Counted from the stretch's first letter, positions 1 to 64,000 are shown. The stretch: 64,000 nucleotides of DNA from a bacterium (GCA_963674965.2 CAXXFL010000007.1:192001-256000), one strand, 5' to 3'. Notes: generated from the letters alone by a model not told the origin. A program made the numbers and translations.

Positions 1-1
1 G

Positions 2-3000
2 GGATCGACGCCCGATGAGGGACAGGACCACGACTCCGACCTCCTGACCAACCTCCAGGAATATCAGAACCAGACCGACCCCTGCGAGACGGACACCGAC
101 TCCGACGACATGGACGACTACTTCGAGGTGGTCAACGCCTGTCTCGATCCCCGCGTCGGCGACTCCCTTTTGGACCCGGACTCCGATGGGCTGGCCAACC
201 TGGACGAGATGGACAACTCACTCGATCCCTGCGATCCCGACACCGACTCCGACGGCATGACCGACGGCTGGGAGGTCGAGTACGACGCCTGCCTCGATCC
301 CGCCTCGGGGGACTCCCTCCAAAACCCCGACGGAGATGGGGCCAATAATATCAGCGAGTTCAACAACTCGACCGATCCATGCCTCGACGACGACTCGGAT
401 GGCGACGGCATGACCGACGCCTGGGAAAACTCCTATTCCTGCATGATGGCCAACACCGTCGATACCAACCCCGACTACGACGGCGAGGGACTCGTGAACC
501 ACGACGAGTTCCTCTACTCCACCAACCCCTGCAACGTCGACACCGACTCCGACCAGCTTAACGACCTCATGGAGATATTCGTCTACGGCAGCAACCCCAA
601 CGACGTGGACACCGAGGGCGACGGGCTGATCGACCGCCTCGAGGTACTGACCTACAACTGCGATCCCACCGACGAGGACACCGACGACGACGGGTTGAGC
701 GACGCCTTCGAGGTCGGAGTCGTCGTCGGCGTGGGCTTCAATGGCGCGCTTAACACCGCCGCCGGAAACGACGACGTTATCCACGATCTGGCCGTCTGGC
801 TCGGCGCCGATTTATGGCCCGGCACCACCGCCGCGGGGGACGACCTCCAGGTGATTCCCCGCTTCCTTCCCTACCCGAGGCTGTTCATTACCGATCCCGA
901 CGACCCCGACACCGACGGCGACGGGCACGACGACCTCGCCGAGCTGTCGGCCGGGGCCAACCCGCTCGATCCCGATATCCTGCCCTCCCCTCTCGCCTGG
1001 GGTGGGGACACGGCCGTCAACCTATCCGACTACTTCATGGGAGACGGCCACTCCGTCTCCATCGCCTGGGCCGACGAATTCTACGGGGTGGCCTGGTGCA
1101 GGGACAATTCTTACTCCGGCGTCTGCGACTCCATCGAGTTCGCCGTGAAAAGCCTGCTCGGCGACTCCATCACGCCTCCCTTTACCTTGCCCACCTCCAG
1201 CTTCGCCTCGAGCCCGTCCATCGCCTGGACCGGCTCCGAGTTCGGCGTCGCCTGGTGTGAGGACAGCGACTGGGATTGGGTCTGCGACGGAGTGTACTTC
1301 GGCAGGATCGACCACGAAACCATGGCCATGGTGGGATCGACCCTGCCCATCGCGCCCTCCGACATGGTACCCAGTGAGCACCCCGACCTGGTTTGGACCG
1401 GCTCCGAGTTCGCCGTCACCTGGCATGACTTGGCAGACGATAACGACTGGTCCTGCGACCTGTGGACCGGAAGCACCGACTGCAATTACGAGGTGTATTT
1501 CACCAGAATCAGCGAATCGGGAGAAACCGTCTCCGCCCCCGTGAGAATAACCAACCAGCAGAGCATGAGCCTGTACCCGGACCTCCTGTTTAACCAGGAC
1601 TTGAACGAGTACGCCCTGGCCTGGGAGGACATGAAACTCGACGCCAACGACTGGTGCGAGATGGTGTGGGAATCCTCAGACTGCAACGGGGAGATATTCT
1701 TCACCAGGCTCACCGCCGGTGGGACCGTCATTGGACAGGAACAGAGAATCTCGCGCAGTCCCGGCTACAGCCAACACGCGTCCCTCGCCTGGACCGGGAC
1801 CGAGTACGGCCTCGCCTGGTGCGAGGACGACGAGGGCATGGGAGGAGGATGCGACGACGTTTACTTCTCCAGGATTTCCTCCCAGGGCGCCCCCGTCTCC
1901 GAGATCGTCCAGGTAACCTATAGCGAGGGCAAAACCTTCGCCCCCGACCTCGCCTGGATCGTGGACGGGTTCTGGATCGCCTACAGCGAGGACACCACCG
2001 AGTCATGGTACGGAGACGCCATTTACGTTGACGTGCTCACTCCCGAGGGAGACGAAACGGAATACCATCTCGAGCTTGCCGACGACGGAATGATGGCCTC
2101 GGAGTTTCCCGCCATCGCCGGAAACGACGTGGGAGCGGCCATCGCCTGGGAGGACGCCCGAGACGGCGACGTCGGAATACTTTTCTACCTCGTTAGCCGC
2201 GACGGAGACGGCGATGGACTGCCCGACGTCGTCGAGATGACCATGTGCGCCGATCAATTCAACCATGACACCGACGGCGACGGAATACTGGACGGGATCG
2301 AGGACGCGAACCTTAACGGCGTGGTCGATTCACCCGATGAAACCGATCCGTGCGATCCCGACACCGACGGCGACGGACTTTCCGACGGGATCGAGGACTC
2401 GGACCACGACGGGGTGGTGGACTCGAACGAAACCGATCCCACTCTCGCCGACACCGACGGCGATGGACTCTGCGACGGCTCGACCTCGGCCCCGGGCTGC
2501 GCCGCCGGAGAGGACTTGAACGGAAACGGAGTCGTCGACCAGGGAGAAACCGATCCATGCGACGCGGACTCCGACGGCGACGGAGTTAACGACGGAGATG
2601 AAACGTCCGCCGGGTCCAACCCCCTCGACGAGGACGTCGTCATGGGCTTCTCCGGCAAAGTGGGCGGAGACGTGCGCGTCACCTCCACCGCCGACGACTC
2701 ATGGGCCCCGTCCGTCGCATGGACGGGGTCCGAGTACGGACTGGCCTGGGAGGAGGACGTCGACGACTATTCCGAGATTTTCTTCCTTCGCCTATCGCCA
2801 CTGGGACAAAATATCGGCCTGAAGAAAAGGATCACCACGACTACCGATATCAGCTACAGCCCCAGCATTATGTGGACGGGCTCAGAGTTCGGACTGGCCT
2901 GGACCGACGGCCGCGACGGCAACTTCGAGGTTTATTTCAGCCGGGTCTCGGCCGCGGGAGTCAAAACCCTAGCCGATAAGAGAATCACCTATAACGATAC

Positions 3001-6000
3001 CGACGCCATACAACCGGTACTGGCCTGGACCGGGTCGGAATATGGACTGTCATGGATCGATGGCAACCAGGCCACGCCCATGGCCTGCTTTAGAAGGATC
3101 GCCCTTAATGGCGACACCGTGGCCCCCGAGGAAATTATAAGCTCAGGCGGCTCCGACATGTACTACCCGGACCTTGTCTGGGCCGAGTCCGTCTTCGCCA
3201 TGGCCTGGCAGGAAAACTACGGCGTAAGGTTTACCAGACTCGCCGCCGACGGATCGACCCTCCAGCCTTCATATAGCGTCTACTCCATGAATGGAAACGA
3301 CGGCGACCCGGCCCTCGCCTGGACCGGACAAAATTTCGGGACCGTCTGGGAAAATCGAGGGTCCATGGACGAGGAAATTTATTTCGCCCTGATCGGAGCG
3401 TCCGGCGACACGACAATCGGCTACGAGACCAGGGTCACCAACGCTCCCGAGATCAGCGTCACGCCGGCCATAGCCTGGAACGGATTCGAGTTCGGACTCT
3501 CATGGGAGGACTGGCGGGAAGGATTGAGCGATATTTACTTCACCAGGATCAGCGGCGACGGCGAGGAGATAGACGACGAGTTCTACCTATCAAGCGGAGG
3601 GGCCGACTCACACGACTCGAAAATCGTCTGGACCGGTTCGGAATACGGCGTCTTCTGGGCCGACTATCGGGACGAAAACTTCGAGATTTATTTCGCCAGG
3701 GTCGGGTTCGATTTCGACGGCGACGGCATACCCGATGGACTTGAAAGCCAGTTTTCCACCTCCCCCAACGATTGGGATACCGACGGAGACGGACTGGCGG
3801 ACGGCCTCGAGCTTTGCTACGACGAGGTCTGCCTCGCCTTCTCCTCCACACTCGATCCCAATCCAACCGTGATCGACACCGACGGAGACGGACTCACCGA
3901 TTACGAGGAGGTCATGGTACACTTTTCCAACCCGGCCAAAGCCGACACCGACGACGACGGCATGCCGGACAAGTGGGAAGTTGACAATAACCTAACCCCC
4001 ATCGCGGCCAACGCCAACGGCAATCCCGACAAGGACGGCCTGACCAACATTCAGGAATATCTGGCTGGCTCGAACCCAAATTCCGCCGACACCGACTCCG
4101 ACGGCATGCCCGACGGTTGGGAGGTTATCGATCACCCCTGCATGCATCCGACCGTTGACGACAGAAACATGGATTACGACAGGGACGGAATACTTAACCT
4201 GGACGAGTACAATCAAGGCAGGGACCCATGCGTGGTCGAGACCTTGCCCTCATCAACCTGCTCTTCAACCGTGTCCCTTACCAGCGCCGATACCGTCATG
4301 CTCACGTTTACCTCATCGGACAAGTACGCCGAGGTCAAGCTTAAAGTATCTTTCAATGGAGGGCCCTATCTATCCACTGGCCTTTCCGACTCCGACACCA
4401 CAAAGGGAAGCTTCGTTTATACCTTCAATAAAGGAAACGGAGTCTATCGTTTCCATACCATAGCCTCGCTTTCCCTGGTCCTGATTGAGGAACCTCCCGA
4501 GAGTCCGGACTATGACGCGCAAATAACCCTTGATGGATCGGCTCCCAATTCATACGTCAGTTATGCCCCGGCTTTCGTGCCCGATCATTTATTTTCGGTT
4601 CAATTCGCCTGTAATGACGAAAGCGCAGAGACCCGCCTTTATTACCGCAAGGACGGCGGGGGGTGGATGGACTCGGGTCTGGGGCTGTTGGCGGGGGACT
4701 CGGGGACTTTCAGCTTCACGCCGGCGGGCGAGGGGACTTACGATTTTTATACCATCGCCGGCGACCCGGCGGGGAACATCGAGGACCCGCCCACCTTCCC
4801 CGACAAGGACGCCACCACCGTGGTCGACGACTCGCCGCCCGCCGTTCCGGTCGTGACCGACGACGGGACTTACACGGGTTACACCGACCGCTTCCACGCG
4901 ACGTGGACGTGCGGGGGCGACAGCGTTTCGGGCGTTGTCCAGTATGACTACGCGATCGGTTCGTCGGCGGGGGCGACGGACGTGGTGGGGTGGACGGACA
5001 ACGCGACGCTGACGGAGGTGACCAGGTTCGGGCTCGAGCTCGAGGACGGGTCGAGTTACTTTATCGGGGTGAGGGCGGTTAACGGAGCGGGGCTGATGAG
5101 CGTGGGGTGGTCCGATGGGATACTCGTCGACTCGAGGGGGCCGGAGATCGCCTGGTCGTCGCCGGCGCATCGGGAGATCGTGAACGACGACATGCCGCCC
5201 GTGGATTTGCCGGTCAGTATAAACTTCATCGACCCGGGCGGGGCGGGGATCGACTGGTCGAGCCTCGAGATGGTGCTCGACTTCAGCACCGTGCAGAGCT
5301 TCAGCCAGGACGGGGACACGGTGAGCTTCGACGCGCTGGCCCTCGACCTGGGCAACCACGTGGTGAACGTGCAGGTCGCGGACCTGGCGGGGAACGGTCT
5401 TAACCGGAACGTCATCTTCGTGGTCGAGGACCCGCGGCGGGTGATAATCAATCCGGTATACGTGGAATGGGCCCCGGGCGACGGGGACGTGACCTTCGTG
5501 GCCGACGGCGGCACCGGCGCGTACCGGTGGGCGGCGACTGGCGGGGCGCTCGATTCCTTCACCGGGACCGAGGTTGTCTTCACGCCGGGCCCCGAGGCGG
5601 GGGCCTACGTGGTGGCGGTTTCTGACGCCAAGCTGGTGAGCGCGCAGGCGACGATAATTATTTCTGGCGAGGTCGAGGTGGCCCCGGCGGTGGTCCGCCT
5701 GAGCGCGGGCTCGGCGGCGACCTTCACCGCCTCGGGCGGTAGCGGCGACTTCAGTTGGACGGTCAACGGCGGCTCTTGCGTATTGTCGGGCGACCGTGAT
5801 GAAACGTGTTCGTATACGGCCTTCGAGTCGAGCGGGCAGTACTCGGTGAAGGCGCAGGCGGGCTCGGGCGAGAGCTTCACCAGCCGCGTGATCGTCACCG
5901 ATCCGGTGGGCCGGGCCATCGTGGTGGTGGGCGGCGGCCTGGTGGACTCGAACCGTCAGGTCGAGGCTCTGAACTCCCTTGGCCACCTCGCCTACGAGAC

Positions 6001-9000
6001 CCTTTTGGCTCGCGGCTTCGAGCCGGACCAGATCATGTACCTCAATCCCGACGCGACCCAGGCCTACGACGGCGACGGCGACGGCTACGCCGACGACGTG
6101 GACGGCGCTCCCACCCCGGCCGCTCTGCAGGCGGCCATCCTGGATTGGGCCACCGCCGACCTGGGGGTGGACAACCCGGGCGTGGGTCCGGGCGTGCCTT
6201 TAATAATTTATATGGTCGATCACGGGGGCGACGACTCGTTCCTCATCAACTTCACGGCCGCGGGCGCTGGCCAGGAGGTGACCCCCACCCAGCTCGACTC
6301 GTGGATCGACGCGGTGCAGGGGGGCGACACCTCGAACCCGAACGGGGTAGACGTGGTGGTGATTTACGACGCCTGCCGGTCGGGCAGCTTCCTGGACGAG
6401 GTGGGCGGCGGCGGTTCCGACCGTATCGTGATCACCAGCTCGGCGTCCTCGGAGAGCGCATACTTTGGCGTATCGGGCACGATCAGCTTCAGCCAGTTTT
6501 TCTGGCAGCGGGTCCGGACGGGCGCCACTCTCAAGTCGGCCTTCAACGACGCGGCGGCGGCGCTGGCCACCTGGGCCACGCAGACGCCGTGGCTGGACGA
6601 CAACGGGAGCGGGACTTACGCGGCCACCGGCGACGGCAAGGACGGCGACGCGGCGGACCTTTTCGTGGTGGGCGCGGACTTCGTTACCGGCGCGGTGCTT
6701 CCCGAGCTGACACCTCGCGGCGACGCGCTGCTCGAGGGCGACAGCCTGGATATTTACTCGGGCATACTTTACGCCAGCTCGAGCGAGATATCGGCCATGT
6801 TCGCCATTTTGACGCCGCCTGGCTTCTCACCTCCCCAGTCGGAGGGCAACTTCGACACGCCCTGGCTGGAGGACGAGGAGGGCAATCCCCTGCCTCGCGT
6901 TTACCTCGAGTACTCGAGCGCGACGGACGACTGGCGGCGTCGGCTGGACTCGGCCGAGCTGGCCGAGCTGTTCACGGTCAACGGCCGATATACTGCCACG
7001 TTATACGCGATCGATCTCGAGGGCCGGGTGACGGCGGCGGCGGAGTTCTCGATCACGGTGTTCGGCCCGGACCCTTACGAGGACGACGACTGGTGGAGCT
7101 CCGGCTCGAGCGTCGAGGTTAACTCGAGCTCGGCGCAGGCCCACAACTTCCACGACTCGGGCGACCGTGACTGGGTGAAGTTCTCCGTGGCCTTTGGGGA
7201 CACGGGATATTACTCTGTGTATACGGAGAACCTGGCGGACCGCTGCGACACGGTGATCGAGCTTTACGGCTACTCGGTGGCCGGCTCGACGGTGGTCCCC
7301 ATCGCGTTCGACGACGACTCGGGCCAGGACGGCGGCGGCTCGAGCCGTATTTTCATGTACCTGTCCGAGGGTCTTTATTACGCTGAAGTATATCAATACG
7401 GCGACACCATCGGGGGCCAGGACACGGAGTACGACCTCCGGGTGGACCACGACGAGGGCGACTACGGCTCGGTCGAGGGCTACGTGACGGACTCGGTGAC
7501 GGGCTTCGGGGTGCAGGGCGCGAACGTGATCGTGATCCTTGGCGGTCCTCCCCGCGTGGCCACCACCGGGGCGGGCGGCTATTACAAGCTCTCGAGCCTC
7601 CTGGCCGGCTCTGGATATCCCATGCAGGTGCAGGCGGCGAACTTCACCACCTGGTCGGGGACGGTGAACGTTGGCGTGAACCAGACCACCAGGAAGGACG
7701 TGGTGCTGGCGGCGAAGACCGGCACCTCGGGCGTGCTGATGGGCCACGTTTACGGTCACGGCGGCGCGCCGCTGGTGGGGGTCGGGCTCGAGGTCTCGGG
7801 CAAGTCCGTGGTGAGCGAGGCGGGCGGCCTTTACTCGATCCGTCTTGCTCCCGGAGCGGCCTACGTTTATTCGAGCTGGCCGGGCTACGAGCCGTACCTC
7901 GAGGAGGGGCTAATGGTTGTGGCCGGCGATACCACGGTGCATGAGGTGTCGCTCGAGCCGGTGGACACCGACGGCGACGGCCTTCCGGACTGGATCGAGA
8001 CCTCGGGCTGCACTGACGAGTCCGAGGCGGACTCGGACGGCGACGGCTTATGCGACGGCGATACCGCGGTGTATGACGGCGCGACTCTCGTCTGCTCGGC
8101 GGGCGAGGACCTCGATCTTGACGGCGAGGTCGGGGCCTCGGAGACCGACCCTTGCGACGACGACTCGGACGGCGACCTCCTCGGCGACGGCGACGAGGCG
8201 CTGACTTACGGCACGGACCCGCTCGAGGTTGACACGGACTCGGACGGCCTCGGCGACCGCCTCGAGGCGGTGGTCGTAAGCTGCCTCGATCCGACTGACG
8301 ACGACACGGACGACGACGGCCTTCTGGACGGAACGTCGAGCGGCGAGGACAAGGACGGCGACGGGGTTGTTGACGCGACGGAGACGAGCCCTTGCCTTTT
8401 CGATACGGACACGGATACGCTGGGCGACGGCGCGGAGGTGACGGTATACGGCACGGACCCGCTCGAGGTTGACACGGACTCGGACGGCCTGAGCGACGGG
8501 CTCGAGGTACCCTGGTGCACGTCGCCCACGGACGAGGACAGCGACGGTGACGGGCTTCTGGACGGCACGCCGAGCGGGGAGGACAAGGACGGCGACGGCG
8601 TGGTGGACGCGACCGAGACCAACCCCTGCGCCTTTGACAGCGACTCGGACGGCATCGGCGACGGGCTCGAGCTTGGGACTTACGGCACCAACCCGCTTAG
8701 GCAGGATACTGATTCGGATGGGATCGGCGACTACGTCGAGGCGGTCTCGAGCGCCTGTCTCGACGCTACGGAGGCGGACACCGACGGCGACGGCCTTCTC
8801 GACGGGACCATATTCGGTGAGGACAAGGACGGCGACGGCGTGGTGGACCCGGGCGAGACCAACCCCTGCCTCGAGGACAGCGACGAGGACGGGCTCGGTG
8901 ACGACGAGGAGCCGGGGCTGGGCCTGGATCCCCTCGAGTGGGACACGGACGGCGACGCTCTTCCCGACGGCTACGAGGTGGCGAACTCGAGCGGCCATGC

Positions 9001-9730
9001 CTTGAACCTCGATCCGCTCGACCCGGGCGACGGCTGCGCGTCTGACTTTGACGGCGACGGCAACGCCAACTGCCACGAGTATTACAACGGCACGGACATT
9101 TGGTCGGAGAACGTGACGGGCGGCTCGGCCTGCTTCAGCTGGGCGGACTCGGGGAGCACGGTCAGCGCCGACGGCCTGGTTTCGCCTCTGGACCTCGGCG
9201 CCTTGAACGCCCGCGCGTCGCTGAAGGACGCGTCCTACACGGGCGTGCTCCCACCCAACGGCGACTCGCAGGAACTCGATATGGACGAGATTATCTCGGC
9301 GCTCGACCTGGCGGTCCTGCGCCAGATGGTTGCCAACCTCTCCACCTCCGGCAACCCCAGCCGTCCGGTCGCCCTCGAGGTTTACGGCGACACGGCGGTC
9401 ACGGCCGAGGTGGGAAGCACGGTGCGGATCGAGCTGGGCGCCCTCAACCAGGGCGGCAAGCACACATCGAGCCTGGGGATCATCTTCACCATCGACCCCT
9501 CCTCGACCGCCTCGGCCACCCTCCTCGGCGGCGACGGCGCGGCCTCGAGCGGCCGCTACGACGTGACCGGCCCCATCGCCACCGGCGGCCGCTCCGCCAT
9601 CGTCCTCCTCCCCACCGCCCCCGGCTCCCTCCTCCTCAACGCCCACCTCCCCCCATGCGGCGTTGACGGAAAAGGCCGCTACTGCGAAGAGCTGATCAAA
9701 CAGCCCCTGGTGACGGTGACGGTGGAGTAG
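2..9730 (+). CDS. Giant acidic extracellular multidomain protein (5'-truncated): TSP3-like DxDxDG Ca-binding repeats, WTGSEFG beta-propeller repeats, Ig/Fn3-like domains, peptidase C13/caspase-fold domain, carboxypeptidase-regulatory-like domains, dockerin-like motif
   Basis: ORF 110..9730 (3206 aa). The frame stays open back to position 2 (GSTPDEGQDHDSDLLTNLQEYQNQTDPC), so the true start lies outside the window. Motifs: DTDxDGLxDGxE repeats; WTGSE[F/Y]G repeats; YMVDHGG...YDACRSGSF; DGLVSPLDL...DMDEIISALDL. Confidence 0.85.
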   Translation, partial: GSTPDEGQDHDSDLLTNLQEYQNQTDPCETDTDSDDMDDYFEVVNACLDPRVGDSLLDPDSDGLANLDEMDNSLDPCDPDTDSDGMTDGWEVEYDACLDPASGDSLQNPDGDGANNISEFNNSTDPCLDDDSDGDGMTDAWENSYSCMMANTVDTNPDYDGEGLVNHDEFLYSTNPCNVDTDSDQLNDLMEIFVYGSNPNDVDTEGDGLIDRLEVLTYNCDPTDEDTDDDGLSDAFEVGVVVGVGFNGALNTAAGNDDVIHDLAVWLGADLWPGTTAAGDDLQVIPRFLPYPRLFITDPDDPDTDGDGHDDLAELSAGANPLDPDILPSPLAWGGDTAVNLSDYFMGDGHSVSIAWADEFYGVAWCRDNSYSGVCDSIEFAVKSLLGDSITPPFTLPTSSFASSPSIAWTGSEFGVAWCEDSDWDWVCDGVYFGRIDHETMAMVGSTLPIAPSDMVPSEHPDLVWTGSEFAVTWHDLADDNDWSCDLWTGSTDCNYEVYFTRISESGETVSAPVRITNQQSMSLYPDLLFNQDLNEYALAWEDMKLDANDWCEMVWESSDCNGEIFFTRLTAGGTVIGQEQRISRSPGYSQHASLAWTGTEYGLAWCEDDEGMGGGCDDVYFSRISSQGAPVSEIVQVTYSEGKTFAPDLAWIVDGFWIAYSEDTTESWYGDAIYVDVLTPEGDETEYHLELADDGMMASEFPAIAGNDVGAAIAWEDARDGDVGILFYLVSRDGDGDGLPDVVEMTMCADQFNHDTDGDGILDGIEDANLNGVVDSPDETDPCDPDTDGDGLSDGIEDSDHDGVVDSNETDPTLADTDGDGLCDGSTSAPGCAAGEDLNGNGVVDQGETDPCDADSDGDGVNDGDETSAGSNPLDEDVVMGFSGKVGGDVRVTSTADDSWAPSVAWTGSEYGLAWEEDVDDYSEIFFLRLSPLGQNIGLKKRITTTTDISYSPSIMWTGSEFGLAWTDGRDGNFEVYFSRVSAAGVKTLADKRITYNDTDAIQPVLAWTGSEYGLSWIDGNQATPMACFRRIALNGDTVAPEEIISSGGSDMYYPDLVWAESVFAMAWQENYGVRFTRLAADGSTLQPSYSVYSMNGNDGDPALAWTGQNFGTVWENRGSMDEEIYFALIGASGDTTIGYETRVTNAPEISVTPAIAWNGFEFGLSWEDWREGLSDIYFTRISGDGEEIDDEFYLSSGGADSHDSKIVWTGSEYGVFWADYRDENFEIYFARVGFDFDGDGIPDGLESQFSTSPNDWDTDGDGLADGLELCYDEVCLAFSSTLDPNPTVIDTDGDGLTDYEEVMVHFSNPAKADTDDDGMPDKWEVDNNLTPIAANANGNPDKDGLTNIQEYLAGSNPNSADTDSDGMPDGWEVIDHPCMHPTVDDRNMDYDRDGILNLDEYNQGRDPCVVETLPSSTCSSTVSLTSADTVMLTFTSSDKYAEVKLKVSFNGGPYLSTGLSDSDTTKGSFVYTFNKGNGVYRFHTIASLSLVLIEEPPESPDYDAQITLDGSAPNSYVSYAPAFVPDHLFSVQFACNDESAETRLYYRKDGGGWMDSGLGLLAGDSGTFSFTPAGEGTYDFYTIAGDPAGNIEDPPTFPDKDATTVVDDSPPAVPVVTDDGTYTGYTDRFHATWTCGGDSVSGVVQYDYAIGSSAGATDVVGWTDNATLTEVTRFGLELEDGSSYFIGVRAVNGAGLMSVGWSDGILVDSRGPEIAWSSPAHREIVNDDMPPVDLPVSINFIDPGGAGIDWSSLEMVLDFSTVQSFSQDGDTVSFDALALDLGNHVVNVQVADLAGNGLNRNVIFVVEDPRRVIINPVYVEWAPGDGDVTFVADGGTGAYRWAATGGALDSFTGTEVVFTPGPEAGAYVVAVSDAKLVSAQATIIISGEVEVAPAVVRLSAGSAATFTASGGSGDFSWTVNGGSCVLSGDRDETCSYTAFESSGQYSVKAQAGSGESFTSRVIVTDPVGRAIVVVGGGLVDSNRQVEALNSLGHLAYETLLARGFEPDQIMYLNPDATQAYDGDGDGYADDVDGAPTPAALQAAILDWATADLGVDNPGVGPGVPLIIYMVDHGGDDSFLINFTAAGAGQEVTPTQLDSWIDAVQGGDTSNPNGVDVVVIYDACRSGSFLDEVGGGGSDRIVITSSASSESAYFGVSGTISFSQFFWQRVRTGATLKSAFNDAAAALATWATQTPWLDDNGSGTYAATGDGKDGDAADLFVVGADFVTGAVLPELTPRGDALLEGDSLDIYSGILYASSSEISAMFAILTPPGFSPPQSEGNFDTPWLEDEEGNPLPRVYLEYSSATDDWRRRLDSAELAELFTVNGRYTATLYAIDLEGRVTAAAEFSITVFGPDPYEDDDWWSSGSSVEVNSSSAQAHNFHDSGDRDWVKFSVAFGDTGYYSVYTENLADRCDTVIELYGYSVAGSTVVPIAFDDDSGQDGGGSSRIFMYLSEGLYYAEVYQYGDTIGGQDTEYDLRVDHDEGDYGSVEGYVTDSVTGFGVQGANVIVILGGPPRVATTGAGGYYKLSSLLAGSGYPMQVQAANFTTWSGTVNVGVNQTTRKDVVLAAKTGTSGVLMGHVYGHGGAPLVGVGLEVSGKSVVSEAGGLYSIRLAPGAAYVYSSWPGYEPYLEEGLMVVAGDTTVHEVSLEPVDTDGDGLPDWIETSGCTDESEADSDGDGLCDGDTAVYDGATLVCSAGEDLDLDGEVGASETDPCDDDSDGDLLGDGDEALTYGTDPLEVDTDSDGLGDRLEAVVVSCLDPTDDDTDDDGLLDGTSSGEDKDGDGVVDATETSPCLFDTDTDTLGDGAEVTVYGTDPLEVDTDSDGLSDGLEVPWCTSPTDEDSDGDGLLDGTPSGEDKDGDGVVDATETNPCAFDSDSDGIGDGLELGTYGTNPLRQDTDSDGIGDYVEAVSSACLDATEADTDGDGLLDGTIFGEDKDGDGVVDPGETNPCLEDSDEDGLGDDEEPGLGLDPLEWDTDGDALPDGYEVANSSGHALNLDPLDPGDGCASDFDGDGNANCHEYYNGTDIWSENVTGGSACFSWADSGSTVSADGLVSPLDLGALNARASLKDASYTGVLPPNGDSQELDMDEIISALDLAVLRQMVANLSTSGNPSRPVALEVYGDTAVTAEVGSTVRIELGALNQGGKHTSSLGIIFTIDPSSTASATLLGGDGAASSGRYDVTGPIATGGRSAIVLLPTAPGSLLLNAHLPPCGVDGKGRYCEELIKQPLVTVTVE
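8150..8960 (+). repeat. Three ~234-240 bp (about 80 aa) tandem coding repeats inside the giant gene
   Basis: GGCACGGACCCGCTCGAGGTTGACACGGACTCGGACGGCCT is identical at 8210 and 8450; GAGGACAAGGACGGCGACGG recurs at about 8345, 8579 and 8819. Confidence 0.85.
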
Positions 9731-9745
9731 AGGAGAATTATTTTT

Positions 9746-9778
9746 GCCCCAGCCGATCCAATGGAATTCGGCTGGGGC
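9746..9778. terminator. GC-rich hairpin between convergent genes, probable terminator
   Basis: GCCCCAGCCGA (9746-9756) / TCGGCTGGGGC (9768-9778) form a perfect 11-bp stem in an AT-rich context; the U-tract is weak. Confidence 0.55.
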
Positions 9779-9788
9779 TAAATTTTAA

Positions 9789-10775
9789 TTATTGTACTTG
9801 GACGCTCGCTTTCTCAAGTATCGCTCTTGCTTCTTTTACCATCCTGTCGATAAGAATTTTTACCGGTACCAAGTCATGAACCAGTCCTATGGACTGTCCC
9901 ACGTTAATTGATCCAGCGTTGACGTCGCCGTGTTTCCAAATCTTTGGTGACAGGCTGCCGGCCAACAGCGGAAAGATATCCTTCGTGTTTCCATTTCCAT
10001 TTTCTATCTCGATAATTTTTTTAATGGTCTCGTTTTTAATCGCTCTTCCTTGGAGACCGATGGAATTTCCGTAAAGGACGGTTTCATACTCTTGGCGTCG
10101 AATGATCTCTTCTTGAATATTGGGATGGACTTCGCATTCATCGGTGCAGATAAACCTGGTAGCCATCATGACCCCATCCGCTCCCAGGCATAAAGCCGAG
10201 GCCAGCCCTCTTCCGTCGGCTATGCCGCCGGTAGTGACGATAGGTATGGAAACCGATTCGGCGATCCTTGGCGTCAGGATCGAGGTGGCCACGTTGTCGT
10301 TCAATGGATGTCCTCCCTCCTCGACTCCGGCCGCCAGCACCGCGTCGTAGCCTACTTTTTCGCAGTGCAGAGCGTGTCTTACGGATCCCAGTTTATGTAT
10401 CATCTTCACGCCTGCGATTTTTAGTTTATCGATATAGGTCCCCTTCAAGAACCGGTCGAGAGGACTTCCCGCTATCTCGACGGCGGCTACTTTTTCCTCG
10501 ATGCAGACGTCGAAGATTTCCATGTATCTTTTTTCGCTGATCCTGAAATGTGGGAGCATGGTAACGTTCATCCAGAAGGGCTTATCGGTCATTGACCTTA
10601 CTTCCTTTATGGCCTCGCGGATTTTGTCCTTGTTGGCGTAATTGGCCGCCGTAAGGTTCCCAAGTCCTCCGGCCTCGGATATGGCGGCGCAAAGCCTGGG
10701 CTTTGCCAGGACCATCATTCCTCCGCAAAGTATGGGATACTCGATTCCGAGCATTTTTGTGATTCTCGTTTGCAT
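9789..10775 (-). CDS. Nitronate monooxygenase / enoyl-ACP reductase II (FabK-like) flavoprotein
   Basis: LGIEYPILCGGM, AAISEAGGLG, GVEEGGH, TGGIADGRGLASALCLGADGVMMATRF, GQSIGLVHD; 328 aa. Confidence 0.85.
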   Translation of the reverse strand: MQTRITKMLGIEYPILCGGMMVLAKPRLCAAISEAGGLGNLTAANYANKDKIREAIKEVRSMTDKPFWMNVTMLPHFRISEKRYMEIFDVCIEEKVAAVEIAGSPLDRFLKGTYIDKLKIAGVKMIHKLGSVRHALHCEKVGYDAVLAAGVEEGGHPLNDNVATSILTPRIAESVSIPIVTTGGIADGRGLASALCLGADGVMMATRFICTDECEVHPNIQEEIIRRQEYETVLYGNSIGLQGRAIKNETIKKIIEIENGNGNTKDIFPLLAGSLSPKIWKHGDVNAGSINVGQSIGLVHDLVPVKILIDRMVKEARAILEKASVQVQ

Positions 10776-10879
10776 GTGTTCGGTCTCCTTTCGGTGGATA
10801 TTTTTTCCGAATCTTTCAATACGATCATATCAAAGTGGCGGCCTTGTTCCAAGGTATCATAACAATCGTTATCTGCCAC

Positions 10880-10908
10880 TTGCACGCGGACGATGGACAT
10901 GGTAGCTT
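10880..10908 (+). promoter_or_regulatory. Putative sigma70-type promoter for the thioesterase gene
   Basis: TTGCAC-N17-TAGCTT with an extended -10 TG. Confidence 0.35.
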
Positions 10909-10979
10909 TCGATAAACAATTTCGCGCCCGTCGGCGACGTTCTTCGCTTCGCGGCGCCTCAAATCCAGGAGGACCGAAA

Positions 10980-11432
10980 ATGACCGAGACCAATCCCATG
11001 ATCAACGCTTTCAAGAACGGCATCGCCTTTTCGAAGCGGGCCGGCATCGACTCGACCCGCATGGACAAGGAAAGCATAGACCTTGTAATGCCTCTCCAGC
11101 CCAACGTCAATCACATCGGCACCATGTACGCCGGGGCCCTTTTCACTCTTGGCGAGATGATGGGCGGTGCGGTGGCTCTGGTATATTTCATGGAGCATCG
11201 CCTGATTCCCATCGTCAAGTCGCTTAACATCAAGTTCCTCAAGCCGGCCAAGTCCGACGTTACGACGAGCTACTCGATGACCGAGGATGAGGTCAAGCGC
11301 ATCATCGAGGAGTGCAAGGAGAAGGGCAAAGCTGAGTACGCCATCACCCTCGAGCTTAAGGACAAGGACGGAGTCGTGGTTTCGGTAACGGAGGGTCTTT
11401 ACCAGGTTCGTGGATCGTGGGCGAAGAAATAA
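10980..11432 (+). CDS. Hotdog-fold thioesterase (PaaI/DUF4442/YiiD-C-like)
   Basis: PNVNHIGTMYAGALFTLGE and SLNIKFLKPAKSDV motifs; GGAGG SD upstream of ATG 10980. Confidence 0.8.
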   Translation: MTETNPMINAFKNGIAFSKRAGIDSTRMDKESIDLVMPLQPNVNHIGTMYAGALFTLGEMMGGAVALVYFMEHRLIPIVKSLNIKFLKPAKSDVTTSYSMTEDEVKRIIEECKEKGKAEYAITLELKDKDGVVVSVTEGLYQVRGSWAKK

Positions 11433-11516
11433 TCGATTTCTCGAGGCGATTAGTAATGATGGGGCCGAGGGATATACGCGGCGCCTCGGACCCCTGATTG
11501 GCGAAGGGCCTTAGTT

Positions 11517-12542
11517 ATGCCTATACCTGGCAACCTTCTGACCACGGCCATGGCGGTAATGCCCCACCGGGACGTCGAGCGCGCCCTCGAGGTGGCCCTC
11601 TCTTTGGACGTTCCCTTCTGGCCCCAGCTTCCCCGCTACGACTATTATGAGGATATGTACGTTCAGGCCTCGGAGCATTTTCCAGGAATCGTGCTTGACG
11701 TTCCAAATCGGAGCCTTTCCTTTGACCTCGATAAATTTTTCTCTGAATATGAGGAAGCGCTGTCTCGCTACGACGACCCGGAGTACTTTGACGTCAGCGA
11801 GACCTACTCCGTCGTTTACCATCGTTTCCTTTCACTCGACCTTTCGGGCCGACCCGCTATAAGGGGGCAGTTGGAGGGGCCAATCAGCTTCGGCTTTAAC
11901 GTGCGGGACCAGGATGACCGGCCCATATTATTCAATGACGTCGTACGTCCGGTCCTGTTCGAGATCATGGCCAAGCGGATCAACGTCCAGCTTGACAAGC
12001 TGAAGAAGATGAACGAGAACGCGTTCATGTACGTGGACGAGCCCGGCCTTCAGTTTTTATGGAGCGCCATGTCCGGCTATAACGACTCTCGAGCGAGGGA
12101 AGACCTCGAGTCGTTTTTCGCGAGCGTCGACCGCCCCCGCGGCGTTCATCTTTGCGGCAACCCGGACTGGGACTTCCTTCTGGGCCTAGACCTGGATATC
12201 CTCTCTCTTGACGTCTACTCGAACGGCGAGGTTTTTTCCACCTACTCGAAATCGATAAAAAGATTTCTCGACCGCGGCGGGGTCCTGAGCTGGGGCATCA
12301 CGCCCACGAACTTCGATCCTTTCCAGGCCGAGACCACCGCTTCCCTCGAGGGGCGGCTGAAGTCGATATGGGACCGCTTGTCCAGGAGCGGGGTTGACCT
12401 CGAGTTCATGCTTTCCCGTAGCCTCATTTCTCCCGCCACCTGCTGCCTCGTCAACCCGGACGGTGAAAGGACGGTCGAGTCGGCCTTTCAGGCGGTCAAG
12501 GAACTTTCGCAGAGGCTTCGGGAATCCTTCGGCCTGGGTTAA
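11517..12542 (+). CDS. Core (single-barrel) cobalamin-independent methionine synthase-like protein, MesB/MesC type
   Basis: 341 aa; PFWPQLP, GQLEGPISF, YVDEPGL, Zn-ligand-like HLC and PATCCL, and LSWGITPT, as in the MetE C-terminal catalytic barrel. No N-terminal folate-binding half. Confidence 0.7.
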   Translation: MPIPGNLLTTAMAVMPHRDVERALEVALSLDVPFWPQLPRYDYYEDMYVQASEHFPGIVLDVPNRSLSFDLDKFFSEYEEALSRYDDPEYFDVSETYSVVYHRFLSLDLSGRPAIRGQLEGPISFGFNVRDQDDRPILFNDVVRPVLFEIMAKRINVQLDKLKKMNENAFMYVDEPGLQFLWSAMSGYNDSRAREDLESFFASVDRPRGVHLCGNPDWDFLLGLDLDILSLDVYSNGEVFSTYSKSIKRFLDRGGVLSWGITPTNFDPFQAETTASLEGRLKSIWDRLSRSGVDLEFMLSRSLISPATCCLVNPDGERTVESAFQAVKELSQRLRESFGLG

Positions 12543-12552
12543 GGCCTTCTTC

Positions 12553-12581
12553 TTACATCACGGCCATTGGTCTGGTATACT
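12553..12581 (+). promoter_or_regulatory. Putative sigma70-type promoter
   Basis: TTACAT-N17-TATACT with an extended -10 TG; GGAGG SD before ATG 12614. Confidence 0.45.
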
Positions 12582-12613
12582 TCATTCAAGAAACTTATCG
12601 ACTTGGAGGATCA

Positions 12614-13267
12614 ATGGAAGACGTTATCAAGGGCGCGTTTATCCAGCGCGACAAGGAGACATACGCGCTGGTACCCAGGATGCCGATGGGCCTTATCACG
12701 CCGGAGATTCTGGAGAACATGGCGCGGGTGGTGAAGAAGCATAACATACCGATAGTCAAAATCACCTCGGGACAGCGGATAGCGCTGGTGGGAATCAAGC
12801 CCGAGGACGTCGAGCGGGTGTGGACGGACCTTGGAGTCGCGGTTGGCCAGGCGGTTGAGCTTTGCGTGCATTACGTTCAGGCCTGTCCGGGCACGGCGGT
12901 TTGCAGGTTCGGGGTGCAGGACTCCCTGGGGCTTGGCGGAAGAATCGAGTCGGCCTTCGTTGGCCGCGAACTTCCGGGCAAGGCCAAGTTCGGTATCTCC
13001 GGCTGCGTTCGGAACTGCGCGGAGGGCTACGTCCGTGACTTCGGGGCCTTCGGCAAGAAGGGCGGCTGGACGGTAATATTCGGCGGCAACTCGGGCGGCA
13101 GACCCCGGATAGGCGACGTGATCGGCGAGGACCTTTCTGATGACGAGGTCTTGTCCCTGGCCGAGAGGTGCTTCGATTATTACGCGAAGAACGCGAAGCC
13201 CAAGGAGCGGACCGCCCGTTTCATCGAGAGGATAGGCGTCGAGGAATTCAAGAAGAACGTCCTGTAA
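12614..13267 (+). CDS. Small nitrite/sulfite reductase ferredoxin-like + siroheme/4Fe-4S domain protein
   Basis: IQRDKETYALVPR, KITSGQRIAL, CPGTAVCRFG...KFGISGCVRNC (Cx5C...Cx3C), FGGNSG, ERTARFIERIG. Confidence 0.8.
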   Translation: MEDVIKGAFIQRDKETYALVPRMPMGLITPEILENMARVVKKHNIPIVKITSGQRIALVGIKPEDVERVWTDLGVAVGQAVELCVHYVQACPGTAVCRFGVQDSLGLGGRIESAFVGRELPGKAKFGISGCVRNCAEGYVRDFGAFGKKGGWTVIFGGNSGGRPRIGDVIGEDLSDDEVLSLAERCFDYYAKNAKPKERTARFIERIGVEEFKKNVL

Positions 13268-13353
13268 AGTCGCCTGGCTCGGCCTCGTCCCGGCCGCTTA
13301 CGGGAGCAATCGGCGGTGACTTCATCGCTTATCTTTACTCCCTGGCTCCTTGT

Positions 13354-16300
13354 TTATTCATCCGTTTTGTAGAACAGGGCCTTAACGTCCTCCATGATAA
13401 AGTAAAGCGCGGGCACGAGGATGAGGGTTATCAGGGTGGCGAAGAGGAGCCCGTAGCCGAGGGACAGGGCCATGGGAATGAGAAAGCGGGCCTGTCTCGA
13501 GGTCTCGAATATCATGGGGGCGAGTCCTCCGAAGGTGGTCAGGGTCGTGAGCATAATGGGCCGGAAGCGCTTGACGCCGGCGTCGAGCAGGGCCTCCTTG
13601 ACTTTCATGTTCTCGCCTCGCCGTCGGTTGGTAAAGTCGACGAACACGAGCGAGTTGTTGACCACCACGCCGGAGAGGGCGACTATTCCTATTACTCCCA
13701 TCATGCTGAGGCTGTAGCCCATGATGAGGTGTCCGATCACGGCCCCCACGATCCCGAAGGGTATGCTTATCATGACTATCATGGGCTGGGCGTAGCTTTT
13801 AAAGGGCACGGCCAGGAGGGCGAAGATGGCGACGAGCACGACGGGAATGGTGCGCCACAGGCTGGTGACGCTTTTCCTTTGCTCCTCCTGCCTTCCCTGA
13901 TAGGAGTAGGTCATGCCCGGGTACTTGCGGGCCAGTTTGGGCAGCACGTCGGCGTCGAGGGTCTCGATAACTCTTCCGGCCTCGGATTGGGGCTTCACGT
14001 CGGCGGTGACGGTCATGGTTCGCCGTCCGTTTCTTCTCGCGATCGTTGTATAGGCCCTTCCCCTTTCGACCTGGACGGCCTCGCGCAGGGGAATTTCTCC
14101 TCCCGCCGGGGTCCTTAGTATAAGGTCCTCCAGGTCTCCCACGCTTTTTCTTTCGGCCTCGGGAAAGCGGAGCCTGACCGTCAACTCGCTCCTTCCCCTT
14201 TGCTGCCGGATGACCTGTATCCCCTCGTAGGCGGCCCTTACCTGCCGGGCCACCTCCCTGGCGGTCAGTCCCAGGCTCCTTCCCTCCGGCTTGATTTTAA
14301 AGCTAAGCTGTTCCTTTCCATACTGGAAGCCGTCGTCCACGTCCTCGACCTTGGGGAACTTCTCGAGCTCGGCCGCCAAGTCCACGGCCGCTTCCTCCAG
14401 GGTTTTCACGTTGGAATGGGACAGCTCGATGGTAAGGGCCGAGCCTCCACCCGGCCCGCCCCGGTCCGACTGGAACTTCACGAACTCGGCTTCCTTAATT
14501 CCGCCGATGACCTTTCGCCAGCGCTCGACGAACTCCTGGGTCCCCATGATCTTGTTTCTAATCTCGGGGTCCGCCAGGTAGACCCTGCATTCCAGGTCGT
14601 GGGTCCCAGAGGCGCCGATAAAGGCGAAGACCCCCTCGATAAGCTCTGGATGCCCGGCCTCCTCGGCGACCTTGGCCGCGGCGGACGACATGCGGTTGGC
14701 GAGAGCGGCGGTTTTTTCAATGGGCGATCCGTAAGGCAGGGCTGCCGAGGCGTAGGCGTAGTCGCTCTCGACGCGTGGAAACATCTCGAAGCCCATTCTT
14801 CCTCCGGCGATGTATCCGATGGTGACGGCGAGGATCGAGGTCGAGGCGGCCACCACGACGTAGCGGTGATCCAGGCAAAGGGACAAAAAGGGCGCGTATC
14901 TTTTTCTTACCCACTCGCTGAACCAGTCGCTGAATCTACTTTGCATTGCATGGAAGCGAGAGCCCGCGCCTCCTCCGGGCTTTCCCCTGTAATGGCCGAG
15001 GTGAGCGGGCAACACGAAAAGAGACTCGACCCATGAAATCATGAAGACGGACACGACTACCACGGGCAGCATTCCCATAACTCTGCCCATCATTCCGGAG
15101 AGGGCGTAAATGGGGGCGAAGGCCACCACGTTGGTGAGGATGCTGAAGGACACGGGCATGGCCATTTGCCTGACGCCGATAATAGAGGCCTCGAGTATGG
15201 GCTTTCCCGCCTCCATGTGTCGATAGACGTTCTCGCCCACCACGATGGCGTCGTCGACCACTATTCCCAGCGCCAGAATATAGGCGAACATGGTTATCAT
15301 GTTTATGGAGAGCCCGGTAATCGGCATAAGGAGCAGGGAGCCCAGGAAAGACACGGGTATGCCCATCATGACCCAGAAAGCCAGCCGCAACTCGAGGAAG
15401 GCGCCCAGCAGAAGCAGGACCAGGATGAGTCCCATGGCCCCGTTTTGCAGGAGGAGTTCGGCCCTTTGCCGGTAGATATCGGCCCTGTTATGCCTGATCG
15501 ACAGCTCGATCCCCTCGGGAAGGATGGACCTTATTTCCGGCAGCTTCGACTTGACGGCCTCCTCGATCTCCACCGGGGTCTGCTCGCCCACCCTAAAGAC
15601 CTCGATCATAACCGCGGGCTTCCCGTTGAAGGTGGCGAAATGCTCGGCCTCCTCGAGCCCGTCGCTTACCTCGGCCAGGTCCTCCACCAGGACCTCGGAC
15701 CCGTCGGCGCCGGTGATAAGGGGAACGCGGGCGAACTCGCGGCCGTAGTCCCGCCGCTCGGTCACTCGCACCAGCACCTCGCCGCTGTCGGTCTTGATCC
15801 CGCCTCCAGGCAGCTCGACGGCGGCGTTCTTAATCTCTTGCGCGATCCGCTCGAGGGTCAGTCCATAGGCTCGGAGCTTGGCCTGGGGGACCTCGATGGA
15901 CACCTCGGGATTTCGCGTGCCCTCGATATCAACCTGCGAAATCCTCTCGTCCTCGAGGAATCGGTCCCTTACTCTCTCGGCCAGGATTTTCAGCGCCCAG
16001 TCCTCGGCGTCCCCGTAAAGGGCCAACTCGATCACCTCGCGCCGCCTGACCGTGAGAGACACCTCCGGTTCCTCGGACTCCTCCGGGAAGGTGACTATCC
16101 TGTCGACCTCGCTTTTAACGTCCTGGTAAACCTGGATGGCGTCTACCCCATCGAGCAGGTCGGCCGTGATCACGGCGCCGCCCTCCCTCGATCTCGAGGT
16201 TAAAACGTCAATGCCGGGCTGGCCCTGAAGGGACTCCTCGATGGCCAGGACGATACCCTGCTCGACCTCCTCGGGGCTGGCCCCGGGATAGGCGACCACC

Positions 16301-16467
16301 ACCTGCACCTGGTTCTGTTGGACGTCGGGGAACACCTCTTGAGTGATGCTCCGGAAGGTCAGAATCCCCCCCACCAGGAAAAAAAGCATAAGAAGGTTGG
16401 CGGCGACGGAGTTCCGCGCCATCCAGGCGAGAGGACCGCGGCCGGCCCCCGGCAAACTCTCGTTCAC
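13354..16467 (-). CDS. RND efflux transporter permease (AcrB/AcrD/AcrF family)
   Basis: 1037 aa; AYPGASPEEVE, LGIVVDDAIVVGEN, RFRPIMLTTLTT; multiple TM segments and two large periplasmic loops. Confidence 0.92.
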   Translation of the reverse strand: MNESLPGAGRGPLAWMARNSVAANLLMLFFLVGGILTFRSITQEVFPDVQQNQVQVVVAYPGASPEEVEQGIVLAIEESLQGQPGIDVLTSRSREGGAVITADLLDGVDAIQVYQDVKSEVDRIVTFPEESEEPEVSLTVRRREVIELALYGDAEDWALKILAERVRDRFLEDERISQVDIEGTRNPEVSIEVPQAKLRAYGLTLERIAQEIKNAAVELPGGGIKTDSGEVLVRVTERRDYGREFARVPLITGADGSEVLVEDLAEVSDGLEEAEHFATFNGKPAVMIEVFRVGEQTPVEIEEAVKSKLPEIRSILPEGIELSIRHNRADIYRQRAELLLQNGAMGLILVLLLLGAFLELRLAFWVMMGIPVSFLGSLLLMPITGLSINMITMFAYILALGIVVDDAIVVGENVYRHMEAGKPILEASIIGVRQMAMPVSFSILTNVVAFAPIYALSGMMGRVMGMLPVVVVSVFMISWVESLFVLPAHLGHYRGKPGGGAGSRFHAMQSRFSDWFSEWVRKRYAPFLSLCLDHRYVVVAASTSILAVTIGYIAGGRMGFEMFPRVESDYAYASAALPYGSPIEKTAALANRMSSAAAKVAEEAGHPELIEGVFAFIGASGTHDLECRVYLADPEIRNKIMGTQEFVERWRKVIGGIKEAEFVKFQSDRGGPGGGSALTIELSHSNVKTLEEAAVDLAAELEKFPKVEDVDDGFQYGKEQLSFKIKPEGRSLGLTAREVARQVRAAYEGIQVIRQQRGRSELTVRLRFPEAERKSVGDLEDLILRTPAGGEIPLREAVQVERGRAYTTIARRNGRRTMTVTADVKPQSEAGRVIETLDADVLPKLARKYPGMTYSYQGRQEEQRKSVTSLWRTIPVVLVAIFALLAVPFKSYAQPMIVMISIPFGIVGAVIGHLIMGYSLSMMGVIGIVALSGVVVNNSLVFVDFTNRRRGENMKVKEALLDAGVKRFRPIMLTTLTTFGGLAPMIFETSRQARFLIPMALSLGYGLLFATLITLILVPALYFIMEDVKALFYKTDE

Positions 16468-16511
16468 GACGAGCGCTCCCGGTCAAGAAAGATGAAGAAC
16501 GTCATGGCGGG

Positions 16512-17723
16512 TTATTCTTCCTCCGCCGTCAAGGTCATGCCCTCGACCGGCGCCCCAAGGAAGGATATTACCAGCCTTGCGCCCTCCTCGAACTCGTTGG
16601 CCACGAAGACCTCCTCGGCCGTGCTCCATATGACCTTGGCCTGGACTACCAGAAGACGGCTATCGCGGTCCAGGAGCCAAAGCCTTGCACCGTCACGAAG
16701 AAAAGAGCGGGAAACCCGGATTACGTTATCCTCCGTCTTGCCCAGCAGCGTGACGCGGACAAAATCGCCGAGAAGCATTGGCCGTCCCGCGCCTTCCCCG
16801 GACGAGATTCCCAGGGGGTCTTGGACCTCGACGACTACTCGGGCCATCCTTCCGGCCGGGTCCAACTCGGGCTCGAGCTTAATGAGCCTTCCCTCAATTT
16901 TATCGCCGGATGAGATTTCGATCTCGGCTTTCGAGCCGTTTGGATTCTTTTCCGATGGGAAGGAAAGCCATTTGAGTTGGTCCACTCGAACGGAGGCCCT
17001 TACCAGGAAAGCGTCCGTCGAGATCAGCCGGGCCAGGGTGACGCCGGGAGCGGCCCGATCGCCCACGTCCACGTCGGCCTCGGCCACCACGGCGTTGAAG
17101 GGCGCTCGGACGCTCGAGCGCTCGAGGTCCAGTTCGGCCTCGGAAACGGCGGCGCGGGCGGACTCGACGGCGGCGCGGGCGGACTCGAGCTGCGGCTTTC
17201 TAAGCCCCAGGTCCGGGTCGACGTCCGCTCCATCCTCATCCGGGTGGAATATCCGCCACTCGGCGGCGGCCACGGTTTGTTTTCCCCTCTCGAGCTTCAG
17301 GGCGCTTTGGGCCTCCTGGAGGCCGGTCCTGCTCCTGGTAAGGGCCAGCCTGAACTCCCTGTCGTCGAGTTTGACCAGGACTTCGCCCTCCTTAACCAGG
17401 CCGCCCTCGATCATCTCGGCGTGGACCCACTTGACGCGGCCGCTGACCTCGGATTGGAGTTCGGCCTCATCGGCCGCGTCCACGGTCCCCATCGCCTCGA
17501 TCCTGACCTGCACGCTCTCGGGCCTTAGCTCCGCCACGTCGACAATTGGGGTGACCTTGGCGCGCTCGCGCGGCTTGGCCGTCGGCCGGGTCGAGGCGAA
17601 CCAGACCGCCAGACTAAGTCCAACGGCCAGGAATATGGCCGAGGTCATCAGCGAGGGCAGTCGTCTTCTCCACTTGCCCTCTTCTTTTCGCGAGTTCGAC
17701 TCGTTATTCATTTCATTTACCAT
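16512..17723 (-). CDS. RND periplasmic adaptor (membrane fusion protein)
   Basis: N-terminal TM, EVSGRVKWV, coiled coil, VRAPFNAVV; directly upstream of the RND permease. Start may be a few codons downstream. Confidence 0.88.
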   Translation of the reverse strand: MVNEMNNESNSRKEEGKWRRRLPSLMTSAIFLAVGLSLAVWFASTRPTAKPRERAKVTPIVDVAELRPESVQVRIEAMGTVDAADEAELQSEVSGRVKWVHAEMIEGGLVKEGEVLVKLDDREFRLALTRSRTGLQEAQSALKLERGKQTVAAAEWRIFHPDEDGADVDPDLGLRKPQLESARAAVESARAAVSEAELDLERSSVRAPFNAVVAEADVDVGDRAAPGVTLARLISTDAFLVRASVRVDQLKWLSFPSEKNPNGSKAEIEISSGDKIEGRLIKLEPELDPAGRMARVVVEVQDPLGISSGEGAGRPMLLGDFVRVTLLGKTEDNVIRVSRSFLRDGARLWLLDRDSRLLVVQAKVIWSTAEEVFVANEFEEGARLVISFLGAPVEGMTLTAEEE

Positions 17724-17783
17724 CCAGAGCCAAAGGGCTTAGCCGGCGACGGAAGTCTTTCCAGCCAAGCCTCGCCGATAGGT

Positions 17784-17792
17784 ATTATAGCA
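17784..17792 (-). promoter_or_regulatory. Putative extended -10 promoter for the RND operon
   Basis: TGcTATAAT on the minus strand about 60 bp upstream of the adaptor gene. Confidence 0.4.
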
Positions 17793-17883
17793 GACAATGC
17801 CGACGCAAAAAGACCGGGATGGAAAATATCGCCGCCTTGGGTCAAAATAAATTCCGCGCGGGGTTGTCCCGAATATCCGCCGT

Positions 17884-17912
17884 TTGTCGAGAGGTTCGGC
17901 GCGTTTTATAAT
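17884..17912 (+). promoter_or_regulatory. sigma70-type promoter for thiD (probably leaderless)
   Basis: TTGTCG-N17-TATAAT ending 6 nt before ATG 17919; no SD. Confidence 0.55.
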
Positions 17913-17918
17913 CCGTTC

Positions 17919-18695
17919 ATGGCCCTTAACGTATTGACTATCGCGGCCTCGGACCCCTCGGGCGGGGCGGGGATCGAGGCGGACGTGAAAGTCGCCTGCG
18001 CCTTTCGCGTCAACGCCCTCACGGCCATCACCGCGCTTACGGCGCAGGATACCTCGGGAGTGAAGGGCGTGGTCCCGACCGACCCCGGACACTTTAATCG
18101 AACGCTGGGGCTTTTGGCCGATGACCAACCCATCGCGGCGATCAAGATCGGCGCCATGGCCACGAGTCGAAACCTCGAGTCCATCCGGGACTTCCTTCTT
18201 GGCCTCGATCCCAGGCCGCCGGCGGTGCTCGATCCGGTCTTCAAGTCCACGGGAGGATTCATTCTTTGTCCTCCCAACGCCGCCGAGATGGTGGTCCGTG
18301 AACTCCTGCTTCTCGTTGCACTGATAACTCCCAACGCCGTCGAGGCCGCGGCGCTCACCGGGATAGAGGTTAAAAACCGGGACGACGCCGAGAGGGCCGC
18401 GCGAAAACTTGTCGATTCAGGCGCCAGGGCCGCGCTGGTCAAGGGCGGGCATCTGGAGGGAAGGATCGTGGACGTCCTTTGTTGGGGCGACAAGACTAGA
18501 ACTTGGGAAGGCGAGCGGGCGCCGGGAGAATATCACGGCACGGGCTGCGCTCTTTCCATGGCCATAGCCTGCGGGTTGGCCCGGGGCATGGAAATACCGG
18601 AGGCCGTGGGCGAGGCCAGAGGGTTCCTCCTCGGCTGCATGAAAAGAGCAAGCCGGGGAAAAGGCGAGGCCTATATCCTGGACTTTCTTCCCTGA
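17919..18695 (+). CDS. thiD: Hydroxymethylpyrimidine/phosphomethylpyrimidine kinase
   Basis: LTIAASDPSGGAGIEAD, ITALTAQDT, VLDPV, ITPNAVEA, LVKGGH, HGTGCALS. Confidence 0.88.
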   Translation: MALNVLTIAASDPSGGAGIEADVKVACAFRVNALTAITALTAQDTSGVKGVVPTDPGHFNRTLGLLADDQPIAAIKIGAMATSRNLESIRDFLLGLDPRPPAVLDPVFKSTGGFILCPPNAAEMVVRELLLLVALITPNAVEAAALTGIEVKNRDDAERAARKLVDSGARAALVKGGHLEGRIVDVLCWGDKTRTWEGERAPGEYHGTGCALSMAIACGLARGMEIPEAVGEARGFLLGCMKRASRGKGEAYILDFLP

Positions 18696-20326
18696 AGTCC
18701 ATTTTTGGCGTAGATTCGGAACCTGACCAGGCTGGTCCTTGTTACGCCGTCGTCCAAAGATTTCTCGGTTACGCTCCATCCGTCCAGTTCGGCCGCCAGG
18801 AAATACCCTCTCGCGAGTTTCTCAACTGGTTCGCCCTCCGGATTGAGAGCGGCGCGGTCGAAGGCCGAGTGCCCAATTATGGTCCCGTCCTTGAACTCGT
18901 GGGCCATGACCACCAGGTAGTTCGGTTTCGAGTCGAGGACGTAATCCAGGTCGGCGTCCATTCCCGCCGCGCCGGGACGGGAGGCAAGGTAGCGGTCCAC
19001 CAGTCCGTTGACGTCGAGTATCCGGTCGACGTCGGTCACGAACCCGATGTAGCCTATGTCGCCGCAGGCGATAAGGTCGGAGCGCTCCGCGTGAAGCAGG
19101 AGCCAGGAGGCCGCCGGCCCATACCACTTGGCCTGCGACCCGTGCCAGGCGCCGGATTCCAGGTCCTTTAGCTCCAGCTTTTTGAGGGGAGTCCATTCAC
19201 CGGTAAGGACCGTCATCAGGGTCGCCAAAACCAGGACGGGAAGCCTGAACCGGGAAAGGAAAGGAGAGTATTTTTCAGACCCGGCTTCTTCCCCCTCGCT
19301 CGCTTTATAAGGCATAACGGCGATAAAGCCGGTCCCGATCACGACGGGGAGGACGTGCATAATAAAGCGGTAGTCCGGCATGAAGTCCCCACCGGCGTAG
19401 ACTATAAAGCCCGCGTAAAGAACGAGCAGAAAAAAGGGGGCCTTGGTCCATGTCCATTTATCCGGGTTTTTCTTGTCCAAGGCCGCGAGAACGGCCCCAA
19501 GCATGAGGGTCGCGAAAGCAGGCCAATATCGAATCGCGGCGTGGATCGAATATTTCAATCCCACCAACGCCCCAGGAAGACCCAGTCCCGTTTTGGCGTA
19601 AAAGGTATTGGGCACGAGCGAGTGAAAGTGGAGAAGTCGAAAGACCGTATAGGCCGCGAAGGGCGCGGCGAAAAAAATGCCCGCCCAGAAAACGATCGCT
19701 TTTTTATCGCCTTTCGAGGAGGTCGCGTGCGCGATGAAAACGGCCGCGGGCGCGAGCAGACCGTCGGGCCGCGCAAGACAGGCGATAAAGGACAATAGAT
19801 ACGGCCAGGGACCGGGCCGGCGAGGATTGCAGGAGGCGACGGCGGCCATGGCTAAAGCCGCGAACATGGCGGTTTCAAGTCCCCGCGTGGACCACGCCGC
19901 AAAGTAGACACAAACGCCAAGGCAAAAGGCGGCAAGGGCGCCGGCGATTCTCGAGCCGGTCCTTGCCCTCACCCATACGCCCAGGATCAATATGGAAGCC
20001 AGCGACGATACGCCGCCCATCACGGCCGCCGTGACTCGAGGATGAACGTTCCTTTTAAAGCCCTCGGCCATGCCCATGACCCAGAGGAAGTTCGAGTAGC
20101 CCTCGACGGGGTCGGCCCCCGCCGGGGCCCTGTTGTATCTGAGGCCCTGTCCCGCGGCCAGGTTGCTCGCGTATCGGGCCGAAATCATGGCGTCGTCGCA
20201 AAGGTCCCGGGCAAAGGAAAACAAAAGCCCGGCGTGTATTACGCAAGGGCCCGCCAGGGCGGCCAGGAATATAATTTCCATCGCCCATTTCCAGGCCCGT
20301 CCTCTTAAATTTTTCTTTTTACTCAC
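18671..20326 (-). CDS. Polytopic membrane glycosyltransferase, GT-C fold (AftB/arabinofuranosyltransferase-like)
   Basis: DDAMISARYASNLAAGQGLRYN, VEGYSNFLW, GLET, LARPDG, PNTFYAK, GGDFMPDYRF, IGYIGF...DVNGLVD; many TM helices. Its 3' end overlaps thiD by 25 bp. Confidence 0.65.
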   Translation of the reverse strand: MSKKKNLRGRAWKWAMEIIFLAALAGPCVIHAGLLFSFARDLCDDAMISARYASNLAAGQGLRYNRAPAGADPVEGYSNFLWVMGMAEGFKRNVHPRVTAAVMGGVSSLASILILGVWVRARTGSRIAGALAAFCLGVCVYFAAWSTRGLETAMFAALAMAAVASCNPRRPGPWPYLLSFIACLARPDGLLAPAAVFIAHATSSKGDKKAIVFWAGIFFAAPFAAYTVFRLLHFHSLVPNTFYAKTGLGLPGALVGLKYSIHAAIRYWPAFATLMLGAVLAALDKKNPDKWTWTKAPFFLLVLYAGFIVYAGGDFMPDYRFIMHVLPVVIGTGFIAVMPYKASEGEEAGSEKYSPFLSRFRLPVLVLATLMTVLTGEWTPLKKLELKDLESGAWHGSQAKWYGPAASWLLLHAERSDLIACGDIGYIGFVTDVDRILDVNGLVDRYLASRPGAAGMDADLDYVLDSKPNYLVVMAHEFKDGTIIGHSAFDRAALNPEGEPVEKLARGYFLAAELDGWSVTEKSLDDGVTRTSLVRFRIYAKNGLQGRKSRI

Positions 20327-20529
20327 GCCGCCTTATCCTTCATATGCCGGATACCCGGCTTAAGAAAGATATCAACCATGCCCGGCGGCGTCAATCGGGG
20401 GTTTTTGCCTCGCCAAAAATATTAGAAGAAATTAATTTTTACCATTGAACCTTTCCCTCCTCCGTGCTATCTCTTAATCTGACGATTCCGTTAAACCATA
20501 TAAAACGCATCTTGAGAAGGAACGACGCA

Positions 20530-22044
20530 ATGAAACGATTATTGACTTTTCTTGGCCTTTCAATTTTCCTTTTTTCTTCTTGTCCAGCCTTTTCCGAGGA
20601 AGGGCGCTTCGAGAAGTTCTCTTTCAACGTCAAGGGCAGGATAGACGACGTTATCACCGACGACCTTGACGGCGACGGCTTAAAGGACCTGACCGTGATC
20701 CATATTGACCGCAACTCCGACCCGCCCGCGAGGTACGTCACGATTTACCTCCAGGACAAGGAAAAAGGCTTCCCTTCCTCGGGGATAAGGTGGGACGTAC
20801 CCGACCAGGTCTCGGCTATAGACGCGGGCGACGTTTCGGCCGACGAGGGCAAGGAACTGGTTTTCATCACCGAGAAGGGCGTTTCCTATTCGCACGTGGA
20901 GGGGGGCAAGATCACCTCGCTCCAGGAGATGTTCGAGGTCCAGTCGGTGGTGGCCATCACCTTCGAAGGCGGCCTTCCCTACTATAATTTCGTCAAGGAC
21001 TACACGGGCGACGGCAAGGACGACGTCCTGGTGGTGGGCTTTTACGAGGCCGTGCTGGCCAAGCAGGGCGCCGACTATTCTTTCTCGAGCCATAATTTCC
21101 GACTTCGGCCGGGCATTAACATAGAAGCCTGGGATAACGATATAATAGCGGCCGAGAGCGAGCATCCCATGCTTCGCGTGAGCTATTTCGTTCCCCGCGT
21201 TTATTCACTGGACGCCAACTCGGACGGGCTGGTGGACCTTATCGCCAATTACAACAACGAGATATACGTGTATTACCAGGAGCCCGACGGGTTCACCTAT
21301 AACCCGGCCAAACACTATCGCGTCCGGCTTTTCAAGGACTCCTCAAAGGACAGGAGCAGGGGTAGGAACCAGCCTCAAATCGACTTCCACGACTTTGACA
21401 ATGACGGCAAATTCGACGTGGTTGCCCATAAGGTAATGGGGGACATCGGCAACCTGGAGTCCCGCACGGTCCTTTTTTACGGCAAGTCGGGAGGACTCGA
21501 GCATAATAAGCCGGACCTCGAGTTCAAGCCCGGCAAGATGGTCCTTACCTACCACGTGGCCGACATGAACAAGGACGGAAGGGAGGACCTGATCTTACCC
21601 ACCATGGACCTTAACCTTCTCACGGTGGCCAAGGTGTTCGTGACCAGCGAGATCAACTTCGAGTACACCTTCTATCTGGCCAGGGAGGACGGGACCTTCA
21701 ACTCCAAGCCGGACCGAACGGCCAAGGCCAACATCAAGTTCGCCATTACCAAGTTCAAGTTCGAGCACGGATTTCCCAACATCTTCGGGGACTACAACGG
21801 GGACGGCTACCCCGACCTGGTGGCGGGGGAGGAGCCCAACAAGCTCGTCATCACGCTTAAGGACGGGGAAGGACAGCCGCTGGGCATGAAAGAGGCGATC
21901 GACGTACCCGTGGCGCTCATCACCCGTCCGGTGGACATGAACCAGGACGGTTACACGGACCTGGTGTTCTTCTACCAGGAGACGCTCGATTATCCGGGCG
22001 TGCTCCACGTCTTCATGAACAAAGGCAACTGGACCGCGGAATAA
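20530..22044 (+). CDS. Secreted FG-GAP/VCBS repeat beta-propeller protein
   Basis: Signal peptide MKRLLTFLGLSIFLFSSCPAFS from ATG 20530; repeated DLDGDGLKDL, DYTGDGKDDV, DANSDGLVDL, DFDNDGKFDV, DMNKDGREDL, DYNGDGYPDL, DMNQDGYTDL. Confidence 0.8.
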   Translation: MKRLLTFLGLSIFLFSSCPAFSEEGRFEKFSFNVKGRIDDVITDDLDGDGLKDLTVIHIDRNSDPPARYVTIYLQDKEKGFPSSGIRWDVPDQVSAIDAGDVSADEGKELVFITEKGVSYSHVEGGKITSLQEMFEVQSVVAITFEGGLPYYNFVKDYTGDGKDDVLVVGFYEAVLAKQGADYSFSSHNFRLRPGINIEAWDNDIIAAESEHPMLRVSYFVPRVYSLDANSDGLVDLIANYNNEIYVYYQEPDGFTYNPAKHYRVRLFKDSSKDRSRGRNQPQIDFHDFDNDGKFDVVAHKVMGDIGNLESRTVLFYGKSGGLEHNKPDLEFKPGKMVLTYHVADMNKDGREDLILPTMDLNLLTVAKVFVTSEINFEYTFYLAREDGTFNSKPDRTAKANIKFAITKFKFEHGFPNIFGDYNGDGYPDLVAGEEPNKLVITLKDGEGQPLGMKEAIDVPVALITRPVDMNQDGYTDLVFFYQETLDYPGVLHVFMNKGNWTAE

Positions 22045-22111
22045 TTCCAATCTAACTCGAGCCCATGAGGCCTCTTTTGTTTACCCTCCTATGATGGGCA
22101 AGGCGCTTTTT

Positions 22112-22140
22112 TTGCCTTCAAGGCGCGCTCTTATTAAAAT
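22112..22140 (+). promoter_or_regulatory. Putative sigma70-type promoter
   Basis: TTGCCT-N17-TAAAAT, 22 nt upstream of ATG 22163. Confidence 0.5.
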
Positions 22141-22162
22141 CAGTCCATAAGGACAACCGCAT

Positions 22163-23554
22163 ATGACCGACCGCGCCGATCTAAAAAACTTTTTCGAGCC
22201 CAGGGGAGTGGTAATCGTGGGCGCTCCCAGAAAGCCGGGCTTCGGGCACAACGTGCCTCTTTCCCTCGCCAGGCAGGGATGGGGCGACCGGCTATGGCTC
22301 GTGAATCCCGCCGGTGGAGAGCTTCACGGGTTCACCCTGCATAAAAGCCTCGACTCGGTACCGCCCAAGGTGGATCTTGCCGTTACCATGGTCCCGGCAA
22401 GGATCACTCCGCGAACCATCGATGAAATCGGGAAGCGCGGCATAAGAAACGCGATCGTCGAGAGCGCCGGGTTCGCCGAAACGGGCGAGGAAGGGACGAG
22501 GCTCCAATCGGAACTGCTCGAGGCCGCCCGGGAGCACGGCGTAAGGATTATCGGCCCCAATTGCGTGGGCGTCATCAACTCGTCGAACCGCTTCTCGACG
22601 GTGGAAGTCGTCGAGGAGGCCCTTACCCCCGGCGGCCTGGGCATCATCGCCCAAAGCGGGGCCTTTGGCAACGTTCTCCTTGACGGCCTCCACGAGGAGG
22701 GCCTTTTCATATCCAAGGCCGTCACTCTGGGTAACAAGATCGACGTGAACGAGCTTGACGCGCTCGAGTACCTTCGCGAGGACAAGGAAACCAGGGCGAT
22801 CATGATGTACCTGGAGGGCGCGAATGACGGGCTTGCCCTGGTCCAGACCCTGAGAGAGGTCACGAGGGAAAAGCCGGTCATGATTCTGAAAAGTGGACGC
22901 ACCGAGACTGGCAGGGCGGCCACCTCCTCCCATACGGGGTCCATGTCCGGGGCCGACGAGCTTTACGACGCGGCCTTTTCCCAGGGCGGGGCCGTTCGGG
23001 CGGAAGGTCTTTCAGACCTGGTGAACATGGCCCGGGTTTTCGCCACCCAGCCGGCGCCCGCCGGAAAACGCCTGGCCGTGATCACCTCGAGCGGAAGCCT
23101 GGGAGCGCTCGCGGCCGACGCGGCGGTCAAGGCTGGACTCGAGCTGCCCCCCCTATCCGGGGCGACCCTCGAGAAAGTTAGGCGGATTGCCCCCGCCTGG
23201 ATGAACTTCAAGAACCCCCTCGACGTGGGCCCATCCGGGACCTTCGCCCGGGCCATCGAGGCGCTGGCCGCCGACGATAACGTTGACATGCTGATAGCCG
23301 TGACCATAATTCCCTATTCCGTATTCAGGGAGGCAAGGCCACTGGGGCTGACCGGGGCCGCGTGGTTTGGACAAATCGAGAAGATAAGAAAAGCTTTCCC
23401 CCAAAAGCCCATGGCCCTGGTGGTGATGGGCGCGCGGGAGTTCGCGGCTCACATGCGATCCGTCGCGGGACCGGCGGTCCCCGTCTTCAGCGGCCCTGAG
23501 GAGGCGGCCCACGCGATGGCCTCCTTATGGAAGTTTTACTCCAGGCAAGGCTGA
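22163..23554 (+). CDS. Acyl-CoA synthetase (ADP-forming) alpha subunit / CoA-binding protein
   Basis: FFEPRGVVIVGA, SAGFAETG, IIGPNCVG, AQSGAF, LGNKIDV, YLEG, KSGRT...SSHTGS (phospho-His), NPLDV. Confidence 0.85.
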   Translation: MTDRADLKNFFEPRGVVIVGAPRKPGFGHNVPLSLARQGWGDRLWLVNPAGGELHGFTLHKSLDSVPPKVDLAVTMVPARITPRTIDEIGKRGIRNAIVESAGFAETGEEGTRLQSELLEAAREHGVRIIGPNCVGVINSSNRFSTVEVVEEALTPGGLGIIAQSGAFGNVLLDGLHEEGLFISKAVTLGNKIDVNELDALEYLREDKETRAIMMYLEGANDGLALVQTLREVTREKPVMILKSGRTETGRAATSSHTGSMSGADELYDAAFSQGGAVRAEGLSDLVNMARVFATQPAPAGKRLAVITSSGSLGALAADAAVKAGLELPPLSGATLEKVRRIAPAWMNFKNPLDVGPSGTFARAIEALAADDNVDMLIAVTIIPYSVFREARPLGLTGAAWFGQIEKIRKAFPQKPMALVVMGAREFAAHMRSVAGPAVPVFSGPEEAAHAMASLWKFYSRQG

Positions 23555-23564
23555 GAAGACGCTG

Positions 23565-24545
23565 ATGGCCAGACGCATAGCAATACCGATCGCGCTTTTA
23601 GCGGGCCTACTTTTATGCGCGCCGCTTCTAGCGGGACTTATCGTGGATAATAGGAGAGTCGAGGCCAGGGGAGCCAAGCTCGTTAAGGTAAATCTTCACA
23701 AGCAAAGGGGAGTCCTGATCGTCTCGGGAGGCGCGGAGACCCTCATGGACGCGAGCTTCCGGTTCGACCGCGAGATATGGAGGCCCATCGTGGACTACGC
23801 CGTGGGAACCGACAAGGTGGGAAATCTGACGGTAAGACAGCCGACCTCCTTCGTCACCCCGCCCGGCGAGGGCCAAAACGAGTGGGACATAAGACTTTCT
23901 CCCGACTTGCCCATGGACCTTTTTATCGACTCGTCCAGCGGCGCCAACGTTCTCGACCTGGGAGGGATCGACCTGGCTCTATTCAGGCTCGAGGGCTCGA
24001 GCGGCAAAGTGGACCTCAGCCTGCCGGGCCGTTTTCCCTCCATGGGAAAGATAAGGGTCACGGCCTCAAGCGGCAACATCGATTTCGACGCGCCCGGCGA
24101 TTATCCGAGTCTCGAGTCGATCAGGATCAGGTCCTCAAGCGGATCGATAAATTTCAGTCTCACCGGAAAAACGGGAAGCTATGTTGACCTGGTGACGGAC
24201 TCGAGCAGCGGAGAGACCAGCCTCAACTTCACCGGGGAGTACGAAAAAGGGGCGAATTTCCTTATCGACGCCTCGAGTGGGCCGATCAAAATGGACCTGA
24301 CGGGAAAATGGAAGGGAGACCTCACCGCCAGGATCGAGGCAAGCTCGAGCCCGGTAACCGTATACCTTCCCGTGGACGTGGGTCTTCGCGTACTGGCCAG
24401 CTCTTCCTCGGGCGAGGTCAAAGCCGACGGTTTCATCGCCAATGAAGACGAGTACGTCAACACCCAATACGGCAAATCGGACGTGAACTTGAAATTGAAG
24501 ATCACGACCTCGAGCGGGCCGATCAAGTTATATCTGACCGAGTAA
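23565..24545 (+). CDS. Secreted toast-rack / DUF4097-like beta-strand repeat protein
   Basis: Signal peptide; NEWDIRLSPDLPMDL; repeated [D/A]SSSG-x-hydrophobic beta units; VYLPVDVGLRV...YVNTQYG. Confidence 0.65.
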   Translation: MARRIAIPIALLAGLLLCAPLLAGLIVDNRRVEARGAKLVKVNLHKQRGVLIVSGGAETLMDASFRFDREIWRPIVDYAVGTDKVGNLTVRQPTSFVTPPGEGQNEWDIRLSPDLPMDLFIDSSSGANVLDLGGIDLALFRLEGSSGKVDLSLPGRFPSMGKIRVTASSGNIDFDAPGDYPSLESIRIRSSSGSINFSLTGKTGSYVDLVTDSSSGETSLNFTGEYEKGANFLIDASSGPIKMDLTGKWKGDLTARIEASSSPVTVYLPVDVGLRVLASSSSGEVKADGFIANEDEYVNTQYGKSDVNLKLKITTSSGPIKLYLTE

Positions 24546-24585
24546 GGAACTCTTTCCTTTTACGAGACCTTTCCGTCCATGGGTT

Positions 24586-25323
24586 TCAGATGGTCTTTTC
24601 GACCTTCGGGGCCGTTTGGGCCTCTCTCATCTTTTTGATCTCCTCGAGTTGGGCCTTGGCCGAGGCCATGCGGGACTCCTTGCGGATTTCCTTGATCTTG
24701 TCCTGAAGCGACCTGTCCTGGGTTTCCTTGTTGGCCTCGATCTCGGCGGACAGCTTGTCTATGCGCTGCCTAACGTTCTCGAGGGCCCTCATGTCCGCCT
24801 CGGGGGACATGCGGTCAAGCTGGCGCATGATCGCTCGCCTGGCCTCGAGGGTCGCCAGCCGGGCCAGGGCCTGCTCCTTCTCCCTGCGCAATCTCTCGAT
24901 CTCGCCCTGGAAGTCAACCAGGCTTCGCTTGGCCTCCTCCGCCTCGATCTTGGTGTGCTCGAGTTCGCCCTTCAATCGAGATATCTCAGCCTCGAGGTCG
25001 TCCTTTTTCTCGATCAGTATAAGGGCCACCTCGTCCTCGCCCTTGTCGACCGCCACCATGACCTGCTCTTGGAGGGAAGCCAGTTCCTTGTTCTTCTGCT
25101 CCAGCTCCGAGGCCAGCTTGTTGCGAAGATACACGATGCCGGCCACGGCCTTCTTTAGACTCTCGTACTGATTTAGCCTCTCTTGTATGGCCGACTCGTA
25201 AACCGCCTCGGGGTTGCTCTCCTCCTTGCGGCCGATCCAGCCGGACCAAAGGCCCCTCCAAAGATTCATTAACCTCGCAAAAAAACCCTCGTTTGCCATT
25301 CGAGTCACCTCCTCCAGGTTCAT
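24586..25323 (-). CDS. PspA/IM30 family protein
   Basis: GFFARLMNL, ESNPEAVYESAI, AVDKGEDEVA, long coiled coils, terminal AQLEEIKK. An alternative start at 25299 is possible. Confidence 0.8.
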   Translation of the reverse strand: MNLEEVTRMANEGFFARLMNLWRGLWSGWIGRKEESNPEAVYESAIQERLNQYESLKKAVAGIVYLRNKLASELEQKNKELASLQEQVMVAVDKGEDEVALILIEKKDDLEAEISRLKGELEHTKIEAEEAKRSLVDFQGEIERLRREKEQALARLATLEARRAIMRQLDRMSPEADMRALENVRQRIDKLSAEIEANKETQDRSLQDKIKEIRKESRMASAKAQLEEIKKMREAQTAPKVEKTI

Positions 25324-25425
25324 CCTGGAATATAGCCTCTTTATGCGCGACGGTCAACGGATAAACCGAGTTAATATTTGATTCGAAATCGAGGGAGAGA
25401 GCGCTTTTCCCGTATTGGGCCTACG

Positions 25426-25434
25426 TGCTATATT
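25426..25434 (+). promoter_or_regulatory. Extended -10 promoter for ychF (probably leaderless)
   Basis: TGcTATATT ending 6 nt before ATG 25441; no SD. Confidence 0.45.
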
Positions 25435-25440
25435 AAAACA

Positions 25441-26541
25441 ATGGGATACAAATGCGGCATCGTGGGACTTCCCAACGTGGGCAAGTCCACCATTTTCAAC
25501 GCCTTGACCGGGGCGGGAGCGCCGGCGGAGAACTATCCCTTTTGCACCACGTCTCCTCACGTGGGCGTGGCCGTTCCCCACGACGAGAGGCTCGAGGAAC
25601 TCGCGAGGCTTCTCGGTCCCGAAAGGGTCGTGCCCTCGATCGTCGAGTTCGTCGACATAGCCGGCCTGGTCAAGGGGGCCTCCCGCGGGGAGGGCATGGG
25701 GAACGAGTTTCTCGACAACGTGAGAAACGTGGACGCCGTCGCCCACGTCGTGAGGTGCTTCGAGGATAAATCCATAAGCTTTCACGAGTCGGTAAGCGGG
25801 GTGGACCCGGTCCGCGACGCGGAGATAATCGAGTTCGAGCTTTTACAAAAGGACCTGGAGTGGACCGAGCGTAGAAAGGAAAAAGCCTCGAAGCTCCTTA
25901 GAACGGGCGATAAAAGCCTTAAAAAGGAAATAGAGCTTTACGAGCGCATGGAGGCGTGGCTTAATCGGGAAAAGCCCCTGTCCGCCATGGAGTACGCGGA
26001 GGAGGAGTTGTCCATCCTAAGGGAGATGGGCCCCCTTACCATGAAGCCCATGTTCTACGTGGCCAACCTGGGAGAGGAGGCCCTGAGCGGAGCTTCACAA
26101 TATCTTGAGGCTCTCGAGGGCCACGCGGCAAAAAGGAACTCGATCGTCATTCCTTTTCACGCCAACCTCGAGGCTGAACTGGCCGAGTTGGAGGAAGGCG
26201 AGCGCGAGGCCTTTCGAGCGGAAATGGGACTTTCCCGCGACGGGGTCGCCGACCTGGCGGTGGCCGGCCAGGAATCCCTCGGGCTGGTGACCTTTTACAC
26301 CAAGGTCGGTCCCGAGCTTAGAGCGTGGACCGTGCCCGCGGGAACGCCCGCGCCCAAGGCCGCCGGCGCGATTCACACCGACTTCGAGCGCGGCTTCATC
26401 AAGGCCGAGGTCGCCTCATTCGAGGATTTCTCCCGAGCCGGCTCTGAGGCCGAGGCCAGGAAAAAGGGGGCCCTGAGACAAGAGGGCAAGGACTACCTTA
26501 TTCGAGACGGCGACGTGGTAAGGTTCAAGTTCAACGTATAA
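25441..26541 (+). CDS. ychF: Redox-regulated ribosome-binding ATPase YchF
   Basis: CGIVGLPNVGKSTIFNAL, NYPFCT, FVDIAGLVKGASRGEGMGNEFL, AAGAIHTDFERGFI, EGKDY...DGDVVRFKFNV. Confidence 0.96.
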   Translation: MGYKCGIVGLPNVGKSTIFNALTGAGAPAENYPFCTTSPHVGVAVPHDERLEELARLLGPERVVPSIVEFVDIAGLVKGASRGEGMGNEFLDNVRNVDAVAHVVRCFEDKSISFHESVSGVDPVRDAEIIEFELLQKDLEWTERRKEKASKLLRTGDKSLKKEIELYERMEAWLNREKPLSAMEYAEEELSILREMGPLTMKPMFYVANLGEEALSGASQYLEALEGHAAKRNSIVIPFHANLEAELAELEEGEREAFRAEMGLSRDGVADLAVAGQESLGLVTFYTKVGPELRAWTVPAGTPAPKAAGAIHTDFERGFIKAEVASFEDFSRAGSEAEARKKGALRQEGKDYLIRDGDVVRFKFNV

Positions 26542-26547
26542 AGACGA

Positions 26548-26731
26548 TCTTCTTGCATAAGTCCTTTTCTTGGCGGCATAGCCGCTTTGGAGCGCTCTCG
26601 CTTGAGACCGCTTTCGATGGCCTTGGCTTGACAAGGCCTAAAAATACAGCGGCTAGCCTCGCGTCAAGCCGCTCGGAAGAAAAGCGTCGTCGAGCCGCCG
26701 CACTCCAAAACGGGACTTTTACAAGAGGCTC
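26548..26731. repeat. Nested inverted-repeat intergenic element (REP/REPIN- or MITE-like)
   Basis: Outer IR TCTTGCATAAGTCC (26551-64) / GGACTTTTACAAGA (26713-26); inner IR TTTGGAG...CGCTTT (26586-614) / AAAGCG...CTCCAAA (26681-709); small hairpins inside. Confidence 0.6.
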
Positions 26732-26797
26732 AAGACGCAAATGGAACGAAAAAAGAAGCGTGATGAAAAACAAGCCGGATAAAAAGGAGCGCCGTTC

Positions 26798-28099
26798 ATG
26801 ATCCTTATCGCCGGGGCCGGCCTGGCCGGTCTTTCCGCCGCCTTTCACCTGGGGGACCGCGACTATCGCATTATCGACAAGAACGAGCGGGCCGGCGGAC
26901 TGTGCCGCACCGAAAAGGTCGGCGGCCAGCTTTTCGACTACGGCGGCCACCTGCTACACCTTCGCGGAGACGACGCTCGCTCGCTGGTCATGGAGTTGAT
27001 GGGGGATTCCCTGACTCTCCATGCAAGGAAATCGGCCATTTATTCGAGCGGGACCGTGACGCCCTACCCCTTCCAGGCCAACACCCACGGTCTTCCCCCC
27101 GAAGTCTCGCGCGATTGCCTGGTTGGTTTCGTCGAGGCCCTTTTAGCGGCGAGGGACGCCGAAAAGCCGGAGAACTTCAGGGACTGGATTCTATACTCCT
27201 TTGGCGAAGGCTTCGCCAGGCACTTCTTTTTCCCCTTTAACGAAAAATTCTTCAAAACGGACCTCAGGAACATTACAGACGAGTGGGTTTCATGGAGCAT
27301 TCCCAGGCCGAGTCTCCTCGAGGTGGTAAACGGGGCGCTGGGCATACAGGATAAAAGCTTCGGCTATAACGCCGAGTTCTATTATCCCGACCATGGGATC
27401 GAGGAACTGCCCAAGGCCATCGCCAGGGAGCTTCGACATCCCATCCAGGCGCGGGCCAGGCTGGTCGAGGTCCGACCAAAGGACGGGATCGCCGTCCTCG
27501 ACTCCGGCGAGGAGATAAAGTACGAGAAGCTCGTCTCGACCGTTCCCCTCGATGAACTGCTGGGCATGATAAAAGGGGCGTCCCCCATGGCGGGCGGGAG
27601 CCCGAGGGACCTGAAGTCCCTCTCCGTGTTCTGCGTCAACCTAGGGGTTTCCGGGCCTCCATTATCCGACCAGCACTGGATTTACATGCCCGGACCCGAG
27701 CAATCCTTTCACCGGATCGGCGTCTATTCCAACTTCATTCCCACCGAGCCCCTGATGAACACGCTTTACCTCGAGATCACCCTCCCCCGCGAGACGGCCG
27801 CCTCCATCAAGCCCGAGCTTCCCGCCCTTATGGACGAGGCGGTCGAGGCTTTGAAGGAAACGCCCTTTTGGGACGAGGATACGCATCGCGTGGAAATCCG
27901 GGACGCCATGCTCATCGAGCGCGGCTACGTGGTTTATGACGAGTATCGCAAGCGGGAACTGCCGGGGATTCTTTCCCGGCTGCGGGAAATGGATATCGAG
28001 CCGGCCGGCCGTTACGGCCTTTGGGAGTACTCGGCCATGGAGGACGCGATTCGAGAGGGAAGACTGGCGGCGCGGGCTTGCCAAAAACGGCGCGGATAA
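26798..28099 (+). CDS. FAD-dependent oxidoreductase (protoporphyrinogen oxidase / UDP-galactopyranose mutase-like superfamily)
   Basis: GAGLAGLSAA Rossmann motif, GGLCRT, FDYGGHLLH, YPFQ, GYNAEFYYP, GRYGLWEYSAMEDA; adjacent to a glycosyltransferase. Confidence 0.75.
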   Translation: MILIAGAGLAGLSAAFHLGDRDYRIIDKNERAGGLCRTEKVGGQLFDYGGHLLHLRGDDARSLVMELMGDSLTLHARKSAIYSSGTVTPYPFQANTHGLPPEVSRDCLVGFVEALLAARDAEKPENFRDWILYSFGEGFARHFFFPFNEKFFKTDLRNITDEWVSWSIPRPSLLEVVNGALGIQDKSFGYNAEFYYPDHGIEELPKAIARELRHPIQARARLVEVRPKDGIAVLDSGEEIKYEKLVSTVPLDELLGMIKGASPMAGGSPRDLKSLSVFCVNLGVSGPPLSDQHWIYMPGPEQSFHRIGVYSNFIPTEPLMNTLYLEITLPRETAASIKPELPALMDEAVEALKETPFWDEDTHRVEIRDAMLIERGYVVYDEYRKRELPGILSRLREMDIEPAGRYGLWEYSAMEDAIREGRLAARACQKRRG

Positions 28100-28119
28100 T
28101 ACCGCGTGGAGGTTTTAGT

Positions 28120-29316
28120 TTGATAGCGCGAGTTATACATATCATCACCAAGCTGGAGTTGGGAGGGGCCCAGCAGAACACTCTATACACGGTGGGAAAC
28201 CTCGACCGCTCCCGCTACGGCGTGGCCCTGTGGTCGGGGGACGGGGGAATATTGAACGGCGACGCCGAGGCCCTCGAGAACGTCGATTTCCGTATCATCT
28301 CTGAAATGGTCCGCGAGATCAGCCCGGCCAACGACCTACGCTGTCTTTTTCGCCTGCGCCGCATGTTGGCGGAGGAGGTCGAGAAATCCGAGGTACCGGT
28401 CATCGTTCACACTCACAGCAGCAAGGCCGGCATTCTGGGCAGGCTCGCGGCCCGGACCGCCGGCGTCCCCATCATTATCCATACTTTTCACGGCTTCGGT
28501 TTCAACGACTTTCAGAGGCGTCCAATAAAATGGGCTTATATCCTGGCGGAGTGGATCACGGGAAAAGCGACTGACCACTTCATCGCCGTAAGCCGGGCCA
28601 ACCTCGAGCGGGCGGCCGGCCTGGGTTTCGGAAAGCGCGAGGATATGAGTCTTATTAGGAGCGGTATCGACCTCGCGGCGTTCACGCGCCCCGAAGACCA
28701 GGATATAAAGGCGAAGAAGGAATCTCTTGGCCTTCCGGCCGACGCCCCGGTGGCCTTGATGGTGGCCTGCTTCAAGCCCCAGAAGAGCCCGGTGGACTTC
28801 GTCAAAGTGGCGTCTTTGGTGAAGAGGGAGTTGCCCGAGGCCCGCTTCATCGTCGCCGGAGACGGGGTCCTTCGTCCGGATATGGAGTCGGCGATCAAGG
28901 AGGAGGGACTCGAGGACGAGCTTAAGCTACTCGGCTGGAGAAGAGACGTGGCCGAGCTGATGTGGGCGAGCGACGTCCTCGTCTTGACCAGCTTGTGGGA
29001 GGGGCTGCCTAGAGTGTTTCCACAGGCCATGGCCGCGGGCCTGCCCATAGTGGCGACCAGCGTCGACGGAGGGCCCGAGGCCGTGGTCGACGGAAGAAAC
29101 GGGTACCTCTTTTCCACGGGAGACCTCGAGGTTATGGCCTCTCGGGTCATCGAGCTTCTGAAGGACAAAGATAAATCATCGGCCCTGGGCGAGGGCGGCA
29201 AAAAAGCGGTGGGCGAGTTCGATATCGACCTTATGGTCCGGAAACAGGAGAGTCTTTACGAAAGCCTCCTGCTGAAAAAGAAGGGCGAAGGGAAGGACCC
29301 TTTGGTTCGGGAATAA
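28120..29316 (+). CDS. Glycosyltransferase family 4 (GT-B)
   Basis: HIITKLELGGAQ, VHTHSSKAGILGR, KPQKSP, LTSLWEGLPRVFPQAMAAGLPIVAT; GGAGG SD then TTG at 28120. Confidence 0.88.
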   Translation: MIARVIHIITKLELGGAQQNTLYTVGNLDRSRYGVALWSGDGGILNGDAEALENVDFRIISEMVREISPANDLRCLFRLRRMLAEEVEKSEVPVIVHTHSSKAGILGRLAARTAGVPIIIHTFHGFGFNDFQRRPIKWAYILAEWITGKATDHFIAVSRANLERAAGLGFGKREDMSLIRSGIDLAAFTRPEDQDIKAKKESLGLPADAPVALMVACFKPQKSPVDFVKVASLVKRELPEARFIVAGDGVLRPDMESAIKEEGLEDELKLLGWRRDVAELMWASDVLVLTSLWEGLPRVFPQAMAAGLPIVATSVDGGPEAVVDGRNGYLFSTGDLEVMASRVIELLKDKDKSSALGEGGKKAVGEFDIDLMVRKQESLYESLLLKKKGEGKDPLVRE

Positions 29317-29323
29317 TGGCCCT

Positions 29324-30406
29324 TTAGTTTTCTCCCTCTTTTTCATCGGTCTTTACCGGACCGGTCTTTTCCGGCCCGGTCTTTTTGGGTTTCGTATCGA
29401 GCATATCCCAGGTGATAGTGGTGTGATACGACATCATGCTCTGTTCGGCCTTCATGGAGGCCGCGGTTACCCGGACGCCATCGAATCCTTCCCTGTACTC
29501 GGGGAACTTCCCGTCCAGAAACGCGGCCAGGTCCTCAGCCTCCTTCTTCAGCTTCTCCTCGTCGTCCAGGGCGTCGGCCATGTAGGATATCTGGACCAGT
29601 AACTTTCCCGCCTCGTAAGCCGAGTCCAGGTTATACACCTGGTAGCTCCCGCCTCCGGAAGTGGACCAAACCTGGAAGTTGCCCGCCTCGTCGCCGGGCA
29701 TGTAATCCACCTTTATCAGTTTCAACTGGTCCGTCAGGGTCTTGACCGTGTATTCATGGGCGTTAAGCGCGACCTCGGAAAGCAAGATGGCCGTTTTATA
29801 GTAAAGGCTCGCGAGATGAAGCTTGTTCTCCTCCCTGTATTTCAAGGCCTTTTGCAGGTAGTACTCGGCCCTTTTGTGCTTGATGGTCATGGGATTGATC
29901 TCGATAGACCGAATGAGCCACTTGTCCCCGTCCTTTTCCATCTGCATAACCACGCGGAGTATTTCCAGGTCCGTCCTGGCCCTGTAATGCGTTACCGCCA
30001 GGTCCTCGTTGGCCGGCATGAGGTAAAGGTCGTTAATATTCGGTTCTCCCAGGTTGCAGGGAATCCAGACCTGGACCTCATCGGCCTGGGCCTTCATATA
30101 ATAGACCTCCTCCACCATGGGGAAATCGATATCGCCAAAGGCGCCCTCGAAGAGCTTGAACACCGTGGTGAACTGGTCCTTGGTCTGCATCTGCTTGAGC
30201 TGCTCCGACCCCAGTTCATAGAGCTTGTTATAATCCTTGGACACGAGCATGCTCATGTAAAGGTCCGAGGTGGACAGAATATCCTGAAGTTTCTCATCCC
30301 CCACGTCGTCGCCGTAAAGGCAGGTCGTCTGGGGCTCCTTGTCCTTGCATCCGGCAAGGGACAAAAGAATAAGGACTATCGTGAAAAACTTGGCGGCATT
30401 ATTCAT
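29324..30406 (-). CDS. Hypothetical lipoprotein
   Basis: MNNAAKFFTIVLILLSLAGC lipobox; GGAGAG upstream of ATG 30406; host-like codon usage. Confidence 0.7.
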   Translation of the reverse strand: MNNAAKFFTIVLILLSLAGCKDKEPQTTCLYGDDVGDEKLQDILSTSDLYMSMLVSKDYNKLYELGSEQLKQMQTKDQFTTVFKLFEGAFGDIDFPMVEEVYYMKAQADEVQVWIPCNLGEPNINDLYLMPANEDLAVTHYRARTDLEILRVVMQMEKDGDKWLIRSIEINPMTIKHKRAEYYLQKALKYREENKLHLASLYYKTAILLSEVALNAHEYTVKTLTDQLKLIKVDYMPGDEAGNFQVWSTSGGGSYQVYNLDSAYEAGKLLVQISYMADALDDEEKLKKEAEDLAAFLDGKFPEYREGFDGVRVTAASMKAEQSMMSYHTTITWDMLDTKPKKTGPEKTGPVKTDEKEGEN

Positions 30407-30595
30407 ACGCGGTACTCTCCCTGCCCTTTCAATGTTTATCGGGCAATCTGGTAAAATGCTTTCCTCATAAAAGGCGAGGACTTTACACAAGTCTAAAAGA
30501 GGCCCTGGCGCGAGTCAAACCGCCACATTATATCTCTTTGCTCCGGGGCCATATAAATGAGATACTTGATTTGGCGACGCGGAAAGGATGGGTAA

Positions 30596-31444
30596 TTGAA
30601 AATCGCGGGAATAATCTGGCGTAAAGGTTCTCAAGACGCCTACGAGCTGGCGGGCAAGGTGGCCTCCCGGCTGAGTCGAAAATCGGTGAAATGCCGCTCC
30701 CTGGCCTCGCAAAAGGAGTTGCCGGAAGCCGAGTCCAAACCCGACCATGAATGGTCCGACGGCCTTTCCCTGGTCGTCGTGCTCGGCGGCGACGGGACCC
30801 TGCTTCGGGCGGCCCAGCTCATCAAGTCCAACGACGTGCCCGTGGCGGGAGTCAACATGGGAGGCCTGGGTTTTCTCACCGAGCTGAGGCCCGAGGAGAT
30901 ATTCCAGGTTATCGACGACGCCCTGGCGGGCAAGGGCGGCGCGGTCGAGCGCATGATGCTCGAGGCCAGGATTCTGAACGGGGAAGAGGAAAACCGGCTA
31001 TTGGCCCTGAACGAGATTTCCATCGTTTACAAGGGCATGCCCACCTTGTCGGACCTGGCCACCGACATCGACGGGGTCAAGGTGACGACCTTCCGAGCCG
31101 ACGGCCTCTTAATCTCTACTCCCACCGGCTCGACCGCTTACTGCATGGCCGCGGGTGGGCCCATCGTGCATCCGGCCATGAAATGCATGACCCTTACCCC
31201 CATCTGTCCTCACAACCTGACCTCGAGGCCCCTGGTGATCCCCGACTCCTCGAGGATTTGCATCAGCCTGGCCGGAAAGGCCGACGAGGTCCACGTGGTG
31301 GCCGACAGCCAGGCCTCGCGCCTCCTGAAAAAGGGACAGACCGTCGAGATCAAGGCCGCGGCCAGGGGCATACGCATCCTCAGCTCTCCTTCCCGAAACT
31401 ACTACGAAATCCTGCGTGAAAAGTTGAGGTGGGGAGAGAGATAA
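30596..31444 (+). CDS. nadK: NAD(+) kinase
   Basis: LGGDGTLL, GVNMGGLGFL, ALNE, DGLLISTPTGSTAY..AAGGP, TPICPH, RPLVIP. Confidence 0.93.
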   Translation: MKIAGIIWRKGSQDAYELAGKVASRLSRKSVKCRSLASQKELPEAESKPDHEWSDGLSLVVVLGGDGTLLRAAQLIKSNDVPVAGVNMGGLGFLTELRPEEIFQVIDDALAGKGGAVERMMLEARILNGEEENRLLALNEISIVYKGMPTLSDLATDIDGVKVTTFRADGLLISTPTGSTAYCMAAGGPIVHPAMKCMTLTPICPHNLTSRPLVIPDSSRICISLAGKADEVHVVADSQASRLLKKGQTVEIKAAARGIRILSSPSRNYYEILREKLRWGER

Positions 31445-33190
31445 ATGCTGGTGGCCCTTCGGATCAAAGACCTGGCGGTAATCGACTCGATCGAGATCGA
31501 GTTCGAGGAGGGGTTTACCGCCCTGACCGGGGAGACGGGGGCGGGCAAGTCCATCCTGGTGGACGCCCTTTCCATCGCCCTGGGCGGCCGCGCCTCCCGA
31601 GACGCGATCCGGACGGGGGCCGAGGCGGCCGAGGTCGAGGCCTTGTTCGACGTCTCGGACTCCCCGGCGGCTCGACGATTTCTCGGCGGTATCGATAATA
31701 ACGAAAATGGTAAGGAGAGCGGGGAACTGGCGATCAAAAGGGTCATCGGTCGCTCGGGCAAGAACAGGGCATGGATTAACGGCTCGATCGAGACCACGTC
31801 CAGACTGGCCGAAATCGGGTCCCTGCTAGTCGATATTTACGGGCAGCACGATTACCATACCCTGCTCTCGCGCGACAAGCACCGTGAGTTGCTCGACTGC
31901 TTCGGAGGTCTTGAAGCGGACCTGGCCGAGTACGCCGAGGCCTACTCGACCCTGGTCGAGGCGGAAAAAGAGAAGGCCGCCCTCGACATGGACGAGGCCG
32001 AAAAAAGGGAGAGGGAAGAACTGCTCCGCTTCCGGATCAGGGAAATCCAAGGCGCCGGACTCGAGCCTGGAGAGGACGAGAAACTGGCGGAGGAAAGACA
32101 AGTCCTCCGTCACGCGGGAGAACTGATACAAGCCTGCCAAAGGGGGATAGATTACCTCTACGAGTCCGACCGGGCGGCCTGTTCCGAGCTCGGCGGGCTG
32201 GCCCGGCTTTTCGAGGACGCGGCGGAAAGCGACGAGTGGTTCAGGGAGCCGGCGGCCCAAATCGAGCAGGCCCGGGCCATCCTCGAGGAAACGGCTCGGG
32301 ACCTGACCCGTCGCCTCGGCCGTATCGAGGACAATCCCGAGAGGCTGGCCTGGGTCGAGGAGAGGATCGTCGAGATCGGCCGCCTGAAAAGAAGATACGG
32401 GAATGACCTCGCCGAGGTTTTCGAGACGCTCGAGAAGTCCAGGTCCGAGCTCGAGTCGATCGAGAGGGCGGAGGACAGGCTGCGGGAGCTGGACGAGACC
32501 ATAGCCGGCCTGGCCGCGAGGACCTCGAGCCTGGCCGGGGAACTCAAGAAGAAAAGGATCGAGGCGGGCAAGCGCCTGGCCAAGATGGTGGTCAAGGAGC
32601 TTTCCGATCTGGGCATGGAGGAGACGAGGTTCGAGGCGCGGGTAACGTCCCTGGGCGAGGGCCGGGGAGGACTTGGTCCCCTCGGAGGAGACGAGGTCGA
32701 GTTCTTTTTATCGCCCAACCCGGGGGAGGACTTAAAGCCCATGTCCCGCGTGGCCTCGGGAGGAGAACTGTCGAGGATCATGCTGGCGCTCAGGGTCATC
32801 CTGGCCGGGCCCGATGAGGCTCATACCCTGGTGTTCGACGAGGTCGACCAGGGGATAGGCGGAGAGGTGGCTCGGTCGGTGGGGCAAAGAATGAAAAAGC
32901 TGTCCGAGGGCCGCCAGGTTTTATGCGTGACTCATCATCATCAAATCGCCTCACTGGCCTCGAGCCACGTCAAGGTGGACAAGCACAAGTCCAGGAACAG
33001 GACCTGGACCGAGGCGAAGAGGCTCGAGGGAGAGGGCAGGATAGAGGAAATCGCCCGCATGATGGGCGGCTCGGACGACTCCGAGGAAGCCATGGCGCAC
33101 GCCAGGAGCCTGGTCGAAAAGGCCTCGCCTCCCGGGCCCGCCGCGAAATCCTCTAGCAAGAGCGGCAAGGGCGGGTCGGCCGGCCGATGA
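31445..33190 (+). CDS. recN: DNA repair protein RecN
   Basis: TGETGAGKS Walker A, IYGQHD, FFLSPNPGE, ASGGELSR, VFDEVDQG, QVLCVTH; follows nadK as is usual. Confidence 0.95.
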   Translation: MLVALRIKDLAVIDSIEIEFEEGFTALTGETGAGKSILVDALSIALGGRASRDAIRTGAEAAEVEALFDVSDSPAARRFLGGIDNNENGKESGELAIKRVIGRSGKNRAWINGSIETTSRLAEIGSLLVDIYGQHDYHTLLSRDKHRELLDCFGGLEADLAEYAEAYSTLVEAEKEKAALDMDEAEKREREELLRFRIREIQGAGLEPGEDEKLAEERQVLRHAGELIQACQRGIDYLYESDRAACSELGGLARLFEDAAESDEWFREPAAQIEQARAILEETARDLTRRLGRIEDNPERLAWVEERIVEIGRLKRRYGNDLAEVFETLEKSRSELESIERAEDRLRELDETIAGLAARTSSLAGELKKKRIEAGKRLAKMVVKELSDLGMEETRFEARVTSLGEGRGGLGPLGGDEVEFFLSPNPGEDLKPMSRVASGGELSRIMLALRVILAGPDEAHTLVFDEVDQGIGGEVARSVGQRMKKLSEGRQVLCVTHHHQIASLASSHVKVDKHKSRNRTWTEAKRLEGEGRIEEIARMMGGSDDSEEAMAHARSLVEKASPPGPAAKSSSKSGKGGSAGR

Positions 33191-33249
33191 CGGACGCGCG
33201 CGGTCTCATATCGCGCAAAATAAAAATTACATGAAAGGCGCCGGATATA

Positions 33250-34662
33250 ATGAATAAGTCCAGGGGATCGAAGGGTAACAAAGGAGGCCGCAAGGCTCTC
33301 GACTTCGTGATGGTCGAGGAGGCGATGGAACTGGCGCGCGATTTATTGTCGCGCAAGAGGGGCATATCGGCCTGGGAGATATACCTGGAACTCGAGCGCA
33401 AACTTTCCATCGAGGTCAAGGACCAGGAGGTGGAGGCCATGACCTCGGCCGACTCGAGGGGACTGGCCGTCAGGGTAATCTCCGAGGGCAGGGTTGGCTT
33501 CAGCTACTCCAACAACTTCTCTCGCGATCATATTGCCCGAACGCTGGAAAGCGCGGCCGACTCGGCCCGATACCTTTCGCGAGACGACGCCTATACTTTC
33601 GCCTCCCCCGAGGGCGCGTATCCGGAGCTCGACTTGACCGATCGCCGTCTTTTCAGTATCCCCGAGTTGGAAAAAATCGGGGCGGCCCTCGAGATCGAGC
33701 GCTCGGCCCTTCGCCACGACCCGCTCGTTACCCGCGCCAGGGGCGCCGAATACGAGGAATATCATGGCCTTACCCGGGTGCTGAACTCCAACGGCGTGGA
33801 CGCCGTTTACGAAAACACCCTCGTTATAGCCTCCCTGGACGCGGTGGCGGAAAAAGACCGGGAGGCGCAGACGGGCTCGGAGTTTGAAACGTCTCATCGC
33901 TATGATATGATTGATTTTTCAAGGGTGGGAGAGACGGCGGCCAGGCGGGCCGTGAGCATGCTGGGAGCGAGGCCCAACGTTTCGGGAAAGCTTCCCGTGG
34001 TGCTTTCTCCTTACGCCGCGGCCGGCTTGATAGCGGCCATGACGCCGGCGGCCCAGGGAGACGCCGTGAGCAAAAACCGCTCGTGGCTGCAAGGAAAACT
34101 TGGAGAGCGGATCGCCTCGGAGCTGGTCAACCTGGTGGACGACGCGCTCAATATCGACGGTCCGGCGGCCGCGCCCTTCGACGACGAGGGAGTCAGATCG
34201 CGTAAAACGAGCGTTATCGAGGCGGGCGTTCTTGCAAGTTATCTTTTTGACACGTATTATGGACATAAAGAGGGGAAGGGATCGACCGGCAACGGCCAAA
34301 GGCCAAGCTATAACCTTCCCCCCTCGATAGACTCGACCAACTGGATGCTTCTTCCCGGCGAAGGTGAGGAAAGCTCGCTTATCGCCGCCGCGGAAAAAGG
34401 ATTGTACGTGCTCGAGTTTTTGGGTCTGCACACGGCGGACCCGGTGACCGGCGAGTTTTCCCTCGGGGCCTCGGGCTTCAGGATCGAAAAAGGGAAACTC
34501 GGCGAGCCGGTGGCGGGAGTGGCCATCGCCTCCAGCATGGGCGAGCTCCTCTCGCGGGTTTCGGGCGTGGCCGAAGAGATTAAATTCTCCGGCGACGCGG
34601 GAGCGCCGGCCATATTAATTGAAGAATTGGATATAAGCAGTTACGACCATGGGAGAGCTTGA
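33250..34662 (+). CDS. TldD/PmbA family protein (PmbA-like)
   Basis: GLAVRV...GFSYS, NSNGV, PFDDEGV, STGNG, DPVTGEFSLGASGF; no HExxxH. Start is uncertain (33250 or 33310). Confidence 0.85.
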   Translation: MNKSRGSKGNKGGRKALDFVMVEEAMELARDLLSRKRGISAWEIYLELERKLSIEVKDQEVEAMTSADSRGLAVRVISEGRVGFSYSNNFSRDHIARTLESAADSARYLSRDDAYTFASPEGAYPELDLTDRRLFSIPELEKIGAALEIERSALRHDPLVTRARGAEYEEYHGLTRVLNSNGVDAVYENTLVIASLDAVAEKDREAQTGSEFETSHRYDMIDFSRVGETAARRAVSMLGARPNVSGKLPVVLSPYAAAGLIAAMTPAAQGDAVSKNRSWLQGKLGERIASELVNLVDDALNIDGPAAAPFDDEGVRSRKTSVIEAGVLASYLFDTYYGHKEGKGSTGNGQRPSYNLPPSIDSTNWMLLPGEGEESSLIAAAEKGLYVLEFLGLHTADPVTGEFSLGASGFRIEKGKLGEPVAGVAIASSMGELLSRVSGVAEEIKFSGDAGAPAILIEELDISSYDHGRA

Positions 34663-34664
34663 TA

Positions 34665-35423
34665 ATGCAATTTAGATCGTATGGCATCACGGACCCGGGC
34701 AAAGTCAGGCCCGCCAACGAGGATTCCTTCTTGATCGACGAGGAAAGAAGGCTCTATATCGTCGCCGACGGGATGGGCGGGCACCAGGGCGGAGGATACG
34801 CCAGCAAGCACGCGGTCGAGGGCATACGCGACGAGTTGATACTGCTCGAGAATTCCCAGGAGAGCACCCAGCCGGTGGGCGACCTGGGAGGCAGGACCCA
34901 GTCGCAGATCAGGCTGCTCCATTCCATGCACAACACCAACGAGTACCTCTTCAAGAAGGCCCAGGAGGACTCGTCCCTCCGCGGCATGGGGACCACGGTG
35001 ATCGCCCTCCAGTTCGACCACAAGTTCGCCAATATCGCCCACGTGGGCGACAGCCGCCTCTACCTGGTCAGGAACGGCGAGATTTTCCAGATCACCAGGG
35101 ACCACTCGTGGGTGCAGGAACAGGTGGACGCCGGTGTCCTCACCGAGGAGGAGGCCATGGTCCATCCCCTCAAGAACATCATCACCAGATCGATGGGACA
35201 CGATCAGAAGCTTCTGGTCGACCTCCTCAAGCAGCAATACAAGAAGGGAGACAAGTTCCTTCTTTGCAGCGACGGACTCACCAACATGGTCGACAACGAC
35301 TCCATCAAGGAGGTCACCCAGTCCGAAACCCCGGACGCGGCCTCCCAAAAGCTCGTGAACATGGCCCTCGACGCCGGCGGGCTGGATAATATTACCGTCC
35401 TGATCGTGGAGGTCGAGGAATAG
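34665..35423 (+). CDS. PP2C-type Ser/Thr protein phosphatase (Stp1/PrpC family)
   Basis: TDPGKVRPANED, VADGMGGH, GMGTT, HVGDSRLY, TRDHS, NIITRS, LCSDGL, GGLDNIT. Confidence 0.93.
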   Translation: MQFRSYGITDPGKVRPANEDSFLIDEERRLYIVADGMGGHQGGGYASKHAVEGIRDELILLENSQESTQPVGDLGGRTQSQIRLLHSMHNTNEYLFKKAQEDSSLRGMGTTVIALQFDHKFANIAHVGDSRLYLVRNGEIFQITRDHSWVQEQVDAGVLTEEEAMVHPLKNIITRSMGHDQKLLVDLLKQQYKKGDKFLLCSDGLTNMVDNDSIKEVTQSETPDAASQKLVNMALDAGGLDNITVLIVEVEE

Positions 35424-35428
35424 GCTGA

Positions 35429-36862
35429 ATGTGTCCCTCCCACAAGATCATCCGGGACGAGTACGAAATCATCGAGGACCTGGGACAAGGGGGAATGGCC
35501 CAGGTATTCAAGGCCCGCCAGGTGTCCCTGGGACGAACCGTCGCCATCAAGGAAATCAAGCCCGCCTTCGCCGCCCATCCCGAGTTGGTCGAGAGGTTCA
35601 GAAGGGAAGCCAGGACCGCCGCCGGCTTGGTCCATGAAAACATCGTGCAGGTTTACAACTTCTGCGAGCCGGGCAAGGGGTCCCTTTTCTTCGTGATGGA
35701 GTACGTGGAGGGCCACGACCTTAGGACCCTCCTGAAAAAATCCGGGACCATACCGCCCCGCGTGGCGGCCATCATCGGAAGGGAAGTGGCCCGGGCCCTG
35801 GCCTACGCCCACGCCCGGGGCCTTGTCCACCGCGACGTCAAGCCCGGCAACGTCATGGTATCGAGCCAGGGCGAGATCAAGCTCATGGACTTCGGCATCG
35901 TGAGGGAGATGGACTCGGACCTGACCAAGACCGGCGCCTTCCTGGGAACGCCCAATTACATGTCTCCCGAGCAGTTCCTGGGCGAGGTCATCACTCCAGC
36001 CTCGGACATATTCTCCCTCGGGGTCGTGCTCTACGAGATCATGTCCGGGACCAAGCCCTTCAAGGCGGAGGGCGAGGATTCCCTTTCCAAGCAGGTCAGG
36101 ACCGCCAAGGAGGTCAAGCTGAGAACGCTAAACCCCAAGGTGCCCTGGAGACTGGCCGGCATCGTTCACAAATGCCTGCAAAAGGCCCCCCATAAAAGGT
36201 ATCCCTCCGCCGAGCACCTGGCGGGAGAACTCGAGCGCTTCCTCAAAACCAGGAACCGGGAGGCCGAAAGAAAAGAGCTGACCCTGTGGGGACCCCTCGA
36301 GGCCGAGTCAACCGACGTTACCGTGGACGTACCCGTGAAAAAGGCCGTTATCGCCAGAAAGCCGGAAAAGGGCGACACGAAAACCGCCGCGCCGCCAGCC
36401 GCCGGAAGGCCCGAAATAGTCCTGCCCGAGGAGGAGTCGGACAAGGAAATCTCCGTGCAGGAGGAAAAGGGCGTACTGGCCGTTAGCGCCGGGAAAAATG
36501 GCGACGCCGAAGCGGCCGACCAGCCCACCACCGAGATACCCATCAGGCCCAGGGCCGCGGCCAGGGCCGGGAAGGCCGAAAAAACCGCCGACCTTGACGG
36601 ACCCAGGCGAAGGTCCATCAAGGCCATCGAGTCCAAAACCGCCGAGGTCGACCAGGTGGAGGAGCCTCGAAAAGGGGACGAACAAGCGCTCGAGGCGGGG
36701 GCCGCCCTGGTCAAGTGGCTGTGGCGGGCCATCCTCTTCGCCATCGCCCTCCTCGCCGCCGTCATTATGTTCATGATTTTCGACCCCGGACCCGACCCCG
36801 ACTCCGGGCTCGAGCCCACGGTGGCCCAGAAAATAATCTACTGGATCAAGGACGTCTTCTAA
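35429..36862 (+). CDS. Hanks-type Ser/Thr protein kinase with C-terminal TM helix
   Basis: LGQGGMA, VAIK, RFRREA, HRDVKPGN, MDFGI, GTPNYMSPEQ, SDIFSLG; charged linker, then TM AILFAIALLAAVIMFMIF. Confidence 0.92.
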   Translation: MCPSHKIIRDEYEIIEDLGQGGMAQVFKARQVSLGRTVAIKEIKPAFAAHPELVERFRREARTAAGLVHENIVQVYNFCEPGKGSLFFVMEYVEGHDLRTLLKKSGTIPPRVAAIIGREVARALAYAHARGLVHRDVKPGNVMVSSQGEIKLMDFGIVREMDSDLTKTGAFLGTPNYMSPEQFLGEVITPASDIFSLGVVLYEIMSGTKPFKAEGEDSLSKQVRTAKEVKLRTLNPKVPWRLAGIVHKCLQKAPHKRYPSAEHLAGELERFLKTRNREAERKELTLWGPLEAESTDVTVDVPVKKAVIARKPEKGDTKTAAPPAAGRPEIVLPEEESDKEISVQEEKGVLAVSAGKNGDAEAADQPTTEIPIRPRAAARAGKAEKTADLDGPRRRSIKAIESKTAEVDQVEEPRKGDEQALEAGAALVKWLWRAILFAIALLAAVIMFMIFDPGPDPDSGLEPTVAQKIIYWIKDVF

Positions 36863-36874
36863 TCCGGGAAAGGC

Positions 36875-37660
36875 TCAAACGGGCCCGCCTTTTTCCCTGG
36901 CCTTCATCTCCCCGAGGATTTCGGTCAGGTCCTCCCTTTGCACCACGCCCTTGGCGAAAAGCAGCTTCAGAAGAGCGCGGAGAACGCGGCTGAAGTTGGC
37001 GTACTCGCCCACCAGCTTTTCCTCCAGTTCGCGGATCACGTCGTCGCAGGCGCAGGCGTCCTCCGGGGCCAAGAACGCACCGGAAGCGGCCGCGGATGAC
37101 GGGGAAGGCGCGGCGGAACTCGAGCCGAACTTGGCGAAGGGCTCGTACACGGCCTTGTCCCGCCCGGCGCAGTCCACGGGCTGGACCGCTCGCTCGAGCC
37201 GATAGTCGCCGTTGCCGTAGTTGTTCTCGTAATAGTCGATAAGGATGTGCCTTATCTCGAGCTCGAGGGCGAGGACCGGCTCGACCTTCATCTTGACGCC
37301 CTGCTCGGCCGCGTCAATGGCGCGAAGGTCGGTGGGATCGGCCATGGCCAGGGTCAGGACCTTGCCGGACCGGGTTTCCTTCACGCTCACGGGCAGGATC
37401 ATGTAGTTCCAGGCCATCTCTTTTTTTATAAGGCGCATGACCGCGCCGGGGATGGTGACCTTGGTAAAGTCCAAAGTGGGAACGCCCAGGTGGAACGACA
37501 GGGTTAGAAGATACTCCCTCCCGTCGAGCATGCATTTATCCACCAGGATGCCGCCTATCCGTCCTCCCAGCGCCTTCTGGTCCTCGAGGGCCTCGTTAAG
37601 CTGAGCCTCGTCGATCAGTCCCGCCTCCATCAATATCTCGCCTATTCGCTTCTCGGCCAT
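36875..37660 (-). CDS. MshEN / GspE N-terminal domain protein (putative c-di-GMP receptor), no ATPase domain
   Basis: RIGEILMEAGLIDEAQLNEALEDQ matches the MshEN motif; a second copy RIGGILVD is degenerate; LTLAMADP; C-terminal LRALLKLLFAKGVV. Confidence 0.75.
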   Translation of the reverse strand: MAEKRIGEILMEAGLIDEAQLNEALEDQKALGGRIGGILVDKCMLDGREYLLTLSFHLGVPTLDFTKVTIPGAVMRLIKKEMAWNYMILPVSVKETRSGKVLTLAMADPTDLRAIDAAEQGVKMKVEPVLALELEIRHILIDYYENNYGNGDYRLERAVQPVDCAGRDKAVYEPFAKFGSSSAAPSPSSAAASGAFLAPEDACACDDVIRELEEKLVGEYANFSRVLRALLKLLFAKGVVQREDLTEILGEMKAREKGGPV

Positions 37661-37964
37661 GAAACCTCTCGTTTCTCCTCGCCGCCGCGAGGTTGATTCA
37701 TTATATTATATAGCCAACTCGTGAGCCTTGCCATATTTTTTATAGGTCCCGGGGCTTTCCAGTATCCATGCAAAAGTACCCCGAAGTTAACGCCCCTGGC
37801 GGAGGGTCTCTTTACATTGTTCGGTTTCCGAGAGTATACTCTGCCAATAAGCTATTGCGTTTTCAAGGGCTTTGGGCGCAGGTTCGCCAAATCGGGAAAA
37901 CGCGCCATGGATCAAGGCCGGGAAAGCCGGTCATGAATCCATAAAGCGCGGATGGGAAGAGATC

Positions 37965-39119
37965 ATGACCAAGCATTCATACAAGAGGATCGAGGGCAAC
38001 AGGGAAAAGTTTCTTAAAATCAAAGATGATAAGATAACCGATCAAAAAAGCTGGGACCTTTTTAACAAGGCACGAAAAGCGGCGCTTATCACCTGGTATG
38101 ATATTTTTTCCAACCATTTTAATAAGCCGGGGGAAAGAGATGAATTGCTCTTGTACTTCAGGATGGCTGGAGAAGAAGCCATGTATCTTCATCATCAACT
38201 GGAATTGTTAAAGCTTTATCCGGATATTTTCGATGATAGCGAAAAGAATCTCATATTTCAAAATCACTTCGAAAACGTTAAGAGAATATTAATCAGCGTT
38301 AAAAAAGGGTCTAACTGGCTTGCAAGCACGGACTATGATTTTATCCACATATTATTTGCCGTTGGGGAATCGGTCCGTCATGGCAATTTCGATTTGATGA
38401 ACTATTATCTAGACGCGGCAAAAGCCGATAAAGGCTTGGGCTCAGTTTTTGATATATTTTCTGAGCTGTTTGAGCAGAATGACTCTGAAAAAGCTATCAA
38501 TTTATTGGAGAATGGCAATCCACATAAAGCTACAATTAAATATATAATTGAATATATCCTACATCAAAACGACGATATCGCGCTAAATTATAAATTAAAA
38601 TTATTAAATAGTCCTGAGATGATATTCAATAAATATTACGAACACAGATCCAAGTGTTATCTCGATAAATCAGACAATAAAATATCCTACTATTTATTTA
38701 TTGTCGCGTCACTTCTTTTTCATAATAACAAGGACACCCTGCCGATTATTCAAAAATGCCTGGAACGCGATGATTTTATATGGAAATATTTACCGTTATC
38801 GATGATGTATTATAAGAAGCAAGCGATCGATACGAAATTACTTGACTCCATTGTCGATAAATACCATTCACTTTACGTTGCCGAGGGCAAGGCTTACAGC
38901 AAATGCCAATACATGTGTCTTTTTAACATAATCGCGGCCTGTATCCATAATCCAGAATACAAGGAAAAGTTGTTCGAACTGGACATAGGCGAGACCGAGC
39001 CTCAATATCTTTTCGAGACGGTCAGGTTCACTATCATGGAGGAACTTCTGGGTTGCATATACTGGCCTCCATTTAACTGTTTTGGAGTGGACGAGAATAA
39101 TCTTCCGTCCGTTTTATAA
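37965..39119 (+). CDS. Hypothetical protein (low-GC, helical)
   Basis: Long stop-free ORF in markedly AT-rich DNA; ATG 37965 follows GGAAGAG; no family recognised. Confidence 0.65.
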   Translation: MTKHSYKRIEGNREKFLKIKDDKITDQKSWDLFNKARKAALITWYDIFSNHFNKPGERDELLLYFRMAGEEAMYLHHQLELLKLYPDIFDDSEKNLIFQNHFENVKRILISVKKGSNWLASTDYDFIHILFAVGESVRHGNFDLMNYYLDAAKADKGLGSVFDIFSELFEQNDSEKAINLLENGNPHKATIKYIIEYILHQNDDIALNYKLKLLNSPEMIFNKYYEHRSKCYLDKSDNKISYYLFIVASLLFHNNKDTLPIIQKCLERDDFIWKYLPLSMMYYKKQAIDTKLLDSIVDKYHSLYVAEGKAYSKCQYMCLFNIIAACIHNPEYKEKLFELDIGETEPQYLFETVRFTIMEELLGCIYWPPFNCFGVDENNLPSVL

Positions 39120-39145
39120 TGTTTATGGGCGAGGGGAGGTTTTAA

Positions 39146-39736
39146 ATGGGAGCGACATATTCCAACTTGATTCTGCGATATACGGGGACGGAAAAAGTGG
39201 CGGATTATCTTGAGGCGCATGGGCGTGACGCTTACATGTCCGCCGCGACGGACGGTTTTATTGGCGTTTATGACAAGGACGCGGAGGATGACGACAACGA
39301 AGTCTACTCCCTTGCCTCGGAGTTGACGGAAAAGCTCGGCTGCCTGGGTATTTCCTTCATTTGCGCGGATGATGAATATTTCGAATACATGGTCCATTCG
39401 AACGGCCTCATAGTGGACAGTTACTCCGCGACCTATGGAGAAGGCGAGGAGGATGACGACGAGGAGGCCGGTTCGAACTTTGAAATCGAGCCTGGAGACG
39501 TTGACAAGCTTTGCGATCTTTTCAATGTCCCCGACAAAAAGGACGAGGTGACCAAGGTCCTGGACGGATTCAATCTGGACGGCGAGCCTTTATTTTTTCC
39601 ATCGGACATGAATTTAAAGCTGGCTGAACTTTTGGGAATGCCAAGTTCCCTTCAGATGCTGGGGTATTACTACCTGGAGATGGACGAGGAACGCCGTGAG
39701 GAGATGAAGGGCCTCACTAAAACAAGCGGCGGATGA
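39146..39736 (+). CDS. Hypothetical acidic protein
   Basis: GGGGAGG SD; 196 aa, very Asp/Glu-rich; MGATYSNLIL...DDEYFEYMVHSNGLIVDSY. Confidence 0.7.
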   Translation: MGATYSNLILRYTGTEKVADYLEAHGRDAYMSAATDGFIGVYDKDAEDDDNEVYSLASELTEKLGCLGISFICADDEYFEYMVHSNGLIVDSYSATYGEGEEDDDEEAGSNFEIEPGDVDKLCDLFNVPDKKDEVTKVLDGFNLDGEPLFFPSDMNLKLAELLGMPSSLQMLGYYYLEMDEERREEMKGLTKTSGG

Positions 39737-39786
39737 CCGAGCGGAGTCAGAATGGCCGCGTGTCGATATAAGTACGGCGCAAAGAG

Positions 39787-41772
39787 ATGGTGAGAGACAA
39801 TCTCGTCCTGATATGCCTGGAGGAAGGCTTGGGCCGCCACTGGCAGAGCTTTTCCGCCGAGCGGAATTTCGACCTCTGGCTGGCGGGGTTGGACAAGCCC
39901 GAGAGCGCCTCGGCCGACCGGGCGCTGGCCGACCCGGGCGACAAGTTCTCCTGCCTGGCCAGGTTACTCGAGAGGAGTGAAAACGACCTTTGCCGCTACA
40001 AGTTCGTATTCCTGCCCGACCCGGACGTGATTATCGGACCGGACGCCATCGAGCGGCTCTTCACGGTCATGGAAAAGGAAAACCTGGCCGCGGCCCAGCC
40101 GGCCCTGTCGCCCGACGGCAGGATAGCCCACGAGATCGTCAAGGTCATGCCCCAATATTCCCTGCGCAGGGTCAACTTCGTGCAGACCGAGGTTATGGCC
40201 CTGCGTATGGATTTTTTGCTCCAGCAGTGGCGCTCCCTCGCCGAGGTCCCACGACCCTCCCTCGAGTGGATCATCCCCCAAGCGGCGGCCAACGGAAAGG
40301 GCGGCGCGGCCATCGTCGACGCCGCGGTCTGCAAAGTTCCCTTTACTGAGATAACTCCCGAGCGAAAAAAGAAGATGGAGCACGAGAGGCAAAGGGCCGG
40401 AGAATACCTCGACCAACGCGGCGTTAAAAGGGCCTTCCACCTTTACGAGCCCGTCCACGCCCAGCCGGGCCGCTCAATATCGAGTACCTCCCTTTTCAAG
40501 ATCAACCTTCGCTACGAATGGCTCCTTAAAAAGAAGTCGCCCCACCCTTTCTGGCGAACGGCGGCCAGGGTCAGGGCCTACGGCAGGGAAATACCACCGG
40601 CCGGGGCCTATTTAAAAGGCATGAAAAGCCAGACGGCCCAAGCTCTTCGCCCGCGGGGCAGTGGCCGACGCGGGCGCGACGCGGTCCTCTTCGTGGTGGA
40701 CGCCGAGCTTTGGCCGCCCAGTCACGGCTTTACCAGGCGGCTGCACGACATGGTCGCGGCCCTTAGGGAGAGCGGCTTTTGGACCGCGGCCGTGGCCAGG
40801 ATGAGCGAGTCTAACTCCGCCAATCACGGGCGGCTGCTCGAGGTGTTCGACGAGGTCAAGCTGGTGGCTTCTCCGCATTTTTGCTGGGACTCGGTGGAAA
40901 GGTACTCGCCCGAGCGCTATTTCGGCGCGGTCGGCCGCATGACCGCCGAGCTCGATCCCCTGGCCGTGATCGCGGTTTACGTCTGGATGGCGCCCTGTCT
41001 GGACGCGGTCCGGAACGGGGCCCTCAAGCTGATCGACTCGAACGACCTCATGCATCGGCGCAACGATTACTTCTTCCAGGAGGCGCCCCTTTGCACGCGG
41101 GAGGAGGAAAAGTCCCGATTCGAGAAGGCCGACGCCATCATCGCCATCCAGTCGCTCGAGGCCCGGATGATAAGCGAGATGGTCCCGGCAAAGCGGGTGG
41201 TCGTGGCCGGCCACCACGCCCCGGCGCGTCAGGCCCCTCCCTCCTCCGGCAAGAGGATCATAATCGTGGGAAGCGACAATTCCTGCAATATCCACGGGCT
41301 CTCTTGCTTCATGGACCGGGCCTGGCCGGTCATTCGCAGGATCGAGCCCGAGGCCCGCCTCGAGGTGTACGGCAACCTGTCGGACCACTGCCCTCTGACG
41401 CCGGGCGTCACGGCCCACGGGTTCGTCGATGACCTGATCGAGGCCTACGACGGCGCCGCCGTGGTGGCCGCGCCGCTGCTTTTGGGCACGGGCCTCAAGA
41501 TCAAGTCGGTCGAGGCCCTCTGCCATGGCAAGGCCCTGGTGACCACCTCAATCGGGGCCGAGGGGATCGAGGAAGGAGCGGGCCGGGCCTTCATAATCGA
41601 GGACGACCTGGAAAAGATGGGCGAGAGGCTGGCCGGCCTCCTCTCGGACCACGAAACGAGGCGCCGCCTCGAGCGGGAGGCCCACATCTTCGCCAAGTCC
41701 ACGTTTTCACGCGAGAAAGTCTACGGACCCCTCATCGACATCATCCGCGAGACCAAAGCCGCCCGGTCCTGA
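39787..41772 (+). CDS. DUF707-like domain + GT4 glycosyltransferase fusion
   Basis: N-terminal RNFDLW, YKFVFLPDPDV, AQPALS, RRVNFV; C-terminal IDSND, GFVDDL, APLLLGTGLKIKSVEALCHGKALVTTSIGAEG. Confidence 0.7.
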   Translation: MVRDNLVLICLEEGLGRHWQSFSAERNFDLWLAGLDKPESASADRALADPGDKFSCLARLLERSENDLCRYKFVFLPDPDVIIGPDAIERLFTVMEKENLAAAQPALSPDGRIAHEIVKVMPQYSLRRVNFVQTEVMALRMDFLLQQWRSLAEVPRPSLEWIIPQAAANGKGGAAIVDAAVCKVPFTEITPERKKKMEHERQRAGEYLDQRGVKRAFHLYEPVHAQPGRSISSTSLFKINLRYEWLLKKKSPHPFWRTAARVRAYGREIPPAGAYLKGMKSQTAQALRPRGSGRRGRDAVLFVVDAELWPPSHGFTRRLHDMVAALRESGFWTAAVARMSESNSANHGRLLEVFDEVKLVASPHFCWDSVERYSPERYFGAVGRMTAELDPLAVIAVYVWMAPCLDAVRNGALKLIDSNDLMHRRNDYFFQEAPLCTREEEKSRFEKADAIIAIQSLEARMISEMVPAKRVVVAGHHAPARQAPPSSGKRIIIVGSDNSCNIHGLSCFMDRAWPVIRRIEPEARLEVYGNLSDHCPLTPGVTAHGFVDDLIEAYDGAAVVAAPLLLGTGLKIKSVEALCHGKALVTTSIGAEGIEEGAGRAFIIEDDLEKMGERLAGLLSDHETRRRLEREAHIFAKSTFSREKVYGPLIDIIRETKAARS

Positions 41773-41806
41773 AAGCAGGGCTTGGCAACGGCCTTCGAAT
41801 CTGGGT

Positions 41807-41829
41807 CGCGCATGCATGATGCATGCGCG
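41807..41829. repeat. Perfect 23-bp palindrome within an intergenic hairpin cluster
   Basis: CGCGCATGCAT-G-ATGCATGCGCG, enclosed by GCTTGGCA (41780-87) / TGCCAAGC (41871-78). Confidence 0.7.
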
Positions 41830-42009
41830 GCGTTAGCCGCAGGCTGAACGCTTCCCTTCATTAGCCCCCCTGCCAAGCAAACCAATGCATAATGGATAAA
41901 AAGTATGCGGGGCATAAACTTGCCTTCCGAGTCCTCGGACCGTTCGCTACGCCTGCCCGCAAAATGGGCGGGCGGCCCGGCGCCTTGGAAAGCCGATATG
42001 GGCGGCGGC

Positions 42010-42038
42010 TTTACCATGGAACAATCCCGCGATATAAT
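42010..42038 (+). promoter_or_regulatory. Putative sigma70-type promoter
   Basis: TTTACC-N17-TATAAT; GAGGAGG SD before ATG 42083. Confidence 0.5.
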
Positions 42039-42082
42039 CCCTCCAATACCCAGAGGGGGGTCCGTCTCCTCGAGGAGGAAAC

Positions 42083-43993
42083 ATGAGGAAAATACTGGCC
42101 GCGCTGGCTTTTTTGTTTATATTGACGGCCGCGCCCGTCCGGCTCCTGGCGGACGACATTGACGATTATTATTTCGTCGCCGATTTCGACGTGGGCGCCG
42201 TCTCGGACGTCGCCGTCACGCCCGACGACAGGTACGTTCTGATCCTGGATGGTGACAGCAACAAACTCCACTTCCTGGACACCTGGGACTTCGACCTGAT
42301 TGAGGGGGCCTCCGTCGATTTCGGCTCCGATTCTCCCCTCTGTCTGGACATATCCCCCGACGGCGACTACGCCTATATAGGCCTTGACTCGGGCGAGTTG
42401 GCCATAGTGGATATCAGCGGGCTGTATTCCCTCTCCCCCATCGAGGAGCCGGAGGATGAACTGACGGTCTATTTTAAAACTATTGATGGAGACGGGGCAC
42501 TTGAAAAAATCGCGGCCGTGCCTAATTACAACTCACCAACCTCCGACCCATATATAATTATGGGTTTTCCTTCTAGCGCGGTGGAAGCTGTTTACTGGGT
42601 TAAACATTCTGGTGGGTCAAGTTTGACAACTGCTCTGGCTTTCCCAAGTCATTCAGTAGAGGTTATCGAATTGGAAAGAGGAGAAAAACAAGTCTTTGAA
42701 ATATATGAAAGTAGCGGAAATGACTACCTAGGTATTATTCAATGCGATGGCACTTGTACAAATACCAATGGTATCGACAAGCTTGTAACTCCATCAACAG
42801 GCTTGGCGGCAGACCCGATCAATGACGATTTTCTCGTGATCTCTTATTATACTCAGAGCGGTAGCACTCCTCTCGGAAGTATCCAATATCTTGATACAAG
42901 CAGCTTTGACAGCCAGACAGTAGAATCTGAAGAAGTTGGCATTTCATCGACATCGATAGCTATATTATCTTCTGGACTGAATGATTCTACTACAACGGCT
43001 CTTTTTTTAACCGACCAAAATGCTGAAATGACGGAAATAAACAATAGCACTTTAGCCGCTACTTCCGGTACAGTCGCGTCTCCTTCAACCGACAACTTTT
43101 CCGCCCTCGCCGCCTCCAGCGGAAACGACAGATTTTTTTACGCGGGCACGGACGGCGCTTCCAATTCCTTTCACGTCTTTACGGCCAACCCATGGATAAG
43201 TTACCTGACCGCCAACGCGGGGGCCACGGTAACGGAGGCGGACGGAGACGAGTTTCCTTTGGCTTTTTCGGCGTTTAAAAGGGGAAGTGATCTTGATTTC
43301 GACGTCTACGTGGACGGCGACTTTGGTTCCTGGAGCGGGTCCGTGGCCGACGGAGAAGAGTCGGAGTCGGCGGCTGGGGACACGGTTGCCGTCGTAATCA
43401 ACGTCGCCGTTGACGACCTTGACGAGTGCGAGAACGTTCTCACGGTGGTGGCCGAGGACTCGGCGGGCCGGGAGGGCCGGGACGCGGTGAAGGTGGTGAA
43501 GGACTTTCCGCCGCCGGAGCCGGACTTCAGCCTGGATTTCGGCGACCGGAAGCTCATTATCGAGTTCAACGTGGACGACCCGTGCGACTTAAAGGAGTAC
43601 GTGATTTTCTACGGCGACTCGGCGACCCTGGACAATAGTTTTAACGACTACGACGACCTCCTTGCCAGCGGCGCGGATTACGTCACTCTCGACTCGGGCC
43701 TGACCGACGGCAAGAAGATCAAGGAGACCATCGAGGGTCTTACCAACGGGGTCCTCCATTACGTTTACCTGGTGATCGTGGATAAGTCGGACAACTCGGC
43801 GGTCAGCGACGCCCGATCGGCCACGCCGCAGGTTGTCCTGACCCTCACCGACCTCACCGGCGAGGAGGGCGGCGTCGATTGTTTCGGGTCCCTCGGCGGC
43901 GCGAGGACCGGCGACCCCAAAAGCGCGGCGGTCCTTTTGGCCCCCCTGCTCATGGCGGCGGCCTACAGTTCAATAAGGCGGTGGAAGAAATGA
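42083..43993 (+). CDS. Secreted acidic surface protein (beta-propeller + Fn3-like) with C-terminal Cys-TM-basic sorting signal (MYXO-CTERM/MXAN_2561-like)
   Basis: Signal peptide; DVAVTPDDRY and LDISPDGDYAY blades; IEGLTNGVLHYVYLVIVDKSDN..ATP Fn3-like end; tail GEEGGVDCF...AAVLLAPLLMAAAYSSIRRWKK. Confidence 0.7.
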   Translation: MRKILAALAFLFILTAAPVRLLADDIDDYYFVADFDVGAVSDVAVTPDDRYVLILDGDSNKLHFLDTWDFDLIEGASVDFGSDSPLCLDISPDGDYAYIGLDSGELAIVDISGLYSLSPIEEPEDELTVYFKTIDGDGALEKIAAVPNYNSPTSDPYIIMGFPSSAVEAVYWVKHSGGSSLTTALAFPSHSVEVIELERGEKQVFEIYESSGNDYLGIIQCDGTCTNTNGIDKLVTPSTGLAADPINDDFLVISYYTQSGSTPLGSIQYLDTSSFDSQTVESEEVGISSTSIAILSSGLNDSTTTALFLTDQNAEMTEINNSTLAATSGTVASPSTDNFSALAASSGNDRFFYAGTDGASNSFHVFTANPWISYLTANAGATVTEADGDEFPLAFSAFKRGSDLDFDVYVDGDFGSWSGSVADGEESESAAGDTVAVVINVAVDDLDECENVLTVVAEDSAGREGRDAVKVVKDFPPPEPDFSLDFGDRKLIIEFNVDDPCDLKEYVIFYGDSATLDNSFNDYDDLLASGADYVTLDSGLTDGKKIKETIEGLTNGVLHYVYLVIVDKSDNSAVSDARSATPQVVLTLTDLTGEEGGVDCFGSLGGARTGDPKSAAVLLAPLLMAAAYSSIRRWKK

Positions 43994-44712
43994 GGCGACT
44001 TTTTGCCCCGGCGGCGTTTGTAGTTTTTTTGTCGATAGCCATATCTCCCCTGGCGGCTTCCGAGCCGGAGGATGCGCCCGACGGCCGGACCAACCTGGCC
44101 CGCCGGATCGAGGACTGGCATTCGCGCCAACTCTGGAGCGGCGAGGGCTTCATCGGTATGGTGACCTTTAACGAGGACGCCTTCGAGGAGGTGTTCGGCT
44201 CGGATTATTTCCCCATCCTCTACTCGGGCTTCACCTGGTATTTCGTGGACAACCTGGGCCTGGGCTTTTACGTGGGCGCGACCTTCATGCAGGGCAACGC
44301 CGTCGGCGAGATCACGGGCGAGGAGTCGGGGGAGGGCGTCGATTTCTTCGCCGTGCCGGTCCAGGCCAACCTGAGGTATCGGTTCCGCTTTTATGACGGC
44401 CAGCCCATCGTTCCCTCCATCTATTTCGGCGGCGACTACTGGTATTTCCAGGAGAACAACGAGTTCCAGGACGACGTGGAGGGCGACAAGACGGGCTTCC
44501 ATTACGGGGCGGACGTGGCCTTTTTGCTGGACAACTTCGACAAGCGGAGCGCCCACCGCATGAAAAAGACCTGGGGCATCGAGAACACTTACTTCACCAT
44601 GGGCTACGACGTGAACCAGGTGGGCGAAGACGAGGAAGGTCTCGAGTTCTCGGGCGGGACGCTCAAGTTCGGTCTGACCTTCGACGTTATCGGTTCGGGC
44701 ATGCTTCAGTGA
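43990..44712 (+). CDS. Outer-membrane beta-barrel protein, MXAN_2562-like
   Basis: ATGA overlap with the previous stop; signal peptide; alternating aromatic strands; Q.IVPS, AFLLDNFDKRSA....WGIENTY, LKFGLTFD. Confidence 0.65.
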   Translation: MRRLFAPAAFVVFLSIAISPLAASEPEDAPDGRTNLARRIEDWHSRQLWSGEGFIGMVTFNEDAFEEVFGSDYFPILYSGFTWYFVDNLGLGFYVGATFMQGNAVGEITGEESGEGVDFFAVPVQANLRYRFRFYDGQPIVPSIYFGGDYWYFQENNEFQDDVEGDKTGFHYGADVAFLLDNFDKRSAHRMKKTWGIENTYFTMGYDVNQVGEDEEGLEFSGGTLKFGLTFDVIGSGMLQ

Positions 44713-45449
44713 GGGTGATCAAGCTCACCATCGAGTATGACGGGACGGAGTTCTCGGGCTGGCAGGTGCAGCCGGGGATGAGGACGGTGCAGGGGGCCAT
44801 CGAGGACGCCCTTTTCAAGTTCACGGGCGAGCGGATATCGGCCGAGGCCTCGGGCCGGACGGACGCCGGCGTCCACGCCCTGGGCCAGGTGGTGAGTTTT
44901 CGGACGGAGAGCGGCCTGGATACTCGGCGGATGATGGGGGCCCTTAACGCCCTTCTCCCGGAGGACGTGGCGGCGCTCGAGGTGGAGGAAGCGGACCCGG
45001 ATTTTCACGCCCGTAGGAGCGCCCGGGGCAAGACCTACCGCTACGCTGTCCTGGACGGCGGGCGGCGGACGGCCCTTGACAGGCGCAGGGCCTGGACGGT
45101 CCCCTCCCGGCTGGACGTGGGCGCCATGAGGAAGGCGGCGGCGCTTTTGGAGGGCGAACGCGACTTCTCGAGCTTTCGAGCCTCGGGGTGCGAGGCGAAA
45201 GGGTCGGTCCGGGACCTTAGGAGACTCGAGGTATACCGCGACTCGATCGAGAGAGTGATATTCGAGGCCGAAGCGAACGGCTTTCTCAAGCAGATGGTAA
45301 GGGCCCTGGTGGGCACGCTGGTGGAAGTGGGCTCGGGCAAGAGGGCGCCGGATGAGATGCGGGCCATCCTCGAGTCGCTCGACAGGTCGGCGGCGGGCCA
45401 AACGGCCCCTCCCTGGGGTCTTTACCTGGTCTCGGTAAAATACTATTGA
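44709..45449 (+). CDS. truA: tRNA pseudouridine(38-40) synthase
   Basis: IEYDGTEFSGWQ, SGRTDAGVHALGQV, FHARRSA, DFSSF, NGFLKQMVRALVG, TAPPWGLYL. Confidence 0.96.
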   Translation: MRVIKLTIEYDGTEFSGWQVQPGMRTVQGAIEDALFKFTGERISAEASGRTDAGVHALGQVVSFRTESGLDTRRMMGALNALLPEDVAALEVEEADPDFHARRSARGKTYRYAVLDGGRRTALDRRRAWTVPSRLDVGAMRKAAALLEGERDFSSFRASGCEAKGSVRDLRRLEVYRDSIERVIFEAEANGFLKQMVRALVGTLVEVGSGKRAPDEMRAILESLDRSAAGQTAPPWGLYLVSVKYY

Positions 45450-45464
45450 TAGAGGAGGTTTTTT

Positions 45465-46112
45465 ATGAGGCTTGCCAAAATTCTATTAATCAGCATTATC
45501 ACGGGGATTTTGGTATCTTCCTGCGGTCCCTCCTGCGAGGACATCGAAAAGGACTTAAAGGAGCCGGCCCTGCCCAAGGTCCCGCGATCGGCCAAAAACA
45601 AGGGAAAGGCTAATGATGAGCCGGCCGAGTTCACGAAAGCACAGTACGAGGAAATTTATTTCTTCCTGGCCGAGTCCGACCGCCTGGCCAAGGTCATGGC
45701 CCACAACATGCTGAACTCCGACGATAAGGACAAAGACCTCGAGACCTTTTTCAAAAAGAAAAGCGTGTTCCAGAAACAAAAGATTTCCTGGGAGCACATG
45801 ATCACGGTCAAAATCAATAGGCTGCTTGAAGCGGGCGACGGATTGCCCGCCGATCATCCGGCCCCGACTTTAATCAAGTCCCTTCGCCTCTTCCGGGAGG
45901 AACTCCAGGCCTATGAGCGGGCCATTCTTATGAACAGGCCCTTTGACGACTCGATCGAGACCAGCCTGGAGCAGCAGATGAAAAAGACAAGGGAAGTGCT
46001 GGACGGACTCGAGGCGGATGGAAATCGGACGATGGACTCCAATACCGGCGACGACTCTTCCTCGCCCGGTCCCGTCCAAAAGGAAGAAGGCACGGAGCCG
46101 GCCCATCAATAA
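45465..46112 (+). CDS. Hypothetical lipoprotein
   Basis: AGGAGG SD; MRLAKILLISIITGILVSSC lipobox-like; helical body. Confidence 0.65.
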   Translation: MRLAKILLISIITGILVSSCGPSCEDIEKDLKEPALPKVPRSAKNKGKANDEPAEFTKAQYEEIYFFLAESDRLAKVMAHNMLNSDDKDKDLETFFKKKSVFQKQKISWEHMITVKINRLLEAGDGLPADHPAPTLIKSLRLFREELQAYERAILMNRPFDDSIETSLEQQMKKTREVLDGLEADGNRTMDSNTGDDSSSPGPVQKEEGTEPAHQ

Positions 46113-47248
46113 CAGATATACTTTACGACCGTGTCGTCGTTCGTCTGGACCGCCACGTATTTGAGGTCCGAGGTGGGATATATATTCCTCAAGCGCGAGT
46201 CGACGGGCTTGGTCCATAATACCTCGCCGCTTTTGAGGTCGGCCAGAAGCATGGCGGACTTGCTCGAGTTTTCCCGACCCATGGCGATGAGCTTTCCATT
46301 GTCGGCGCTTATGGCGATGACCCACGGCTTCTGGAAGGCGGTGGAAAAGACGGGCTTCGCCGACGCGAGGCCCGAGGCCATAAGCTCGCTGGATTGGTAG
46401 ACGCCCAGTTTTTCGTTCTCGTCCACGACGGCCGCGAGCGACCCGTCGGGTGACACGCACCCACCCTGCCCTTTGAACTCGATTTTCTTAAGGGCGGTCC
46501 GTGACATGAGGAACATGGTCTGTCCCTGTTTCACGGTCCTGTAGTACTGAGTCATGACCATCTGGGCCTGGTTGGAAACCGACAGTATCCGGGTGTTGGG
46601 TCCGTACTCCCACACCATGTTGCCGTCCGTCGTATAAAGAATGCCTCCGATGCCGTCGAAGATATAGCTCTCGGTGGGATCGAAGGTCACGTACCAGTAC
46701 TGAATGGGCTTCTCCCATATGAAATTCAGTTCGGCGTCGTACAGCCTCACGAGAGGATGCATGACTTCTCCCGTCAGAACGTACTTTCCCTTCGGGCTGA
46801 GGGTCCCGCTTTGATACCTGCCGGGATTGGGTTTGGCCCATATCTGGTTGCCGGACCCGTCGAGAAGGCGCGAGGTGAGGGTCATGGCCTCGGTGTTCTT
46901 CTTGGGTTTGTCGTCGGTCTGAAAATATACCAGCGAGCCGTCGGCGCTTATGCCGAGGTCCTGCGCGTGTTTCCAGCCCTCGGACAGGGTCCAGTCTGGC
47001 TCGACATTATCGGTCAAGCAGTACGTCTTCGAGTCCGTGCATACCACGACCTTACCCGCGTCCGCCGCCATGGCCACGCCTTTGACGTTTTCCGGGAAGA
47101 CCCTGGTCCAGGCTATCTCGGGAAATTTGTCCTTGCCGTCGGTGAAGGCGTCCTTAAAGGACCCCTTCTTCGCGTAAGCCAGGGACGAAACGGCCACAAG
47201 CGCCGCCGCGGCCGCGGCCGCGCGGAGCGAGAAAAAGGACTTAAGCAT
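46106..47248 (-). CDS. Secreted beta-propeller (WD40/PQQ-like) protein
   Basis: Ala-rich signal peptide; repeats AMAADAG, GISADGS, LSPKGKY, VSPDGS, ISADNG, GEVLWT; AGGAGG SD; 10 bp downstream of the dctM-like gene. Confidence 0.7.
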   Translation of the reverse strand: MLKSFFSLRAAAAAAALVAVSSLAYAKKGSFKDAFTDGKDKFPEIAWTRVFPENVKGVAMAADAGKVVVCTDSKTYCLTDNVEPDWTLSEGWKHAQDLGISADGSLVYFQTDDKPKKNTEAMTLTSRLLDGSGNQIWAKPNPGRYQSGTLSPKGKYVLTGEVMHPLVRLYDAELNFIWEKPIQYWYVTFDPTESYIFDGIGGILYTTDGNMVWEYGPNTRILSVSNQAQMVMTQYYRTVKQGQTMFLMSRTALKKIEFKGQGGCVSPDGSLAAVVDENEKLGVYQSSELMASGLASAKPVFSTAFQKPWVIAISADNGKLIAMGRENSSKSAMLLADLKSGEVLWTKPVDSRLRNIYPTSDLKYVAVQTNDDTVVKYICY

Positions 47249-47258
47249 CCTGGACCTC

Positions 47259-48740
47259 CTATTTTCCCAGATAGGCGTTGACGAGAAACATGGAAACGTC
47301 GGGCACGTAGGTAATCAGAATCAGAGCGGCCAGCATGGCCAGATAAAAGGGCCAGACCGCCCTGGTTACCTTTTCCATTTTGATCTCCCCGATGGCGCAG
47401 CCCACGAAGAGGACCGAGCCCACCGGCGGAGTGCAAAGGCCCACGCCCAGGTTGGCGATCATTATCATGCCGAAGTGCACGGGATGCACTCCAATATGCT
47501 GGGCCACGGGCAGGAGCACGGGAGTGGTGATGATTATCAATGGGGCCATGTCCATTACCATGCCCAAGGCCAAAAGCATGAGGTTGATAAGGGCCAGCAC
47601 CACGATCTTCTGGATAAAGGGATCGTCGGATATGGACAGGAGCCCGCCGGTGATGGCCTCGGGCACGTGGAGAACGGTGAGGCACCAGCCAAAAGCGGTG
47701 GCGTTCCCTATCAGCCACATGACCATGACGATGACCTTCATGGCCTGGACCGCCACCTTGGGATAATCCTTGATCGAGGATTCCTTGTAAAGCAGGGCGA
47801 AGACCAGAAAATTCACGATCAGGGCCCATACCACCGCTATAACGCTCGACTCGATGGCGGTAAACCATCCGAAGATTATGCCCCCCACGATGATGACGGG
47901 GCTGATGATGGGAAGGACCGCGTCCCTGACCACCACCGCGGTTCGGACCAGCCCCTCTTTTCCCCGACGGAAATAGACGCTGGCTAAAAGTCCACCCGCC
48001 AGGACCGCGACCCCCGCGGCCGCGAGCGGCCTCCCGATAACTCCCTTTGCCTGAAGGAAGATAAGCGCGCCGCCCAATACAAGGACCGCGGCGGTCTGGG
48101 CGACGCCCACCTTGACGCTGAGGTCGGATTCTTTCTTGTACTTCCTGGACACGGCGATGGTCACGGCCACGGTCATCAAAAGAAGTCCAACCAGCACGCC
48201 CGGGAGGATGCCGGCGATGAAGAGGGCCTCGATGCCCGCGACACCTCCGGCGGCCAGCGAGAAGATAATGGCGTTGTGGCTTGGCGGGATAAGCAGTCCC
48301 TGGGTGGACCCGGTTATGGTCACGGCGGTGGCGTAGCCGCGGTCGTTTCCCCTCTCGACCATCGACGGGATCAGCGTCGAGCCCACCGCCGAGGTCGCCG
48401 CCACGGCCGAGCCGGAAATGGCGCCGAAAAACATGCTCGAGAGGATGTTGACCACCGCCAGCCCACCCGGCATCCAGCCCACCAGCAGGGAGGCCAGGTC
48501 CACCATCTTGCGCGCCATGCCCCCTTGGCTCATGATGGCCCCCGCCAGAACGAAAAAGGGGATAGCCATAAGGGAGTCCTTGTCCATGCCCGCGAAAATA
48601 AGCTGAGCCGTTACCACCGGGTCCTTGCCGATGGCCAGCATGGTGACCAAAGAGGAAATGCCCATGGCGAAGGAAATAGGCACCCGTAGCGCGATAAGGG
48701 CGGCGAACAGGCCGAGAAGCAGGAAAGCCTCAGGTCTCAT
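47259..48740 (-). CDS. TRAP transporter large permease (DctM family)
   Basis: LMAIPFFVLAG, FGAISGSAVA, LLIPPSH, LFIAGILPG, GWFTAIESS, GVHPVHFG, GLCTPPVG; GAGGAGG SD before ATG 48740. Confidence 0.92.
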   Translation of the reverse strand: MRPEAFLLLGLFAALIALRVPISFAMGISSLVTMLAIGKDPVVTAQLIFAGMDKDSLMAIPFFVLAGAIMSQGGMARKMVDLASLLVGWMPGGLAVVNILSSMFFGAISGSAVAATSAVGSTLIPSMVERGNDRGYATAVTITGSTQGLLIPPSHNAIIFSLAAGGVAGIEALFIAGILPGVLVGLLLMTVAVTIAVSRKYKKESDLSVKVGVAQTAAVLVLGGALIFLQAKGVIGRPLAAAGVAVLAGGLLASVYFRRGKEGLVRTAVVVRDAVLPIISPVIIVGGIIFGWFTAIESSVIAVVWALIVNFLVFALLYKESSIKDYPKVAVQAMKVIVMVMWLIGNATAFGWCLTVLHVPEAITGGLLSISDDPFIQKIVVLALINLMLLALGMVMDMAPLIIITTPVLLPVAQHIGVHPVHFGMIMIANLGVGLCTPPVGSVLFVGCAIGEIKMEKVTRAVWPFYLAMLAALILITYVPDVSMFLVNAYLGK

Positions 48741-49224
48741 CCCGGACCTCCTCGCGGGACGCCCGCTCGACGCCAATATGCTCGAGGGCGGCCAGACATA
48801 ACAGGAAGCCGGTCACGGGAAGGGGAAGGTAGGAAAGTCCCGCCGGCATCTTGGTGCCGGGAAGCGGCTGATGCATGAACTCCGTCACCAGGGTTATCCC
48901 GCCGACGAGCAGGAAGGCGGAGAAAACGAGAACGATGGCCTCTCCGCCTATCAGCACTCTCCTTTTCACGGTGGGACTCATCTTGTCCACTATAAACTCG
49001 AGGGCGATGTGTCCTCTTTCGCGATGCAAAAAGGCCGATCCCAGGCACCCCATCCAGACCATGCACAGGAGCACGAGTTCCTTGGTCCAAGAGGGCGTGT
49101 TATCGGTGAATGTCCTCATAGATATCTCGTAGGTCTCGAGAATTACCATGAGGCTGAGAAGGATCACGGTGATCCAGCGGGTTGCCGCGAAGAGCGGTTC
49201 GATCGATCGGGTGTACTTTTCCAT
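48730..49224 (-). CDS. TRAP transporter small permease (DctQ family)
   Basis: Four TMs; TPSWTKEL, GHIALEF; overlaps the dctM-like start. Confidence 0.85.
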   Translation of the reverse strand: MEKYTRSIEPLFAATRWITVILLSLMVILETYEISMRTFTDNTPSWTKELVLLCMVWMGCLGSAFLHRERGHIALEFIVDKMSPTVKRRVLIGGEAIVLVFSAFLLVGGITLVTEFMHQPLPGTKMPAGLSYLPLPVTGFLLCLAALEHIGVERASREEVRDET

Positions 49225-49333
49225 TTTCAACTCACGAGGTCCATCGGGGCGACGGCCCCCAGTTTAATGACGATTTTTGCACATGGGGCCGTTCCTGTCC
49301 AATGTATGGAAAGGAACTGAGTGGGCGCGCTGT

Positions 49334-50296
49334 TTAAAGGGGAGCGGGGGTCGAGTCGACGATTTCCTCGATGGCCTCCCGGGCGGTCCTTCTTTTCTCG
49401 CCGGACGGTCCGGCCCCGGCGGGGACCACGCGGTGGGCGAGAACGGGCACGGCCATGTCCTTGACGTCGTCGGGCAGGACGAAGTCCCTTCCCTCGAGCA
49501 GGGCGTTGGCCTTGCATGCCTGCCGCAGCGCCAGCGATCCCCTGGGGCTGGCGCCCAGTCTAAGACCCGGGCGGTTCCTCGTTCGTCCCACTATCTCCAG
49601 CAGGTAGTCGGCCACCTCGGGTCCCATCCTTACGGAGTCCACCTTTTGCTGCCACGAGATGATTTCCTCGGCGCCCATGACGGAGGGGATATCCAGGGTC
49701 GCGGGACCGGATCGGGGCCGCGTCAGCATCTCCCTCTCCCTCTCGAGGGACGGATACCCCACGGGCACGCTCATGAGGAAGCGGTCGAGCTGGCTGTCGG
49801 GCAGGGGGTAAGTTCCATGGTGCTCGATGGGGTTTTCAGTGGCGATGACCATGAAGGGATGGGGAAGGGAGATGGTCTCGCCCTCGATGGTCACCTGGTT
49901 CTCGCTCATGGCCTCGAGCAGGGCGCTTTGAGTGCGGGGAGTGGTGCGGTTGATCTCGTCGGCCAGCACCACGCAGTGGAAGATGGGCCCGGGCATGAAC
50001 TTGAACTCTCCAGCCGCGGGCTCGTAGACCTTTACGCCCAGTATGTCGGATGGAAGCAAGTCGGAGGTGAACTGGATTCGCCGGAAGGAGCAGTCGATGG
50101 ACCTGGCCAGCGCCCGGGCCAGGGTGGTCTTGCCCACTCCCGGCACGTCGTCGATCAGCACGTGTCCCCGCGCCAGCATGGACACGAGCATCTTCCTTAC
50201 CACCTCCTCCTTGCCCAGGATCACCGAGCTTATCGATTCCCCCAGCTTCTTAAGCCCGTCGGGAGCGGAAAAACCATCGTCCATCTTTTTAGCCAA
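49334..50296 (-). CDS. MoxR family AAA+ ATPase
   Basis: GHVLIDDVPGVGKT, RIQFTSDLLPSD, GPIF, LADEINR, QSALLEAM, ATENP, YPLP.SQLDRF, GASPR, LAHR. Confidence 0.93.
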   Translation of the reverse strand: MAKKMDDGFSAPDGLKKLGESISSVILGKEEVVRKMLVSMLARGHVLIDDVPGVGKTTLARALARSIDCSFRRIQFTSDLLPSDILGVKVYEPAAGEFKFMPGPIFHCVVLADEINRTTPRTQSALLEAMSENQVTIEGETISLPHPFMVIATENPIEHHGTYPLPDSQLDRFLMSVPVGYPSLEREREMLTRPRSGPATLDIPSVMGAEEIISWQQKVDSVRMGPEVADYLLEIVGRTRNRPGLRLGASPRGSLALRQACKANALLEGRDFVLPDDVKDMAVPVLAHRVVPAGAGPSGEKRRTAREAIEEIVDSTPAPL

Positions 50297-50365
50297 ACCC
50301 GTGCCTCCTATTAACCCGGACGAAATACTGAGCTTCCGTCGCGGTCCACTCGTCGGCCTCCGCGC

Positions 50366-51358
50366 TTACTTATTCGCCAGGTCGCGGGATGTGACCCTCT
50401 CTTGCCGGTCGGATAAAACGCGGTGAGACTTTTTCTGGAACCGCGCCTCCCTCGTCCCGTCGGGTCTTCTTTTCCACCGGTTGTGGGCCCAAAGCCACTG
50501 CTCGGGGTATTGCCTTATCGTGCTTTCCACCTCGTTGGCGATGAGTTGGGTCACGACCCGGTTGTTCTCGTCCGCGTCGGCCGTAATCTCGTACTCGAGC
50601 GGCTTTTTGAACACCACGCGAAAATGCCCGGGCTTCGTCCTGATAATCCAATAGGGTATGAGCGGTATGTCGTACTTCCAGGCAAGGTAGCCGGGAACAA
50701 CGTGGCTCGAGGCCTCCCTCCCGAAAAAATTGACGAATATGCCCTGCTTGCTTCTCGATTCCTGGTCCATGTAAAGGCCGATCAACTCGCCCCTCTCCGC
50801 CCTCTCCACGATGAGCTTGCCGGTGCCGCTGGTGGTGACGATCCTGCCCCCGAACTTGTCGGCCAGAAAGTCCAGAAGCTCCTGCATGTAAGGGTTGCGA
50901 AGAGGCCGCGCCACCATGTTGAAACCCGGGCATTTGGGAAAGCGATAGAGCACCGAGCCCATCGAGGTCCAGCCCCCGAAGTGGCCGCCGAAAACGAAAA
51001 ACCCCTTGCCCTCCTCGATGCACTTGTCCACGTGCTCTCCTCCCACGATCTCGAAATGCTTCTCCCATTTGGGATACATGGCGTCCATGCATAAAAGCTC
51101 GCCAAAGCTGAGGCAGAGATTGATCATGGACTCCCTGGCTATCCGCTCCTTCTCGGAGGCGCTCATCGATTCGCCGAAGGCATGGTCCAGATTATAGAGC
51201 ATGAGCTCGCGCCGGTTGCGCAAAAGACGATAGGCCAGCGCGCCCACCGCCCGGGATACCGCGAACGTAATTCCCATTGGAATAAAGCGGCAGAGAAACA
51301 GATTGAACTTGGCTATGGCGTAAACTGTCCAGTTAATTATTTTCATCAGTCCCCTCAT
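50366..51358 (-). CDS. Lipid A late acyltransferase-like (LpxL/HtrB family), paralogue 2
   Basis: YNLDHAF, GGHFGGW, ARPLRNP, LYMDQ, FVNFFG, YPEQWLWAHNRWK; downstream of lpxK. Confidence 0.8.
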   Translation of the reverse strand: MRGLMKIINWTVYAIAKFNLFLCRFIPMGITFAVSRAVGALAYRLLRNRRELMLYNLDHAFGESMSASEKERIARESMINLCLSFGELLCMDAMYPKWEKHFEIVGGEHVDKCIEEGKGFFVFGGHFGGWTSMGSVLYRFPKCPGFNMVARPLRNPYMQELLDFLADKFGGRIVTTSGTGKLIVERAERGELIGLYMDQESRSKQGIFVNFFGREASSHVVPGYLAWKYDIPLIPYWIIRTKPGHFRVVFKKPLEYEITADADENNRVVTQLIANEVESTIRQYPEQWLWAHNRWKRRPDGTREARFQKKSHRVLSDRQERVTSRDLANK

Positions 51359-51396
51359 TTATTAAGCGCGGCCGAGAGTCGATCGGGGATCGAAGT

Positions 51397-52410
51397 TCAA
51401 TCGCGCCTTCCTCTCTCGCTCTCCCAGTTTTTCGACCTTTCCGCCGCCTCCTTGGAGGTCATGAAGGCGCCCTTCTTTTTATATTTCATCCGCCTTCTCT
51501 CAAACCTGGGATCGATCGTTCCATCCGGGCGTCTGCGCCAGCGGTTATGGGCCCACAGCCATTGCTCGGGATATTCCTTGATGGTCCGCTCCACCTCGTT
51601 GGCAATAAGCTGCGTGACGACGCGATTGTTTTCATCGGGGTCGTCCGTCAACTCGTACTTCAAAGGCTCGCGCAGTATTACCCGGTACTTTCCAGGCTTT
51701 TCCCGCAATACCCAGTAAGGAATAAGAGGTATGTCGTTCTTCCACGCCAGGTAGCCGGGGACCACGTGACTGCTCGCCTTCCTTCCGAAAAAGTCCACGA
51801 ATATGCCCTGGCTTCCCTTTGATTCCTGGTCCATATACAGTCCTATCAACTCTCCTTTTAACGCCCGTTCCTCGATCAGGGCCCCGGTCCCGCTGGTGCT
51901 GACGTACTTTCCCTTGTGCTTCTCGATGAAGTGCTCGAACAACCCCTGGATATAGGGGTTCCTCACCGGGCGAGCCACCAGGTTGAATCCGGGACAACGG
52001 TCGAATCGATAACATACGCAGGCGTTAAGGGTCCACGCCCCGAAATGGCCGCCGAAGACGAAAAACCCCTTGCCCTGGTCGATGACCTTCTCCACGTGCT
52101 CGTCGCCCTCGATGATAAAATGCTCCCGCCAGTTTTCGTAAATCTGGTCCATGTGTATCAACTCGCCAAGGCTCCAGAAAAGGTGCTCGAAGCATTTCGC
52201 GGCGATCTCTTCCCTTTGTTCCTCGGTGGTATGGTCTCCCAGGGCTATCTCCAGGTTGTACATCATAAGCTCGCGTCTTTTCTTCATCAGCCGGTAGGCT
52301 ACGCGGCCCAGGCCTCCCGTCCACCAGTAGGTAAAGCTCATCGGAACGATCCTGGCGATCCAGACCACCAGTTGCAGGATTCCGAAAATTACCATGTTCC
52401 AGAACTTCAA
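51397..52410 (-). CDS. Lipid A late acyltransferase-like (LpxL/HtrB family), paralogue 1
   Basis: YNLEIAL, GGHFGAW, ARPVRNP, LYMDQ, FVDFFG, YPEQWLWAHNRWR; highly similar to the neighbouring gene. Confidence 0.8.
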   Translation of the reverse strand: MKFWNMVIFGILQLVVWIARIVPMSFTYWWTGGLGRVAYRLMKKRRELMMYNLEIALGDHTTEEQREEIAAKCFEHLFWSLGELIHMDQIYENWREHFIIEGDEHVEKVIDQGKGFFVFGGHFGAWTLNACVCYRFDRCPGFNLVARPVRNPYIQGLFEHFIEKHKGKYVSTSGTGALIEERALKGELIGLYMDQESKGSQGIFVDFFGRKASSHVVPGYLAWKNDIPLIPYWVLREKPGKYRVILREPLKYELTDDPDENNRVVTQLIANEVERTIKEYPEQWLWAHNRWRRRPDGTIDPRFERRRMKYKKKGAFMTSKEAAERSKNWESERGRRD

Positions 52411-53519
52411 ATTACTTCCTCCTTATCCTCAACCATATCGAGCATTCTCGAGAAAAATTCATTTTCCTTTCCGAAAAAATCCAGTTCGATCGCGAGGGCG
52501 GCCAGTGGAAAGCCCCCGGTCCAGGCCGGATCGATCTTTACCATGTCCTTTTCAGTCGTTACCACCGCCGCCGCGCCCGACGACTCGGCCCGGCGCGTCA
52601 GTTCCATAAGTTCCCTTTCAGTATAGGCGTGATGGTCCCTAAAGGAAACCATACCGGTCACTTTCAGCCCGGCTTCTTCCAAGGTCCGCGCAAAGGCCTC
52701 GGGCGATCCTATTGCGCAGAAGGCTAAAACGGCCTCGTTCGAGCCGATCTCTCGAGTAATTCCCAAGGGACGTGGACGCGAGAGGAAAAGGGAGGGACCC
52801 GCCCGAAACCTATCAAGCCACGGCCAGGGGGGAGGCTCCGGGGAGTGAGACCTCGAGACCACCACCATGCCCGCCCGGGCCACCGCGGACATTGGTTCCC
52901 TTCGGGGCCCCCTTGGCAAGAGGTACTCGTCCGACGGGTCGCGTTCCGCGTCAACCACCAGTATATCCAGGTCCCGTTGCAGGGCCAGGTGCCCGAAGCC
53001 GTCGTCAAGCACGAGGTATTGGGCGCCGAAGCTCGAGACGGCGAGCCTCGCGGCCAAAGTCCTCTTTGCTCCTATTATCACGGGCACTCCCGGCAGTTTT
53101 CTCGCCAATAAAAAAGGCTCGTCCCCCGCCTCTTTCGGTCCGAGAAGTATCTCGGACCCGTTTGAGACGATGGCCGCGCCCTTGCTCTTTCCCTTGTATC
53201 CTCTGCTTATTATGGCCGGGCCTAGTCCCCTTTCCCGGAGTTCCCGAGCGATCGCCGCCACAAGCGGGGTCTTGCCCACGCCTCCCACCGTCAGGTTCCC
53301 CACCACGATAACCCGCGCGTCCACCTGGGTGGATTCGAGACGGCCCGTTTCATAGGCGAGTTCCCTGGCCCTGGCGGCGCCGCCATATAGAAAGGAAGCG
53401 CAAAGGAGAGGGCTGAGGATTAACCTTTTGGTAAAGGACGTCCCGCCTCGGGGCGACCAAACAAGGTCTTCCCATTTTTTGCTCGCGGGTTTCATATCCT
53501 TGGGGTTCGAGGCCGTCAA
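52407..53519 (-). CDS. lpxK: Tetraacyldisaccharide 4'-kinase
   Basis: VIVVGNLTVGGVGKTP, ISRGYKG, GDEPFLL, LDDGFGH, LPRGPRREP, FCAIGSP, FRDHHAY, TTEKDMVK. Start may be ATG 53495. Confidence 0.92.
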   Translation of the reverse strand: MTASNPKDMKPASKKWEDLVWSPRGGTSFTKRLILSPLLCASFLYGGAARARELAYETGRLESTQVDARVIVVGNLTVGGVGKTPLVAAIARELRERGLGPAIISRGYKGKSKGAAIVSNGSEILLGPKEAGDEPFLLARKLPGVPVIIGAKRTLAARLAVSSFGAQYLVLDDGFGHLALQRDLDILVVDAERDPSDEYLLPRGPRREPMSAVARAGMVVVSRSHSPEPPPWPWLDRFRAGPSLFLSRPRPLGITREIGSNEAVLAFCAIGSPEAFARTLEEAGLKVTGMVSFRDHHAYTERELMELTRRAESSGAAAVVTTEKDMVKIDPAWTGGFPLAALAIELDFFGKENEFFSRMLDMVEDKEEVI

Positions 53520-53560
53520 AACGCTCGCTTGGGTACCCTAGGCGTCTTCACGCTTTTGGT

Positions 53561-55414
53561 TCATTGCGCTTCCTCTTCCAATTCCAGGCCGCCATTATCG
53601 GGTTCCTTGTCCGCGTAGTGGTCCACGGCGTGCTTGCCCAGGAAGAACTGCATCTCGTATAGCCTCCTGTACTCGCCGTCCTGGCCCATGAGCTGCACGT
53701 GAGTCCCCTGCTCGACGACCCGTCCGTCCTTGATGACGACGATCTTGTCGGCGTGCCGTATGGTGGAAAGCCGGTGCGCGATGGCGATGGTCGTCCTGTC
53801 CCTCATGAGGCTGTCCAGGGCCTTTTGCACTTCCCTTTCGCTGGTGGTGTCGAGGGCGGAGGTGGCCTCGTCCAGGACGAGAATGGGCGGGTCCTTTAAA
53901 AGGGCCCGGGCGATGGCCAGGCGCTGTTTCTCGCCGCCCGAGAGCCTGACGCCCCTCTCCCCGATAACGGTGTCGTAGCCCTTGGGAAGCTGGGTGATGA
54001 AGTCGTGAGCGTTGGCCACCTTGGCCGCGGCCATCACGTGGTCCATGCCCTTACCCTCGGAGCCGTAGAGGATGTTCTGGGCCACGGTCAGGTTAAAAAG
54101 GAAGGTTTCCTGCGTCACTACTCCAATCTGCATGCGCAGGCTCCTGAGGGTCGCCCTCCTTATGTCCAGGCCGTCGATCTTGATGGACCCTTCCTGGATG
54201 TCGTAGAACCTGGGCAGCAGGTTGACCACCGTGCTCTTGCCCGAGCCCGACTCTCCCACCAGGGCCACCAGCTCGCCGGCCTTGATTTCAAGGTTGAAGT
54301 CCCTGAGCACGTAGTCCTTGTCGTACTTGAAGTTGACGCCCTCGTAAACGATGGACTCGCGCATGTTGGGAATCTCGACGGCCTCCTCGTCCTCGGTGAC
54401 GGTGCTGGTCCGCTCGAAGGTCTCCCGTATCCTTTCCATGGCGCCGTAGGCCGCGGTGAACTGGCCCGCCGTGGTTCCCAGTTTTCTCACCGGAGTGTAC
54501 ATAAGGGCCAGCGCGATGAGAAAGCTAGACACCTTGGTAAAGAACTCCCTCATGGCCTCGTCGTTACTGAGGAGCTCGGGGTCTATGTTATAGACCAGGT
54601 AGTAGGCGATGGGCGCTATGGCGAAGGCCGCTATAAAGCCGATCAGGGGAGAGATCATGTGCTTGACGGCGGCGAACTTGAAGTTAATCTTGAGCAGGCT
54701 GTTGGTCTCGTCCGCGTATTTGTCGACCTCCCTATCCTCCATGGCGAAGGCTTTCACCACCTTGGCTCCCGAATAGGTCTCCTGCATGGTGCTGTTTATC
54801 TCCGCCACCTGGCTGAGTCCCTTCTTGGTGTAGGACTTCATGGCCGTGCTGATGCGCTGGACCGGATACACCGTGGCCGGTATGGCCAGGATGGCGAAGG
54901 CCGAGAGCTTGGGGTCCTGGTAAAAACACACCCCCGCCAGGAAGATAAGAGTAAAAACGTTGTGGAGAACGTCAATGGACATGGGAACGACGCGGTTCAT
55001 TCGTGAGACGTCGTTCACCGTTCTCGACATCATCTTGCCCGTTGTGGTCCTTTCATAGTGGTCGAGAGAGAGGTACATGAAGTGTTTGTAAAGGGCCACC
55101 TGCATGTCTCTTACCACTCTAATGCACAGCCTCTCGAGCAGGTACTTGGATGAAAAGTTGAAGATGCCGCGCCAGGCGAAGATGACGATGATTCCCACCG
55201 GCACGAGCCAGAGAATTTCTCTGCCCTTTTCGGGGTTCAGCACGAAGAACTCCGTAAAGGGGGAGGCCAGTCCAGCCAGGCCCGGATCGGCGGCCGAGGC
55301 CATAACGGAAAGAATCAACACCACCCAGAGCATGCCCTTGTAGGGCTTGAAATAGGGCCAGGCGTATTGCCAGGTAAGTTTATATTGCGCGACCTTATCG
55401 TTATTTTGACTCAA
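53561..55414 (-). CDS. msbA: Lipid A export ABC transporter (MsbA-like)
   Basis: TMD + NBD: GESGSGKST, LSGGEKQRLAIARA, LDEATSALD, IAHRLST. TTG start at 55414 follows GGAGA and overlaps the upstream stop; lies next to lpxK. Confidence 0.85.
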   Translation of the reverse strand: MSQNNDKVAQYKLTWQYAWPYFKPYKGMLWVVLILSVMASAADPGLAGLASPFTEFFVLNPEKGREILWLVPVGIIVIFAWRGIFNFSSKYLLERLCIRVVRDMQVALYKHFMYLSLDHYERTTTGKMMSRTVNDVSRMNRVVPMSIDVLHNVFTLIFLAGVCFYQDPKLSAFAILAIPATVYPVQRISTAMKSYTKKGLSQVAEINSTMQETYSGAKVVKAFAMEDREVDKYADETNSLLKINFKFAAVKHMISPLIGFIAAFAIAPIAYYLVYNIDPELLSNDEAMREFFTKVSSFLIALALMYTPVRKLGTTAGQFTAAYGAMERIRETFERTSTVTEDEEAVEIPNMRESIVYEGVNFKYDKDYVLRDFNLEIKAGELVALVGESGSGKSTVVNLLPRFYDIQEGSIKIDGLDIRRATLRSLRMQIGVVTQETFLFNLTVAQNILYGSEGKGMDHVMAAAKVANAHDFITQLPKGYDTVIGERGVRLSGGEKQRLAIARALLKDPPILVLDEATSALDTTSEREVQKALDSLMRDRTTIAIAHRLSTIRHADKIVVIKDGRVVEQGTHVQLMGQDGEYRRLYEMQFFLGKHAVDHYADKEPDNGGLELEEEAQ

Positions 55415-56382
55415 GACAAATCTCCATGACCCGGCGGCGACCCTATCCGCTCGAGAACGGCGAGGGCGACCTCGAGGGCCCTCCTCGCGTCCTCCCCCGT
55501 GACCAGGGGCTTTTGCCGGGTCTTGACGCACTTTATAAAGGATAGCACCTCGAGCTCGAGCGCGTCTTTTTGATCGAGGGGCACCTCGTCAATCTGTATC
55601 CTGGACATGGGGTCCGAGCTGTCGCCCTCCCCGAGGGTGAATACCGCCATCCTCTGGGTCTGATAGTCTATGCTGGTATAGCTTTCGCTTTGGAAAATCC
55701 TGATTTTCCTGATTCCTTCACCCAGGGAAACCCTGCTGGCGGTAAGGTTGGCCACGGCCCCGTTCTCGAACTCGAGGCGGGCGTTGGCTATATCGACTTT
55801 CTCCGACAGCACGGGTATGCCCACGGCCGAAATCCTGGAAATTGACGACTTGACGAAGCTTAGCACTATGTCCAGGTCGTGGATCATCAGATCGAGCACC
55901 ACGTCGATGTTGGCCGCTCTTTCCCGAAAAGGACCCAGCCTCTCGGCCTGGATAAAGGCGGGCTTAACCACCGAGTCGGCCAGTTTCAATATGGGCGGGT
56001 TGAAGCGCTCCAGGTGGCCGATGGTAAAAATTCGATCGTGTTTTCGCGCCAGCTCGATCAGCTCGTCGGCCTGGCCTACGGTCTCGGTAATGGGTTTCTC
56101 GAGCAGAACGTCAAGCCCGGCCTCGAGGCAGTCCCTTGCCATCTCGAAATGCAGGGGCGTGGGAGAGGCGATGGAAACGGCGTCGACTTCGCCGAAAACC
56201 TCGCGATAATCGGTCTTGGCGATCGCGCCCGAGGCCCGGGCGACCTCCTCGGCCCTTTTCCCGTCCCGGTCGACGCAATAGACAAGTTCGGCCTCGGAGG
56301 AGGAGGCGTACTTCTGGGCGTGGAACTTGCCCAGGTATCCCACCCCGATTACGGCGGTCCTGACCGGCGCGTCACTAGTCAT
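55411..56382 (-). CDS. Gfo/Idh/MocA oxidoreductase, probable UDP-GlcNAc 3-dehydrogenase (GnnA-like)
   Basis: IGVGYLGKFHA, LLEKPI, GHLERFNP, DVVLDLMIHDLD, DIANARL, TASRVS; located right after lpxA-lpxI. Confidence 0.8.
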   Translation of the reverse strand: MTSDAPVRTAVIGVGYLGKFHAQKYASSSEAELVYCVDRDGKRAEEVARASGAIAKTDYREVFGEVDAVSIASPTPLHFEMARDCLEAGLDVLLEKPITETVGQADELIELARKHDRIFTIGHLERFNPPILKLADSVVKPAFIQAERLGPFRERAANIDVVLDLMIHDLDIVLSFVKSSISRISAVGIPVLSEKVDIANARLEFENGAVANLTASRVSLGEGIRKIRIFQSESYTSIDYQTQRMAVFTLGEGDSSDPMSRIQIDEVPLDQKDALELEVLSFIKCVKTRQKPLVTGEDARRALEVALAVLERIGSPPGHGDLS

Positions 56383-57220
56383 GGGCCTTTGCCTCCTCCT
56401 CGGTCAGCCCGGCCACGATAATGCCGAGGTCGTTGGCCCTCTGGATCACCTTCCCCTTTTCCACCATGAGCACCATCCCGGCCTCGACCGCTAAAAGGGC
56501 CGCGTTCGAGGCCCTCATGGTCTCGATGGTCTCGATGCCCACGGCGGGAACGTCGAAGCGGAGGTCCTGGCCGGGCTTGGCCACCTTGACCACGCATACC
56601 CCGCCCTTGCCCAGCTCGGACCCGCGCCTGATGGCCTGGTCCGTGCCCTCGACGGCCTCGACCGCCATGACGGCCCCGTTCTTGACCACCACCGTCTGCC
56701 CCACGTCGAGGCCTCCCATGGCCTTGGCCATGTGGAAGCCGAACCTTACGTCCTTCATCTGGTGGGGCTCGGGCTTCTTGTCCGTCAGCTCGCCCGAGGG
56801 CGCCAGATGATCGCCCAGGAAGTCGGTCACCTTGAGGACCTTTATCCCGTACTCCTCCAGGGTATCCAGGAGTTTTTTCATCATGGTGTCCACGCGCCGG
56901 TCAGGCAGCTGCCGCCACAGCTCGAGGGCCAGGTCGTCGAACTTGGGCGCGCCGACGACGACGCTGGTCTGGGTTACGCCTCCGATGGTCACGGCTTTGT
57001 CGTATCCGAGTTCCTTGATTTTTTCCAGGAGAGAGCTGATCTGGATGAAGGGCACGTGAAAGAGCTCGTCCACCTCCTCGGCCAGTTTGGGAGACATGAC
57101 GCCCTCGAAACCGAAGGCCCCCACGGCGTATCCCTTCTGTCGGGCGGCCCTGGCCACCAGGGCCGGAAGGCTTCCGGAACCGGCGAGGATCGCCAGTTTG
57201 TCAGTCCCGGTAGACGCCAC
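56375..57220 (-). CDS. lpxI: UDP-2,3-diacylglucosamine diphosphatase LpxI
   Basis: LAILAGSGSLP, LDVGQTVVV, AVEAVEGTD, VKVAKPGQDLRFDVPAVG, LAVEAG. Confidence 0.92.
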   Translation of the reverse strand: MASTGTDKLAILAGSGSLPALVARAARQKGYAVGAFGFEGVMSPKLAEEVDELFHVPFIQISSLLEKIKELGYDKAVTIGGVTQTSVVVGAPKFDDLALELWRQLPDRRVDTMMKKLLDTLEEYGIKVLKVTDFLGDHLAPSGELTDKKPEPHQMKDVRFGFHMAKAMGGLDVGQTVVVKNGAVMAVEAVEGTDQAIRRGSELGKGGVCVVKVAKPGQDLRFDVPAVGIETIETMRASNAALLAVEAGMVLMVEKGKVIQRANDLGIIVAGLTEEEAKAHD

Positions 57221-57980
57221 GGCTTGAACCCCGAATGAACTCGATCACGTGACCCACCTCGGGCACGCTCGAGAACTCGCCCTCGGCCTGGGCCAGGCCC
57301 TCCTCGAGGCTGAGTCCTTTTTTGAAGATCAGGCGGTAGGCTCGGCGGAGCTTCTTTCTGGACTCCTCGTCCATGCCGATGCGCCTTAATCCCACCCTGT
57401 TCAGGCCCGCGAACTTGATGGGTTCCCCCCCCACCAGCGCGAAGGGAGGAGCGTCCTTGCTCAGCTTGGCCCCGGCCCCTATCATCACCGCCCGGCCCAC
57501 CCGGCAGTGCTGATGGACGGCCGTAAACCCGCCCAGGACCGCGTCGTCCTCCACCTCCACGTGGCCGGCCAGGGTCGAGAGATTGGCCATGATGACGCGG
57601 TCGCCCACCTTGCAATCGTGGGCCACGTGACAGCCGATCATGATGAAGCAGTCGTTGCCTATCCTGGTCACGCCGCCGCCCTCCAGGGTGCCCCTGTTGA
57701 TAGTGGAGTACTCCCGAATCCTGTTGCCGTCTCCTATCTCGACCCTGGTTTCCTCGCCTTTATAGTTCACGTGCTGCGGCTCGGTCCCTATCGATGCGAA
57801 AGGGCCTATCTTGTTTTTCTTTCCCATGGAGACGAGGCCCTCGATGACGGCGTGGGGACCTATTTCCGTCCCGTCGCCGATGACGACCTTGTCCCCGATA
57901 ACGGCAAAAGGACCGATCTTGACGTCCGCGCCGATTACGGCGCCGTCCGCCACCGCGGCCCTGGTGTCGATCCCGGACAT
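57201..57980 (-). CDS. lpxA: Acyl-ACP--UDP-N-acetylglucosamine O-acyltransferase
   Basis: Hexapeptide repeats, GTEPQH, NRIREYSTINRGT, HVAHDC, LAGHV, VHQ, DAPPF, GLNRVGLRR. Confidence 0.95.
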   Translation of the reverse strand: MSGIDTRAAVADGAVIGADVKIGPFAVIGDKVVIGDGTEIGPHAVIEGLVSMGKKNKIGPFASIGTEPQHVNYKGEETRVEIGDGNRIREYSTINRGTLEGGGVTRIGNDCFIMIGCHVAHDCKVGDRVIMANLSTLAGHVEVEDDAVLGGFTAVHQHCRVGRAVMIGAGAKLSKDAPPFALVGGEPIKFAGLNRVGLRRIGMDEESRKKLRRAYRLIFKKGLSLEEGLAQAEGEFSSVPEVGHVIEFIRGSSRGVYRD

Positions 57981-58047
57981 GATATCCTCCTGGTTTTTCC
58001 GGAGACGCCTACAATCCGGCGCCTCCTTATCCTCCGACTTGGCGGCC

Positions 58048-58671
58048 CTACTTGTCCAGTTCCTTTATAACCTCGTCGGTAATGTCGAAGGCCGGGTCAC
58101 GATAGATGATGGGATTGAAATTGGGCAGGTTCGAGGCGGGCGGAGACACGTCCAGGACAAGGCAGTACCCGCCCTTCTTTCCGATTTCCTCCATCACCTT
58201 ATTGAGATCGTCCTCCAGCGGCTTGAGGGTCTCGTTCTTCTTGGCGTTAAGGTCCTCTTGTATCTTGGCCCTCTCGATCTGCAACTCGTTAAGCTTGTTG
58301 TTGTACTGGCTTTGCATGGTCTGAAGCTCGAGGTTTTTATTGGCCCTGGTGTACTGGTCCCAGAGCTGGCCCTTCTGGATGATCTCCTCGGAAAGGGAGG
58401 AGATTTTTTTCTGCATCTCCTCGAGCTGTTTCTGTTTGGTCTTGAGAGGGGCAAAGGCCTTGTCCTTCTCCGCCTCCAGCGACTCTTTTACCTTAATGCC
58501 GGCCTTGCTCTCCTCGAGCACCCTCTGGAGGTTGACGAAGCCCACCTTGCAAACCGCCTGAGGAGCGGGGGCCGCGGCGTCCTGGGCCCGGGCCCCGAGC
58601 GAGGCCAGACACCCGGCCAGGACAATAATAAAAGCAAGCGACAATCCTTTTATTCCATGATTCATTTGCAT
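58048..58671 (-). CDS. skp: Periplasmic chaperone Skp/OmpH
   Basis: Signal peptide, KVGFVNLQRVL, long coiled coil, LVLD...IIY....DITDEVIK; directly after bamA; AGGAAGG SD. Confidence 0.85.
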   Translation of the reverse strand: MQMNHGIKGLSLAFIIVLAGCLASLGARAQDAAAPAPQAVCKVGFVNLQRVLEESKAGIKVKESLEAEKDKAFAPLKTKQKQLEEMQKKISSLSEEIIQKGQLWDQYTRANKNLELQTMQSQYNNKLNELQIERAKIQEDLNAKKNETLKPLEDDLNKVMEEIGKKGGYCLVLDVSPPASNLPNFNPIIYRDPAFDITDEVIKELDK

Positions 58672-58734
58672 TTCGCACCTTCCTTTCAATGTTTTCGCCT
58701 CGATGGGCCGGACGATTTCAACCGGCCGACCTCC

Positions 58735-61053
58735 CTACAGGGAGTTTCCCACGGAGAACACGAACTGACTGGGCCTGTCGTTATCTCTCGGGGTCAGCGG
58801 GTAGGCGAGCTCGAACCTGAGCGGCCCCATGGGCGACATCCATCTCAGCCCGAATCCCCAGTCCTGGAGGAGGTTCGTGAGGTCCATTTCCTCGCCGTCG
58901 TTATAAACGTTACCCGCGTCGTAGAACACGGCGAACTTCATGCCCAGGGCGTCGGAAAGCGGTATCAGGTACTCGGCCGTGAACATCGCCTCTTTATTTC
59001 CGCCGATGGGGGTCCGGACCGACTCGCTCTCCTGGAAAAAGGGGCTTACCGAGGCTATCTCGTATCCCCTGAGGCTCTTGGCCCCGCCCAGGAAATACCG
59101 CTCCGATATAAGCAGGTCGTCGCCCCCGTCGTAGCTCATGAAGCGGACCCTGCCTCGAAGCCCCATGTACGACTTGCCCCAGACGGGCTGGTAGTACCAG
59201 ACCTCGTTCCTGGTCTTGATAAAGTCCTTGTTGCCCCCGAACCAGTCGTATCCCGCGATCTCGATCGAGTTCAGCATCCGACTGCCGTCGGTGGGGTCTA
59301 TGTAGTTGTTAAGGGCGTTCCTGTCCAGGGAGAAGCTGACCCGTCCAATGTACATGTTCGAGGGCTGGAGCCGGTATATGGTGTCCTCATCCTCGAGGCT
59401 CTCAAGGTCCACGACGTTCACCGAATAAGAGGTGTAAAAACGAGTGTACTCGAGATGGGGAATGCGCCGGCCCAGGGTCACGCTCGCGCCCTGCCTCTTG
59501 TCCACGAACTCGACGTAGTAGTTCTCGGTCGAAAACACGTCGAAGCCGAAGTACCAGTTCGAGTCCAGGAAATAGGGGTCCGCGTACTTGATATAGTAAG
59601 TCTGGGTCTTGTCGCTAATCTGGGTCTGAAAGGTTATATCCACGCCCCGGCCCAGGAAGTTCGACTGCTGATAGGAGGCGGTGAAGAAATATTCCTCCGC
59701 CGTGGACACGCCCGCCCCGGCGGAAAAGGAACCGCTGCTTTTCTCCTCGACCGCCGCGTCCAGCTTGATGCGGTTGGGCTCGGAACCGGGCCGGGCGATA
59801 AGCTGGACGTCGGAGAAGAACCCCAGCCGGTTGACCCTGGCCTCGCTCCTTTTCGCCTCCCCCGTCGAGTAGAGCTGCCCCTCCTTGATGGTAAGCTCCC
59901 GACGTATTACCTTGTCATGCGTCTTGTAATTTCCCGCCGGCTCGATCCTCTCGACGTATACCTTGGCGCCTTTCCTGACCCGCCAGGTCAGGTTGGCGAT
60001 ACGGTTTTCCCGGTCCAGGTCCAGATCGGGAACTATCTCGGCCAGGGCGTATCCCTCGTTGCCGTAGTGGTCGGCCAGATATTGCTGGTCCTTGAAGAAA
60101 AGGCTTTTCCTGAATATCTCGCCCTCCTCGAGGGAGAACCCGTCCAGGACCTTTTGCTTGGGCACGATGAGGTCTCCCTGGATATCGATCTTTCCTACCC
60201 TGTATTGTGGTCCCTCCACCACGCCTATCCCAAGGAGAACGTTCTTTTTATCCTCCGTCAAAAGCTTTTCAGGCTCGGTAAAGGTCGACTCGAGGTATCC
60301 ATTGTCCTCGTAGTAAAAATCCAGAACGTACTGGTCCCGAAGGAAATCCTCCCTGCTGTACTTGGAGGCCGTGACTATGCCCTCGGGCTTGGTCGTCATT
60401 CTTCTTCTCAGGTCCCGGTCGGAGATGTTCTCGTTGCCGAATATCTTTACGTCCTTGACCGTGGGCTTCTTGCCCTCATTGGCCACGAAGGTCACGTCCA
60501 CCATGTTGGGGCCCGACTTCTCGACGCGGACGTCAACGGTGGCCATGAAGTGTCCCCGCGAGGCGTACTCGTCCAGCAACTTGCCCCGGATGACCGAAAG
60601 CTTGGCCGGATCGTACACGGACCTCTCCTTGATATCCACGATGCCGGCCAGGTCCTCCTCGTTTAAAGCCTTGGTCCCCTCGTATTTGATCTTCCGGATG
60701 ATGGGCTTTTCCACCACGATATAGGTCAGCACCACTCCTGACCGGAGAAGGCCGGAATCGTAGCTTTTCTCGACCGTCACGTCCCTTACGAAACCTGACT
60801 TGTAAAGAGCCCGTATGTCCTCCGAGACCTGGTCCGCCGAATACTCCTTGCCCTCACGGGAACCGATAAAGGAACGGACCGTCTCCTCTTCGAGCGCCCG
60901 GTTGCCCTCGACCCGGATATCCGAGATTATCTCGGCCATGGACCTCGAACCAAGCCCCAATACCATAATGGCGAGAACGATGGGTAACATCCTCGCCATG
61001 GCGGGCGTTCCCCACGAGAACGCCCGGATCATGTTTTTCTTTTCCAACTTCAA
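58735..61053 (-). CDS. bamA: Outer membrane protein assembly factor BamA
   Basis: POTRA repeats (IRVEGN, IKIFGN-like, GNYKTHDKVIRRE), RLGFFS, SNFLGRG, FLGGAKSLRGY, FYDAGN, WMSPMGPLRF. Exact start is uncertain. Confidence 0.93.
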   Translation of the reverse strand: MKLEKKNMIRAFSWGTPAMARMLPIVLAIMVLGLGSRSMAEIISDIRVEGNRALEEETVRSFIGSREGKEYSADQVSEDIRALYKSGFVRDVTVEKSYDSGLLRSGVVLTYIVVEKPIIRKIKYEGTKALNEEDLAGIVDIKERSVYDPAKLSVIRGKLLDEYASRGHFMATVDVRVEKSGPNMVDVTFVANEGKKPTVKDVKIFGNENISDRDLRRRMTTKPEGIVTASKYSREDFLRDQYVLDFYYEDNGYLESTFTEPEKLLTEDKKNVLLGIGVVEGPQYRVGKIDIQGDLIVPKQKVLDGFSLEEGEIFRKSLFFKDQQYLADHYGNEGYALAEIVPDLDLDRENRIANLTWRVRKGAKVYVERIEPAGNYKTHDKVIRRELTIKEGQLYSTGEAKRSEARVNRLGFFSDVQLIARPGSEPNRIKLDAAVEEKSSGSFSAGAGVSTAEEYFFTASYQQSNFLGRGVDITFQTQISDKTQTYYIKYADPYFLDSNWYFGFDVFSTENYYVEFVDKRQGASVTLGRRIPHLEYTRFYTSYSVNVVDLESLEDEDTIYRLQPSNMYIGRVSFSLDRNALNNYIDPTDGSRMLNSIEIAGYDWFGGNKDFIKTRNEVWYYQPVWGKSYMGLRGRVRFMSYDGGDDLLISERYFLGGAKSLRGYEIASVSPFFQESESVRTPIGGNKEAMFTAEYLIPLSDALGMKFAVFYDAGNVYNDGEEMDLTNLLQDWGFGLRWMSPMGPLRFELAYPLTPRDNDRPSQFVFSVGNSL

Positions 61054-61075
61054 TACCGCCCGTTACAACTTAAAC

Positions 61076-61104
61076 AAGTTACCAGCATTCCACTTTTAAC
61101 GCAA
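61076..61104 (-). promoter_or_regulatory. Putative sigma70-type promoter of the bamA-lipid A operon
   Basis: Minus strand TTGCGT-N17-TAACTT with an extended -10 TG. Confidence 0.45.
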
Positions 61105-61224
61105 GCTTATCGCCCTTGTCTCCATGACGCGGGGCGGCCCGATCAAGGTCCATATTGCTCGCGCCAGGGTATTTGATTCCCCTGAGCCAAAAGCGTTCCA
61201 TTTTACCGCTTCCTTAGTAAAGTC

Positions 61225-61264
61225 AAAGGGCGGACCCGGTCCCCACCCGGTTCCCGGCCCGCCC
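61225..61264 (-). terminator. Probable intrinsic terminator after trpB2
   Basis: Minus strand GGGCGGGCCGG...CCGGGTCCGCCC followed by TTT, just after the stop codon. Confidence 0.45.
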
Positions 61265-61280
61265 AATAACAACATAATTA

Positions 61281-62639
61281 TTAGAGGTTTACCTGAGGAA
61301 GCTTCTTCAGGGCCTCCTCGATGGCTTTCTCCGGATGCTCGTAGTCCTCCATCTTGCCCGAAAGATAATAATCATAGGAGGCAAGATCGAAATGTCCGTG
61401 ACCGGAGGCGTTGAAGAGTATGACCCTTTCCTTTCCCTCTTCCTTGGCCTTATTGGCCTCCTCGATCGCGGCCTTGACCGCGTGGGCCGTCTCCGGCGCC
61501 ACCACGTGTCCCTCGGTCTTGGCGAAGAGCATGGCCGCGTCGAAGACCTCGGTCTGATGGTAGGCCACCGCCTCGATCAGGTTCTCGTGCACGAGCTGGC
61601 TGATGATGGGAGCGTCTCCATGGTAGCGAAGTCCACCCGCGTGGATGCCGGCCGGCACGAAGTCGTGTCCCAGCGTGTACATCTTGGCGATGGGCGCCAT
61701 CTTGGCCGTGTCGCCGTAGTCGAAGGCGTAAACGCCCTTGGTCAAGGTCGGGCATGCCGCCGGCTCCACCGCCACTCCCCTGACTTCCTTGCCGTTTATC
61801 TTGTCGTACATGAAGGGAGCGACCATGCCTCCGTAATTGGAGCCGCCGCCGCAGCATCCGATAACCACGTCCGGGTAATCGCCGACCATCTCGAGCTGCT
61901 TTTTGCTCTCGAGCCCTATTACCGTCTGATGCAGGATAACGTGGTTGAGCACGCTGCCCAGGGCGTAGTGGGTGTCGTCGCGGGTGGCCGCGTCGAACAC
62001 GGCCTCGCTGATGGCTATGCCCAGGCTGCCCAGGCTGTCGGGGTCCTGGGCCAGGATGGCCTTGCCCGGCTCGGTGAGGTCAGAGGGGCTGGGAACGACC
62101 TTGCCGCCCCAGGTCTCCATAATGATACGGCGGTAGGGCTTCTGGTTATAGCTCACCTTGACCATGTAGACCATGATCTCGATGCCCATCAACATGCCGG
62201 CAAAGGAAAGAGCGCTTCCCCATTGTCCCGCGCCCGTCTCGGTCGCCAGTCGCTTAACTCCCTCTTTTTTATTGAAATAAGCCTGGGCCACCGCCGTGTT
62301 GGGCTTGTGCGATCCCGCGGGGCTGACTCCTTCCCACTTGTAGTATATCTTGGCCGGCGTGCCCAGCGCTTTCTCCAGGCTCTCCGCCCTGACCAGCGGG
62401 GAGGGACGCCAGATTTTAAGAATGTTGAGTACTTCCTCGGGGATTTTGATCCACCGCTCCATGCTGACTTCCTGCTCGATAAGTCCCATGGGAAAAAGGG
62501 GCGCCAGGTCGTCGGGCGTCACCGGCTGGAGAGTTCCCGGATGCAGAACCGGCGTTGGTCCTCCCGGAAGGTCGGGAAGGATGTTGTACCATTCCGTGGG
62601 CATATCCGATTCATTCAGAAAAATTTTCTTGACCGCCAT
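61281..62639 (-). CDS. trpB2: TrpB2-type tryptophan synthase beta chain-like PLP enzyme
   Basis: [90 protein letters not shown] before ATG 62639. Confidence 0.93.
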
Positions 62640-62902
62640 AATCTCCTCCATTCTCTTTATTGTCGTTAAATTCCTCGATCGCGCCTTGGCGCGGACTTAG
62701 CCCTCCCATGTCCTGGAAAAGCGAGGCTAAAGTACGTGGATTTTTCAGGGCTTCACCATCGCCATCGCCGGCGAAGGATAATATAGGGACCTTGCCAAGA
62801 CGCAAGGTTAACTCGTTTTCGATCGTGCTTTCCGATGTTCATAACGGGGCCATATTCATTACAAAACTGGCCGGCCCGGCCTTAATGGAAGAGGCCGGAC
62901 AA

Positions 62903-63751
62903 TCAGCCTTTGATAAGGACCAGGTCTCCTTTTTTGGAATCGAGCTTCTCTCCCAGATGGTCGCACTTAACGTTGAACATGAAGAAGAACCGCTCTCCCC
63001 TTCCCTCGAGGGCCTCGTAACTGGCCTGTCCCTTGGCGATGACGAGGTCGGCGCTTTCGAGGGCCTTTTGGAACATGCCTTCTCCCACGCCCGGGACTAC
63101 CCCCGCGAAGTTGGTTCCCGTCTCGATGACCCTGCCCACTTTTTCGAGGCCCACCTGTTTTGCGTCCTCCATGGTGGCGTCCATGGCCACGGGCCCGGAC
63201 TTGACGGCGGCAAGGACCATCTTTCCGTGGGCCTTAAGGCCCTCTAAAAGCACGCGGTCCAGGACCATCTCGCCCGCGTTGTCCAGGATATAAAGTATCC
63301 TTCCCGCCCCGGCCAGGGCGGCCTCGAGATCGGAAAAATCGAACCTCGTCACGCCGTCGCCAAAAGCCTTTTCCAAGGCGGCCTCGAGTTCGTCATTGTC
63401 CCTGACTCCCATGTCAAGGCAACTGCCGGCCAGGGCCAGCCTGAAGGCGGCCTCGAGCTTGTTCTCCGCCGACTTGATCCTGCCCAGCAGGGACGGAAGC
63501 GCGGCCATGACCTTTTCGTTGGCCTCCCGTTTCATATCGGCGTAAAGGTCGGGCCTGCCCGCGACCTGGGCCACCTTGTGAAGGATAAGGCTCACGTTGT
63601 AAGCCGGAGGCTTTTCTTTATCCAGATCGGCCAGAACGGAAGCGGCCTGAGTGTAGGCCGCCCAGCGCTCGTCTTCATCCTCAATCGCGAATAATATAGT
63701 TTTGTTAAGCTGCTCCAGGAAACAAGGAAAACAACTGCTGTCGGACTTCAT
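62903..63751 (-). CDS. Damage-control phosphatase, DUF89/ARMT1 family
   Basis: CFPC N-terminus, DLYADMK, YILDNAGEMVLD, DAT, IAKGQ.SYE, VKC. Confidence 0.8.
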   Translation of the reverse strand: MKSDSSCFPCFLEQLNKTILFAIEDEDERWAAYTQAASVLADLDKEKPPAYNVSLILHKVAQVAGRPDLYADMKREANEKVMAALPSLLGRIKSAENKLEAAFRLALAGSCLDMGVRDNDELEAALEKAFGDGVTRFDFSDLEAALAGAGRILYILDNAGEMVLDRVLLEGLKAHGKMVLAAVKSGPVAMDATMEDAKQVGLEKVGRVIETGTNFAGVVPGVGEGMFQKALESADLVIAKGQASYEALEGRGERFFFMFNVKCDHLGEKLDSKKGDLVLIKG

Positions 63752-64000
63752 ATTCGGCTCCTTCCCCCCGCGGCTAACTCGCCGAATCGGCCAACCGGGC
63801 CAAATCGGCTTTGCCCTGCGCGCTAGTTACGTTAAACCCCCGCCATATCTCCATAATTATCGAGGATGTATAAACATAAACCAAACTCGCTCCAAGGTCA
63901 AGACCGGACAAGCCAAAGCATGAAAGAAACCGAGAGACAATTCCGGCGGCTCATGGAAACCACAATAACAACCAAGCCGGCCATGAACGCTGGATGACCC

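Follow-up and report, generated by a model that had tools for sequence, protein, structure and literature searches.

CTCGAG, the commonest hexamer of an uncultured bacterium, as the probable tip of a sequence bias centred on TCGA

What accounts for a six-base palindrome that recurs, on average, 2.5 times per kb of bacterial DNA? The question is raised by a stretch of 64,000 nucleotides from an uncultured bacterium (1..64000; called the window here), in which CTCGAG is dispersed throughout. A sequence-only reading of the window had suggested a highly iterated palindrome akin to the cyanobacterial HIP1, maintained by an XhoI/PaeR7I-like methylase or serving as a DNA-uptake or chromosome-organizing signal, and absent from recently acquired DNA. 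A full-text search of the literature found no paper on an over-represented CTCGAG palindrome in a genome.

Abundance in the window and the genome

A position list, Markov models and shuffles describe the sites in the window. There are 160 of them, 7.8x the 20.5 that base composition predicts; Markov models of orders 1, 2 and 3 predict 30.4, 47.6 and 107.9. CTCGAG ranks first among the hexamers of the window, with TCGAGG (139) and CCTCGA (125) next. It is also the top-ranked hexamer of the whole genome (6.5 Mb), with 10,762 copies, a density of 1.66 per kb and a mean enrichment over base composition (o/e0) of 5.27-fold. Twenty-six of the sites in the window are extended to CCTCGAGG; 100 dinucleotide-preserving shuffles gave 3.11 ± 1.77 copies of this octamer and none reached 26. 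Genome-wide, CCTCGAGG is the top-ranked octamer (1,910 copies; 0.29 per kb).

Two stretches are particularly dense. The first (6731..7957, plus strand; GC 0.649) has 12 sites where 0.41 are expected from base composition, and lies within a giant plus-strand gene of 4929 aa (call -5059..9730) that begins before the window start and ends at 9730. The second (23988..24996) also has 12 sites, with 0.31 expected, and covers the end of a toast-rack (DUF2154/DUF4097) gene (23565-24545, plus strand; Pfam PF17115 and PF13349) and part of a PspA/IM30 gene (24586-25323, minus strand; PF04012). Both counts had been made by hand in the sequence-only reading and are exact, and its expectation of 0.3 sites per kb agrees with 20.5 per 64 kb. 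The examples it gave of occurrence in all three codon phases also check out against the site list, the ORF coordinates and the gene calls: the site at 6731 reads CTC GAG in the giant gene's frame, the one at 6778 is C TCG AG, and the one at 20035 is xCT CGA Gxx in a minus-strand gene (18671-20326).

Coding constraints and non-coding DNA

The excess persists when protein sequence and codon usage are controlled for. For the genic tests, genes were called with our own crude ORF scorer. When synonymous codons were shuffled within each gene (20 replicates), genic CTCGAG fell from 9,962 to 3,536 ± 56; the ratios in the three frames were 2.77, 3.49 and 2.98. Under this codon-aware null, no reverse-complement-merged hexamer with an expectation of at least 100 is more enriched than CTCGAG. 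It remains at 2.16x when the shuffle also preserves junction dinucleotides. With protein sequence, codon use and the dinucleotides at codon junctions fixed, the hexamer exceeds expectation by about 2.2-2.9x, whichever frame is considered. The suggestion that more than a dipeptide preference is at work thus holds genome-wide, the enrichment outlasting protein- and codon-preserving shuffles in all three frames. When the next two bases are preserved a residual of 1.35x is left, which counts against reading the hexamer as a by-product of shorter words.

The excess is also broad. Among genes of at least 900 bp, 2,152 of 2,557 lie above their own shuffle expectation, and the ratio over the shuffle is 1.75-3.07 across bins of gene GC and 2.24-2.94 across bins of codon typicality. 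Intergenic enrichment, proposed earlier as a check, is found: non-coding CTCGAG is 2.2-3.1x over expectation. Trimmed short intergenic DNA (170 kb) has 87 sites, with o/e of 2.71 and 2.66 at orders 1 and 2, and of 1.19 and 0.91 at order 3 and maximum order. Spacers of 100-220 bp have 33 sites where 10.5 are expected, and spacers without an open frame of more than 45 codons have 13 where 5.4-5.8 are expected.

These data bear on whether decoding is responsible, that is, whether translational selection for NNC-GAG codon pairs, especially NTC-GAG, drives the excess and the palindrome is incidental. The in-frame CTC-GAG pair (Leu-Glu) makes up 79% of genic CTCGAG (7,824/9,962) and 7,824 of the 12,643 Leu-Glu pairs; the strongest coupling is at the codon boundary, C|GAG, in all amino-acid boxes; the odds ratio of this coupling climbs from 3.3 to 9.4 with codon typicality; and spacings between sites of up to 300 bp are mostly multiples of three (3,270 vs. 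934 and 840). However, the other two frames are equally enriched (3.49x and 2.98x), the non-coding spacers share the excess, CTCGA and TCGAG are enriched in all mirrored frame and strand contexts (1.4-3.3x), and the CTCGAG ratio is flat (2.7-2.9) in the upper five bins of codon typicality. We therefore regard selection on codon pairs as an unlikely source.

Shorter words, relatives and acquired DNA

The excess can be taken apart. Relative to the codon-aware expectation, enrichment is about 1.2-1.4x for each of the tetramers CTCG, TCGA and CGAG, about 1.95x for the pentamer CTCGA/TCGAG and about 2.9x for CTCGAG. CTCGAG is the sole hexamer that has the favored pentamer on both strands, and it is because of this, together with the abundance of the CTC-GAG codon pair, that it reaches about 2.9x and becomes the top hexamer. 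Its two ends behave independently. Position 1 is C in 1957 of 2436 cases (0.803) when TCG is followed by AG, and in 4466 of 5545 (0.805) when it is followed by A and a base other than G; the coupling of position 1 to position 6, which was determined on this genome alone, has an odds ratio of 0.99 (p 0.83), and that of position 1 to position 5 an odds ratio of 1.9. Nested synergy is 1.22 for CTCG, 1.21 for TCGA, 1.15 for CTCGA and 1.03 for CTCGAG, and the raw probability of both flanks given TCGA is 0.190, vs. 0.455 x 0.445. The first base of NTC-GAG has no special role in the coupling: the probability of GAG is 0.94 after CTC, 0.92 after ATC, 0.94 after GTC and 0.93 after TTC. The maximum-order Markov o/e of CTCGAG in the raw genome is 0.94.

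Enrichment among the one-off neighbors of CTCGAG is graded. The impression that other NTCGAN hexamers are frequent is correct genome-wide for ATCGAG (o/e0 4.07) and CTCGAT (4.23), but GTCGAC (0.58) and TTCGAA (0.71) are depleted; the bias is thus far from being shared equally by all NTCGAN. Avoidance of GAGCTC, CTGCAG and similar words, with CTCGAG gaining as a side-effect, is too small an effect, as GAGCTC falls short by about 1,450 copies and CTCGAG is in surplus by about 6,400. CTCGAG stands well apart from the rest of the 64 palindromic hexamers (frame-specific order-2 O/E 2.98, runner-up 1.80), which counts against the hexamer being a by-product, since a pure by-product might stand out less.

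The bias differs between lineages. Relatives were sampled at 50-112 kb each. In those of the same family, which resemble this genome in GC and in their use of CTC and GAG, the o/e0 of CTCGAG is 0.99-2.28 and its rank 120-969; that of TCGA is 1.25-1.33 in the family and 2.36 here. The preference among Leu-Glu codon pairs is reversed: CTG-GAG and CTC-GAG number 75 vs. 42, 59 vs. 29, 53 vs. 25 and 40 vs. 36 in relatives, and 125 vs. 407 in this genome. A relative of the same order with a TaqI endonuclease has nearly eliminated TCGA (o/e0 0.03). No closer relative was found by a metagenome scan with the BamA of the window; the best YchF homolog in a set of 5.8 billion proteins shares 73% identity, with none closer; and of one study, for which three DNA runs and no RNA run were listed, two runs yielded only contigs of the same organism, with no divergence.

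In place of close relatives, paralogs were considered as a proxy for conservation. CTCGAG ranks first of 666 hexamers for retention in paralog alignments before de-duplication; in two-copy families it is conserved in 74 of 86 cases, a fraction of 0.86 where the overall value is 0.70, and ranks 8th of 596. Given conserved amino acids, it is kept in 175 of 180 cases, vs. 1338 of 1441 for other NNC-GAG pairs, a small edge. This retention tells against CTCGAG being a by-product. The proxy mostly reflects amino-acid conservation and a general retention of NNC-GAG, and is ambiguous.

The proposal that absence of CTCGAG marks acquired DNA stands in one part. A recently integrated island of 112 kb on another contig (G000:C6, about 270-382.6 kb), with tyrosine integrases near both ends and transposases and defense genes between, has 16 sites against an expectation from base composition of about 29, whereas native DNA is at about 5x. 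The three low-GC stretches of the window on which the proposal was originally based do lack CTCGAG, but, being short and A+T rich, none of them is informative on its own. They comprise a nitronate-monooxygenase-family gene (9789..10775, minus strand; PF03060; GC 0.498; 11 TCGA), most of a plus-strand ORF with no Pfam match in a glycosyltransferase cluster (37965..39119 of ORF 37872-39119; GC 0.371) and part of a plus-strand ORF, also with no Pfam match (42470..43100 of ORF 42083-43993; GC 0.420). At 5.27-fold enrichment, the probabilities of finding no site in them are 0.31, 0.49 and 0.58, respectively.

In genome-signature and context-dependent codon-pair biases, short oligonucleotides are over- or under-represented. 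The excess described here behaves likewise: it is graded, splits into short overlapping words, extends uniformly over native genes, is missing from acquired DNA, and differs between related lineages. It departs from the usual genome signature in its strength, one hexamer leading in frequency as well as in enrichment over codon-aware nulls, and in that this hexamer coincides with what is presumptively the target of a resident restriction enzyme. We prefer the view, and consider it probable, that CTCGAG represents the extreme of a lineage-specific, neighbor-dependent bias that acts at the DNA level and is centered on TCGA. The palindrome would then not be recognized as a unit by anything, and hence would not be a HIP-like element. 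The source would be context-dependent mutation or repair, or else weak selection at the DNA level, operating gradually across all of the native chromosome and not through translation.

HIP1, restriction-modification and what the bias may mean

To qualify as highly iterated palindromes, words are to have, among the criteria given by Xu, Lawrence and Durand (2018; PMC5861425), an abundance of at least 0.2 per kb and a frame-specific second-order Markov O/E above 16; HIP1 itself is given there an O/E of 16-317 and a density of 0.2-2.73 per kb. HIP1 is also described as having a word-specific methyltransferase encoded (Elhai, 2015; PMC4390886). Like HIP1 (GCGATCGC) and its variants, CTCGAG is a GC-rich palindrome, the most abundant of its length, lineage-specific and found in every reading frame as well as outside genes; its density, and that of CCTCGAGG, exceed 0.2 per kb, the former being comparable to that of HIP1, and a candidate methyltransferase is encoded. 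Unlike HIP1, it is enriched about 3x by the same frame-specific order-2 method (2.98, and 2.79 for CCTCGAGG; the best octamer by O/E, GCTCGAGC, has 3.85), it breaks down into tetramer and pentamer biases with no cooperative unit (odds ratio 0.99 and synergy 1.03, in this genome alone), and its candidate methyltransferase is accompanied by an endonuclease rather than being an orphan. The likeness to HIP1 is thus not borne out. Nor does a DNA-uptake signal find support: there is no extended context of 9-12 nt, and the heptamer and octamer contribute nothing beyond the hexamer (maximum-order o/e 1.08-1.09 for heptamers and 0.82-1.15 for NCTCGAGN octamers). The four palindromic NCTCGAGN octamers differ little in enrichment (2.25-3.85), so no extended motif is present.

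It is accordingly most improbable that CTCGAG or CCTCGAGG is a selected functional element, be it HIP-like, an uptake signal or a chromosome-organizing signal. Their top ranks, a density inside the HIP1 range, the occurrence in non-coding DNA, the strong retention between paralogs and the lack of an excess in the foreign island would all suit such an element. The O/E far below the threshold of 16, the equality of the NCTCGAGN octamers, the independence of the hexamer ends and the graded enrichment of one-off neighbors would not.

XhoI and PaeR7I enzymes cut CTCGAG, and cognate restriction sites are usually avoided. An intact endonuclease of this family (PF04555) is encoded on another contig, where its gene and the adjoining methyltransferase gene occupy G000:C6:34917-36517. 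The endonuclease is 238 aa long (E 1.8e-89 to 3.6e-89), the match spans profile positions 2-190 of 191, and each of the 90 columns that are invariant in a 20-sequence alignment is kept. As in XhoI/PaeR7I systems, the full-length endonuclease adjoins a methyltransferase, here of PF01555 (E 2.1e-40), whose start overlaps the endonuclease stop by 4 bp. The methyltransferase gene has native-like codon usage, and its product has a TSPPYW motif IV and a DPFSGTGTT motif and is a close homolog of PDB 2ZIE (E 9e-116). SPPY is associated with N4-cytosine methyltransferases and DPPY with adenine enzymes, as stated in PMC10406627. The adjacent endonuclease suggests that the methyltransferase may be specific for CTCGAG. 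That an intact endonuclease of a CTCGAG-cutting family is present in the same genome, and in no other of the 13 genomes of the phylum, counts against the by-product reading.

The methylase proposal of the sequence-only reading is therefore partly right, in that an XhoI/PaeR7I-like system is encoded; what finds no support is the upkeep of CTCGAG by its methylase, because nothing seems to read the hexamer as a unit. Flanks of PF04555 homologs in 80 other genomes have 238 CTCGAG where 308.8 are expected (o/e0 0.77), with a maximum o/e0 of 3.2 and no site at 20 of the 80 loci. Ordinary restriction-site avoidance fits these other carriers, with their mild depletion near the gene, as well as the TaqI-bearing relative. 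It does not fit the present genome, where the presumptive cognate site is the commonest hexamer and 10,762 copies would have to be protected.

Two further enzymes of potential relevance are a solitary Vsr homolog and a C5-methyltransferase, encoded 43 kb apart, with no recognizable endonuclease gene beside the latter. In E. coli, very-short-patch repair shapes the frequencies of CCWGG and CTWGG, and such a repair bias can in principle enrich a methylation site. The present case shares the two enzymes, but they are not adjacent and the expected loss of T-for-C one-off words is absent: the values here and in the family are 1.39 vs. 1.42 for CTTGAG/CTCAAG, and 1.40 vs. 1.45 for TTGA/TCAA. The repair model was rejected on this ground. 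Vsr is present in four of 13 genomes of the phylum, with CTCGAG o/e0 of 5.27, 2.28, 2.23 and 0.88, and those without it have 0 to 1.76; in larger samples Vsr separates CTCGAG levels weakly and was dropped as a correlate. Searches for other specificities added little. TaqI_C domain matches, found in 11 of the 13 genomes, are uninformative, a PvuII-family search gave no match and its controls were likewise silent, and a BglII-family gene, which looks like an N-terminally short remnant and has no methyltransferase, is a weak internal control for RGATCY avoidance.

The case for methylation is that the sites are marked, either by the methyltransferase paired with the XhoI/PaeR7I-type endonuclease or by a different one with TCGA or CTCGA as its target, and that the mark lowers their loss or biases repair towards them, so that CTCGAG accumulates as has been proposed for HIP1. 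The intact endonuclease, its overlapping methyltransferase with native-like codon usage, the Vsr and C5-methyltransferase pair and the high retention between paralogs are in keeping with it, and so is a coincidence within the phylum: the only intact PF04555 endonuclease among the 13 genomes is found with the only strong CTCGAG excess. Against it, the ends of the hexamer are uncoupled and its first C has no special role; the words that a single deamination step would yield are about as frequent as in the family; the 80 other PF04555 carriers show no excess; the shift from the CTG-GAG of relatives to CTC-GAG is a transversion and not a deamination step; Vsr is a weak discriminator; and the specificity and target base of the methyltransferase are predictions from gene context and motifs. 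On balance, we hold methylation-linked maintenance to be rather unlikely. A stronger form is very unlikely in our estimate: some 10,800 N4-methylated CTCGAG (1.7 per kb) would form a dense mark of self, with hypomutability or repair bias acting per half-site, and CTCGAG-poor foreign DNA such as the 112-kb island would be exposed to restriction or exclusion. If this were true, the mark would be a non-cyanobacterial, restriction-modification-linked analog of HIP1.

Returning to the bias centered on TCGA, the restriction-modification system would coexist with it without being its cause. The case then illustrates how a striking iterated palindrome can arise from ordinary short-range sequence bias, and which tests can separate the two: frame-specific Markov O/E, coupling from end to end at synonymous sites, and non-coding DNA. 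The coexistence itself is unusual, in that a resident restriction enzyme, itself intact, presumptively targets the most frequent hexamer of its own genome, and it contrasts with the TaqI-bearing relative of the same order, which is almost without TCGA. An active restriction system would oblige the organism to protect about 10,800 sites per chromosome set, which would make it a useful case for learning when restriction-site avoidance does or does not evolve. In this genome, CTCGAG density also provides a practical marker for telling native from acquired DNA.

Abundance within and outside genes

CTCGAG occurs 160 times in the window (64,000 bp, GC 0.593; C7:192001-256000 of the 6.50-Mb, seven-contig assembly), against 20.5 expected from base composition and 30.4, 47.6 and 107.9 from Markov models of order 1, 2 and 3. 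It is the commonest hexamer there, followed by TCGAGG (139) and CCTCGA (125). The octamer CCTCGAGG is present 26 times, compared with 3.11 ± 1.77 in 100 dinucleotide-preserving shuffles, none of which reaches 26. Genome-wide, CTCGAG is again the most frequent hexamer (10,762 copies; 1.21-2.01 per kb depending on the contig, with an observed/expected ratio from base composition, o/e0, of 3.98-6.18), and CCTCGAGG is the most frequent octamer (1,910 copies, o/e0 11.0). The over-representation is real and robust. The hand counts of the sequence-only reading (12 copies in each of two dense stretches) were exact on recount, and its frame assignments for example sites were correct. The window opens in a giant gene (positions 1-9730; about 4,929 codons, starting some 5 kb before the window), inside which contigs of the source runs skip, join and vary; this suggests internal repeats collapsed by short-read assemblies.

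Codon preference alone does not account for the excess. Genes were called with our own crude iterative ORF scorer (4,273 genes, 81% coding); within their amino acids, CTC (Leu), GAG (Glu), TCG (Ser) and CGA (Arg) have codon shares of 0.27, 0.75, 0.30 and 0.06. Shuffling synonymous codons within each gene (20 replicates) preserves the protein, hence the dipeptides, and per-gene codon usage; on these crude calls it leaves 3,536 ± 56 genic CTCGAG, against 9,962 real ones (2.82x, z = 115). Enrichment is similar in all three frames: 2.77 for CTC GAG (7,824 real, 2,827 shuffled), 3.49 for xCT CGA G (181, 52) and 2.98 for xxC TCG AG (1,957, 658). Among reverse-complement-merged hexamers with an expectation of at least 100, CTCGAG stands highest over this null (2.88). 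Stricter nulls shrink the excess and never abolish it: 2.48x when third positions are permuted within two-base boxes, 2.16x when the junction dinucleotide is kept and 1.35x when the next two bases are kept. Thus the earlier contention that more than a dipeptide preference is at work withstands shuffling that preserves dipeptides and codon usage. The excess is also general, as among 2,557 genes of 900 bp or more 2,152 lie above their own shuffle expectation, and the per-gene ratio is nearly flat across bins of GC (1.75-3.07) and of codon typicality (2.24-2.94). Next over the synonymous null come A/T-run words (AAAAGG/CCTTTT, TTTTTA, AGGAAA; 2.3-2.6x), and ACAG/CTGT and CACA/TGTG words are strongly depleted in coding regions.

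Short intergenic spacers (170 kb, trimmed by 30 bp at each end) hold 87 CTCGAG, with o/e of 2.06, 2.71, 2.66 and 1.19 at orders 0 to 3 and 0.91 at maximum order. Spacers of 100-220 bp have 33 against 10.5 expected, those of 220-400 bp 56 against 22, and the 376 spacers without an open frame longer than 45 codons 13 against 5.4-5.8 (p ~0.004-0.006). Intergenic enrichment, which the sequence-only reading had proposed to look for, is therefore present. CTCGA and TCGAG are enriched 1.4-3.3x in every mirrored frame and strand context. Since non-coding spacers share the enrichment, the bias works on DNA and not on translation alone.

The favoured unit and its lineage

The 56,663 TCGA of the genome are preceded by C in 45.5% and followed by G in 44.5% of cases. 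The two flanks coincide in 19.0% where 20.2% would be expected, so that the raw counts reveal no synergy; at maximum order, the Markov o/e of hexamer and octamer is 0.94 and 1.02. Codon-pair tables show that C-ending codons are strongly favoured before GAG in general, with no rule specific to Leu-Glu: the third base is C before GAG versus GAA in 0.78 versus 0.26 of Leu CTN, 0.94 versus 0.57 of Ile, 0.76 versus 0.22 of Val and 0.78 versus 0.38 of Ala codons. The probability of GAG after CTC, ATC, GTC and TTC is nearly equal (0.94, 0.92, 0.94 and 0.93), so that it does not matter which base comes first in the hexamer, while T at position 2 strengthens the preference. Read as xxC TCG AGx, the word has a synonymous site at position 1. 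Position 1 is C in 1957/2436 cases (0.803) when TCG is followed by AG and in 4466/5545 (0.805) when it is followed by A and a non-G base (OR 0.99, p 0.83), but in 0.681 when TCG is followed by a non-A base (OR 1.9). Position 1 thus depends on position 5 and is independent of position 6. Nested synergy over the synonymous null likewise falls from 1.22 (CTCG) and 1.21 (TCGA) to 1.15 (CTCGA) and 1.03 (CTCGAG), and the heptamer tested, CCTCGAG, brings no gain (2.78x, the hexamer 2.88x). What is favoured is the pentamer CTCGA/TCGAG, which at 1.95x outranks all others except A/T runs. CTCGAG is the only hexamer that carries it on both strands, and it also spells two abundant codons.

The published yardstick for highly iterated palindromes models coding and non-coding DNA apart, with a second-order Markov chain specific to each frame (PMC5861425). 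It gives O/E of 2.98 for CTCGAG and 2.79 for CCTCGAGG. Of the 64 palindromic hexamers CTCGAG clearly stands out (the runner-up has 1.80), but cyanobacterial HIP1 reaches 16-317 by that yardstick, and ordinary octamer palindromes stay below 10. With this modest O/E, uncoupled ends, negligible hexamer synergy and a general C-before-GAG rule, the likening of CTCGAG to HIP1 is not supported.

Among the species-representative genomes searched, the source organism is alone in its genus; four further species (MAGs) belong to its family, and the phylum as a whole has 13. In samples of 50-112 kb per relative, CTCGAG has o/e0 of 1.76, 1.60, 0.99 and 2.28 in the family (GC 0.57-0.64; ranks 304, 369, 969 and 120) and of 0-2.23 in the remaining phylum. 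Overall codon usage is the same in relatives (CTC/CTN 0.27-0.39, GAG 0.67-0.82). Their Leu-Glu pairs are mainly CTG-GAG over CTC-GAG (75 vs 42, 59 vs 29, 53 vs 25, 40 vs 36); a 400-kb sample of the source genome has 125 CTG-GAG and 407 CTC-GAG. TCGA has o/e0 of 2.36 against 1.25-1.33 in the family; CGA/TCG and CTCG/CGAG are also raised, and CA/TG-containing words and GAGCTC (0.70 vs 2.07-3.05) are lowered. Words one deamination step away are not depleted relative to the family (CTTGAG/CTCAAG 1.39 vs 1.42; TTGA/TCAA 1.40 vs 1.45), which argues against an origin in repair of the very-short-patch type. An epimerase gene and response-regulator genes flank a solitary gene for a Vsr-family mismatch endonuclease (C3:292793-293296); 43 kb away, a C5-cytosine methyltransferase gene (C3:248882-249976) stands without a recognisable endonuclease gene as neighbour. 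The CCWGG-containing GGCCAGG and CCTGGCC are among the commonest heptamers. Within the phylum TCGA varies hugely, from o/e0 of 0.03-0.16 in three relatives (G006, G008, G009) to 2.39 in another, G012, and 2.36 in the source genome; in G012 CTCGA/TCGAG reaches 3.0x, yet CTCGAG merely 1.64x.

An XhoI-family pair and site avoidance

XhoI and PaeR7I cleave CTCGAG. An enzyme of this kind, as the sequence-only reading had guessed, is indeed encoded outside the window: a 238-aa endonuclease gene (C6:34917-35633) matches PF04555 (XhoI) over positions 2-190 of 191 (E 1.8e-89), a family with no match in 14 control genomes, and its product, aligned with 19 homologues, retains every one of the 90 invariant columns. 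CTCGAG is its presumptive target. A 295-aa PF01555 methyltransferase gene (C6:35630-36517) overlaps its stop by 4 bp. The methyltransferase has a TSPPYW motif IV and DPFSGTGTT, and is a close homologue of a putative Thermus thermophilus methylase (PDB 2ZIE, E 9e-116), which reviews cite as M.TthA0409 (PMC7544214, PMC10406627). As class beta is outlined in PMC10406627, SPPY versus DPPY separates N4-cytosine from N6-adenine enzymes; since SPPY marks the former, the product is predicted to be m4C. The pair (C6:34917-36517) has secA on one side and a ubiA-family gene on the other, and its surroundings contain no mobility gene. The endonuclease gene is atypical (GC3 0.536, codon score below every called gene, zero CTCGAG); the methyltransferase gene looks native (GC3 0.743, 30th percentile, both Leu-Glu pairs CTC-GAG).

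The pair probably does not explain the excess, because the ends of the hexamer are uncoupled, unlike what an enzyme reading the hexamer would produce, because loci of other PF04555 carriers are mildly depleted of CTCGAG, and because PF04555 is not rare within the phylum, where 3 of 13 genomes have a match. Homologues are widespread, with 7,994 clusters at E <= 1e-10 (best non-self match 66% identity) and carriers among at least 582 species genomes. Over the 80 best loci, which cover 1,098,895 bp surrounding the gene, CTCGAG occurs 238 times, against 308.8 (order 0) or 348.2 (order 1), with a maximum of 3.2x and none in 20 of the 80. One of the two other copies in the phylum, in G002, is a 184-aa N-terminally truncated remnant (56% identical, 8-residue deletion in the conserved core) with no methyltransferase among the five neighbouring ORFs scanned; the other, in G010, is a 34-position fragment with a stop.

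Avoidance clearly operates in the lineage, though not on CTCGAG. G006, of the same order, has a TaqI endonuclease (E 1.7e-91) and TCGA at o/e0 0.03. In the source genome RGATCY (0.05-0.09 of shuffle expectation), CAGCTG (0.10), CTAG (0.28), GTCGAC (0.38) and GAGCTC (0.47) are strongly avoided. RGATCY, CAGCTG and CTAG-containing words lie at 0.05-0.3 of codon-aware expectation; depletion of GGATCC and CAGCTG is common to the sampled family relatives, and that of AGATCT to most. The only BglII-family gene, a 155-aa ORF (C7:118997-119485) with no methyltransferase beside it, is possibly a relic. The coexistence of the CTCGAG excess with an XhoI-family pair is remarkable. One may speculate that the system is of recent date, that avoidance yields to compositional pressure, or that a host rich in CTCGAG, with phages mimicking it, gains particularly from retaining such a system.

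Acquired DNA and maintenance of the sites

Absence of CTCGAG flags recently acquired DNA, as any slowly acquired genome signature would, because an integrase-bordered island is nearly free of it. Of 1,295 windows of 5 kb, 33 lack CTCGAG, and 12 of these cluster at C6:280-380 kb. The island (C6 ~270-382.6 kb, ~112 kb, outside the window) has 16 copies against ~29 from composition and includes the two longest CTCGAG-free gaps of the genome (26.0 and 19.8 kb). Pfam matches among its 84 scanned ORFs place a tyrosine integrase close to either border (~272 kb and 381-382 kb). Others are to transposases (IS110, DDE and four rve copies that are nearly identical), serine-recombinase domains, fragments resembling relaxases, and defence genes (SIR2+HerA, GmrSD, Schlafen/AlbA_2, an MmeI-type enzyme flanked by SNF2 helicases, PLD nucleases). 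CTCGAG density returns to native right after the distal integrase. The island, a mosaic, also carries duplicates of BON and sigma-54-activator genes and a further set of ATP-synthase genes. The proposed link between absence and acquisition thus stands at genome scale, but the three low-GC stretches on which it was based are each uninformative alone. Low-GC ORFs at window 37872-39119 and 42083-43993 (0.37-0.42 in the parts examined), without Pfam match among glycosyltransferase genes, look like a swapped polysaccharide-synthesis cassette.

As no close relative was found for comparing site turnover, intragenomic paralogues (80-98% identity) served as a proxy. CTCGAG ranks first of 666 hexamers in retention (325/358 = 0.908 vs 0.741 overall). 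In two-copy families it ranks eighth of 596 (74/86 = 0.86 vs 0.70; bootstrap difference +0.08 to +0.23), and its one-off neighbours stay at 0.69-0.71. The advantage shrinks when amino acids are required to be conserved: CTCGAG is then retained in 175/180 (0.97), other NNC-GAG in 1338/1441 (0.93) and other NTC-GAG in 278/308 (0.90), and GAC-GAG (0.97) and CCC-GAG (0.96) do as well. A small edge specific to the hexamer may be left, and it is the main reason to give some weight to methylation-linked maintenance, which we nevertheless consider unlikely.

Of the original interpretation, then, the XhoI-type system and foreign DNA without CTCGAG remain, and the HIP1-like element probably does not. 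On balance, we favour the view that the CTCGAG excess is an unusually strong, lineage-specific neighbour bias, acting at the DNA level and centred on TCGA, which a context-dependent bias of mutation or repair may have produced.
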